DNA of 64,000 nt from Lytechinus pictus (lineage: Eukaryota): NCBI RefSeq assembly GCF_037042905.1, contig NC_087251.1, positions 39,866,001-39,930,000 on the forward strand. Direction: 5' to 3'. How positions within the stretch are numbered: position 1 is the stretch's first letter; each line of letters begins with the position of its first letter. The translations under genes and the position numbers were made by a program. This document shows, piece after piece, positions 1-64,000 of the stretch. A model generated the notes under the pieces. That model saw only the letters and a list, made by a program, of their open reading frames with translations. It was not told where the DNA came from and made no database searches.

Positions 1-338
1 AGACTCCCAGAGGTGCTCCACTTGTTAAGAATTGACATACCTTTGAATATCTATTATTTACAATTGTACATGACTGTGTAGTGATTTTCCCCTTTTCAGT
101 TTTATTACTATTGCTTGAGTCATGAACATACTGTGAAATCTGTTGAAATGAATGAATGAAATCTGTACTACTTCATTCATGCACTCATTCATTGATTAAT
201 GTTTGCATTCATAGATAATAAATAAACAAACAAATTAAACATGGAATGTAATTTTTTGTATATGTCTTCTAATATAGGCCTATATCAAACATAAGATTGA
301 TTGCTCTATCAGACCACAGTGCTTTGATGTGTTTACCT

Positions 339-969
339 CCGGGGGGGGGGGGGGGGGGGGGCCACTTACATTGACGAGTGGATACCATGCGTGACCAAAA
401 AAACACGTAAAAAGGATGTCTTTTTCAAGATAGGGCACGTTACGTACGTAACGTGATAAGGGTGTCAAAAACACAAAAATATTGAAAAAAGGGTATCTAT
501 TTCGCTCAGAAAAATATACGTGTTTAGGGTCAAATATGCGGGGATGATAAAACAACGTGTTTAGAGTCCGATTTGCGCGAGGTAAGGAAGGTGGGGCCGT
601 ACTAAACCAAAATAATGGTGTCTAAAGGTAAAACCGACGACCGACGGATTCGTGACATAACAATAAAATATCTCTGTACTTGTTTAGGGGTTCATTTCAG
701 GGAATACTTGCATCGTTTTGTTTCCAATACTTGTTAAGGGGTGCATTTTCAGAATATGGAAAATACATCGCTGTACTTGTTTAGGGGCTCAGTTCTGAGA
801 ATACTTGCCAATAGTATTTGTTTCCAATACTTGTTAAGGGTAGGGTTTCACACGCCAATACTTGTTAAGGGGTGCATTTTCAGAATATGGAAAATACGTG
901 TTTAGGGTGCTTTTCAAGACCCCGTGGTCGCGCATGGTATCCACTCGTCAATGGAAGTGGCCCCCCGGG
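339..969. mobile_element. Non-autonomous TIR DNA transposon (MITE) with CCGGGGG...CCCCCGGG ends
   Basis: GGCCACTTACATTGACGAGTGGATACCATGCG (360-391) is inverted at the right end (CGCATGGTATCCACTCGTCAATGGAAGTGGCC, ~931-962). TSD GTTTACCT(C) at 331 and 970. Internal TACTTGTTWAGGGG repeats. Confidence 0.9.
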
Positions 970-1092
970 GTTTACCTCTTCTTCAGAGGGATTATCTTGA
1001 TTTCCGAGAGTCTAATGAGTGTGCCAGCATCATCTAGCTGAACATTTTGAAGACTGCGTAGATTGTACATAGAGGCAGCTACAAACATTCAT

Positions 1093-1265
1093 TTTTGACT
1101 AGCGCACCAGAGGTGAAAGCGAGACTAAGGGATCCGAATGTCGTCCGTCCGTCACAAACATTATGACACATAACTCCGCAATCATTAGTCACTTTTCAAC
1201 CAAACTTGGATGGTAGATGTACTTTGGGGACCTGCATGTTATGTTGCAGTTGGAGGTCACATGGT
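1093..1265 (+). mobile_element. 5' fragment of a DINE-1/Helentron-like non-autonomous element
   Basis: T-run start, short 5' block, (GTCC)n microsatellite, then CAACCAAACTTGG and GAGGTCACATG motifs. Same layout as the element at 22955. Confidence 0.55.
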
Positions 1266-1440
1266 GTCACAGAGGAATTAGAATTGCATTTACCTGTGTG
1301 TATCTTAAAATGATACAGGTTAAGAGAGGTGAGATAGAGAGAGTAAGAACATGCTTTTTGTGCCATTGGTGGTGAATTGTGGTGAATGATAGTGACAGAT
1401 GATTAAATGAGATTAGTTATGAAATTGAGGATTAATTTTC

Positions 1441-4400
1441 TAATAATAATAATAAGGCATTTAGGAATGCTATACATAGTACACTATATCATAGCGTTAA
1501 CACTGTAGATCAATTTACAACACTTAAAAAAGCTACATCTATCCTAGATACAAGTACGTTTTCAACTGTTTCTTAAATCTAAGAAGAGAAGTTTCAGATC
1601 TTAATTTAGTGGGAAGCTTGTTCCATTCTTTTGCCGCAGTAACAGTAAAAATACGTTCACGGGCCTTGCTCCGGGTTGTCTGATAGGTTAGTCTAAAATG
1701 ATCTCCACCTGACCGCAAACCTTCTCGTTTAGGATTATGAACCTGAAGTGCCCCCTTGATATGCATTGGTACATGATCATGAAATGATTTATATGCATAC
1801 AAAAGAATCTTAAATAATATTCTTTGTTTAACTGGTAGCCAGTGTAATGCCCTTATTAGTGGAATAGCATCATGTCTACGGTCAACTTTGTGAATAATAC
1901 CCGCTGCCCAGTTTTGCAGACTCTGTAGTCGCCTTACGTGCATTTGGGGAACTTCTGTAAGGAGTGCATTACAATAATCGATCCGAGATAGTACATGACT
2001 ACGTACCGCATGATGACATGCATCTACTGTTATGTACTTTCGTATGCGACATATATTTCTTAATTGAAACCTAACAGATTTACATAAAAAATCAATTTGC
2101 TTTGTCATAGACATGTTACAATCCAAATATACACCAAGACTCTTAATTGAAGAGGATGGTAAGACTTGTGATGTACCAATATCAATAGAAATATTATCTA
2201 ACCCACGAAGGTTATATGGTGAACCTACTACCAGAAATTCAGTTTTTGCTTCATTCAGCTTTAGTCTGTTATTATTCATCCATATGCTGATGTCTGCAAC
2301 ACATACCGAAAGGGTTCTCAATGCAATCTTTAAGCCATGTGCTGCCCTGGGGTCAAAAGATACATAAAGTTGCGTATCATCAGCATATAGATGATAAGAC
2401 ACATTATGAGTTTTGGCAATGTCTGCGATAGGTAGGGTGTATACAGTATAACCTATCGGTCCGAACACAGAACCTTGAGGAAGGCCAATTGAATTAACAG
2501 AAACTAGTGAATGCTTTCCATTTATTTCCACACATGTAGACCAATCATCCAAATGGGTCTGGAACCAGTTTAAAGCTGTGCCCTGGACTCTTATCCGTTT
2601 CGAAAGCCGGGTCATCAAAATCTGACGATCTATCGTGTCAAACGCTGCTGATAAGTCTAAGGACAAAAGCAAAGTTACTTGACCCTTGTCCATAGCAGAC
2701 ATAATGTCATTCTTCACCTTGATAAGAGCGCTCTCTGTACTATGGTGAGATCTATAGGCAGACTGATGAGGATCCCATTAACTATTTTCCGACATATGAT
2801 CCGTGAGCCTACGACAAGCAATCTTTTCCAATACCTTCCCAAGAAAACTGAGGTTGGATACAGGCCGGTAGTTGGATAGGCAATTCTTGTCATGGCTTGG
2901 TTTCTTGAGTAGTGGCCGAATAACTGCTGACCTCAATGAACTTGGAAAGTCGCCAGACTGAAGGGACGAATTTATGATATTCGTCAAAATATGAAGAAGG
3001 TATGGTAAGTTCTCTTTGAGGAACCATGTGGGTAACGGATCCAGACTGCACGACTTGCATGGTGATCCTAAAATGATCTTCTTTACTTCATCTTCTGTAG
3101 CAAGATCAAAGCGTGACAGTGGCTCAAAATCCTTTTGACAAATGTCAGTGGCTGGATCTGAATAGGAACGAGGCTGCACATCATCTAGGCTCCTTTGAAT
3201 CTTTCTGATCTTTTCTTCAAAGAACGAAGATAATTTATTGGACAGTGCTTCAAGAGAGTCATAGAAAGGAAGAGCTGGCAACTTCCTGTTCATTAGATAG
3301 TCTAAAGTTTTATACAGCTCCTTAACATTACAAGAAGATAAAGCACTCTGATAATAGGCAATTTTCTTCCGACAAATGCGATTGGATGACTCGCGTTTCA
3401 TTGCCAGAAAAACTTCACGATCAGCATCAGAACCGGATTTCTTCCACCTTCTCTCAGCTTGTCGTTTTCGTTGGCGTGCTCGATGAATGTCCTCATCATA
3501 CCATGGCATTCTTCGTCGTACCTGCCGTTCTTTCACAGTAGGCGGAGCAAATGAATCAAGAAGTGACTGAAGGGTGTCCTTATACCATCTGAAACTGGCT
3601 TCAGCATTCCCATGGTGTGTAAAGTTATATATAGATTCACGCAAGGCTTTTACAAATGATTCCCTATCAATTATCCTATAGTTCCGCAATGTTTGGAGTA
3701 TCTTCTCTGATTTGGGCATCGGTACGTCAATAAGCAAAGTTATTATAAAATGGTCTGACATTTGTTCATCGGCGACTATACAACTTCGCACAACTGATTC
3801 CAACTCAGATGTAAACACTAAATCGAGTGTGTGTCCATGTGAATGAGTTGGACCTGTGACATGTTGTTGAAATCCGGCAGCAGATGTAGCTCGAAGAAAA
3901 GCACTAACATCGGCTTTTGTTGGTATATCTACATGGAAATTGAAGTCTCCCAACATAAGCACTTTCCCTGGAAGAACAGATATATCAGTTAGGAAACTGT
4001 CAAATTCATTCATAAAGTTAGGAAGAGTAAGACCGTTTGAAGCTGAGGGTGGAGGACGATATATCACGATGAGATGTAAGGTCGATGACCCACTGACGAT
4101 GTGGACATGTTCAAAGGTGTCAAACTCAAAAACTGGTTTTGTGGATAGTTTCAGTTCCGACCTAGCTATCACTGCAATGCCCCCTCCATTGCCAACTTTC
4201 CGTGGTGCATTGATGAATATGTACCCAGGTGGAGTACACTCCCAATTACAACTTGATCATCGTCTTTTAACCATGACTCCGTAATGATAAAAATGTCAAT
4301 ATGATGCTCTAAAATATAGTCGCAAGTATCTTGAGATTTTGATCTCAATGAACGAGCGTTCCACAGACAGACCTTAGCTCCGGAGTTAATGTCAGTGTTT

Positions 4401-4650
4401 GATCTTGGAACAACAGTAAGATTACTATGATTGATTCCACGCTTCATTCTGTCATTACGGTCTGGTCTATTGGTGATGCGTGTTGGAATGCTTGTAGGTA
4501 TAAGCTTTTTCCTACCTCCTCTTTTTCCTCTACGAGTTGGTCGCTTATTCCTTATACCTAGAAAACAGACATTCTCCCAAACGTCTAAAGGAAGTTTCTT
4601 ATATGAAGCCTCAGTGTTCACTCGAATGAGCTCTTGCCTGCTATAGCTTA
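1441..4650 (-). mobile_element. L2-clade (CR1 group) LINE, near full-length ORF2 with (TTA)n tail
   Basis: APE endonuclease motifs (CLWNARSL, ITESWL, IYRPP, GDFN, HTLDLV, SDH), RT motifs (LDLSAAFDT, GLPQGSV, YADDTQLY) and an L2-type C-terminal LHWLPVKQRILFK. (TAA)n at 1441-1455 is the 3' tail on the minus strand. Confidence 0.93.
1539..4621 (-). pseudogene. Disrupted LINE ORF2 (endonuclease-reverse transcriptase)
   Basis: ORFs 4169..4621, 2778..4172 and 1539..2717 join into one protein. There is one frameshift near 4243 and one in-frame TAA at 2778-2780; the bridging peptide WDPHQSAYRSHHSTESALIKV stays in frame. Confidence 0.88.
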
Positions 4651-6134
4651 TCCTATTGTTTGAGGTGTTATCCCGTTCATGGCCTTGAATCTTTAAAGTG
4701 AAAGAGGTCTTTAATGTGAAAGAGGTATTTTTTTATTCTAATAGGCCAGAGGTCATTGAAATGTCTGAGTAGATTTGCTGAAAGAGGTTTAATTTCTTAG
4801 TGTGAAAGGGTCAAGAGTCTGTAGAGTCTTCAATGCAAGAGTTAATTGAACTGCATGCCTTATTTTATTCAGCCCAGAATAGGTTTTTGTGTTTGGGAAT
4901 TTTCAGGTGCAAATATGCAAATTAACTTTGGACATGTTCCTTGTACTGAACATGTAGAAAGGTACACTTGGGGCAGACACACCCAGCCAACTAGAGAAGG
5001 AGGACATGCCAAGCCTGGGCATGGATCCTCAGGAGATTTTGTTCAATTAATTTCTTCAGTATTTTCTGGTTTAGTCTTCTAATTCTCCAAGTTTGAGAGC
5101 AGGAGAAGAACCTGTTTTGACAGGGTATTTCATCAATCCTGTATACGCGTAGTTAATTCAGCACCACCGGTGAGTTGACTTATATGAGCTTTTGTATAGT
5201 TTGAAGGTAACAAATTATAATGTATGTGAAAGAAACAAATATGACTTATGATAAAGGATATTTTATTATAGTAAATGGATGATTCTTTATGACCTATTTA
5301 TAAAGAATTTGAGTAAACCCTTTTTTTTCACATTTTTTAGGTTGATTTTTTGTTATCTTTCGCGCAATTTCTAAGAACTGAGAGTGCTGTTAGACTTAAA
5401 GAGCAGACAATAGCAATATAAATAGATTATTCATCTTAAGGATACAATTATATTGCGAAATTTGATAAAATGTTCATAAATTTTGACTGAGTGATAGAGC
5501 TTTAAACCTAATGTTGTGATCACATGAGGTCTAAAAATGCCAAATTCTTTTGAATGCGCAATTCTTAAGAACATCCTTTTGGATGAACTTTGAAGCTCTA
5601 TATCAAAAAGTCAAGCAAATGGACCCATGTTCATTTTTGCATATTTGGAATATTCAGCTGCTAAAGTATCTATGTGCAAAGTATGATGATATGTTTGGGA
5701 GCAAGACTACGGAACCATTTGCATTTTAGACGTCATTATCAGACTTTTGCTTGTTTTCGGCACATTTTGTGCTGTTTTAAGCCAACTTGCAATACTTTGG
5801 ACACTGATAATTTGAAGACGAACAAATGGACTCCATATTTTTAATGTTTTAAAGTCTTTAAAAGATATTCCTCTACAAATCTGGAGAGTGAGGAAAATGA
5901 GATGGATTTTGAATGTTTGGGAGCAGAACTACTGAACCATTCGCATTTTAGACGGTATTATTAGACTTGCATGTTTTTGGCTCATTTTAGGCAATTGTCA
6001 AGCCAACTCGCAACACTTAAATTTGGACACTGATAGTTTAAAAACGAGCACATGGACCCCATATATTTAACTTCCCTACACCTTGCAATGTTTTCCTCTA
6101 CAATTTTGCCGAATTTGATGAAAATGACATGGAT

Positions 6135-6800
6135 TTTGAACTAAGTGAACTGGGCTGTTTGCAATGTATTGAGGACGGGGGGGGGGGGCATGGTGGCCCC
6201 CCTTCAGATCTCGGCTGCTGTTCACACGATCGCCCCAAAATTTGGCACACATTCTTTTCCACATAAAGTACAAGCCAATACAAAAACAAATTCCGAAAAT
6301 GATTATTTTTTATTTATTATAAATAAAATATGCAAATTTATTAGTTAAAAACATTAATTACATATTTAACATCCAATTTCACTTCATATTTTCTTTTTTT
6401 TCCAGATGTCACCTTTTTAATCTAATTTAAAGGTTTCCACAGAGAAAATTTGAATTTTTTCTTTATGTATTTCTTTGTTTTTTCATATTTTGTTTTTCAT
6501 TTTTTCAATGGAAATTATTACAGACCATTTACCAACTGAAGTAAACACTAGATTAATAAAGCAGACCAATTAGAACGAAAAATAATACCCTTTTGTACAC
6601 ACATGACATTGTTTCGTAAAGAGTCATGTGGCGTCATGATGCTATACCCGTATGCCGTGAATTTTGTCTCAAAAGTTGCACAAGACTTCAAAGAAAAAAG
6701 TCATAAAATTTTGTGGCGTTATCATTTTTCGTTTTGGAAATATCGCGCGAAGCGTCAGGGGGGCCATCATGCCCCCCCCCCCCCCCAGTCCTTTTAGGGT
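6135..6800. mobile_element. Degenerate non-autonomous TIR element (piggyBac-like AGGG-T(A)AA right end)
   Basis: GGGGGGCATGGTGGCCCCCC (6184-6203) is inverted to GGGGGGCCATCATGCCCCCC (~6758-6777). The right end reads TTTAGGGTAAA. Confidence 0.5.
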
Positions 6801-6923
6801 AAACTATACTTGCTTAATTTTTGAGTAGATTCACGTCTTTTGAATTAAAAAAAAAAGTTTATGCACCATGCTTGTCAAATGAGAGTGCCACTTACTCCAG
6901 ATAGATATTGTTTTGCCCATTTA

Positions 6924-7443
6924 AGGAAACCAAAACCCAAGAAGAAAGCGATCTTATTGGAAAGAGTAAAATGAGAGGAACAATTTTTTAAAAAATTTCA
7001 TCAAAAGACTTGTTGTACTTTCTATGGGGAACCTCAAATTGGTAAACATGCTTCAAAATGGCTGATTTTGTGGACAACTCTCTACTTGTTATGTACACAA
7101 ATTTTCAGATTTTCCTCATCTTTCAAATTGCATCTTACCTCCCGAGCAAAACATGGCATGGGAAAATATAATTCACACCACATATGTCAAGGTCAAGAGG
7201 AGATAATGTGAAATACGTAAACAAAAGGGGAAAATCTGAAAATTTGTGTACAAAACAAACGGAGAGCCATTTTGAAGCACGTTTGCCCATTTGGGGATAC
7301 CCATGGAAAGTACAAGACTTTTTAAACATCCATAACTTGCTTAATTATTTCATAACCGATTTTGGGTAAAACTTTTTTTAAATTGTTCCTCTCATTTTAA
7401 TCTTTCCAATAAGATTGCTTCTTCTCTTGGGCTTTGGTTTCCT
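6924..7443. mobile_element. MITE with long TIRs (AGGAAACCAAA...TTTGGTTTCCT)
   Basis: ~70-bp terminal inverted repeats plus internal inverted blocks (7040-7115 vs 7225-7305). Confidence 0.8.
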
Positions 7444-8206
7444 TCAAAAGATATTCTCCTTCTTTGGTATCCTATTAGTTACATATCCTGTAAGTTTGAT
7501 GCGATATATTTGGTAAATTCGTGAGGTCTAAGCAGCTGGTAGAGCAAAATGATGTGCATAAGTTTTATACTATTTTCATGGCTGTACACAGGGAGGGGGG
7601 GGTGGACAAAATGAATAAAAATTTGAGATGGATGGAGAGAAGTGACAGAGCTTGTCATAGGGGTGCTTTTGCATGTCTTTCAAAGTAGGAGTATAGTACG
7701 ATCACTTCCCGAGTATTTTAAAATTATATCCATGATTTCGAACAATTTCATTTGCTATTTTACCGAATATCAACTAAGAATCTTTTATAAGAAACATTTT
7801 GTTAAACGTTTTTTTAACTGAATCCATTCCATCCATTGTTGCTTTAAAAGGAATAGGAATCAAACAAAATGCACCCCAAAGGTCATCTCGAAAACCTAAC
7901 AGACTTTTCTAGCTTGTAAGAGCATTACATTATATTGCTTCATATAAGAAAAGAGCGATATATAAATCTAAATCTAAAAAAGAAGCGCGAGATGAATTAT
8001 ATATTTTAATTTATAAAATGGGACAGTGATCATGAATATCTGTTTCTTTTTCAGTTTAGAGGGCTGGTAGTCCTCAAGTCTGGAGTTTTTATGTAAAATC
8101 AGGTAAACACAATACTGAAAATTTCATCAAAATCGGACAAGGAATAACAAAGTTATAACATTTCAAAGTTTGGTATTATTTCGGTGAAACAGTATGAGCA
8201 ATGAGC

Positions 8207-9835
8207 CACTGGCGTAAATCCCGGGGGGGGGGGGATATATCCCCCCCCCCCCCACTTTTCGAGGAGGGGGTGATGGCCTGTACAATCATTCCCCCCCCCC
8301 CACTTTTTACGAAAGAAATGAAGAAAAAAAAATCACAAGAGATAATTGTTTTCCTTATTATAACATTGAAGAGAAACCCCCGTTTCTTCTAATTCATCAA
8401 TGTTGGGGTCTTTGGGAAGGGATTAAGATGGAATGTCAAATTTTTTTAAATGTAATCTCTAATAAAACCATTAAACCATCATGGGGTAAAAAGATAATAG
8501 TGGAGGGGTATTTGCCATATGGACATACAGTGGCGTAACTACGGGGGGGGGGCATGGGAGGCACATGCTCCCCCCATCGGCTGACAAAAAAAACCCCGGG
8601 GAAATGGGGAAAATGAGAAAAGAGGGAGAAAGGAAAAGAAACGTAGTGGGAAAGAAAAAAGTATTATTCATTATAATGTTATATTATATTATAATTATGT
8701 TATGTTACATTACATAAGAAACATTTAAATCATAACTTTATGAAACATAATTTGCCCAGGGCCTACGTCTTCATTGTTCCTGGTGCTCGCATTGTCTGTT
8801 CAACGAGATATATAATCCTGTTGTACTAAAACATCCCGTTTTCAAGTCAATATAAACCAAATATATTTCCTTGCACTTGAGTTATCATTGTTTTATGTAG
8901 TGACATAGGCCTATGCTTCTTTTACATGACTCAAAAAGTGATTGCCCCATGTTAAGGTCTTCGTATATATAAAAACATTTCCTGTCCATGATTACGTTCG
9001 CATTATAGTGGATTGGTGAGATATGTCTGCTCTTCATGAATTCCTAAAATCAGTCCTTAAAATGTCCCTTTTTCTGATCTGAATATCAAAAATTTACAGC
9101 TCGCGCTTCGCGCTTGCATCATTTGGTTAATGAAATACGTATGGTCCAAGTTAATTCCTACAAAGAAACCTTAGAATGCCCCACTTCAGGTCTGAATTAT
9201 CTAACTTATCTAAATTTTCTGCTCGCGCTTCACGCTCGCAATATTTGATTAGTGAGATGCGTATGATAATCATGATTGCAATGACTACAAAAAGTGTTTC
9301 ATGTGTTCAGATGTAATTCTAATAAAATCAGCAAGCGCTTGGCACTCGCATTAGATGACTTTGGTGAGATATGCATACTCTTAATGGATTACTAAAATAT
9401 ATTCCTTAAAATCTCGCTGTTTGGGGTCAAAATATACGAAAATTTCAGCTCGCGCTTCGCGCTCGCATTGTTTAGCGAGACAGGTACCTATCATGATTAC
9501 ACAAATTTGATCATAATGTTTTTAGGTGTGAATATAAAAAAAATTCAGCTCGCGCTTCGCGCTCGCATTATTTGATCAGTGAGATACATGTCCGTTCAAT
9601 GACATTGTCCTTAAAATGTCTCTATTAGGTCAGAATATCTAGCAACTGAGCGCGCTTTGCGCGCTCACACAGTGATTCAAAAATTTTGCTGGTGCCCCCA
9701 CAATGCCGTGACCCACGGTACGCCACTGTGGACATATCAATTACAATTCCTTGCATATCTAAAAACATGATTGCAAAAAAAATGCCAAAATATTTCAGTC
9801 ACCCCCCCACCCCTCAACACGGATTTACGCCAGTG
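8207..9835. mobile_element. hAT-type non-autonomous element, 8-bp TSD
   Basis: Ends CACTGGCGTAAATCC / GGATTTACGCCAGTG. TSD CAATGAGC at 8199-8206 and 9836-9843. Confidence 0.9.
8528..9728. mobile_element. hAT-type non-autonomous element nested in the previous one, 8-bp TSD
   Basis: Ends CAGTGGCGTA / TACGCCACTG. TSD TGGACATA at 8520-8527 and 9729-9736. Internal GCTCGCGCTTCGCGCTCGCA motifs. Confidence 0.9.
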
Positions 9836-10905
9836 CAATGAGCTGATGATGTCATATCTCCACTTATTCTTTTGTATTTTATTATATGAAATTTCGAATT
9901 TTGGTCTCCAAGAATGAAAAAGTGGATTGGCTACTGATTTAGGGTGTAAGATAACCTTTGCTGCAACTTTTCTTGTCACAAGGGGGACATACACACATTT
10001 GTAAGAATATGAAATAATCATGATTTCATGTAATAACAAATAAGAAAAAAGGGAAGTATGACATGACATCATCACTTTGATCTGATGACGTAACAACACC
10101 AGTCAACTAAGATCAGATCATCACAACACCACCAACCATTTGGTTTCTTTCTCTTTGTTATTCAGATTCCCTGCTTTTTTTTCTTTCCACCCTTTTATTT
10201 ATTTTCATTTTCGTCGTCTTTCTCTCCCCCCCCCCCCTCTCCCCCTCCCTCCCCCCCTCTCTCTCTCTATTTCCCCCATTCCCTCGATCAAAGTTAGAAG
10301 TAAAATCGGATTCGGTTATTCATTTTGATTATCTTGTATTTATCAATGATATTGATATTAACTTTGGGGTTTCATTTTCTTTTAAAGTTAGTTTCTGAGG
10401 CTAAATTATACTAAGTTGTAGTCATGTAGAACATGACAATAATTTAGCCTCGGTAACTAACATAACTTAGAAAATTAAGTAACTCCGAAAATTAACCAGC
10501 ATAATTCATAAAATTAACTTCAAGCCAATCACTTCCATTTCATAATAATATTTTATGCCTAAAAACCGCGCGACGTCACCGCGACGCAATGTGTCAGATT
10601 AATCCTCAAAATAAGAAACCGGGACTTGATTAATTAACGAATTGATTTTCCAAATTTGAGTTCTCCGGCTCGCTATATTGTTCCTTGTATTTACAATTAA
10701 AAAAAAAACACGATGTCACACTAATGAAAAAAAAATCACAATATACTCCAGTAACTCCACATTATCACAAGGAAGCTTCTCATTGTTATTTTAAGTTGGA
10801 GGTTAATTTTTGAATATTTTTGTGACTGAGTTAGTTTGGGACAAAGTTACATATTGTCATGCATGTTAGATGTTTGTAAACCATCGATCTGGAAGATCTC
10901 TTTGA

Positions 10906-10994
10906 CCCCCCCCCCCCCCAAAAAAAAAAAAAAATAATAATAATAATAATAATAATAAATGAACAAATAAATAAATAAATAAATAAATAAAAAA
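10906..10994. repeat. Compound microsatellite (C)n(A)n(TAA)n(TAAA)n
   Basis: Directly visible. Confidence 0.9.
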
Positions 10995-11692
10995 CTCCTT
11001 ACACCCGTATATTATCAATATCCTTTGACTGGACAGTTTTATTTCTTTGGAGTTAGTTCAAATGAATATTAAAAAATATTTTAAGGGGATAGGCAAAGTC
11101 TTTGTTATGGGGGTACTCCAGGATGAGAAATAACATGTAAATATATAATAATAATAAGTAAAATCAGTCAAACAAAATACTGACATTTTCATCAAAACTG
11201 GACAATGATTAACATAGTGATGACCATTTAAAGCTTTGCATAATTTCGGTGAAGCAGTCTATGACTGTCGAAATGGATATGCTATGAGAACGCTGGCGAT
11301 ATCATATCCCCACTTATTCTTTTATAGTCTATTATAATTGTAAATTTATTCAAAAATTTGTCTACCAAGAATGAGGAAACTGACATCTGATTGCATAAAA
11401 TATTCATTTGTGTAACTCATTTTGTTACAATGGAGGCATATCGTGCAGAAATGTGTGAAAATATGAAATAATTATGATTTCAAGTAATCACATAAGAAAA
11501 AGGAAAGTGAGGATATGACATCATCATCACATCTAATGAATATTCATGGCGGCGTGCATATAACGGTTCTCTTAAAATATTGCTCAGCTTTCAAAATTCA
11601 ATAATTTCGTCATTTTTTTTATTATCAGATTTAATGAAATCTCCAGCGATTTTCTTTGTAAATTTAATTATTTACATATGAAAATTTTAGAC

Positions 11693-11849
11693 CCGGAGAG
11701 CGTTTGATCAACATTTTCATCCAACAAGTTGTCAGATCTGACAATTTTCCTTGATTTTGATTGGCTGAGGATCACGGTTTCTATGGCAACTGTCGGATAA
11801 AACAGTACTTGTCGAATAAAACAAGTCCTTTCATGAAACGCTCCCCCGG
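11693..11849. mobile_element. Short MITE
   Basis: Imperfect TIRs CCGGAGAGCGTTTGAT / ATGAAACGCTCCCCCGG. Confidence 0.55.
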
Positions 11850-11954
11850 GGACCCATTTGATATATAATCATACATAGTTAGCCGACAAGCATACAAACA
11901 AGTAAATTAATAGATAAATAAACAAATACAAATAAAACAAATAAATGAATAAAA

Positions 11955-12170
11955 NNNNNNNNNNNNNNNNNNNNNNNNNNNNNNNNNNNNNNNNNNNNNN
12001 NNNNNNNNNNNNNNNNNNNNNNNNNNNNNNNNNNNNNNNNNNNNNNNNNNNNNNNNNNNNNNNNNNNNNNNNNNNNNNNNNNNNNNNNNNNNNNNNNNNN
12101 NNNNNNNNNNNNNNNNNNNNNNNNNNNNNNNNNNNNNNNNNNNNNNNNNNNNNNNNNNNNNNNNNNNNNN
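11955..12170. other. Assembly gap (216 N)
   Basis: Run of N. Confidence 1.
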
Positions 12171-14390
12171 TAAAAGAAGAAATTAATTCGAAAGGAGAAA
12201 CTAATCACAAAGGAAAGAGCACAATGGAAAACAAATTCTGGTGAAAGGGGAGGCAAACTTAAAAAACGCCCCTTTTAATTTGTCATTTGATACCGAAATA
12301 AAATCTTGAGAGGTAAATTATTTATAACATCTGTATCTGGGCATTTGCCAAAGACCTATTATAAGCATTCGATTCAAATACTGTATTCATTCATCGTAAC
12401 AAGCAATTGAATAGACCACAGAGCGAGGAATCCAAGTCCATTTGTTATTTCGCTCGTGCAATCCTCGAGAAAAAAAGGTCTGGTTTATGACGTAAGAATG
12501 CAACACACCTGCTAAAAATAACTGCGGTGCGCCAGAAAATTTCTGGTCAAACCATTTCATAGCAACAGTTTTCAGAGATACTGACTGGTCAGTAAAAAAT
12601 GCAGCTAAATGTATATTTTTGTTCTATCAGCAATTTACAATCTCGGGGTGGTGGCGCCCGAATGCCCGTCTTATTCAAATTCAATTCTGTTTTATTGAAA
12701 ATATTAATCAACAAGTCCGAAGACTTACATTGTAAGTTCACAATGAAAAAAAAAAGAACAAATACGTGCACAATGTATATCAAATACATGGTCTATTATT
12801 TGTCCAATCATACACAGACAAAATAATAATGAAAGCTGTCACATGGAGGAAAGGGCAGGGGGCGTTCGAGATGACCCGTATGCCCGTATGATTACCTTCT
12901 TCCTTAATCCCAACATATACATATTTATATTTTTCATAACAAATTGATTTATGTATGAATTTATGTTTACAAGAAAAATGTGTGATGAAATGGAAGAAAA
13001 CAAATGTTTTATTTGAATTGAAGAGGGCCTTGAAAGAGTTACATAACAGTGCGTACGAAGTTTCCCAAATTTGTTATGTAGATATATGATGATAAGAATG
13101 AAACACCAGCGGAGTCTCCTCCCTCCTTCTCTCTCTCCCTCTCTTTCTCTCTCCCTCTCTCATTGAGAAGTGGTTGTCCCTAAAAAAAAAATCATTATGT
13201 TTCCTCTACTATTTTCCGGTTTTAACACGCCTATATACGAATGATTTTTCATTTTTTATGATTTATCAATTGATCTTTAAATAGAAATTAGTGTAGGTTT
13301 TAATGAGTAATCATACGTGTTTGTTTTTAAACTCGATTAACAGTTTCGTCTTTTATAGTTACAAATTAATTGATTGATACTAATTCACCCTGTTTAAGAG
13401 CTGGCATAGTTGAAAAAACTGACCATACGATTGTGATTTTTTGCATAGTCAGCCCCCCCCCCCCCCCCCACTTTGGAAACCGTTCCGCGGCCCCTGATTA
13501 TGACCGTGCATTGGAGGATCTCAAGGGGCCGTCCGTCCCCTAACAAATAAGATTTGGAATCATGACTTTGTAGAGTGATAACCGATTTTTCGGGAGGGGC
13601 TGGTTAGCAATTTTTTTTTCTATTCCCGTACGATCCGCCTATTGTGACCTTTCATCGATTGTTGACTGTTACATTTACGTTTCATGTTGCCGTGTAAAAT
13701 CCCCTGAATTCACTGTTTCTACATCAGATATGCTTGAATTAACACCATTCATTTGTTTTAGGCACCGCCTACTATTTGCCTGGATGTAAAAATATATCCC
13801 TCCGCGCACTGACCATTTGCTGACCATTCTTCCAGTTCATTTTAATCAAATTACAGAAAATAGACATTGTTACTATGATAAGTTAGGTTGCATGTGATGG
13901 ATCAAAATTCCACCTTTATCAGTTGCATCCTTGAGATTTAGACAATTAATATCACCAGAAAGGCAAGTAGAGGTGTTTTGTTTATTGTTTGCATCATTTA
14001 TTTTAGTAAGTGTTATAGCATAAAGTGAAATTTAACTGATAAAGGTATTGGGTTTGTAAGGTTATGGTCAATGCTTTTTACATTCACATTGCATTAAGAA
14101 GGTTAATAGTGAAATCTTTTTCTTGAAGGTTGAATATAAAATATGTTGATCATATGATATAAGAATTATTCATGATTCCGCTTAAACCAGAATGCCAGAA
14201 CAAGAAAAGAGTGGTTTCATTTCTCTCGACAGTCTTTAAACCATTCTTAAACATTTAATAGCAAAATCATAAGACAAAAATTAAAAAAAAAGTCTATACG
14301 ATTTGTGGCTAAAGACCCCAAATTTAGATTGGTTTAAAATATGAATAAAAAGGACCCACATTTTGACTGACATTTTGTATTTTGGTACAG

Positions 14391-14597
14391 AATTCGACAG
14401 ATTTGTTCAAATAAGGGTGTCATTTGTCAAAGAAAAGCTGTGATAATGGGCAAGACAATAGCCAGTGACCAATCCGATCTTTTGCAAGGAAGAGGGGATC
14501 GATCGGCCACGCCCTCGTGAAGCCGGCATCTTGTATCTACATACCCCTGACCCAGACTGCGATGGCGTCATGTTGCCGGAAGCCATTTCTCTGTAGG
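14391..14597 (+). other. Isolated exon-like segment with no open frame
   Basis: CTGAC branch-like motif, TTTTGTATTTTGGTACAG acceptor and GG|GTAAGT donor. The 207-nt body is GC-richer than its flanks and has stops in all three frames. Confidence 0.4.
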
Positions 14598-15648
14598 GTA
14601 AGTAACTATATATCAACAAGAATAGAAAATGAAATCTCCTACAAGTTGATAAGATTTTATTGCCATTTGAGTAAAGTGAAATCTTGAGCTAGATCGAAAA
14701 TGTAAAATATGGAAATAAAATCAGGTATATACCTATAATTATGTTGAATAAATCACAAAAACAAAGAGTTTTTAAAATCTTATAATACCACGTACTTAAC
14801 ATAAATCGGAAAGTAATAGAATCTTCTTGTTTTAATTATGATTAAGGTCTAAAGTTACAATGGTGACACCAGGATTTTAAAGGTGGGGGGCAACTATAGG
14901 ACCCCAAAAAATGTTTGGGGCAAGTACGGATTATACAAAACAAAAACAAAAAAATCACAATTTCTGGGAGGGGGTTGGCAACGGCAGGGGAGGAATGGGG
15001 TGGGTGCTTGGTGCCGCCCTTGCAAAGTTGAGAGACCCAGATTACACAAATATTTTTTTTCCACGTGCACTTGTAAAATCCCATATGCCTTAATCCAGTG
15101 GCGTGATGAGCCAAATAATAAGCGACCAAAGCGAGCGAGCAAAAAATGACCTTTTGGAAACGAAAGGCTGATTATGTGATAGATTTTACATGATGCCTAA
15201 AAAAAACCCTAAAAATTCATAAAATAGCATCATAATTACATTTCCCCTTTCATTTTTTCTTCCTTGGTCGTTTTTTTTTGGGGGGATGGCCCTAAGCCCC
15301 TATCTGTACACCAATGTTGTAATCAATGCTGTATCCTTATTTTGCAGTGAAAAAAAACTTGATCTCTAATCATAATACGAGAAAAGGGTATTGAGTTTTT
15401 TAAGTTTTGCACGCCTTTGATTTCTTTGCTACAGGCTTCTCGGGCGCTTTTGGGGGTATTGACTCTTGGCAGGGACTACTAAAGGGTTTGCTAGTCAGAA
15501 ACAACTAATTAAGAGGGTCGCGAGTCATAATGTTTGAAGACGACTAGTGACACCCAGCGACCCCCTTCACCCATTATGACATAAGGCCCTCTTCAATAAA
15601 CGACCCTCTAATTTGATTATGACTGGCGACCTTTATCATTAATAAACC

Positions 15649-18068
15649 CATAGGCGGATCCAGGGGGGGGGGGGGGCCAAGGGGCCCGGCCCCCCCCCCC
15701 CCCCCCCCCATTGGCGGAGCAAAAAAAAGGGGGGGAAAGAAAGAAAGAAAAAAGGGAAAAAGGGGGAAAATAGAGAGGGAAAGAAGAGGAGGAAGACGAG
15801 TGAATAAAATAGGTAAGAGTTGAAAATAAAAAGAATCTTTCATGTCACTTTCTAAAATTTTCGCTCGCGCTTCGCGCTCGCATTGCCTGTTAGGTGACTT
15901 ACCTATTTTGTTCAATATGGAGTTTAAATATCAAGTTTGGAAGTCAATATACAAACATATTTCACCTCGGAAATCGACCTTTCATTATTTTGTGTGATTT
16001 ACAAAAAGATTTTTAAAAAGAGGCTGTAAATAATTCAGTTTTAGGCCCGTATTCTGAAGTCGGGTTTAACTTAAACTCAGGTTTAAAGTTGTGGTTTAAG
16101 TATGGCGAGCCAATTGTTACATAAATCACTAACAGTAGAGATATCATACTTCAGCTCATTTGGCTCTTAAATCATTCATTTTTGTCTAGGAAGTATAAAT
16201 AGATGATTGTGTCCACCATCGATGTATCAGGAAAGAGCACAGTAAACATAAGAAACATACAACTTAATACAAATTTTGATACTTTTGGCTTCCCATACTT
16301 ACACCACAACTTTAAACCTGAGTTTAACTTAAACCCGACTTCAGAATACGGGCCGAATTTCTTGTCTGAATATTAGCATTTTCTGCTCGCGCTGCGCGCT
16401 CGCAAATTTTGATTTATCAGGTACCTATAATTTTCATGTATTCCATAAAGTTTTCAAAATATCCCTTTTCAGGTCTGATTGTCAAAACGTATCAATTTTT
16501 ATTTATTTATTTTTATTTATTTCAAATCTTTATCCAGAGTAGCCTGTTCAGCTTTATACAAACAAAAATCAAGTAGTGCTACAAGCTCGCATTTTGATTA
16601 GCGAGTTATGTATGTCTCAATATTGATTATACAACAAACTACTTAAAATCCCCTTTTCATGACAGTTTATCAAAAATTTTGGCTCGCAATTTTCGCTCGA
16701 ATTACTATAGTAATAGTTAAAATATATTAAATGATGCATCCTATGTATAAATACAAAAGTGCTCAAATGTCAAGTTTTCAGGCCATAATATCATCAGATT
16801 TCGCGCCCTCATTAGGCATTAATGAATAAGATATTAAATTAATAATTGTCCCTTTTGTTTCATCTAGCGCTTAGCAAGAGGAATAGCAAGTCATTTATTT
16901 TCATATGATGACATGTCCCGGTCCTATGTTAATACTCAAAGTAATTGTTTGTTTTGGAAAATATCAGCTCTTTATTAAGTGCGATCCATATCCACCTTAC
17001 AATTTTCCTATACAGTGCTTGAAATATAGAGCTGAAAGTTACTTTTTTTTCAGATCGGAATATCAAATAGTTTAAGCTCGCGCTTCGCGCTCGCTTTGAT
17101 TTTTATGATAAAAGATGTATTTAGAATGTCTAGATTCTAGGTCTAAATATGAAATACGCCCACGTATGTTTATTCAGATACTCAACTTGTTCTCTATTTA
17201 AATCATTATCCAGTTTCAGATCACAATATCTAAAATTTTCTGCTCGCGCTTTGTGCTCGCATTATTAATGTAGGAAGATCCCCTATTATACTAATTTTTT
17301 TCATTATTTACAAAACATGAATAGAGTGTCCCGTTTTTAGGTCTAAATCTCGATTTTTTCCGCTCGCGCTTCGCGCTCGCATCAATTGTTTAGTTATATA
17401 GCTATCCTGTTCACGATTAAAAAAATTGATTAAAATTGTACATTCTTTATGTAGAAATGTCACAATTTTTCAGCTCGCGCTTCGCGCTCGCATTATTTGA
17501 TTGTTGAAATATGTAACGTCTTCGTGGCTAAGTTCAAGCAGTCCTTAACAGGTACCTTTTCTATCAGTTCAAAACGTATATAAAAAAAATTATGCTCGCA
17601 CTCTGCGCTCGCATTATACCTATTCTGTTTAAGTTACAGAAAGTGCTTAGAAAAATGTCAAAAATATATGTAACTTCTTCAAGGCTAACTGCAAGCACTC
17701 TTTAACAGGTACCTTTTCCATCAGTTCATTTCTGCTCTCGCTTCGCGTTTGTAGTAATTATTCATTTCCATATACACTTTTTTTCAGGATAACAAACATT
17801 GCCCAGAATGTTCAAAATTTTAGTAAAAAATTTTAGTAAAAAAGATTTCCAAAAAAAAATTTGCTCGCGCTTTGCGCTTGCATTATATAAATAAGGATAA
17901 TGATATTATATATTTATGTTTATTCATAAGAATAAAGCTAAGAAGTGACTATTAAGACTACCCCTTCAAAGAAACCAAACATTATCTTCGAGCGGCCGAT
18001 CCGGGAAAATATGGCTTTAAAAATTCCGCCCCCCCCCCATTCAGTTGCGAAGGCTGGATCCGCCCCTG
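15649..18068. mobile_element. Non-autonomous TIR element (CATAGGCGGATCCAG...CTGGATCCGCCCCTG)
   Basis: Terminal inverted repeats, with AAACC on both flanks. About ten internal GCTCGCGCTTCGCGCTCGC-like motifs. Related in layout to the element at 8528-9728. Confidence 0.75.
16044..16354. mobile_element. MITE with ~50-bp TIRs, nested
   Basis: GGCCCGTATTCTGAAGTCGGGTTTAA... is inverted to ...TTAAACCCGACTTCAGAATACGGGCC. Confidence 0.9.
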
Positions 18069-18299
18069 AAACCCTTTACGTTTTTCTGACTAGATATCCT
18101 CTTCTGATATTTTGCATTAAACCATCTTGGATTAGGACTAACGAACCTCATGATTGATGACCCTCATGTTGGATTATTAGAAACGACCCTCATCTTTTAT
18201 CCTGAACAACCTGGTAACGAACCTTCTGACTAGTAGTCCTAATGACTCTTTAACAAATGACCCCCTTTCTGTTTTATGACTAGTGAACCTTCAGGCAAG

Positions 18300-18430
18300 T
18301 CGGATGGGGCGGGCACTTGGTGACACAATCCAATCAATGTACAGGTGCACTTCAGTTATAGTCATGTAGATTGGCGCCAACTGAATATTCTTTACAAAAT
18401 TCATACGTCATTTTTCTCATCACGTGATCA
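18300..18430 (+). promoter_or_regulatory. Candidate promoter motif cluster
   Basis: GC box GGGGCGGG (18306), CCAAT (18330), palindromic E2F-like TTGGCGCCAA (18371) and E-box TCACGTGA (18420) within 130 bp. Motif match only. Confidence 0.35.
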
Positions 18431-18649
18431 ATCAATCGGAATCATTTTTCCCCGAGATGAGGAGAGGTCAAGCACGTCCAGCAAAACCGGAGCTACTCAA
18501 TTTACAATTCAGAAATTATTTTCAAGGCAGTTAGGAAATGATCATACGTTTGGATATTAACAAGATGGACTTATAACAGGGAACAGTTTTCTGGAGTTAT
18601 CTTGGAGTTTTCTTGGAGTTATCTTGGAGTTTTCTTGGACACAAAACTC

Positions 18650-18995
18650 TTCATTTTTGTGTGCGGACGATAGACACCACTCTCACTACAGAGCTCCGCC
18701 GAGACTTCATCCGTACCTTACGGGAGGTTTGCATGGTCTCCGGACGGTCGTCCTACCCTTGTTACGATTGATCTAGACTGCTATTTATGATTTTATTATA
18801 TCAGCGGAAAGAGACATGTTTGTGGAGCTTTTGAGAAATATTTTCTCACTGGATCTTATATGGAAATTTGTTATGGTGTTGAATTCGTGTTCCTTCAAAC
18901 ATGGATGCATGACGATGCAATCGATCTTCAAAGAGAGGAGGTCAACATAATTTTGAGGATGCTGAGCCTGAGACTCCAGAAACATCCCTGTATGA
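18650..18995 (+). other. Diverged paralogue of the large exon-like block of the tandem unit
   Basis: Shares GTGTGCGGAC..AGACAC, CGCCGAGACT.ATCCG.ACCT.ACGGGAGGTTTG, CACTGGATCTTA, ACATGGATGCA and the donor TGTATGA|GTGAGT-CATTTTACCC with the blocks at ~25880-26190, 44118-44420 and 54970-55280. Confidence 0.8.
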
Positions 18996-21900
18996 GTGAG
19001 TCATTTTACCCGTAGAATTACCTCTCATGGTATATTATGAAAAACAATTCTCGTCTTTCATATCGATAACGAACTTGAAAAGTGGTCCTTATTATTAATC
19101 GCCCCTTCTCTTTTTGTTTTATGACTAGATCTAGCAAACCTTCGGGAAAGTCTTTTTTTTTTGGGGGGGTGCTCTTTTTCCATCTAAGGATAACGTCAGT
19201 AGGAGTTATTGGTAAATTTTGACAACTAAGCTTTATAGATCTATCGTTACTTCTGTATTTTAACTTATTAAAAGGGTAGATTCTTCCTTTAGAAGAAAAA
19301 TGAGATGGTAAAACGGGCTTCCATGATTTATTAAAGTGCGAAGCGATATCAAAGTTAGATCTTAAAATAGTCACTAGACTAGCATTTTGTCATATTTTGT
19401 AAGTTATACTTACCTTGGGTTAACGTAATTATTTCATCATTTCTGGAGATTTGCTTCTTTGAAAAAATATGTTGACATTTTTTCTTATTTTGTCTGCAAC
19501 TAAGATAGACTCTATAACTAAGCCAGGTGCCGGGAAGCTTGGCGGCGGAGCCCACCTGGGTTATGGTACAACATGCGCCGTTGGCGTATGTCAGTCTATG
19601 GGATTTTACAGGCGCACTGCATGTAAAAAATAGTATTTGTGTAATTCGAGTCCCTGAACTCTTTGAAAAACCTTTCATATCATTTTCAGTACCAAAAAAC
19701 CCCTACTTTTTCGATTTACGCTAAAAGGTTGAGTAATTATTATAAAATAGTGTTAAGATGGTTATTAGTCGATCAGGTCCCCATGCAGGGAGGACTTTAA
19801 TGTCTAAATGATTTCTATATCATTGGTATCCTCCGGTGCGATATCTAGATTTATGTGGATATAATTGAATTTATTTCCACATCTTCATTAAAAACAAAAA
19901 GCAAAATATGTAGGACTCAGTACAAACAATTCAAAAAATATATAATGGAAATGTGGTGGGATCAGAAAAGGTTTTGAAGTAGACCTATGAATGTGTTGTA
20001 CTACTTGTTTTCACTTTCGCATTTATTTGTATCTATTAAAATAACAACAGTCCCACTTATTTTCTTTATTATACCTTTTATTTCCAGATAATACCTTTGA
20101 AAAACATTGTCAAATTATTCGTATTTTTACCCAGAATTTATCTAGTCTCAAAAAGTAATTAAAGTAATATGAGTTTTGGCGAAATGTAATGTTTTATTAC
20201 ATGGTACCTTATTTGTTTCAATTGAACCCATCTAGGGGAATCTGGTATTAGAAATATAAAATTTAGTCAAAATAGGGGCCATCTTTTTGTAAATTTGTGG
20301 ATTTTCACAATATGATTTTAGGTGAGACCCCATAAATATTGTGTCTTATGATTTTGGCTAAATATTAAACATCGATTTAAAATGTCGTACGATGAGTGAA
20401 ATTGAATTTATAACTAGGCCTATATATTGATCGTTTTCGGGTGGGGTCACCTGGTAAAATAATAAATAAGCCTACTTCAATTTTCCAATTAGGATCAATT
20501 GGAACGGGGGGGGGGGGGGTTCACCCCTAACTCTGTCAGAAACCAAGTACAAAATGTTATTTAGCTTTGATGGTCGTATCGGGAACCCCTACCTAAATTT
20601 CTGAAACCGTGAAAAGGTGATCTTTTTTTCTGATCTTGAAATAATGAATTATTTTGTGTTCAAAGCGAAACATGCAGAAGACATCAAATCATCCTATCTT
20701 TCTCTCGGTCTCTCCGTCTTTTTTTCGCCGTCTTCGATCCCGAGAGCTCACATTTTAAAATGTAATTAGCTGTCAATCAGTTTATAGATTAACAAAAGAG
20801 TTTTGAGTTCAAGCAGAGGGTTTATGTACATTTCAAGCGTGCAAGTATGCGTTAATTAAAAAAGACTTGTAAATTACCATACGCGTTATTTTAATCGATG
20901 CGACACGTGCCACCTGTCATCATGCCACGCAACTCCAAAAATAAAAGGAAGGGAAAAATGAACCCCCCCCCCCCCATCATCACTTTCCACCTGCTCAAAG
21001 CTCCACTTTTAGACAGCCAGACAGGCCTTTCACACAGCGCACAAGCATTTCAAGGGATAACTTCTTCCGAGGTTCCCATTTACCTCACCCACCTGGATTG
21101 AGTGCAGCGATAAGTCCGAAGAATATCCACTGGTCCACAACTCTCCACTCAAACGCTTCACACCCTCGTTGACTATCTACTGAAACAATTTCTACCCAGA
21201 AAGATAAACAAACATCACACTTCCATTGCTTTAAAGGTTGATCATACTTTTGGTATAATATTGTGAGCAAACGTAATACTAGTATTTAATTTAAGAGAAA
21301 ATCAGGGATCGCTTATCAATAACGAAAAGGGATCAAATTTGTCTTATTTAATAGAGCAGATGAGAATGAAACAACACTCACTGAGAAGAGGTGACTGTGA
21401 CGTAACTACTATACTGCCAATCTACTGCCCCCGACTTTCAGGTAATACCCCCCCCCCCCCCAAAAAAAAAAAGATAATAATGCTAATAATGGTCAGTTGC
21501 AAATTGGATATCTGATTGGAAATTATACGAACTACAATATTCTAAACTGTCGAAAATCAAAATATTTCAAGTTAAAAGTAATAAGAGATCAATATTCACA
21601 GTCAAAATGTCACATTTTCTCGCTCGTATGTTCAGTAGTACGCTACAGGATGTGACAAAATGGGTTCATTGAACATGCTGAGCGAGGTGTTCAGAATCAT
21701 GCCCGAGTTGAAGTTGACGGAAGTTATGTTCTTTCCCTTTTTAGGGTGTTTTATTGGTTTTCCTCGCTCGCTGCGCTCGATCGTGGTCTGTATGGATACA
21801 GGATGGTCAGAAAATGTATGAAATTTGATAAGCCAAATGACAAGATATTTCTTAGAGCCATGATGTACGAAGAAATTACACGTTTATGCTCACAAATAGT

Positions 21901-22954
21901 GTTTTCTTTTTTTCTCTCGTTCACTGTCCTTGCTCGTATATAAAATACGATATAGATTTAAAACGGAAAGAAAGTAAAAAGTAACGCGAAATTGAATTTT
22001 TACTATACATTACAACACGGCTTCAGAAAGCTAATCAAATTTTTAAATGATTCTACTTGTATCGTGCATTGCCGCATTTTGATCACAAATTTTCATATTT
22101 GTCGATATTCAAAACCTAAGACAGTGTAATTAATGACAGAAACTTATTTGAATAAGGGAAAAAACATTTATTTTGATATTGATTTATCCATATAAGAGGA
22201 AAAGATTGTAGAAAGGAAAGATTTTAACATTTTGAATAATCTTAAAACATTTTAAAGCTGACCTTTCATTCAATTTCTGAAAATAAGGTAATTCATATTG
22301 GAAATACAATACTGATCAGTTTGCTATGTTATTTTAATTATAAATGTTTGTAGCTAATGACGTAGAATAAAATGGATAGAAAAAAAGCACGAGAGATATA
22401 TATTGGGGATTAATTCATCAGTAACTCAAATACCTTTTCTTTGAACCATGGGGTATAGAAGTACCACGTCTTTTCTGAAGGTTAGCCGCTAGTTACAAAA
22501 CGGGCCAGTAGCCTTGATATTTTTAGGGGGGACCGGGGGCTTCCGAATTATAAAAGTGGACCTTCAGAGTTTATGATCTATTCCGTACAGTCCCGTAATG
22601 AGTCAAAAAATTTGAAGGGGCCAGACATAATGCGTACGAGGCAAAATTGAGAAAAAACTGCGAGCGAGTGAAGAAAGTGAGTCAAACTTTTGACCTTTTC
22701 AATACAAAAAAAATTGTGATAGATTTTGATGTAATGTTCAGAAAATGATATATTTCACCACTTTTGCATTTCCTTTTTGTTTTCTATACTTTTCTCCTTT
22801 TTTATTCATTTTTTTTGGGGGAAGGGTCCATGCCCCTAGCCCCCATCTGTACACCAGTGGTTTCATACCTAAGTTCAGTTCCGTTACACCTAGGGGCGGA
22901 TCCAACTTTCGCCCATATTGGGCCGGAATATACATTTCCCCCTAAATTTAACAA

Positions 22955-23930
22955 TTTTTGTCTCACCTGCATAGCAGAGTGAGACTATAGGCGCCGCTTT
23001 TCCGACGGCGACGACGGCGGCGACGGCGACGGCGGCGGCGGCGTCAACACCAAATCTTAACCTGAGGTTAAGTTTTTGAAATGACAGCATAACTTAGAAA
23101 GTATATGGACCTAGTTCATGAAACTTGGCCATAAGGTTAATTAAGTATTACTGAACATCCTGCCTGAGTTTCATGTCACATGACCAAGGTCAAAGGTCAT
23201 TTAGGGTCAATGAACTTAGACCATGTTGGGGGAATCAACATCAAAATCTTAACCTAAGGTTAAGTTTTTGAAATGTCATCATAACTTAGAAAATATATGG
23301 ACCTAGTTCATGAAACTTATACATAAGGTTAATCAAGTATCACTGAACATCCTGCATGAGTTTCACATCACATGACCAAGGTCAAAGGTCATTTAGGGTC
23401 AATGAACTTTGGCCGAATTGGGGGTATCTGTTGAATTACCATCATAACTTTGAAAGTTTATGGATCTGATTCATGAAACTTGGACATAATAGTAATCAAG
23501 TATTACTGAACATCCTGTGCAAGTTTCAGGTCACATGATCAAGGTCAAAGGTCATTTAGGGTCAATGAACTTTGGCCAAATTGGGGTATTTGTTGAATTA
23601 CAGCCATAAATTTGAAAGTGTGTTGGTCTAGTTCATAAAACTTGGACATAATAGTAATCAAGTATCACTGAACATCCTGTGCGAGTTTCAGGTCACATGA
23701 TCAAGGTCAAAGGTCATGTAAGGTCAAACAACTTTGGCCACGTTGGGGGTATTTGTTGAATTGCCATCATATCTCTATAAGTGTATTGGTCTAGTTCATA
23801 AAACGTGGAAATAAGAGTAACCAAGTATCACTGAACATCTTGTGCGAGTTATAGTAGTTTTCAAAATCAGCACTGCTGCTATATTGAATCGCGTGATGCA
23901 GGTGAGACGGCCAGAGGCATTCCACTTGTT
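22955..23930 (+). mobile_element. DINE-1/Helentron-like (HINE) non-autonomous element
   Basis: Subterminal inverted repeat GTCTCACCTGCAT (22960) / ATGCAGGTGAGAC (23896), (GRC)n microsatellite, ~120-180-bp internal tandem repeats (CATGAAACTTGG..GGTCAAAGGTCA), T-rich flanks and no TSD. Confidence 0.78.
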
Positions 23931-24252
23931 TATGTTTTAATTACATCTTAACATATTAATTACGAACCAAATAAGGTATCTTTTAAACAACTTTGGAAAG
24001 CGAGTGCAAGCTCAAAGTTTTGTATATTTTATTGTATTTAGACCTAAAAATTAAACATTCTGGGCAATTTTGTGATCATAATCTGGATAGGTATTTAAAT
24101 AAATGCAAGCGCGAAGCGTGAGCTACTATTTTTTATAAACTGACCTGAAAACAAGAAAAAATTACCAGTGTAGGACTGCTTAAAGTGACCCATGGGGGAA
24201 TACATATCTTACCTAGCATATAATGTGAGCGCGAAGCGCGAGCTGAATCTTG

Positions 24253-25260
24253 TTTTTTTTATTTCCCTCATATTCGAGGATTTATTGATGAAACAAAATA
24301 AAATTCAGCAATACAAAATATAAAAATCAAGGTAGTATCCTATAGGGATCATAATGGCATATACAATATTATATCAGATGAATTCAAATGTAGTGAAATA
24401 ATCTTCTTGGTAGCCTATTGTCTACTTTTTACATCTTTTCATTTAATCGAATTTTTCCTGCTATCTCTCTTCTAAACACATAAATAAGACCATTTTCTCT
24501 TCTATCATACTTAGTTAAATTTCTTTCCAGAATAAACTTATAAATACACCATAGAGCTACTACTAAAACGATGTATAAATCCTCATGTTCTAGAATGAAT
24601 AAACGATTTATGTCGATTTTTATTTCTTTATGAAAAAAATCTTTGATAACTCTCTGTAATTAAACAAAAAAGGGTTCATTTAACTCGCAAGTGAAGAATG
24701 CATGGATAACATCTTCTTCAACTTTACAATGTAGGCATTTGTTATCGTTTGCAATACCCCATTTATGAAGGTTTTGCTGGGTTGGTAGTAAGTTATAAAA
24801 AAATGAAACAGAACTCGCGTAGTTTGTTTTCCTGAAGATTCAAGAAAAATCTTTTGAAAACATTCGACCATGTAATATTAATAGACACATTTGTTTCCCA
24901 AAATAAACAGTGCATATTTACGAGTGGTATCCTATTACAAGACATAATTAATCTATAAAATTCGTTTTTCTTTTTTGTTAACAATAATACAGGGGACTTC
25001 CATTCTTTTATTTAGTGGATATTCTGCATTCGTATTTGTGATTTGATGTATCCATACTTTTGGTATAGCTTGCTGGAGTTTCATATAATCAAATATTAAA
25101 GTTGCTTTACATTTCCTCGTTCTCAACACACCAAAAAATTGTTCTGTAATCTTGAATGAGCCGTTTTCAATTAAATCATTTGAAAATAGGATTCCAGCAT
25201 TATACCAGTCTCTATAATAAAACATTCTGCCAATTTAACATTATATTTTGATTAAATCAT
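24253..25260 (-). mobile_element. 3' fragment of a Tx1/L1-group LINE
   Basis: Broken frames encode YRDWYNAGI..DL, LQQAIPKVW, WSNVF..QENKLREF and a C-terminal C..C...E...H.FF.C knuckle. AATAAA and an A-run lie at the 3' end (~24253-24290). Confidence 0.7.
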
Positions 25261-26543
25261 AAAATCTCTCGAGCTTTTTTCGTTTTCATGCTCTTTATAT
25301 TCCAGACATACCTGAGACCTTATCATCATCCATGCGTGCAAAACCTCTCCATAAAATATAAGTTTTTTTTTTATATAGTCTTAAGAATTGGTTTATCATA
25401 GTTACATAATCTTGTTTTTTAATTTATCATAAATTTGCAATTTACCGTAATGTGTCCGAACAGGGGCTGAAGTCCCCCCCCCCCCCTGCGTGAACCGCAG
25501 GTAGATTTTTGAAGCATTATTGTATCATTCTTGTGGTATTTATCATCCATTTTTATGTGTTTTTATTATTCCAGCGTTTTCACGGAATGAGGAATGAAAG
25601 TTATGGACATTGAGATGGAATTTCCAATATATTCATCGTCGACCTCACTACATCTACAATGTCACGCCTCCTCTAATGTTGAACTTGAGAATATAGCCAA
25701 CAAGACCTGATAACTGCAAGTTAGAAGACTGCAATGCCTGACATCCATTTGTACTATTTGGTTATGGCAACGAAGAAAGAAGAACATTTGGTAACATTCT
25801 TTGCGATACTTAAGGAAAAAACGTAAGCTGCAGAAACAGTTTTACAATATTATTCTTGTGGACATATTTCTTTATTTCCGTGTGCGGACTAGACACAATT
25901 TTCGCGGCAGAGCTTCGCCGAGACTAATCCGAACCTCACGGGAGGTTTGTTGATTGGTCTCTGGACGGTTGTTCTCCCCTTAATTTACCCATTTGAACTT
26001 GATAATATTGTGAACATCAGCGGACAGAGACTTATTTGTGGAGCTGCGGATAAATATTGAAAACACTGGATCTTAGAGGGAAAATTTGTTTGGAGCTGAA
26101 ATCATGTTTCTGTGGACATGGATACATGCCGATATCAGAGAGAGGACAGATGTCAGACTGAACATTTGTATGAGTGAGTCCATTTTACCCCTAGAACAAC
26201 ACAGCAATATCACTTACTGATCTTAATGAAACTTTGACATTTATGCATATGGGTTACGGTTGGTTTTAGTGCCAGGATTTGTAGAGTAAGTTAATTAGGC
26301 AAAATGATAGGGTCCCCCCATAGGAGCCTGACCGAAGCTTGATCTTAGCCCATCTCCATAAATGTTATTGTGTCATATCAAGAAGATTGCTTTGTTGTCA
26401 CCTACGGGTAATCGAATTCATTTAATTTTTTTTTTATGAATAAGTGCCGAAAGCTTTACAACTTTTTTTTTAGAAAAAGGTTGTAAGGCTTTCCCCCGAC
26501 AAATCTCGTTGAATTGTTAGCGAGAATTCGGCGTAATTCCATA

Positions 26544-26752
26544 CAGGGGCGGTGCCGGCAGTGAGGGGGTGGGGCGTTGCCCCCTTTGAATTTTGTTTAA
26601 AGTACTTAGAGAAAATTACAAAAGAGGAGAAGAATATAAAAACTAATTAAACAAAATTAAAATATCGTTTTAGTTCCTTGAACTCCATTAGAACACTATA
26701 GCTGGCGCGACCTTTCGGTTGTCTTGCCCCCTATACCCTGGCGCCGCCCCTG
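26544..26752. mobile_element. Short hAT-like MITE predating the duplications
   Basis: CAGGGGCGGTGCC / GGCGCCGCCCCTG ends. Also at 55634-55856, and at 44772 with the right end deleted. Confidence 0.7.
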
Positions 26753-29533
26753 GGTAAAAATGCGTTCCCATGCCAAGATTATGGCAGGTGAAATTATCGT
26801 AGAAAGCATTAACGATATTCGATATTCGGGCGTTAATAGATTTCGTATATAAAAGGCATTACGTTTGCCCTCTAGGAACAACCGTAACGAACGTTTAAAA
26901 GGTGAGATATATTACATTTATTTCGTACGTTTGATTATTATTTTTTTTTTTCGTTTGATTGATTTTGGGGCAGCTTGCTGCCCCTATTTACTTCTTAGTA
27001 CAGGAGGAACTAAGTGCTGAGTAAGTACTTTTTTGTAATATTGATGGCATGCCAATTTTATCCTTTTTTGAATTTCCATACAATTTCTACTTTACTTATA
27101 AGGATAATAGTGTGGTTCAGTGCACAGTCCCATAGCAGATCGAGTTGTAAACCCCATGGAGATTTTTTTTTCCATGGTAATCCTCAAAAAGTCAAGTGTG
27201 AGTGCGAATGGATGGATCATGAATAGGCCTATCGATATAGAAACAGATAAAGACCCTACATTTAAAGTCAAAAGAAGACCAAAGATTCTTCCTACACGTA
27301 GATATGCTCAGATTGTTTTTGTACAATTCTTAATTGGACAAATAATAGTTCTAACAACTGACAGCCCCATGCACGTAATAGTAATAGATCTAGACATCGT
27401 TACCATTATGGACATCATGTGTCGTGTTGACAAAACTGAATATGGGCTATCCATCCGTTTCATATTTTTGTTATTTTATAGGGGAAATCAATACTTTACT
27501 ATACCATGGTTGTTGCTCAAAGGATCGTGGGTTTTGAATTGGAAAGGGCCATTGTATGCGCTTATAAGGAACAAATTGTAACAATCGTATAAAAACATAG
27601 GCCTAACTTTCTTTATATTATTATATCTAGATGAAACATTAGCAAACAATTAACAACTTAAATTGTTTACCGCATGGAGATGATGATGATGATTATGATA
27701 GCGATGATAGCGCCGGTTATTGATCAATTCAATTAAATTCAAGAATTGCATTTATTGATGATTATGCAATATCGTACATGGATTAAGCTGCAGCTGTAGC
27801 TTTCTTCTTAAAAAGGTTGTTGGCACAATATATAAACATCATAATACATTATACATTTATATGAAAAACAATGTAAAATGTCATGAGGAAAATATAATTT
27901 TGATTTTTTTTTTGGTAGATCTAGTGCATAATCCTCACATTAAAATAATTATCAGAATCGAGATTTTGATTAACATGGATTGATTGTGTTTATGTTTCAG
28001 GTAAGGAATACCCCAAAAGTGTCTACCCGGCATTAGCAAGGTGGTATTTGGACAGCAAAGAAAATCGCGACTTTCGTCGTCTTGCCGACCTGAGTGACTT
28101 GAAACCTCGGTCATTATGGTTATACATGTATATACCCAAAGAACAATATACTTGTATCACGTCATGATCTTAATTAATGTTGTCGAGCTGGTTTGTGAGG
28201 CGAATTTTAATGTCACAGTTTGTAGAAAAGGTCACACATCTAGGACCTTAGTATAGGGGATTGACTAAATTTGCTCGGTAAATTTATAATATCATGTCAA
28301 GAAGATTACTGCATTATCGCCCGACGGTTACTTATTCTTAACGCGACTGGGATAGTACGACTATTCCTGAAACGAGTTGAGGTGGCGCTATAGTTAAAAT
28401 CGTATTTTGGCTTTACTTTGGACTAGGGAAAAACATAAACCGTTGACTTTGTTTTTACGTTTTCCTCCGTCCAGTCGTTCATTCATTGAGTCTCTCGTAC
28501 GATCATTCGTTTCTTGCTTTTAGTCATCATGCTCAATACGTAGCACCGATCGTCTCGTTCGTTTGGATTATCGCGGTAAGTTTAATTTCACTAGTAATCT
28601 TATTACAATGTCTTTGTATATAAATCAATCAATGATATCAGTCTATATTTTCAAATTCGTTTTTAACATTGCTGTTATTAAAATTTCGTAATTTTGATTT
28701 GACACTTTAATACAGATCCACATTTCTTCACATTTAGTAAAGTGGTGGAGACATAGTTTTTCATAATATTACCGTTAATTCTATTATTAAAGGGGCTTTA
28801 GACAAATTACGTACTTAGAAATAATGAAATCAAACTAGCAACGACATAGGTTTGATATTTTTTCTATCGATAGATCTAGATAATGAATAGAAATATTATT
28901 TTTTTAAACGGATGATTATTATCAAGTGACAACAAACCATGAGGTTTGTATATTGGGTGCATGGTTTATGTATAATCAAATGCCAAACAATCGTCAGAAA
29001 CAAACACTATTTTCAATTATTACTATTTTCTTGTTAATGTTCCAGGTGTGGAATGTGAATAGGGGCCTACATCTTCACGCGCTTTGAAAGAGAAGCTTCT
29101 GCAACCATATCGACTAGCAAATACCCTCTTGAAAATCTAACAAGCTCCGCGAGAGTAATTTTCCTGTGGAACAATTATACAGCAGTTTTTTCATCGATAT
29201 CCAACAAAGCTTATACAACCAAAGAGGTTTAATACAGCTGAACAATTTATCTCATCCTTAGAAAGGGATGAAAACTAATGTAATATACCAGATATTTGGT
29301 ATTCTGGTAGGGTATGGTTGATTGTGGGGTTGACTATTTTGGTTGATAACTCGTAATGAGTAATGACGATATATACACAAACTGTAAAAAAAATGTAACT
29401 AAGTGTGAGGATTTTAGTTGTAATGTCAGATTGTTTGAGAGCCAGGATATGTATAATGAGTATTTTATTCCACAGGTTTCCTTCTAGCAGCGATTTGTCA
29501 AAACTAATTTAATTTAGTAATCTTTTGAATCAG

Positions 29534-32500
29534 AGATTCGTCACCCTTCCACCAGAAAGCAAGTATTCTCCTTCCAATTACCACTAGCTCTATCACCCTT
29601 TCATCAGTGAGCAACTAGCCACCTTCCGTCTTCAACTAGCTTTGTCATCCTTTCGTCAGAGAGCAACTAGTCTCATTCCTTCTACTAATAGTTTCGTCAC
29701 CCTTTCATCAGAAACTAACAATTTCTCCTTCACTTTACCACTAGCTTTGTCAACCTTTTACCAGAGATCAACGAGTCGCATTCCATTTACCACTAGTTTC
29801 GATACCCTTTCATCTGAGAACAACTAGTCTCTCATCTACCACCAGCTTCATCACCCTGTCATCAGACAGTCTCATCCATCTACCACTGGCTTCGTCACCC
29901 TTTCAGTAGAGACCAACTAGTTTCCTTCCTTTTTCAACTAGTTTCGTCACCATTTAGAGCAAGTAGTCTCTTTCTATCTACAACTAGCTTTCTCATCCTT
30001 TCATCAGAGAGCAACTAGTCTCCTCCATCTACCACAAGCTCTATCACCCTTTCATCATAGAGCAACTAGTCTTCTCTTTCCATCTATCACTAGTTCCATC
30101 ACCCTTTCATCAAAGAGCAGCTAGTCTCCTTCCATCTACCACTAGTTTCATAACCCTTTCATCTGAGACAATTAGTCTCCCATGTACCACCAGCTTCATC
30201 ACCCTGTCATCAGAGAGTCTATTCCATCTACCACTAGCTTCGTCACCCTTAAATCAGAGAGCAACAAGTCTCCTTCCTTCTTCAACTAGCTTCGTCACCC
30301 TTTAGAGCAAGTAGTCTCTTTCTATCTACCACTAGTTTGTCATCCTTTCATCAGAGAGCAACTAGTCTTCTTCCATCTACCACTAGCTTTGTCACCCTTA
30401 AATCAGAGAGCAAGCAGTCTCCTTCCATCTACCACTAGCTTCGTCACCCTTTCATCTGAGAGCAACTAGTCTCTTTCATCTACCACCAGCTTCATCACCC
30501 TGTCATCAGACAGTCTCTTCCATCTACCACTAGCTTAGTCACCCTTAAATCAGAAAGCAACCAGTCTCCTTCCATCTACCACTAGCTCTCGTCACCCTTT
30601 CATCTCGGAGGAACTAGCATCCTTCTATCTACAACTGGCTTCGTCACCCTTGCACAGAGAGCAACTAATCTCCTACCACAAGCTTTGTCACCCTTTCATC
30701 AGAGCCTCCTTCCATCTACCACTAGCTTCGTCACCCTTCCATGAGAGAACAAATAGTCTCCTTCCATCTACCGCCAGCTCATCTCCCTCCATCTACCATA
30801 GTTTTGTCACCGTCTAATCAGAGAACATCTAGTCTCATTCCATTTACCACTAGCTTCGTCACCTTTTCATCATAGAACAACTAGCCTTCTTCCATTTACC
30901 AATAGCTTCTTAATCATTCCATCAGATACCAACTAGCTTCCTTCCATCTACCACTGGCTGCGTCACCATTTATAGCAAGTAGTCTCTTTCATCTACCACT
31001 AGCTTTCTCATCCTTTCATCAGAGAGCAACTAGTTTCTTTCCCATCTACCACCAGCTTTTTCACTCTTACACCAGCGACCAACTAGTTTCCTTCAACCAG
31101 CTTCGTAACCCTTTAGAGCAAGTAGTCTCTTTCCATCAACCACTAGCTTCGTCACCCTTTCACCAGTGAGTAACTATTCTCCTTCTGTCTACCACTAGCT
31201 TCGTCATCCTTTCATCAGAGAGCAACTAGTCTCCTCCATCTACCACAAGCTCTATCACCCTTTCATCAGAGAGCAACTAGTCTCCTCCATTTATCACTAG
31301 TTCCATCACCCTTTCATCAGAGAGCAAATAGTCTCCTTCCATCTACCACTAGTTTCGTCACCCTTTCATCTGAGAACAACTAGTCTCTCATCTACCACCA
31401 GATTCATCACTCTGTCATCAGCGAGTCTCTTCCATCTACCACTAGCTTCGTCACCCTTAAGTCAGAGAGCAACTAGTCTCATTCCTTATTCAACTAGCTT
31501 CGTCATCCTTTACAACAAGGAGTCTCATTCTATCTACCACCAGCTTCGTCACCCTTTCATCAGTGAGCAACTAGTCTCCTTCCATCTATACTAGGTTCGT
31601 CACCCTTAAATCAGAGAGAAACTAGTCTCATTCCTTATTCAACTAGCTTCGTCACCCTTTACAACAAGGAGTCTCATTCTATCTACCACCAGCTTCGTCA
31701 CCCTTTCATCAGTGAGCAACTAGTCTCCTTCCATCTATACTAGGTTCGTCACCCTTAAATCAGAGAGAAACTAGTATCCTTCCATCTACGACTAGCTCTC
31801 GTCACCATTTCATCTGGGAGGAACTAGCATCCATCTGGCTACCACTGGTTTCGTCACCCTTGCACAGAGAGCACCTTATCTCCTACCACAAGCTTTGTCA
31901 CCCTTTCATCAGAACCTCCTTCCATCTACCACTAGCTTCGTCACCCTTCCATGAGAGAAAAAATAGTCTCCTTCCATCTACCGCCAGCTCATTTCCCTCC
32001 ATCTACCACTAGTTTTGTCACGGTCTAGTCAGAGAACATCTAGTCTCCTTCCATCTAACACTAGCTTCGTCACCCTTTTACCAGAGATCAACTAGTCTCA
32101 CTCCATTTACCACTAGTTTCGAAACCCTTTCATCTGGGAACAACTAGTCTCTCATCTACCACCAGCTTCATCACCCTGTCATCAGACAGCCTCTTCCATC
32201 TAACACCTGCTTCGCCACCCTTTCAGTAGAGACCAACTAGTTTCCTTCCTTCTTCAACTAGTTTCGTCACCATTTATAGCAAGTAGTCTCTTTCATCTAC
32301 CACTAGCTTTCTCATCCTTTCATCAGAGAGCAACTAGTTTCTTTCCCATCTACCACTAGCTTTTTCACCCTTACACAAGCGACCAACTAGTTTCCTTCAA
32401 CCAGCTTCGTAACCCTTTAGAGCAAGTAGTCTTTTTCTATCTACTACTAGCTTCTTCATCCTTTCATCAGAGAGCAACTAGTCTCCTCCATCTACCGCAA

Positions 32501-33700
32501 GCTCTATCACCCTTTCATCAGAGAGCAACTAGTCTCTTTCCATCTACCACTAGTTCCATCACCCTTTCATCAGAAAGCAAATGGTTTCCTTCCGTCTGCA
32601 ACTAGCTCCGTCACCCTTTAGAGCAAGTAGTCTCTTTCTATCTACCACTAGCTTCTTCATCCTTTCATCAGAGAGCAACTAGTCTCCTCCATCTACCACA
32701 AGCTCTATCACCCTTTCATCAGAGAGCAACTAGTCTCTTTCCATCTACCACTAGTTCCATCACCCTTTCATCAGAGAGCAAATGGTTTCCTTCCTTCTGC
32801 AACTAGCTTCGTCACCCTTTAGAGCAAGTAGTCTCGTACTATCTACTACTACCTTCGTTACCCTTTCATCAGAGAGCAACTAGTCTCCTTCCATCTACCA
32901 CTAGCTTCGTCACCTTTTCATCAGAGAGTCTATTCCATCTACCACTAGCTTCGTCACCTTTTTATCAGAGAGCAACTAGTCCCCTTCCATCTATCACTAG
33001 TTTCATCATCATTTCATCAGAGAGGAACTGGTCTCTATCCACCACTAGCTGCGTCACCCTTTCATCTCGGATGAACTAGCATCCTTCTATTTACCACTGG
33101 CTTCGTCACCCTTCCACAGATAGCAACTAATCTCCTACCACACGCTTTGTGACCCTTTCATCAGAGCCTCATTCCATCTACCACTAGCTTCGTCACCCTT
33201 CCATGAGAGAACAAATAGTCTCCTTCCATCTACCGCCAGCTCATCTCCCTCCATCTACCACTAGTTTTGTCACCGTTTAATCAGAGAACATTTCTCTCCT
33301 CCATCTACCACAAGCTCTATTATCCTTTCATCAGAGAGCAACTAGTCCCCTTCCATCTATCACTAGTTTCATCACCTTTTCATCAGAGAGCAACTTGTCT
33401 CCATCTACCACTAGCTTCGTCACCTTTTCATCTGGGAGAAACTAGCATCCTTCCTTCTTCAACTAGTTTTGTCACCATTTATAGCAAGTAGTCTCTTTCA
33501 TCTACCACCAGCTTCTTCACCCTTTCACATTCCATGTGACAACAAATAGTCTCCTTCCATCTTCCGCCAGCCCATCTCCCTCCATCTACCACTAGTTTTG
33601 TCACCGTTTAATTAGAGAATCTCTAGTCTCCTTCCATCTAACACTAGCTTCGTCATCATTTAATCAGAGAGTAACTCGTCTCCTTCCTTCCTACAGTTTC
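29534..33700 (+). repeat. ~52-bp minisatellite array, copy 1 (~80 units)
   Basis: Consensus CCATCTACCACTAGCTTCGTCACCCTTTCATCAGAGAGCAACTAGTCTCCTT, with higher-order duplications. Confidence 0.95.
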
Positions 33701-34530
33701 CATCCTAGCTTTTACCATGATCCTATTCAACATTTCACCGTTAATAAGTTCTGCTGTTTCTATCGACCATTTCACCCTTCGTCTAAATAAAGGTAAGAAA
33801 TAATAGATATTTTAAATGTAATTTCACCTCCTTTTCACATTTAATCTAAAGCCATTAAGCTGTTTCCATATCAATTTATTACGCAACTATTAAAATCAAA
33901 GAGTATCCAATAAGTATGACAAAATCAATATTACAGTTAAGGTTACAATTAAACTGAGACTCAAAACTTTATGAGAAACTCCAATCATTATCATTGATAT
34001 AATATTATTAACTGTTTCTCCCATGATTTCAAAAAAGCCCGCCGCCCACCCCCCCCCCCCCCAATTTTTTTTTACCTTCTGCCAGGCCAAGCTGGAATAA
34101 AAAAGCATAAAATATTGATAAAATCTGAAGGAAACAACAGGGTTGAAGTTAATGTTTGAAATGTTAATTTTCTCTTTACTTTAATTTCAGCTTAGTTTTA
34201 GCGATATTTCATTTTTATTCAGGAGATATCTTTTGACAAAGTAATCACTGTTTTGATGGCAACAAAGACCTATAGAGAACACTGTTATCCAGATGTCACG
34301 ATGATTTCAACAGCAGAATCAGTAACTCAGTGGTATGTTTTTTATTTCCTTTTTAGGCTGGATAAGAGTAAAGACAATGCTAATAATAATAATTCTTATT
34401 TACTCAGGTTAGCCGCTTCGCATCAGCGTTTATTGGCAGTGTTTTACGAAAGTAGTACATTTTTTTAGATAGAGAATGTATCATGATACCAATGCTAACA
34501 ACTCTAAATGACGTTACCCAAACAGGCATA

Positions 34531-37500
34531 AGCAAGGTTTCCACTTTGGCGAGTTGGAGTTGCGAGTCATACGCGAGCTGCGCGAGCTCTAACTCGCCTT
34601 AGCTCGCACAAGCTCGCGTGAAATTTACATTTTTCCCTGGAATTTGCTTGAGTGACAAACGACTCAACATCGAGTTCACTACGCTCGTTGTACGAGTGAA
34701 CCGAGCGCGAAACGAGTCAGGCCGAGCTTAGTATGAGTTGCGGTGACCTTTATACGACTTAAAGCGAGCTATGAACGAGTTATAAAGATTTTGTTACGAG
34801 TGATAAGAGTTTCATACGACCTAGGGGTGGGAAATGCACATTTTTGGCACTCAAAGATGGATGCCGGCGGAGGGGGCGTCAACACCAAATCTTAACCGAA
34901 GGTTAAGTTTTTGAAATGGCATCATAACTGAGAAAGTATTTGGACCTAGTTCATGAAACTTGACCATAAGGTTTATCAAGCATTACAAAATATTCTTTTC
35001 GAGTTTCAGGTCACAAGACCAAGGTCAGAGGTCATTTATGGTCAATGAACGTAGACCATGTTTAGGGAATCAACATCAAAGTCTTAACCTACGGTTAAGT
35101 TTTTGAAATGTCATCATAACTTAGAAAATATATGAACCTAGTTCATGAAACGTGGACATAAGGTTATTAAAGTATATAAACATCCTGCTTGAGTTTCAAG
35201 TCACATGACTAAGGTCAATTAGGGTCAATGGACTTTGGCCAATTGGGGTATTTGTTAAATTAACATTATAACTTTGAAAGTTTATGAATCTGATTCATGA
35301 AACTTGAACATAAGAGTAATCAGGTATCACTAAACATCCTGTGCGGATATCAGGTCACATGTCCAAGGTCAAAGGTCAATGAACTTTAGTGATGTTCGGG
35401 TGATCTGTTGAATTACCATCATAACTTTAAAAGTTTATAGATCTGATTCATGAATCTTAGATATAAGAGTAATCAAGTATTCCTGAACATCCTGTGCGAG
35501 TTTCAGGTCACATGACGAAGGTCAAAGGTCATTTATGGTCAATAAACTTTGGCCATGTTGGGGGTATTTGTTGAATTACCATCATAACTTTGAAAGCTTA
35601 TGGATATGATTCATCAACTTGGATATTAGAGTAGTCAAGTATCACCGAACATTTCATGACAGTTTCAGGTCACATGACCAAAGTCAAAGGTCATTTAAGG
35701 TTATTGAACTTTGGCCATTTTGGAGATTAATACTATATTACTGTCATAACTTTCAAAGTTTAGATACAGTTTATAAAATGTGGATATAGGGGTAATCTAG
35801 TATCACTGACAAGTCTTAGGTCAAATGATAAAGGTCAAATGTCATTTATTGTAAATGAACGTAGTATTGTATCAATGTATGAATGGTGTTTTTGTGAATA
35901 ATTATTTTACAATAGTTTTCAGAGTCAGCACTACTTCTATATTGGATAGCGTGATGCAGAGGCGCTCCACTTGGACCTTAATTGTCCAGTTTGATGTCTT
36001 GTTTTTTTACCTTGGCTCTGCTCGTCATTGACCTCCTCTTCCGTTTCAATTGTCTCTTCCTGCACTTCTTCTACCCTTGTTTGAATGTCATCTTCTTTCG
36101 CTGTTTCCCTATCTGAATGGCCACAACTCTTGGATCTTTTGGATCGAGGCATATTTCTCTCCTTATTTGTTGAAAGTTGTAATAATGCAGTGGAAACAGC
36201 CTTTTTAAAAGTACGTGTACATTGCGTGGGTCAGTTAAAATGTGCTCTCACTTTAAAATAACTCCTCAAAAAAAGTTTGGAAATCCGACTTTAATCAAAA
36301 CTCCCTCCTCAGTTTTAGTAAATATCAATTGTTATTAATATCAATGAATAGATCATTTAAGTGTCTTTAAATGATACCCTACATGATATGATTATGGTTC
36401 ACATGGAGGTGCAGTGCCTTGAAATGTAGGGCAAGGTCAAAAATCAAAATTAAGTTGCAAAGAGACACAGTATTGAAAGTCACTGTTCCTTTGATGAGTG
36501 AGTATTTTAAGCGGTTTCTTTTGAGTTTGATCGGTAATCCCGCCTCGGTTTTAGTAAATATCAAGTTGAATTAATATCAATGAATAGATCATTTAAGTGT
36601 CTTTAAATGATACCCTACATGATATGATTATGGCTCACATGGAGGTGCAGTGCCTTGAAATGCGGGGCAAGGTCAAAATTCAAAATTTGCAAAATGACAC
36701 AATATTGAAAGTCACTGTTCTTTTCTTCCATGATGATGAGTGAGATTCTCAGCAATTGTTTTCATGCACCTTAATATCAACATTCAAATGGAATCAAACA
36801 CACCTCTGCACAAGCAAACACACAACAAACAAACATAAACCACAACAAAACATTATGAAATGAAAAAGCAGGGGTTTGATTTGAATGGATTTTCATCTTT
36901 ATTGACACAGACAAAAACATCATGTTCTGTATTGACCCTTCATGATTACTTATGCTCGTTTTGCAGCTTTTTACTTGAGACCTCATCCAACACTTATTAA
37001 TTTTGTTCTTTTTTTGATGGCATGATCATAACAAGCATGGGATCATTTAAAAGAGAATCAAATGATCTTTTGAAAGATATCAAATATGCATTGTGTAAAA
37101 TTCGGAGTCGGGATAAATTAATGGCCAAACTCAGATTTCCAAACTTTTTTGCTCGTTTTGCAGCTTTTCAATTCAGACTTTATCCAACACTTTTGAATCC
37201 TGCTCTTTTCGTGATGGCATGATCATAACAAGCATGGTATCATTGTAAAGGAAATTGAATGACCTTTTAAATGAATGATGTCAAATGTGCAATGTGTAAA
37301 TTTTGGAGTTGGGAGAAATTAATGGCCAAACTCAGATTTCAAACTTTTTTTGAGGGGTTTATATGTGGGGAAAATATAGATCACTGGACATTTATCATTC
37401 AGCTGGCATGCCTCTGAGCTATTGCAACGCACTCGGATACGAAACTCGCTGTAACTCGGGGTGCTCGATCTAAAGTCGCGCTAATCTCGTGGGCACCTCC

Positions 37501-37910
37501 ATTTGACTCGTAAAACGATCGCAATGCTCGTATATCGCTCTTGAAAACTCGGAACGCACTCGCGTATACTCAGATGTGGCGAGTTATTACGAGTTATTGT
37601 GAGTTTATCTCGAGCTTCTTACGAGTTATTGCGAGTGCTGCGAGTATATAACGAGTTTAGGTGAGTTCAGCACGAGTTACAGCGAGTTAGCAAAATTTTT
37701 GAACATGTTCAAAAATTTTGAAACAGCTCACGACTTCAAGGAGAGTTGTCCCGAGCTTGAACGAGCTCCGCCGAGCTCTGCCGAGTTGTCGCGAGTTATC
37801 CCGAGTTTCATGGTGAGCTTTATGCGAGTTATCGCGAGTGCCTCATTTTGGCAACTCGCTATAACTCGCCATAACTCGCGATGTTAACTCGCCAAAGTGG
37901 AAACCTTGCT
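34531..37910 (+). mobile_element. PIF/Harbinger-like non-autonomous element A
   Basis: TIRs AGCAAGGTTTCCACTTTGGCGAGTT / AACTCGCCAAAGTGGAAACCTTGCT, dense subterminal CGAGTT/AACTCG motifs, followed by TAA. Empty site in copy 2 at ~51960-51980. Superfamily inferred from the 3-bp TWA target. Confidence 0.75.
34865..35972 (+). mobile_element. 5'-truncated DINE-1/Helentron-like element carried inside element A (mirror copy ~39425-40535)
   Basis: Collinear with 23035-23928, from GGCGTCAACACCAAATCTTAACC to CAGAGGCRYTCCACTTG. Confidence 0.85.
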
Positions 37911-37913
37911 TAA

Positions 37914-40850
37914 AGCAAGGTTTCCACTTTACAGCGAGTTACAGCGAGTTTCGTATGAGTTTATTCCGAGTGCGTTGCAATAGCTCAGAGGCATGCCAGC
38001 TGAATGATAAATGTCCAGTGATCTATATTTTCCCCACATATAAACCCCTCAAAAAAAGTTTGAAATCTGAGTTTGGCCATTAATTTCTCCCAACTCCAAA
38101 ATTTACACATTGCATATTTGACATCATTTAAAAGGTCATTCAATTTTCTTTACAATGATACCATGCTTGTTATGATCATGCCATCACGAAAAGAGCAGGA
38201 TTCAAAAGTGTTGGATAAAGTTTGAATTGAAAAGCTGCAAAACGAGCAAAAAAGTTTGGAAATCTGAGTTTGGCCATTAATTTATCCCGACTCCGAATTT
38301 TACACAATGCATATTTGATATCTTTCAAAAGATCATTTGATTCTCTTTTAAATGATCCCATGCTTGTTATGATCATGCCATCAAAAAAGAACAAAATTAA
38401 TAAGTGTTGGATGAGGTCTCAAGTAAAAAGCTGCAAAACGAGCATAAGTAATCATGAAGGGTCAATACAGAACATGATGTTTTTGTCTGTGTCAATAAAG
38501 ATGAAAATCCATTCAAATCAAACCCCTGCTTTTTCATTTCATAATGTTTTGTTGTGGTTTATGTTTGTTTGTTGTGTGTTTGCTTGTGCAGAGGTGTGTT
38601 TGATTCCATTTGAATGTTGATATTAAGGTGCATGAAAACAATTGCTGAGAATCTCACTCATCATCATGGAAGAAAAGAACAGTGACTTTCAATATTGTGT
38701 CATTTTGCAAATTTTGAATTTTGACCTTGCCCCGCATTTCAAGGCACTGCACCTCCATGTGAGCCATAATCATATCATGTAGGGTATCATTTAAAGACAC
38801 TTAAATGATCTATTCATTGATATTAATTCAACTTGATATTTACTAAAACCGAGGCGGGATTACCGATCAAACTCAAAAGAAACCGCTTAAAATACTCACT
38901 CATCAAAGGAACAGTGACTTTCAATACTGTGTCTCTTTGCAACTTAATTTTGATTTTTGACCTTGCCCTACATTTCAAGGCACTGCACCTCCATGTGAAC
39001 CATAATCATATCATGTAGGGTATCATTTAAAGACACTTAAATGATCTATTCATTGATATTAATAACAATTGATATTTACTAAAACTGAGGAGGGAGTTTT
39101 GATTAAAGTCGGATTTCCAAACTTTTTTTGAGGAGTTATTTTAAAGTGAGAGCACATTTTAACTGACCCACGCAATGTACACGTACTTTTAAAAAGGCTG
39201 TTTCCACTGCACTATTACAACTTTCAACAAATAAGGAGAGAAATATGCCTCGATCCAAAAGATCCAAGAGTTGTGGCCATTCAGATAGGGAAACAGCGAA
39301 AGAAGATGACATTCAAACAAGGGTAGAAGAAGTGCAGGAAGAGACAATTGAAACGGAAGAGGAGGTCAATGACGAGCAGAGCCAAGGTAAAAAAACAAGA
39401 CATCAAACTGGACAATTAAGGTCCAAGTGGAGCGCCTCTGCATCACGCTATCCAATATAGAAGTAGTGCTGACTCTGAAAACTATTGTAAAATAATTATT
39501 CACAAAAACACCATTCATACATTGATACAATACTACGTTCATTTACAATAAATGACATTTGACCTTTATCATTTGACCTAAGACTTGTCAGTGATACTAG
39601 ATTACCCCTATATCCACATTTTATAAACTGTATCTAAACTTTGAAAGTTATGACAGTAATATAGTATTAATCTCCAAAATGGCCAAAGTTCAATAACCTT
39701 AAATGACCTTTGACTTTGGTCATGTGACCTGAAACTGACATGAAATGTTCGGTGATACTTGACTACTCTAATATCCAAGTTGATGAATCATATCCATAAG
39801 CTTTCAAAGTTATGATGGTAATTCAACAAATACCCCCAACATGGCCAAAGTTTATTGACCATAAATGACCTTTGACCTTCGTCATGTGACCTGAAACTCG
39901 CACAGGATGTTCAGGAATACTTGATTACTCTTATATCTAAGATTCATGAATCAGATCTATAAACTTTTAAAGCTATGATGGTAATTCAACAGATCACCCG
40001 AACATCACTAAAGTTCATTGACCTTTGACCTTGGACATGTGACCTGATATCCGCACAGGATGTTTAGTGATACCTGATTACTCTTATGTTCAAGTTTCAT
40101 GAATCAGATTCATAAACTTTCAAAGTTATAATGTTAATTTAACAAATACCCCAATTGGCCAAAGTCCATTGACCCTAATTGACCTTAGTCATGTGACTTG
40201 AAACTCAAGCAGGATGTTTATATACTTTAATAACCTTATGTCCACGTTTCATGAACTAGGTTCATATATTTTCTAAGTTATGATGACATTTCAAAAACTT
40301 AACCGTAGGTTAAGACTTTGATGTTGATTCCCTAAACATGGTCTACGTTCATTGACCATAAATGACCTCTGACCTTGGTCTTGTGACCTGAAACTCGAAA
40401 AGAATATTTTGTAATGCTTGATAAACCTTATGGTCAAGTTTCATGAACTAGGTCCAAATACTTTCTCAGTTATGATGCCATTTCAAAAACTTAACCTTCG
40501 GTTAAGATTTGGTGTTGACGCCCCCTCCGCCGGCATCCATCTTTGAGTGCCCACCCCTAGGTCGTATGAAACTCTTATCACTCGTAACAAAATCTTTATA
40601 ACTCGTTCATAGCTCGCTTTAAGTCGTATAAAGGTCACCGCAACTCATACTAAGCTCGGCCTGACTCGTTTCGCGCTCGGTTCACTCGTACAACGAGCGT
40701 AGTGAACTCGATGTTGAGTCGTTTGTCACTCAAGCAAATTCCAGGGAAAAATGTAAATTTCACGCGAGCTTGTGCGAGCTAAGGCGAGTTAGAGCTCGCG
40801 CAGCTCGCGTATGACTCGCAACTCCAACTCGCCAAAGTGGAAACCTTGCT
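37914..40850 (-). mobile_element. PIF/Harbinger-like element B, inverted near-identical copy of A
   Basis: Reverse complement of 34531-37455. Flanked by TAA at 37911-37913 and 40851-40853. Lacks ~430 bp of one subterminal region. Confidence 0.8.
39245..39460 (+). pseudogene. Truncated N-terminus of a probable transposon protein (basic then acidic); mirror copy at 35937..36152 (-)
   Basis: MPRSKRSK..EEVQEETIETEEE..KKTRHQTG has protein-like composition and is cut at ~39424 by the DINE-like insertion. Identity as a Harbinger Myb/SANT-like ORF is a guess. Confidence 0.4.
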
Positions 40851-42094
40851 TAAGCGGACCCAACTTGATATGATGTCATAATTAAGATATTATACAATAT
40901 TTTTTATTCTATTTACACAAAGTAGCCACTCGGTTTTTGCAAGCCCTTTTCCAGCGGTTGGATGCATTTTAATAATAATATTAATAATGATTATTCTTTT
41001 TAACCTACATGTATATAGCGAAACCACCACAGAAGATCTTGGCGTTCTTGTACTGACACTTAAAAAAACCATAGGCAATAACTTTTTTTATAAAGCCTTG
41101 GGAGTACCCCCTTAATTGTGCCCCGCGTACATAATATCCTTTCTTTTCGTTCTTTCAGAAGTCGAGCGGATGATCAAAATTAAAAAAATCCATTATTATT
41201 TATTAATTATTTAATACAAGTGCATTTCTGTTTTCTCCACTTCTGATATATTTTTCCCTTTTCTTTCTGGATGCATTTATATGAACAATGATTCTTTTTT
41301 TTTTTTGTTCATCAAGATAAACCACTTCAGCTGGTATGGGCCGTCTTCTATATAACTTTTAACTTCTGATCTTTATTGCCTTCTCTTTTCAGGCTTGATA
41401 CTTTTTAAACATGAATATTTATAATGTCTCTTATTTTCCAGGTTAGACAGTTCCGTTTTGAGAGTTTTTTCCAGCGACCCTGCTATCATTACCATTAACA
41501 ATGTATTTTTTTATGTAAGGTAACCTTTTCAGATTATTATTGACGTTCTTTTCTCTGTCTTACTAGCACCCCCTAACCATGCTTCCGTGTCCTACTAACA
41601 CGATATGCTTTGGTCTCTTTCCCTCATTCTTAGAAGCAGGGCGGCTGATACAAAAACAAAAGTCCAATATTATGTGCTGATTGAAAATTATAATTGATTT
41701 ATTATGCTATTCAAGTGTACTTCGGTTTTTTTATACGTCTCATTTTTCCAGACTTGTTTTATTTCCTTTATTACGAAGTGAATCCACTTCAACTGATGTT
41801 GGTGGTTTTCGATTAATCCTTCTTACATTAGTGATGACCGTTATTTTTCGCTAGCATTTGTAAGATAATCATTAATAAAGAACATTATTTTCTATGGTGT
41901 ATACAATTTAAGCTTCAGTCTTCCACCGGCTATGCTAATGTATGTTATTGTTTCTCTTCTTTCATTATAGAAAAGCAGTGTTGCTGAAAAGAATGGAAAA
42001 GTACACTACAAAATTTATCTTTAAATCATATATTTCATGTATCTTTATCAAATAATTGATTTTGGCATGTAATTTTCGTAACTTGGATTATGTT

Positions 42095-42391
42095 TATTAT
42101 TATTAATTGTGGCTACTTAATTAGCGCACAGGTCCACCTTTCGGTGCTCATGGCGCTTTAAAAAGGGCCCTGCCATTATTATTACCCCGGCTAAGATAGG
42201 CAACCGATTCAGGCGCACACAGCTTTTTTTTAGGAATTACTTCCTGCCGGTACCCATTTACATCACCTGGGTCGAGTGCAGCACACAGTGGATGAATTTC
42301 TTGCTGAAGGAAATTACGCCATGGCTGGGATTTAATCCCACGTCCTTCTGTTTCAAAGTCCGGAGACTAATCCACTGGGCCACAACGCTCC
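42095..42391 (-). mobile_element. tRNA-derived SINE (copy 1 only)
   Basis: The minus strand begins GGAGCGTTGTGGCCCAGTGG (A box), followed by GGGATTAAATCCC (degenerate B box), a CCCAGGTG..TAAATGGGTACC core and a (TAA)n tail. Absent from copy 2 at ~53225. Confidence 0.85.
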
Positions 42392-45300
42392 ATGAGTGTT
42401 ATTATTCTCTTTTCAGGCTTGATACATTTAAACATTAATGTTGATAACGACTCTCTTTTTACTAAGGATAACCACTTCAGCTTTTAAAGGCGGTTTTCCA
42501 TCTTTCTTACTAATAAAATGAAATAAGATAATATATTGCCTTTCTCTTAACAGTAATTCTTATTTTTGATCAGGTTAGTCAGTTCAGCTTTTAATAGTGG
42601 ATTTCCAACGCCTTTGCTGTCATTGCTATTAATAGATTAACATTACACTAAATTTAATTACCTATATGTACTACTGGTTGAGTTCCAGCGTACCCTGCTA
42701 TTAAACATGATACGAATTATTACCTTCTTTCATTCTCAAAAGCAGAGTGGCTGATTCAGAGACAGAAAGTCCCATTTAACAAAATATTTTTTAGCAAAAT
42801 ATGTGAATACAGGGTTAGGATTCTCGTGAGATCTGAAACTGTGGCCCGCGGAACAATTTTGTGCCACCCGCCAAAACTTCGAAGGTGATCAAGGTAAGTA
42901 GTTTGTTAGTACTCTTTTCAAACATATCAGATTACTTTTGTATTTACTAATGTGAGGGAAAGATTTCTTATCCAAACATTTCTCAAGACTCGCCTGAAGC
43001 TTGTACTTAGATTTTGATCCGTTCCCAGAACCTGTGTTAAGTAACATTTACTTGCATAGATCTTGTTCATCTCCAATCATGCCATTATATCTCAGAGAAC
43101 TAGAATTCGTTTCGTTCTGAATTTATATAGAAAAAAAATGGAAGTTAAATTACATCGGATATTATATATTTGTCTCCATCCAATATAACGATTTTCATGA
43201 TTATGTTCTCTTCTTAAAAAAAAAATCTTATCTGTATGTTTTATTACTTTCACCTTGCACAGGCGTATATATGGGGCGGAGGGGGGGGGGGCTTGATGCC
43301 CCTCAAAAGTTCAACGATTAAGAAAGACAAGGAAAATAAAGAGAGGAAACGAAAGAAAAAATGAAAATGGTAACATCAATTTATGAATATTATGTCTTGA
43401 TTTATAGGTCACAAAATTGTATTTTTATTTTAAAAGTTTTAGATTTTGCTGGTCAACTTATGGGGAATTTTGCTCCGTAGGTCATGCCCTTTCCCTCCTT
43501 TTTTGGTCAACCAAAGGCCAACTGCTAGTCGACCAGGATCCATATTGATAAAACCGTAATAAGTCCAGGAATCAACTAAATCTGCAGTTTCCTAATTGTG
43601 CCCTAAATACTGCATTTTGCTAATTGCACATTTTGTTAATCAACCCAAAATTTTCAACTTTACGGTATGTGCCCGAATACTGGCTGAAGCCCCCCCCCCC
43701 CCCCGTTGGTTTGTGACACCTTTTGGTACCGGTATTCATAATGATTTTGCATTGGTCTTAATGCTATTTTTTATTTTCTTTTTAATTTTACAGTTTTCAC
43801 AGAAATAAAAATCTATTGAAGCTATCTGGGGCCTTTTTTCTCGAAATATAGACATGGAGATTGAATGAAAAGTACCATGAACTTTTCCACAATAAAGACT
43901 CAATTCCCGGAGAAATTTGTGCCCTAATTTACTTATCATTGCCTTCACTTCATCCACCACGCCTCCTCCGATGTTGAACTTGAGAAATATAGCCTGGTGA
44001 CTGCAAGTGCCAAGTTCTGGATAAATGGCTATCACTTTATGGACAGGATACTTTCAGAAGAACTCAAGACGCAGGATCAGTCAAAAATTTCTTTTTGGAC
44101 GGATCCCTATATTTTCCGTGCGCGGACTAGACACTATTTTTAAGGTAGAACTTCGCAGAGACTAATCCGAACCTCACGGGGGGTTTGTTGATGGGTCTCT
44201 GGACGGTTGTTCTCCCCTTGATTTATTAATTTGAACTTGTGAACATCAGCGGACAGAGACTTGTTTGAGGAGCTGCGGAGAAATATTTAAAACACTGGAT
44301 CTTAGAGGGAAATTTTGTTTGGAGCTGAAATCATGTTCCTGTGGACATGGATGCATGCCAATATCAGAGAGAGGACAGATGTCAGACTGAACATTTGTAT
44401 GAGTGAGTCATTTTACCCCTAGAACAACACGGCAATATTACTTACTGATCTTAATGAAACTTTGACATTTATGGATATGGGTTCCGGTTTGGTTTTAGTG
44501 CCAGGATTTGTAGAGTAAGTTAATTAGGCAAAATGATAGGGTCCCCATATGAGCCTGACCGAAGCTTGATCTTAGCCCATCTCCATAAATGTTAATGTGT
44601 CATATCAAGAAGATTGCTGTGTTGTCACCTACGGGTAATCAAATTCATTTAATATTTTTTAATGAATATGTGCCGAAAGCTTTACAACTTTTTTTAAAGA
44701 AAAAGGTTGTAAGGCTTTCCCCCCTACAAATCTCATTGAATTGTTAGCGAGGATTCGGCGTAATTCCTTACAGGGGCGGTGCCGGCAGTGAGGGGGTGGA
44801 GAAGTTGCCTCTGAATTTTGTTTAAAGTACTTAAAGGAAATTACAAAAGAGAAGAAGAAAACAAAAACGAATTAAACAAAATCGAAATATCGTATTAGTT
44901 CCTTGAACTCCATTAGAACACTATTATTCAAATGGAAAAAACTGACGTCACCTCTTGGTCGTCTTGCACTTTCACATGCCAAGAATTATGGTAGGTGAAA
45001 TTATCGTAGAAAGCATTAACGACATACGATATTCGGGCGTTAATCGATTTCGAATACGAAAGGCATTACGTTTGCCCTCGTAGGAACATCCGTTACGAAC
45101 GTTTAAAAGGTGAGATATATTACATTTATTTTGTATGTTCGATTATTTTTTTAATTTTTCGTTTGATTGATTTGGGGCAGCTTGCTGCCCAATTTACTTC
45201 TTAGTACAGGAGGAACTAAGTGCTGAGTAAGTACTTTAGTGTAATATTGATAGCATGCCAATTATATCCTTTTCTGAATTTCCATACAATTTCTACTTTA

Positions 45301-45917
45301 CTTGGGATAATAGTGTGGTTCAGTGCACAGTCCAATAGCAGATTGAGTTGTAAACCATGGAGAATTATTTCCCATGGTAATCCTCAATAAGTCAAGTGTG
45401 AGTGCGAATGGATGGATCATGAATAGGCATATCGATATAGAAACTGATAAAGAACCAAAATTTAAGGTAAAAAAGACCAATGATTAGAATACTTTAATAT
45501 TCCACTTCTTCCTACATGTAGATATGCTCAGATTGTTTTTGTACAATTTCCGTAATTCTTTTTGGACAGTTAATAGTTCTAACAATTGCCAGTCCCATGC
45601 AATAGCTATAGTAATAGATCTAGACATCGTTACCATTATGGACATCATGTGTCGTGTAGACAAGACTGATATGGGCCATCCATCCGTTTCATATTTTTGT
45701 TATTTTATACGGGAAATTAATACTGTACTATACCATAGTTGCTGGTCAAAGGATCGTTGGTTTTGAATGGGGAAGGACCATTATATGCGCTTATAAGGAA
45801 CAAATTGTAACAATCGTATAAAACATAGGCCTAACTTTTTCTATGTTATTATATCTAGATGAAACATTCGTAAATAATTAGCAACCTGAAATGTTTACCG
45901 CATGGAGATGATGATTA

Positions 45918-46003
45918 GCAGGGCCCGCTGGTAGAACAGTTTTCGAAACTGAAGTGGCTACCCTGGGTAAATATACCTATATTATTATTATTATTATTAT
46001 TAT
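45918..46003 (+). mobile_element. Short retroposon 3'-end insertion with (TTA)n tail (also at 56908-56993)
   Basis: GCAGGGCCCGCTGGTAGAACAGTTTTCGAAACTGAAGTGGCTACCCTGGGTAAATA plus (TTA)n. Empty site in copy 1 at ~27695. Confidence 0.7.
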
Positions 46004-46243
46004 GATATCGATAACAACGCCGGTTATTGTTCAATTCAGTTCAATTCAAGAATGGCATTTATCGATGATTATGCAAAATTGTACATGAATTAAGCTGCAG
46101 CTGTAGCTTTCTAGTTTAAAAGGTTGTTGACACAATATATAAATATCATAATGAATATATTTTAAAAGTTATATGAAAATTTATGTAAAATGTAATGAGG
46201 AAAGGACAATGTTGTTTTATTTTGTAGATCTAGTGCATAATCC

Positions 46244-47016
46244 TTTTGAATAAAACATTTATTTTTACAGGTATCAAACTTTGGAACTCTCTTACAGAAT
46301 CATTACGTAACAAACCAACACATTTAAGTTTCAGTCGAGGGTTAAAGAAAATTCTTATTCTTGGGTATAAACCCCAGAACTCAAACATTTCTGTGTAAGC
46401 AGCTACCACATCTTCTTCTTCTTCCCTTCTTATTTTCTTCTTTCTTCTCTTTCCTCCTCCCTCTTATATTTCTTTTGTTCTCTCTCTCTTCCTATCACCT
46501 TTAATGTCTTTAATGTTGCTTTTCTTATTTTCCTGTTTGTCTATGTTTTGTAGTGTGTTTTGTTTTGTTTCTGTTCCCTTTTTTTGCTGTCTTGTCCTGT
46601 TGTGGTTTGCGTGCCTTCTTTGTTTTTGTTTTTGTCTTTGTTTTGTTTTTAGTATTCGTTCTGTCTTTTCCAAGTGATTGTTTGTTCATACACTCCTGAA
46701 CTCATGGTTTTTTTTTATACAGCAGGGGTATAATATAATATTTTTTGTCAATTTTAACACAGTACACATAAAAAGCTTGACCCCAGTAGTATTCTTTTTC
46801 ATTGTATAAACCTTTTTAATTTACGATTTGAATTTCACTGATCAATTACATACTTTAATCAACTATTTATTGCAGGGAACCCATAATAACAAGCTTTGCT
46901 TTCCAGTGGGTTCCCTTTTTTCATTTCTGTATATTATATTTTGTGTTTTACTATACATTGTAACTTTTGTTAAAATTTGGAATGAAAAAGAATAAATGCA
47001 ATCAATCAATCAATCT
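46244..47016 (+). mobile_element. 5'-truncated LINE 3' end with (CAAT)n tail (copy 2 only)
   Basis: Absent at 27933 and 57232. Terminal stem GGGAACCCA..TGGGTTCCC, then AATAAA and (CAAT)n. Confidence 0.65.
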
Positions 47017-48513
47017 TCACATTCAGAAATAATTATCAGAATCGAGATTTTGATTTACATGGATTTATTGTGTTTATGTTTCAGGTAAGGAATACCCCAA
47101 AAAATTTCTACCAAGCATTAGCAAGGTGGTATTTGGACGGAAAAAACAACATTCGCGGCTTTCGTTGTCTTGCCAACCTGAGTGACTTGAAACCTCAGTT
47201 ATCATGGTCATGTATACCCGGAGAACAATATAATTGTATCACTTCATGATCTTAATGAATCTATGGATGTTGTCGAGCTGGTTTATGAGGCGAATATTAA
47301 TGCCATGGTTTGAAGAAAAGTCACACATCTAAGGCCTTAGTATAGGGTCTTGACTAAATTTGCTCGGTAAATTTATAATATCATGTCAAGAAGATTACTG
47401 CATTATCGTCCGAAGGTTACTTATTCTTAACACGACTGGGATAGTACGACTATTCCTGAAACGGCTAGAGGTGGCGCTTTAGTTTAAATCGTCTTCTTCA
47501 TCATGCTCAATACTTAGCACCGATCACCTCGTTCATTTGAATTATCGCGGTAAGTTTTATTTCACTATTACTCTTATTGCAATGTCTTTGTATATATCAA
47601 TCAATGATACCAGTCTATATCGTATAATTCGTTATTAACATTGCTGTTATTCAATTGTCGTAATTTTGATTTGACACTTTATTACAGATCCACATTTTGT
47701 TTTAATTCAGTAAAGTGGTGGAGACATAGTTTTTCACAATATTACCGTTGATTCTATTATTAAAGGGGCTTTAGACAAATTAGGTACTTAGAAATAATAA
47801 AGTCAATGATGAAAATCAAACTAGCAACGACATCGGTTTAGTATATGTTTTTCTATCGATATATCTAGAACATAAGGATGATCATTATCAAGTGACAACA
47901 AACCATAAGGTTTGTATAATTATGTTAGATCTAAATACGGTGCGTGGTTTATGTATAATTAAATGCCAAACAGTCGTCAGAAACAAACTATTTTCTATTA
48001 TTACTATTTTCTTGTTTATGTTTCAGATGTGGAATGTGAATAGGGGTCTGCATCTTCACGCGCTTTGAAAGAGAAGCTTCTGCAACCATATCGACTGGCA
48101 AATACCCTCTTGAAAATCTAACAAGCTCCGCGAGAGTACTTTTCCTGTGGATCAATTATACAGCAGTTTTTTCACCGATATCCAACATAGCTCATACAAC
48201 CAAAGAGGTTTAATACAGCTGAACAATTTATCTCATCCTTAGAAAGGGATGAAAACTAATGTAATATACCAGATATTTGGTATTCTGGTAGGGTATGGTT
48301 GATTGTGGGGTAGACTATTTTGGTTGATAACTCGTAATGAGTAATGACGATATATACACAACCTGTAAAAAAATGTAACGAAGTGTGAGGATTTTAGTTG
48401 TAATGTCAGATTGTTTGAGAGCCAGGATATGTATAATGAGTATTTTATTCCACAGGTTTCCTTCTAGCAGCGATTTGTCCAAACTAATTTAATTTAGTAA
48501 TCTTTTGAATCAG

Positions 48514-51150
48514 AGCTTCGTCACCCTTCCATCAGAAAGCAAGTATCATTAGCTTCGTCATCCTTTCATCATTGAGCAACTAGCCGCCTTCCGTCTTCAT
48601 TTAGCTTTGTCATCCTTTCGTCAGAGAGCAACTAGTCTCCTTCCTTCTACTAATAGTTTCGTCACCCTTTCATCAGAAACTAACAATTCTCTTTCACTTT
48701 ACCACTAGCTTTGTCAACCTTTTACCAGAGATCAACTACTCTCATTCCATTCAACAGTTCAACAGCGTCGTCACCCTTTCATCATAGAGCAACTAGTCTT
48801 CTTCCATTTACCAATAGCTTCTTAATCCTTCCATCAGAGAGCAACTAGCTTCCTTCCATCTACCACTGGCTTCTTCACCCTTTCGGCAGAGACCAACTAG
48901 TCTCCTCCTTCCATCTATCACTAGTTTCGGCACCCATTCATCTGAGACAACTAGTCTCCCATCTACCACGAGCTTCATCACCCTGTCATCAGAGAGTCTC
49001 TTCTATTTACCACTAGCTTCGTCACCCTTAACTCAGAGAGCAACTAGTCTCCTTCATCAACTAGCTTCGTCACCCTTTCATCTGGGAGGAACTAGCATCC
49101 TTCTATCTACCACTGGCTTCGTCACCCTTGCACAGAGAGCAATTAACCTCCTACCAAAAGCTTTGTCACCCTTTCATCAGAGCCTCCTTCCATCTAACAC
49201 TAGCTTCGTCAACCATTTATCAGAGATCAACTAGTCTCACTCCATTTACCACTAGTTTCGACACCCTTTCATCAGAAACTAACAATTCTCTTTCACTTTA
49301 CCACTACCTTTGTCAACCTTTTACCAGAGATCAACTAGTCTCCATTTATCACTAGCTTCGTCACCCTTTCATCATAGAGCAACTAGCTTCCTTCCATCTA
49401 CCACTGGCTTCTTCACCCTTTCAGGAGAGCCCAACTAGTCTTCTTTCTTCAACTAGTTTCGTCACCATTTATAGCAAGTAGTCTCTTTCATCTACCACTA
49501 GCTTCGTCACCCTTAAATCAGAGAGCAACTAGTCTTCTTCCATCTAGCACTAGCTCTCGTCACCCATTCATCTGAGACAACTAGTCTCCCATCTACCACC
49601 AGCTTCATCACCCTGTCATCAGAGTCTCTTCTATCTAACACTAGCTTCGTCACCCTTTTACCAGAGATCAACTAGTCTCACTCCATTTACCACTAGTTTA
49701 GACACCCTTTCATCTGAGAACAACTAGTCTCTCATCTACCACCAGCTTCATCATCCTGCCATCAGACAGTCTCTTCCATCTACCACTGGCTTCGTCACCC
49801 TTTCAGTAGAGACCAACTAGTCTCCTCCCTTCTTCAACTGGTTTCGTCACCATTTATAGCAAGTAGTCTCTTTCATCTACCACTAGCTTTCTCATCCTTT
49901 CATCAGAGAGCAACTAGTTTCTTTCCCATCTACCACTAGCTTCTTCATCCTTACACAAGTGACCAACTAGTTTCCTTCAACCAGTTTCGTCACTCTTTAG
50001 AGCAAGTAGTCTCTTTCTATCTACCACTAGCTTCTTCATCCCTTCACCAGAGAGCAACTAGTCTCCTCCATCTACCACAAGCTCTATCACCCTTTCATCA
50101 GAGAGCGAATAGTTTCCTTTCTTCTGCAACTAGCTTCGTCACCCTTTAGAGCAAGTAGTTTCGTTCTATCTACCACTACCTTCGTTACCCTTTCATCAGA
50201 GAGCAACTCGTCTCCTTCCATCTACCACTAGCTTCGTCACCTTTTCATCAGAGAGTCTCTTCATATACCACTAGCTTCGTCACCCTTTTATCAGAGAGCA
50301 TCTAGACTCCATCCATCTATCACTAGTTTCATCACCCTTTCATCAGAGAGGAACTGGTCTCGATCTGCCACGAGCTGCGTCACCCTTTCATCTGGGAGAA
50401 AATAGCATCATTCTGGCTACCACTGGCTTTGTCACCCTTGCACAGAGAGCAACTAATCTCCTACCACAAGCTTTGTCACCCTTTCATCACAGCCTCCTTC
50501 CATCTACCACTAGCTTCGTCACCATTCATTCCATGAGAGAACAAATAGTCTCCTTCCATCTACCGCCAGCTCATCTCCCTCCATCTACCACTAGTTTTGT
50601 CACCGTTTAATCAGAGAACATTTCTCTCCTCCATCTACCACAAGCTCTATCATCCTTTCATCAGAGAGCAACTAGTCCCCTTCCATCTATCACTAGTTTC
50701 ATCACCTTTTCATCAGAGAGCAACTCGTTCCATCTACCACTAGCTTCGTCACCTTTTCATCTGGGAGAAACTAGCATCCTTCCTTCTTCAACTAGTTTTG
50801 TCACCATTTATAGCAAGTAGTCTCTTTCATCTACCACCAGCTTCTTCACCCTTTCACATTCCATGTGACAACAAATAGCCTCCTTCCATCTTCCGCCAGC
50901 TCATCTCCCTCCATCTACCACTAGTTTTGTCACCGTTTAATCAGAGAATATCTAGTCTCCTTCCATCTAACACTAGCTTCGTTATCCTTTCATCAGAGAA
51001 TAACCCGTCTCCTTCCTTCCTACCTCTATCTTCGTCACCCTTTCATTACAGAGCATCTATACTCCATCTAACAGAGAGCAACCAGTTTCCATCCATTGAC
51101 CAATATTTTTGTGCATAAACACCTTTTCGTAAGAGAGCAGCTAGTCTAGC
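48514..51150 (+). repeat. ~52-bp minisatellite array, copy 2 (~50 units)
   Basis: Same consensus as copy 1. Confidence 0.95.
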
Positions 51151-54100
51151 TTTTACCATGATCCTTTTCAACATTTCACCGTTAATAAGTTCTGCTGTTT
51201 CTGTCGATCGTTTCACCCTCCGTCTATATAAAGGTAAGAAATGATAGATAATTTAAATGTAATTTCACCCCTTTTTCACATTTAATCGAAATCCATAAAG
51301 CTGTTTCCATATCACTATATTACGAAACTATTAAAATCAAAGAGTATCCAATAAGTATGACAAAATCAATATTACAGTTAAGGTTACAATTAACAATTAA
51401 ACTTAGACTCAAAACTTTATGAGAAACTCCAACTCCAATCATTATCATTGATATAATATTATTAACTGTTTATCCCATGATTTTGAAAAAGCCCGCCGCC
51501 CCACCCCCCTCCCAATTTTTTTTGTACCTTTTGCCAGGCCAAGCTGGAATAAAAAAAGCATAAAATATTATTGATAAAATCTGAAGGAAACAACAGGGTT
51601 GAAGTTAATGTTTGAAATGTTAATTTTCTCTTTACTTTAATTTCAGCTTAGTTTTAGCGATATTTCATTTTTATTCAGGAGATATCTTTTGACAAAGTAA
51701 TCACTGTTTTGATGGCAACAAAGACCTAGAGAGAACACTGTTGTCCAGATAAGACTGTCATGATGATTTCAACAGCAGAATCAGTAACTCAGTGGTATGT
51801 TTTTTATTTCCTTTTTAGGCTGGATAAGATTAAAGACAATGCTAATAATAATAATTCTTATTTACTCAGGTTAGCCGCTTCGCATCAGCGTTTATTGGCA
51901 GTGTTTTACGAAAGTAGTACATTTTTTTTAGATAACAACTCTAAATTACGTTACCCAAACAGGCAAACAGCTCTTAGCGGACCCAACTTGATATGATGTT
52001 GTCCTAATTAAGATATTATACAATATTTCTGATTCTATTTACACAAAGTAGCCACTCGGTTTTTGCAAGCCCTTTTCCAGCGGTTGGATGCATTTTAATT
52101 ATAATATTAATAATGATTATTCTTTTTAACCTACATGTATATAGCGAAACCACCACAGAAGATCTTGGTCTTGTACTGATACTTTACAAAACCATAGGCA
52201 ATATTTTTTTTAATAAAGCCTTGGGAGTACCCCCTTAATTGTGCCCCGCGTGCATAATATCCTTTCTTTTCGTTCTTTCAGAAGTCGAGCGGATGATCAA
52301 AAGACAAAAAAATCCAATAATACTTAGTGAAATTATTATCTATTAATTATTTAATACAAGTGCATTTCTGTTTTTCTCCACTTCTGATATGTTTTTCCCT
52401 TTTCTCTCTGGATGCATTTATATGAACAATAATTCTTTTTTTGTTGTTGTTCATCAAGGAAAACCACTTCAGCTGGTATTGGCCGTCTTCTATATAACTT
52501 TTAACTTCTGATCTTTATTGCCTTCTCTTTTCAGGCTTGATACTTTTCAAACATGAATATTCATAATGGCTCTTATTTTCCAGGTTAGACAGTTCCGTTT
52601 TAAGAGTTTTTTTTCAGCGACCCTGCTATCATTACCATTAACTATATATTTTTTAATGTAAGGTAACCTTTTCAGATTATTATTGACGTTCTTTTCTCTG
52701 TCTTACTTGCATCCCCTAACCATGCTTCCGTGTCCTACTAACACGATATGCTTTGGTCTCTTTTTCTCATTCTTAGAAGCAGGGCGGCTGATACAAAAAC
52801 AAAAGTCCAATATTATGTGCTGATTGAAAATTATAATTGATTTATTATGTAATTCAAGTGTACTTCGTTTTTTTTTATACGTCTCATTTTTTTCCAGACT
52901 TGTTTTATTTCCTTTATTACAAAGTGAATCCACTTGATTTGATATTGGTGGTTTACGATTAATCCTTCTTACATTAGTGATGACCGTTATTTTTAGTTAG
53001 CATTTGTAAGATAACCCTTAATAAAGAACTTTATTTTCTATGGTGTATAAAATTTAAGCTTCAGTCTTCCACCGGCTATGCTAATGTATGTTATTGTTTC
53101 TCTTCTTTCATTATAGAAAAGCAGAGTTGCTGAAAAGAATGGAAAAGTATGCTTCAAAATTTTCCTTTCAATCATATATTCTCAAATAATTGATTTTGGC
53201 ATGTAATTTCCGTAACTTGGATCTTATGATCTTTATTCTTGATACGTTTTAAACATTAATATTGATGACGACTCTCTTTTTACTAAGGATATTCACTTCA
53301 GCTTTAATAGGCGGTTTTCCATCTTTCCTACTAATAAAATGAAATAACTTGCCTTACTCTTAATAATAACTCTTATTTATTTGTCCACGTTAGTCAGTTC
53401 AGCTTTTAATAGTGGTTTTCCGGCGCCTTTGCCATCATTGCCATTAACCGATTAACATAACAATAACTCTTAATTACATATAGGTAGCCACTTTAACTTT
53501 TATTGGTGGAGTTCCAGCGTATCCTGGTATGGAACGTGGTATGATTTATTCCCTTCTTTCATTCTCAAAACCATAGTGCCTGATTTAGAGACAGAAAGTC
53601 CCATTTAACAAAATATTTTTTAGCAAAATATGTGAATACAGGGTTAGGATTCTCGTGAGATCTGAAACTGCGACCCGCCGAACAATTTTGTGCAACCCGC
53701 CAAAACTTCGAAGATGATCAAGGTAAGTAGTTTGGTAGTGCTCTTTTCAAACATATCAAGTCACTTTTGTATTTACTAATGTGAGGGAAAGATTTCCCAT
53801 CCAAACTTTTCTAAAGACTCGTCTTAAGCTTGTACTTAGATTTTAATCTGTTTTCGCTGATATACTTCCCAGAACCTGTGTTAAATGTGTATCATTTACC
53901 TGCATAGTTCTTATTCATCTCCAATCATGCCCATGCATCTCGGAGAACTAGAATTCGTTCCATTCTGAATTTGTATAGAAAAATAATTTAGGAGGTAAAA
54001 TTACATCGGATATTATACATTTTTCTTCATCCAATATAACGATTTTCATGATTATGTTCTCTTCTTTTAAAAAAGGTATCTTAAATGTCTGTTTTATCAC

Positions 54101-56000
54101 TTTCACATTCCACAGGTGAATGTATGGGGGGAGGGGGTGATGCCCCTCAAAAGTTCAACGATTAAGAAAGACAAGGAAAATAAAGGGAGAAAATGACAGA
54201 AAAAGGGAAAATGGTGACATCAATTCATGAATATTGTATCTTGATATATATCACAAAACTGTATTTTGATTTTAAAAATTCAAGATTTTGCTGACTGTCA
54301 ACTTTTGGGGAATTTTGCTCCGTAGGTCATACACTTTCCCTCCTTTTTGGTCAACTAAAGGCCAGCTGCTAGTCGACCAGGATCCATATTGATAAATCCG
54401 TAATAAGTCGAGTAGTCACTAATCAACTAAGTGTGCAGTTTCCTAATTGTGCCATAAATATTGCATTTTGGTAATTGCACATTTTGTTAATCAACCCAAA
54501 ATGTTCAACTTAACGGCATGTACCCGATTACTGGCTGAAGCCCCCCCCCCCCCCCCCTCCGTTGGTTTGTGACGCCTTTTTTGTACCGGTATTCATAATG
54601 ATTTTGCATTGGTTTTAATGATACTTTTTCTTTTTAATTCCACAGTTTTCACAGAATTGAAAATCCGGAAGCTATCTTGAATTTTTTTTCCTCGAAACAT
54701 GGACAAGGAGATTGAGTGAAAAGTATTATACACGTTTCCACAATAAAGACTCAATTCCTGGAGAAGATTGTGTCCTTATTTACTTATCATTGACTTCACT
54801 TCATCCAACACGCCTCCTCAAATGTTGAACCTGAGAAATAAATCCTGATGACTTCAAGTGCCAAGTCCTGGAAAAATGCCTATTACTCTATAGACACGAT
54901 ACTTTCAGAAGAACTCGAGATGCAGAATCAGTCAACAAATTTTTTCGTGGACGGATCCCTATATTTTCTGTGTGCGGACTAGACACCATTTTAAAGATAG
55001 AACTTCGCCGAGACTAATCCGAACCTCACGGGAGGCTTGTTGATGGGTCTCTGGACGGTTATTCTCCCCTTGATTTACCAATTTGAACTTGATAATATTG
55101 TGAACATCGGAGGACAGAGACTTATTTATGGAGCTGCGGAGAAATATTTAAAACACTGGATCTTTGAGGGAAATTTTGTTTGGAGCTGAAATCATGTTCC
55201 TGTGGACATGGATGCACGACGATATCAAAGAGGGGACAGATGTCAGACTGAACATTTGTATTAGTGAGTAATTTTACCCCTAGAACAACACGGCAATATC
55301 ACTTAATGATCTTCATGAAACTTTGACATTTATGGATATGGGTTACGGTTTGGTTTTAGTGCCAGGATTTGTAGAGTAAGTTAATTAGGCAAAATGATAG
55401 GGTCCCCCATAGGAGCCTGACCGAAGCTTGATCTTAGCCCATCTCCATAAATGTTATTGTGTCATATCAAGAAGATTGCTGTGTTGTCACCTACGGGTAA
55501 TCGAATTCATTTAATATTTTTTAATGAATATGTGCCGAAAGCTTTACAACTTTTTTTAAAGAAAAAGGTTGTAAGGCTTTTCCTCCCGACAGATCTCGTT
55601 GAATTGTTAGCAAGGATTCGGCGTAATTCCTTACAGGGGCGGTGCCGGCAGTGAGGGGGTGGAGACGTTGCCTCTAAATTTTGTTTAAAGTACTTAAAGA
55701 AAATTACAAAAGAGAAGAAAACAAAAACGAATTAAACAAAATCAAAATATCGTATTAGTTCCTCGAACTCCATTAGAACACTATTATTCAAATGAAAAAA
55801 ACAAACTTACGTCACCTCTCGGTCGTCTTGCCCCCTATACCCTGGCGCCGCCCCTGGGTAAAAATACTTTCACATGCCAAGATTATGGTAGGTGAAATTA
55901 TCGTAGAAAGCATTAACGACATTCGATATTCGGGCGTTAATCGATTTCGTATACGAAAGGCATTACGTTTGCCCTCGTAGGAACATCCGTTACGAACGTT

Positions 56001-56072
56001 TAATAATAATAATAATAATAGTGGTTATTTGTATAGCGCACAGGTCCACATTAAGGTGCTCATGGCGCTTAG
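56001..56072 (-). mobile_element. Short SINE/LINE 3'-end fragment (copy 3 only)
   Basis: AGCGCACAGGTCCAC..GGTGCTCATGGCGCTT matches 42123-42157; adjacent (TAA)n. Confidence 0.7.
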
Positions 56073-58753
56073 GAAAAAAAAAAGGAAAGAGAAAAAGAAA
56101 GAATAATAAAATAAAATATGAGATATATTATATTTATTTTTTGTTTGATTGATTTGGGTTAGCTTGCTGCCTAATTTACTTCTTAGAGCAGGAGGAACTA
56201 GGTGCTGAGTAAGTACTTTTGTGTAATATTGATGGCATGCCAATTATATCCTTTTCTGAATTTCCATACAATTTCTACTATACTTATAAGGATAATAGTG
56301 TAGTTCAGTACACAGTCCCATAGCAGATTGAGTTGTAAACCCCATGGAGAATTATTTCCCATGGTAATCCTCAAAAAGTCAAGTGTGAGTGCGAATGGAT
56401 GGATCATGAATAGGCCTATCGATATAGAAACTGATAAAGAACCAACATTTAAAGTCAAAAGAAGACCAAGGATTAAAATGGTTTAATATTCCACTTCTTC
56501 CTACATGTAGATATGCTCAGATTATCTTTGTACAATTTTCGTAATTCTTTTTGGACAGTTAATAGTTCTAACAATTGCCAGTCCCATGCAATAGCTAAAG
56601 TAATAGATCTAGACATCGTTACCATTATGGACATCATGTGTCGTGTTGACAAAACTGAATATGGGCTATCCATCCGTTTCATATTTTTGTTATTTTATAC
56701 GGGAAATTAATACTGTACTATACCATAGTTGCTGGTCAAAGGATCGTTGGTGTTGAATGGGGAAGGATCATTATATGCGCTTATAAGGAACAAATTGTAA
56801 CAATCGTATAAAACATAGGCCTAACTTTCTTTATGTTATTATATCTAGATGAAACATTCGTAAATAATTAGCAACCTGAAATGTTTACCGCATGGAGATG
56901 ATGATTAGCAGGGCCCGCTGGTAGAACAGTTTTCGAAACTGAAGTGGCTACCCTGGGTAAATATACCTATATTATTATTATTATTATTATTATGATATCG
57001 ATAATAACGCCGGTTATTGTTCAATTCAGTTCAATTCAAGAATGGCATTTATCGATGATTATGCAAAATTGTACATGAATTAAGCTGCAGCTGTAGCTTT
57101 CTCGTTTAAAAGGTTGTTGACACACTATGTAAATATCATAATGAATACAATTTCAAAGTTATATTAAAAATAATGTAAAATGTAATGAGGAAAAGACAGT
57201 TTTGTTTTATTTTGTAGATCTAGTGCATAATCATCACATTCAGAAATAATTATGAGAATCGAGATTTTGATTAACATGGATTTATTGTGTTTATGTTTCA
57301 GGTAAGGAATACCACAAAAAATATCTACCGAGCATTAGCAAGGTGGTATTTGGACGGAAAAAACAACATTCGCGGCTTTCGTCGTCTTGCCAACCTGAGT
57401 GACTTGAAACCTCAGTCATCATGGTCATATATACCAGGGGAACAATATACTTGTATTAGTTTATGATCATAATGAATCTATGAATGTTGTCGAGCTGGTT
57501 TGTGAGGCGAATTTTAATGCCATGGTTTGTAATAAAAGTCACACATCTAGGGCCTTAGTATGGGGCTTGACTAAATTTTGTCGGTAAATTTATAGTATCA
57601 TGTCAAGAAGATTGCTGCATTATCGCCCGAAGGTTACTTAATCTTAACGCAACTGGGATAGTACGACTCTTCCTGAAACGAGTTGAGGTGGCGCTTTATT
57701 CTAAATCGTCTTCTGGCTTTACTTTGGACTGGGAAAAAAAATAAACCGTGATATGTTTTTACGTTTTCGTCAGTCCACTCGTTAATCCGTTGAGTCTCTC
57801 GAATGATCATTCGTTTCTTGCTTTTAGTCATCATGCTCAATACGTAGCACCGATCGTCTCGTTCGTTTGAATTATCGCGGTAAGTTTAATTTCACTAGTA
57901 CTGTATTCCGTTAGTAACATTGCTGTTATTAAATTCTCGTAATTTTGATTTGACACTTTAATACAGATACACATTTCTTTACATTTAGTAAAGTGGTGGA
58001 GACATAGTTTTTCATAATATTACCGTTGATTTTATCATTAAAAGGGCTTTAGACAAATTAGGTACTCAGAAAGAATAAAATCAACTATCAAAATCAAACT
58101 GGCAACGACAACAGTTTAATATTTTCTATTTCGATAGATCTAGATGATAAATAGAAATATAAAAAGGGATGATAATTATCCAGTGACAACAAACCTTATG
58201 GTTTGTATATTTGGTGCGAGTTTATGTATAATTAAATGCCAAACAGTCGTCAGAAACAAACTATTTTCTATTATTATTATTTTCTTGTTTATGTTCCAGG
58301 TGTGGAATGTGAATAGGGACCTACATCTTCACGCGCTTTGGAAGAGAAGCTTCTGCAACCATATCGACGAGGAAATACCCTCTTGAAAATCTAACAAGCT
58401 CCGCGAGATTAATTTTCCTGTGTAACAATTACAGCAGTTTTTTTCATCGATATCCAGCAAAGCTCATACAACCAAAGAGGTTTATTACAGCTGAACAATT
58501 TATCGCATCCTTAGAAAGAACCAGTTATTTGGTATTCTGGTTGATTGTGGAGTTGACTATTTTGGTTGATATCTCGTAATGAGTAATGACGATATATACA
58601 CAAACTGTAAATAAAATGTAACTAAGTGTAATGATTTAAGTTGTAATGTCAGATTGTTTGACAGCAAGGATATGTATAATTAGTATTTTATTCCACACGT
58701 TTCCTGTCAGCGATTTGTCAAAACTAGTTTAATTTAGTAATGTTTTTAATCAG

Positions 58754-61700
58754 AGCTTCGTCACCCTTCCATCAGAAAGCAAGTATTCTCCTTCCAATTA
58801 CCACTAGCTTCGTCACCCTTTCATCAGTGAGCAACTAGCCGCCTTCCATATTCAACTAGCTTCGTCACCCTTTCGTCAGAGAGCAACTAGTCTCCTTCCT
58901 TCTACAAATGGTTTCGTCATCCTTTCATCACAAACTAACTATTCTCTTTTCATTTACCACTAGCTTTTTTAACCTTTCATCAGAGCCTCCTACCATTTAC
59001 CACTAGCTTCTTCATCCTCCCTTTAGAGAGCAACTAGCTTCCTTCCATCTATCACTGGATTCGTCACCCTTCAATCAGAGAGCATCTAGTCTCTATCTAC
59101 CGACTAGTCTCCTTCTTCAACTAGTTTCGTCACCATTTATAGCAAGTACTCTCTTTCATCTACCACTCGTTTCGTCACCCTTTCACCAGTGAGCAACTAT
59201 TATCCTTCTGTCTCACACTAGCTTCGTCATCCTGTCATCAGAGAGCAACTAGTCTCCTCCATCTACCACAAGTTATATCACCCTTTCATCAGATAGCAAC
59301 TAGTCTCCTCCTTCCTTCTATCAGTAGTTCCATCACCATTTCATCAGAGAGCAAATAGTCCCCTTCTTTCTTCAACCAGCTTCGTCACCCTTTTGAGCAA
59401 GTAGTCTCGTTCTATCTACCACTACCTTCGTTACCCTTTCATCAGAGAGCAAGTATTCTCCTCCTTCCATCTATCACTAGTTCCATCACCATTTCATCAG
59501 AGAGCAACTAGTCTCTTTCATCTACCACTAGTTTCGACACCCTTTCATCTGAGAATAACTAGCTTCTCATCTACCACCAGCTTCATCACCCTGTCATCAG
59601 ACAGTCTCTTCCATCTACCACTGGCTTCGTCACCCTTTCAGTGGAGACCAACTAGTTTCCTTTCTTCTTCAACTAGTTTCGTCACCATTTATAGCAAGTA
59701 GTCTCGTTCATCTACCACTAGCTTTCTCATCCTTTCATGAGAGAACAACTAGTCTCTTTCCCATCTACCACTAGCTTCATCACCCTGTCATCAGACAGTC
59801 TCTTCCATCTACCACTAGCTTCGTCACCCTTAAATCAGAAAGCAACCAGTCTCCTTCCATCTACCACTAGCTCTCGTTACCCTTTCATCTGGGAGGAACT
59901 AGCATCCTTCTATCTACAACTGGCTTCGTCACCCTTGCACAGAGAGCAACTAATCTCCTACTACAAGCTTTGTCACCCTTTCATCAGAGCCTCCTTCCAT
60001 CTACCACTAACTTCGACACCCTTCCACGAGAGAACAAATAGTCTCCTTCCATCTACCGCCAGCTAATCAATCAGGGTACTAATGGATAATTCGTTTTTCA
60101 TTCCCGATCATCGCAGAGCAAAAACGGAAATCAACCTCATGGTTCGGTCTTTGAAAACACAAAAACGAAATCACAACGAGAAAAACCTGTTGTTCAAAAA
60201 CAGAAGAATGAAATCAGAAATACTTTTGGGCTCTTTCTGATTTCTCATTCTATGCTTGTGTTTGTTATATATCAAAAACAAAATCAGAACACGCTTTCCG
60301 CTCCGTGATGCTGTTTGGAAAAACGCAGACAGCGAAAACGAAATAGGAAACTCGCATTCCACTTTCTGCTCTGTGAAGGTCCGAAAAGAAAATTAAACGC
60401 TGAGCCGAGTTGCCCTTTCTTTACGTTTTAACATTCTTAACATGTTTCCATTAATCTTTTTTTTTTCTTTTTTAATCAATGTTTAGAATTTACTTCATTA
60501 TGTATGTATATGTTACTCCTTGTATCTCTTGTATTTATATTGTTATGTATTTTCATGACGGAAATAAAACAAACAAACAAACATGCATATTAAAGAGCGC
60601 CCTCTACGTTTTCGATCATTATACACACGTGCACGCAGTACAGTGCATGCATGTTACGACCACGTGCAACAAAAAAATTTCCAGCGTTTTCTTTTAGGAC
60701 CTTCACAGAGCAGGAAGTGGAAAGCGAGTTTCCGATTTCGTTTTCCATGTTTGCGTTTTTCCAAACAGAATCACGGAGCGGAAAGCGTGTTCTGATTTTG
60801 TTTTTGATATATAACAAACACAAGTATGGAATGAGAAATCAGAAAGAGCCCAAAAGTATTTCTGATTTCATCTGAGAACAACTAGTCTCTCATCTACCAC
60901 CAGCTTCATCACCCTGTCATCAGACAGCCTCTTCCATCTAACACCTGCTTCGTCACCCTTTCAGTAGAGACCAACTAGTTTCCTTCCTTCTTCAACTAGT
61001 TTCGTCACCATTTATAGCAAGTAGTCTCTTTCATCTACCACTAGCTTTCTCATCCTTTCATCAGAGAGCAACTAGTTTCTTTCCCATCTACCACTAGCTT
61101 CTTCACCCTTACACAAGCGACCAACTAGTTTCCTTCAACCAGCTTCGTAACGCTTTAGAGGAAGTAGTCTCTTTCTATCTACCACTAGCTTCTTCATCCT
61201 TTCATTAGAGAGCAACTAGTCTCCTCCATCTACCACAAGCTCTATCACCCTTTCATCAGAGAGCAACTAGTCTCTTTCCATCTACCAATAGTTCCATCAC
61301 CCTTTTATCAGAGAGCAAATGGTTTCCTTCCTTCTGCAACTAGCTTCGTCACCCTTTAGAGCAAGTAGTCTCTTTCTATCTACCACTAGCTTTTTCATCC
61401 TTTCATCAGAGAGCAACTAGTCTCCTCCATCTACGACAAGCTCTATCACCCTTTCATCAGAGAGCAACTAGTTTCTTTCCATCTACCACTAGTTCCATCA
61501 CCCTTTCATCAGAGAGCAAATGGTTTCCTTCCTTCTGCAACTAGCTTCGTCACCCTTTAGAGCAAGTAGTCTCGTACTATCTACTACTACCTTCGTTACC
61601 CTTTCATCAGAGAGCAACTAGTCTCCTTCCATCTACCACTAGCTTCGTCACCTTTTCATCAGATAGTCTCTTCCATCGACTACTAGCTTCGTCACCTTTT

Positions 61701-63210
61701 TATCAGAGAGCAACTAGTCCCCTTCCATCTATCACTAGTTTCATCATCATTTCATCAGAGAGGAACTGGTCTCCATCTACCACTAGCTGCGTCACCCTTT
61801 CATCTCGGAGGAACTAGCATCCTTCTATTTACCACTGGCTTCGTCACCCTTCCACAGAGAGCAACTAATCTCCTACCACACGATTTGTGACCCTTTCATC
61901 AGAGCCTCATTCCATCTACCACTAGCTTCGTCACCCTTCCATGAGAGAACAAATAGTCTCCTTCCATCTACCGCCAGCTCATCTCCCTCCATCTACCACT
62001 AGTTTTGTCACCGTTTAATCAGAGAACATTTGTCCCCTCCATCTACCACAAGCTCTATCATACTTGCATCAGAAAGCAGCTAGTCCCCTTCCATCTATCA
62101 CTAGTTTCATTACCTTTTCATCAGAGAGCAACTTGTCTCCATCTACCACTAGCTTCGTCACCTTTTCATCTGGGAGAAACTAGCATTCTTCCTTCTTCAA
62201 CTAGTTTCGTCACCATTTATAGCAAGTAGTCTCTTTCATCTACCACCAGCTTCTTCACCCTTTCACATTCCATGTGACAACAAATAGCCTCCTCCCATCT
62301 TCCGCCAGCTCATCTCCCTCCATCTACCACTAGTTTTGTCACCGTTTAATTAAAGAATCTCTAGTCTCCTTCCATCTAACACTAGCTTCGTCACCATTTA
62401 ATCAGAGAGTAACTCGTCTCCTTCCTTCCTACCTCTATCTTCGTCACCCTTTCATCTCGGAGGAACTAGCATCCTTCTATTTACCACTGGCTTCGTCACC
62501 CTTCCACAGAGAGCAACTAATCTCCTACCACACGATTTGTGACCCTTTCATCAGAGCCTCATTCCATCTACCACTAGCTTCGTCACCCTTCCATGAGAGA
62601 ACAAATAGTCTCCTTCCATCTACCGCCAGCTCATCTCCCTCCATCTACCACTAGTTTTGTCACCGTTTAATCAGAGAACATTTGTCTCCTCCATCTACCA
62701 CAAGCTCTATCATACTTTCATCAGAAAGCAGCTAGTCCCCTTCCATCTATCACTAGTTTCATTACCTTTTCATCAGAGAGCAACTTGTCTCCATCTACCA
62801 CTAGCTTCGTCACCTTTTCATCTGGGAGAAACTAGCATCCTTCCTTCTTCAACTAGTTTCGTCACCATTTATAGCAAGTAGTCTCTTTCATCTACCACCA
62901 GCTTCTTCACCCTTTCACATTCCATGTGACAACAAATAGCCTCCTTCCATCTTCCGCCAGCTCATCTCCCTCCATCTACCACTAGTTTTGTCACCGTTTA
63001 ATTAGAGAATCTCTAGTCTCCTTCCATCTAACACTAGCTTCGTCACCATTTAATCAGAGAGTAACTCGTCTCCTTCCTTCCTATCTCTATCTTCGTCACC
63101 CTTTCATTACAGAGCATCTAGACTCCATCTAACAGAGAGCAGCCAGTTTCCATCCATTGACCAATATTTTTGTGCATAACACCTTTTCGTAAGAGAGCAG
63201 CTAGTCTAGC
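58754..63210 (+). repeat. ~52-bp minisatellite array, copy 3 (~70 units, interrupted by a MITE)
   Basis: Same consensus. A recent 652-bp duplication is visible (ORFs 62005 and 62657 are near-identical). Confidence 0.95.
60072..60871. mobile_element. MITE with long inverted arms and deleted right end, inserted in array 3
   Basis: 60208-60392 is inverted to ~60687-60871. The left ~135 bp has no mirror. Absent from arrays 1 and 2. Confidence 0.8.
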
Positions 63211-64000
63211 TTTTACCATGATCCTATTCAACATTTCACCGTTAATAAGTTCTGATGTTTCTATCGATCATTTCACCCTTCGTCTAAATAAAGGTAAGAA
63301 ATAATAGATATTTTAAATGTAATTTCACCTCCTTTTCACATTTAATCGAAAGCCATTAAGCTCTTTCCATATCATTATATTACGCAACTATTAAAATCAA
63401 AGAGTATCCAATAAGTATGACAAAATCAATATTACAGTTAAGGTTACAATTAAACTGAGACTCAAAACTTTATGAGAAACTCCAATCATTATCATTGATA
63501 TAATATTATTAACTGTTTATCCCATGATTTCAAAAAAGCCCGCCGCCCACCCCCTCCCAATTTTTTTTTACCTTCTGCCAGGCCAAGCTGGAATAAAAAA
63601 AGCATAAAATATTATTGATAAAATCTGAAGGAAACAACAGGGTTGAAGTTAATGTTTGAAATGTTAATTTTCTCTTTACTTTAATTTCAGCTTATTTTTA
63701 GCGATATTTAATTTTAATTCAGGAGATATCTTTTGACAAAGTAATCACTGTTTTGATGGCAACAAAGACCTATAGAGAACATTGTTATCCAGATGTCACG
63801 ATGATTTTAACAGCAGAATCAGTAACTCAGTGGTATGTTTTTTATTTCCTTTTTAGGCTGGATAAGATTAAAGACAATGCTAATAATAATAATTTTTATT
63901 TACTCAGGTTAGCCGCTTCGCATCATCGTTTATTGGCAGTGTTTTACGAAAGTAGTACATTTTTTTAGATAGAGAATATATCATGATACCAATGCTAACA

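Follow-up and report, generated by a model that had tools for sequence, protein, structure and literature searches.

A tandem cluster of probable lineage-specific, ORF-less RNA genes built around a conserved hairpin domain in Lytechinus pictus

Introduction

The question raised by this locus is what a series of long tandem units, bearing splice-like motifs and no long open reading frame, might be. The locus lies in Lytechinus pictus (NCBI RefSeq assembly GCF_037042905.1, contig NC_087251.1, positions 39,866,001 to 39,930,000 of the forward strand), and the whole of this stretch of 64,000 nucleotides is called the window here. An earlier reading made from the letters of the DNA (the sequence-only reading) had proposed a multi-copy spliced non-coding gene; the multi-copy nature and the lack of an ORF stand, while for splicing the support consists of conserved motifs. 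Its description of the family as non-coding multi-copy units likewise holds, but overlooked the feature that defines the family, a conserved hairpin domain. We consider that the window is probably part of a tandem cluster belonging to a lineage-specific family of ORF-less RNA genes read from the plus strand.

Organization of the tandem cluster

Self-BLAST and probe mapping place three collinear plus-strand units, A, B and C, in the window (Table 1). Between units A and B lies a palindromic insertion of 6.3 kb (34529-40852), with arms of 99% identity, which breaks the putative last exon of unit A at 34529. Unit B has private insertions at ~42100-42400, 43250-43650 and 46250-47000, and in unit C a conserved exon donor has been lost to a young dispersed repeat of ~105 nt (56004-56121). 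As two of the three units in the window carry lesions (the last-exon insertion in A and the donor loss in C), some copies may be dead. The array extends past the window with units D, E and F and a diverged unit G, making at least six units in total.

Table 1. Features of the tandem cluster, in window coordinates.
Feature	Unit A	Unit B	Unit C	Strand	Remarks
Unit	~25560-34528	40849-51972	51973-64000	+	A, first of the array, its similarity to the other two units fading upstream of ~25560; B, the sole unit in the window with all conserved signals intact; C, cut by the window end, genome end ~64035
5' hairpin of the conserved block	25913-25964	44151-44202	55003-55054	+	
250-nt rod-like hairpin (model R1)	26175-26424	44404-44651	55265-55513	+	
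3' palindromic hairpin	26442-26492	44668-44718	55530-55581	+	U-run/A-run apex
Candidate primary structured exon	~25575-26901	43794-45109	54646-~56003	+	Donor lost in C
Candidate hairpin cassette exon	28001-28575	47085-47549	57302-57879	+	Ends TTTYAG/GT and G/GTAAGT
Acceptor-to-donor stretch	Acceptor 29046, donor 33793	48027-51233	Acceptor 58300, donor 63294	+	
52-bp minisatellite	29534-33700	48514-51070	58750-63131	+	Repeats: A ~80, B ~49, C ~84; polypyrimidine+YAG sites: A 136, B 80, C 114
Candidate last exon of gene B		51679-53040		+	Acceptor 51679 conserved in all arrays
Degenerate remnant of the conserved block (5' part)				+	18659-19017, upstream of the array

The conserved hairpin domain

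A core of ~0.6 kb (B 44118-44745; 44149-44750 as compared across arrays) is 90-94% identical to its counterparts in distant arrays, against a background of 55-70%. On the plus strand it folds into three hairpins, one of which is a 250-nt rod with a long imperfect stem (MFE -83 kcal/mol, z -6.8); the consensus fold has 102 pairs. Model R1 of the rod recovers 29 primary domains at 203-288 bits and 24 secondary modules at 80-156 bits, all on the plus strand of their units. Of the cells, 91.4% are paired, compared with 34-43% when the partners are slid; double changes are seen at 15 pairs in 128 cells (7-33 cells in the slid controls), and the observed score was reached by none of 500 shuffles. 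The covariation counts overstate the number of independent events, because the fitting of alignment A5 followed the structure of the model and many of the copies arose by recent duplication. Ascertainment explains part of the surplus of G.U over A.C pairs, since a structure derived from the minus strand shows the same surplus. Folding of the plus strand beats that of the minus strand in 27 of 28 primary copies and in all 24 secondary copies, and the consensus forms 50 pairs (-29.3) on the plus strand and 24 pairs (-8.7) on the minus strand. The primary hairpin bears the motifs GTGAGT, GTAAGT and GGTAAT at its base and apex. Judged by this comparison of copies, the core is a structured RNA domain under selection, in which compensatory changes keep a common fold on one strand.

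Splice signals and candidate exons

The splice-like motifs of the sequence-only reading are present where it had placed them. They differ in quality: several are kept in five arrays and others are weak or lost. The donors GTGAGT (A 26174, B 44403), GTAAGT (B 44515), CG/GTAAGT (B 47550) and AAG/GTAAGA (A 33793, B 51234) are kept in all five paralogous arrays, as is the acceptor at A 34223 (B 51679). The acceptor at A 27004 (B 45209) is absent from the C1 and C15 arrays, that at A 29534 is simply the first YAG of the 52-bp repeat, and the donor at B 42000 is weak and missing from one array. Two of the three junctions that had been put forward as examples (26173^27004, 33792^34223 and 42000^42813) rely on non-conserved acceptors.

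Strong donors common to all five arrays number three on the plus strand and none on the minus strand, and conserved acceptors outside the repeat number five and two, respectively. The family-wide plus-strand signals are, in unit B, acceptors 43794, 48027 and 51679 and donors 45110 and 51234; dispersed members also keep the acceptors at 43794 and 48027, and donor 45110 is invariant in every member, with conservation falling directly past it. The AATAAA at 53020 in unit C (homologous to B-unit 41874) is kept in four of the five arrays, although it does not discriminate between the strands, since there is one conserved site on each. No promoter or first exon was found. The plus-strand reading is supported by the strand-specific covarying structure together with the family-wide splice motifs, and it is from such features that we infer transcription of the units, its strand, the junctions and the ends.

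The candidate primary structured exon has an ACAG/TTTT acceptor and an AAG/GTGAGA donor in all of the tandem and dispersed members examined. The cassette candidates begin with TTTYAG/GT in 27 of 34 cases and end with G/GTAAGT in 25 of 29, and the putative exons delimited by these motifs are 465-617 nt long; the unit B cassette contains a degenerate second hairpin (47205-47428).

Outside the core block, candidate exons are conserved no better than candidate introns and evolve like background. This restriction of exceptional conservation to the hairpin block favours an alternative in which the hairpin is itself the functional product, either a stable medium-sized RNA or one that is diced (an hpRNA, endo-siRNA or unusual pri-miRNA), with the array and everything else in the unit forming a poorly constrained host transcript like the hosts of snoRNAs and miRNAs. 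The stability of the long imperfect stem would suit such a product, but the arms, internal loops and apex of the rod are all conserved, unlike a 22-nt stretch, and the block lacks both C/D and H/ACA boxes and matches no snoRNA or miRNA of Rfam above noise. The GTGAGT directly 5' of the rod also favours this alternative, as it would make the rod intronic under the junction 26173^27004; on the other hand, the family-wide acceptor 43794 and donor 45110 bracket the rod as an exon, and the cassette copies also carry exon-type boundaries. GAS5/UHG-type host genes resemble the units in being ORF-less, in bearing splice signals and in containing a short structured element that is far better conserved, and they differ in that the element here is without sno/miRNA features or an Rfam match and is bracketed like an exon. 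We regard a hairpin product as unlikely, and retain the reading of the rod as part of an exon of a longer ORF-less RNA.

The 52-bp minisatellite

Each unit includes a 52-bp C-rich minisatellite (33% C, 11% G) of ~49-84 repeats, flanked by an acceptor and a donor that are both conserved. In unit C, TRF reports no 52-bp array between ~60065 and ~60865. The 'giant repeat exon' of the sequence-only reading needs to be redrawn: it would begin not at the first repeat but at B 48027 (A 29046). Every 52-bp repeat holds two polypyrimidine+YAG acceptor-like sites, so the repeat stretch could equally be mostly intron, and 48027-51233 would be either one giant exon or a short exon, an intron and a short exon. 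Retention of the minisatellite in the mature RNA is conceivable, and we lean somewhat against it. The 52-mer consensus is identical in all arrays. Selection on the 52-mer was considered and set aside, as an identical consensus is also explained by independent decay of the copies, and the per-position conservation profile is uninformative, being biased by repeat extraction.

The family across the genome

Four further tandem arrays are found (C7:34.75 Mb, C7:30.05 Mb, C1:34.2 Mb and C15:15.6 Mb), giving at least 26 tandem units over five arrays. In addition, there are at least 14 dispersed family loci, spread over eight chromosomes, with the block order of the arrays and the 52-mer array included. 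A census of the core by genome DNA search returned 92 candidate places and 40 scored copies, most of the ~92 candidates lying within arrays or being internal modules. One dispersed subfamily has flanks that are collinear over at least 10 kb, at six loci only. An apparent shared left edge in one dispersed locus proved to be a private minisatellite insertion. A literature search found no description of the family as such.

Tandem arrays at five places and relatives scattered over several chromosomes are also what might be expected of a selfish or neutral repeat, that is, a macrosatellite enlarged through unequal crossing-over or else a mobile element of large size that is non-autonomous. In either case the hairpin would act at the DNA level as a palindrome, or as a signal required for the element to spread, without host function. 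The differing array lengths among units, the recent internal duplications (94-99% identity) and the tolerance of the units for insertions that break conserved signals agree with this. However, the copy number is low, with 10-kb collinear flanks common to six loci only, and the units showed no transposase or reverse-transcriptase ORF, no terminal repeats and no poly(A) tail. Splice motifs are conserved on one strand only, and selection on RNA is indicated both by compensatory changes and by folding that is strand-asymmetric in 51 of 52 copies. A high-copy transposon was rejected on account of the low-copy flanks and the lack of transposase or reverse-transcriptase ORFs in the units. The D4Z4 and DXZ4 macrosatellites are partly transcribed, and D4Z4 encodes DUX4; the present units share with them kilobase-scale head-to-tail arrangement at several loci, but are 10-12 kb long and ORF-less, with an exon-like internal structure and a minisatellite of their own. 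Taken together, a selfish or neutral repeat seems to us a rather improbable account of the family.

Coding capacity and known RNA families

The claim of the sequence-only reading that the units lack an ORF is borne out: none of 160 aa or more is present anywhere in them, and tblastn of all unit B open stretches against distant units revealed no ORF conserved across the arrays. The frame-breaking indels between copies that it had reported were recovered too, as 1-nt and 2-nt indels. Searches of 20 stretches against Pfam, with the exons searched individually, gave nothing above threshold, the sole match being DUF7656 at 15.8 bits (cut-off 27), and a search of 5.8 billion sequences with the longest array ORF found no protein relatives. 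In the 52-mer consensus both TAGs fall in a single frame, and none of the three frames of the G-rich strand is open. The alternative that had been offered, a decayed protein gene, thus finds no support in the tblastn, Pfam and protein searches. Such a gene, decayed or highly unusual (for example, one for a Ser/Pro/Thr-rich repeat protein from the C-rich strand, on which the 52-mer consensus is open in two frames out of three and some arrays hold ORFs of 110-230 aa), is most improbable, given that the period of 52 nt is not divisible by three and brings even a perfect array into the TAG-bearing frame once per three repeats, that the ORF lengths match chance for the base composition (by our own estimate), and that no frame is open across the arrays, matches being equal in several frames and on both strands.

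Among known RNA families, the Rfam 15 covariance models gave no match at the gathering score in the 64-kb window, the best match under lax settings being SNORD99 at 22 bits (cut-off 60), and ARAGORN found no tRNA. A C/D-box snoRNA, U3, 7SK, SRP RNA, telomerase RNA and a hammerhead or retrozyme were dropped on reading the sequence alone, and internal T4-T5 runs speak against a Pol III gene.

Gene model and possible role

Under the preferred reading of the cluster as a family of ORF-less RNA genes, each 10-12-kb unit would comprise one gene and ~2 kb of spacer. Unit B would begin with an upstream exon or promoter, followed by the 1.3-kb exon with the three hairpins, in which the rod would be under RNA-level purifying selection, and by the duplicated cassette exon. 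A further exon starting at 48027 would run into the 52-nt CU-rich array, donor 51234 would join acceptor 51679, and the last exon would carry its AATAAA ~1 kb into the next unit, with a predicted poly(A) site some 20 nt past this signal (41874 / 53020). The predicted junctions are thus 45109^47085, 47549^48027 and 51233^51679, and alternative ones could start from 44402 or 44514.

Our best guess is that the RNA serves as a scaffold for a nuclear ribonucleoprotein. Factors of the double-strand or U1 type would be bound by the hairpin exons, and the G-poor array, whether a giant exon or an intron that is spliced out slowly, would offer its 80-136 polypyrimidine+YAG sites per unit to PTB, U2AF or hnRNP-type proteins. 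Predicted partners of the rod and of the 52-nt repeats are U1-70K, U2AF, PTB, hnRNP K and Staufen/ADAR. The A-F repeats of Xist, the RRD of Firre and the units of NORAD are RNA modules thought to be multivalent protein-binding sites, and repeats rich in C or in pyrimidines are targets of hnRNP K or PTB-type proteins. Like Xist, Firre and NORAD, the present family is ORF-less, with a predicted multi-exon structure and tandem or duplicated RNA modules; the sequences are unrelated, the gene itself is multi-copy here (at least 26 tandem units and the dispersed loci), and the module is a 250-nt covarying hairpin duplicated as whole candidate exons. A scaffold role like that of Xist or Firre is pure conjecture. 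In mammals, U1 recognition motifs and pyrimidine-rich tracts are reported to keep RNAs on chromatin (bioRxiv 10.1101/310433; pCharme, PMC7773549). With these U1-motif- and PTBP1-dependent lncRNAs the units share 5' splice-site-like motifs and pyrimidine-rich tracts, a resemblance of motifs only, and the polypyrimidine+YAG sites are far denser here.

If the family is expressed, it would supply one RNA fold in dozens of natural sequence variants, a clear test bed for exon duplication in the building of modular RNAs and an extreme natural array of elements resembling 3' splice sites; if it is not, the strand-specific conservation of structure needs a different explanation. To our knowledge, lncRNAs with covariation-supported secondary structure are rare, and our literature search found no echinoderm multi-copy lncRNA families formed from a duplicated structured exon in tandem arrays. 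A more specific and rather speculative possibility, to which we give little weight, is that the RNAs of this family act on the splicing machinery as a multivalent decoy or as a condensate scaffold. The rod, with U1-type 5' splice-site motifs at its base and apex, and the pseudo-3' splice sites of the array would then allow RNAs from at least 26 tandem units to titrate U1, U2AF or PTB-type factors or to bring them together, or alternatively to nucleate a nuclear body at the arrays that encode them; such RNAs would represent a new class of animal architectural RNA.

Organization of the array and its family

Self-comparison and probe mapping identified three collinear plus-strand units (A, B and C) in the window (C7:39866001-39930000; assembly size 812 Mb), in agreement with the sequence-only reading of this DNA. 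Probe mapping showed that the array extends downstream of the window (L010-L013) through units D, E and F to unit G, which is diverged. Unit G (L013, C7:39960001-39970000) is only 67-70% like the other units, its hairpin domain was not found by R1 (the covariance model described below), and it is probably a decayed copy at the array end. Between units A and B lies a palindrome of 6.3 kb, the 99% identical arms of which (34529-37447 and 40852-37957) flank a ~500-bp centre; it is an insertion outside the unit proper, placed ~300 nt inside the candidate last exon of unit A. A 153-163-bp tandem repeat in its arms is also present at 23030-23850. All of the conserved signals are intact in unit B; unit A has one shifted acceptor (CAG/CG), and in unit C the donor equivalent to B 45110 is lost to a ~105-nt element with an A-rich tail (56004-56121). 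Copies of this element with 97-100% identity are spread over many chromosomes, with no fewer than 175 candidate places, and it is thus a recently active short dispersed repeat.

Four further tandem arrays lie on C7, C1 and C15, and single or small loci are found on C1, C3, C4, C5, C10, C12, C14 and C15; in the latter the block order is unchanged, with the 52-bp array ~4.5 kb downstream of the conserved core. The core has 92 candidate places in the genome, 40 of which were scored. The members of one dispersed subfamily align collinearly across 10 kb or more, and their flanks were found at six loci only. The family is low-copy and gene-like rather than a high-copy transposon. An apparent shared edge among the dispersed loci turned out to be a private insertion.

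Coordinates of units, arrays, hairpins and splice features (splice sites without a letter are in unit B; slash, splice point)
Feature	Position	Strand	Basis or remark
Unit A	~25560-34528	+	Self-comparison, probe mapping
Unit B	40849-51972	+	Self-comparison, probe mapping
Unit C	51973-64035	+	Self-comparison, probe mapping; truncated by window end
Tandem array	C7 at 34.75 Mb		5 units, 82-90% identical
Tandem array	C7 at 30.05 Mb		4 units
Tandem array	C1 at 34.2 Mb		8 units, ~72%
Tandem array	C15 at 15.6 Mb		3 units
5' hairpin	B 44151-44202	+	RNAalifold
Rod, ~250 nt	B 44404-44651	+	RNAalifold
3' palindromic hairpin	B 44668-44718	+	RNAalifold; U-run/A-run apex
Strong conserved donor	44515	+	GA/GTAAGT, in rod apex
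Strong conserved donor	45110	+	AAAAG/GTGAGA
Strong conserved donor	51234	+	AAAG/GTAAG
Acceptor	43794	+	ACAG/TTTT, ~350 nt upstream of core
Acceptor	48027	+	TTTCAG/GT.TGGAATG
Inferred cassette exons	A 28001-28575; B 47085-47549; C 57302-57879	+	Boundary motifs

A conserved core with a folded RNA domain

Aligning ten units showed that B 44149-44750 shares 90-94% identity with the C1, C15 and C7a arrays, where the background is 55-70%; this core is also the sole part that is readily recognisable in every dispersed member. RNAalifold on 18 members predicts three hairpins in it. Searching 334 kb with R1, which models the rod, returned 29 primary copies at 203-288 bits and 24 secondary copies at 80-156 bits, all on the plus strand of their units, with reverse-strand echoes of at most 76 bits. 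In the 53-copy alignment, which was fitted to R1 and includes many recent duplicates, 91.4% of cells are paired compared with 34-43% when the partners are slid, 15 rod pairs have changed on both sides, the cells with such changes number 128 compared with 7-33 when slid, and none of 500 shuffles reached the observed score. At several pairs, three or four different base combinations occur (for example GC/UG/CG/UA). Rfam contained no matching family.

The plus strand folds better than the minus strand in 27 of 28 primary copies (mean -79 versus -62 kcal/mol) and in all 24 secondary copies (-76 versus -53 kcal/mol); the consensus structure comprises 50 pairs on the plus strand (-29.3) and 24 pairs on the minus strand (-8.7). 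The raw G.U:A.C ratio, 140:8, is partly ascertainment, as a structure derived on the minus strand gives the same excess, and the strand call is therefore based on the energies and pair counts.

Most family members (for example L018, L022, L015 and L016) also have a 13-nt G+C-rich inverted repeat, CAGGGGCGGTGCC ... GGCACCGCCCCTG, with the first arm at 44770-44790 and the second ~150-200 nt downstream; unit B has lost the second arm. The arms enclose a ~200-nt stretch downstream of the 3' hairpin and upstream of the conserved donor, and might form a fourth helix in the structured exon.

Splice signals and candidate exons

GT and AG sites were scored for retention in representatives from all five arrays, with strong donors matching on average at least seven of nine consensus positions and acceptors having a pyrimidine tract and lying outside the 52-bp array. 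Three strong donors are kept on the plus strand and none on the minus strand; the corresponding acceptors number five (41640, 43794, 45522, 48027 and 51679) and two. Acceptors 43794 and 48027 and donor 45110 are retained in dispersed members too, and conservation ends abruptly just past the donor. Family-wide retention of 43794 and 45110 places the core within a 1.3-kb candidate exon, 43794-45109.

The secondary hairpins are located in duplicated cassettes, the surrounding sequence of which is only ~70% identical. TTTYAG/GT lies ~90-165 nt upstream of the hairpin in 27 of 34 cassettes and G/GTAAGT ~190-230 nt downstream in 25 of 29, giving putative exons of 465-617 nt. From these motifs we infer that the units are spliced on the plus strand, the best argument being the survival of both boundary motifs through exon duplication. 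One dispersed subfamily has three or four cassettes in succession at ~1-kb spacing. In L015, L016 and L022, which belong to one dispersed subfamily, an unrelated second tandem repeat of ~105 bp (for example L022:6162-7400) separates the primary exon from the first hairpin cassette.

Among the sites proposed from sequence only, donors A 26174/B 44403, B 44515, B 47550 and A 33793/B 51234 and acceptor A 34223/B 51679 are kept in all arrays. Others did not hold. The C1 and C15 arrays have GG at acceptor A 27004/B 45209, two representatives have lost acceptor B 42813, and donor B 42000, itself weak, is missing from one array; acceptor A 29534 is no more than the YAG of the first repeat unit.

An AATAAA at 41874/53020, conserved in four of the five arrays, weakly suggests a gene end ~1 kb inside the next unit, leaving a ~2-kb spacer; the reading is weak because the minus strand likewise has one conserved AATAAA. 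The private insertions of unit B fall within this spacer. The promoter and first exon were not located in the units, and the donor-like 42952 is a candidate end of a first exon.

The 52-bp array

Each unit contains 2.5-4.4 kb of a 52-bp repeat (33% C and 11% G on the plus strand), each 52-mer having two pyrimidine tracts with YAG ends. Such sites number 136, 80 and 114 in units A, B and C, respectively, a density of ~30 per kb compared with ~5 per kb in the rest of the unit, and GTRAG is nearly absent. Over ~800 bp at 60065-60865, inside the unit C minisatellite, TRF found no 52-bp array. The 52-mer consensus is identical in all five arrays, which could reflect constraint or an ancestral unit whose copies have decayed independently.

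The array sits between conserved acceptor 48027 and conserved donor 51234, with only two conserved GTs between them, both weak (48288 and 48293). This scarcity of donors favours one giant exon holding the array (B 48027-51233, 3.2 kb; A 29046-33792; C 58300-63293). A giant repeat exon had been proposed previously; on the present reading its start would move from the first repeat unit to B 48027. Exon-definition logic instead favours a short exon, 48027-48292, an intron with most of the array and a short exon starting from one of the last YAGs. Both readings remain, and we consider the presence of the array in the mature RNA to be possible, if somewhat doubtful.

Coding potential

The units contain no ORF of 160 aa or more, consistent with their earlier description as non-coding. 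Both TAGs of the 52-mer consensus fall in one frame, which a perfect array enters once per three units because 52 is not divisible by three; on the opposite strand none of the three frames is open. Some arrays contain ORFs of 110-230 aa, the chance expectation for the G-poor composition, and a search of 5.8 billion proteins, over the searchable length range, found no relative of the longest array ORF. Protein searches were run exon by exon, and for 20 open stretches from candidate exons no Pfam family was above threshold. Where open stretches of unit B match distant units, the matches fall in several frames and on both strands and are usually interrupted by stops, which indicates nucleotide rather than protein conservation.

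Proposed mechanism

Most likely, the family encodes a spliced nuclear RNA, the structured exons and pyrimidine-rich array of which would serve as multivalent protein-binding sites. In the primary rod, GTGAGT immediately precedes the base, the apex contains GTAAGT, and GGTAAT lies at the 3' base; these motifs are absent from the secondary modules and may be alternative donors or putative U1-type binding sites. U1-type sites are described as keeping mammalian lncRNAs on chromatin (10.1101/310433), and an account of pCharme describes chromatin retention through pyrimidine tracts bound by PTBP1 (PMC7773549).

Other features of the window

A degenerate fragment at 18659-19017, ~7 kb upstream of unit A, has 72% identity to the 5' part of the conserved block and is a relic of another unit. 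A run of N occupies 11955-12170, and none of the DNA was marked as resembling human sequence. On the minus strand, two long open frames at 1542-4256 (412 and 492 aa) resemble the reverse-transcriptase and endonuclease regions of a LINE-type retrotransposon.
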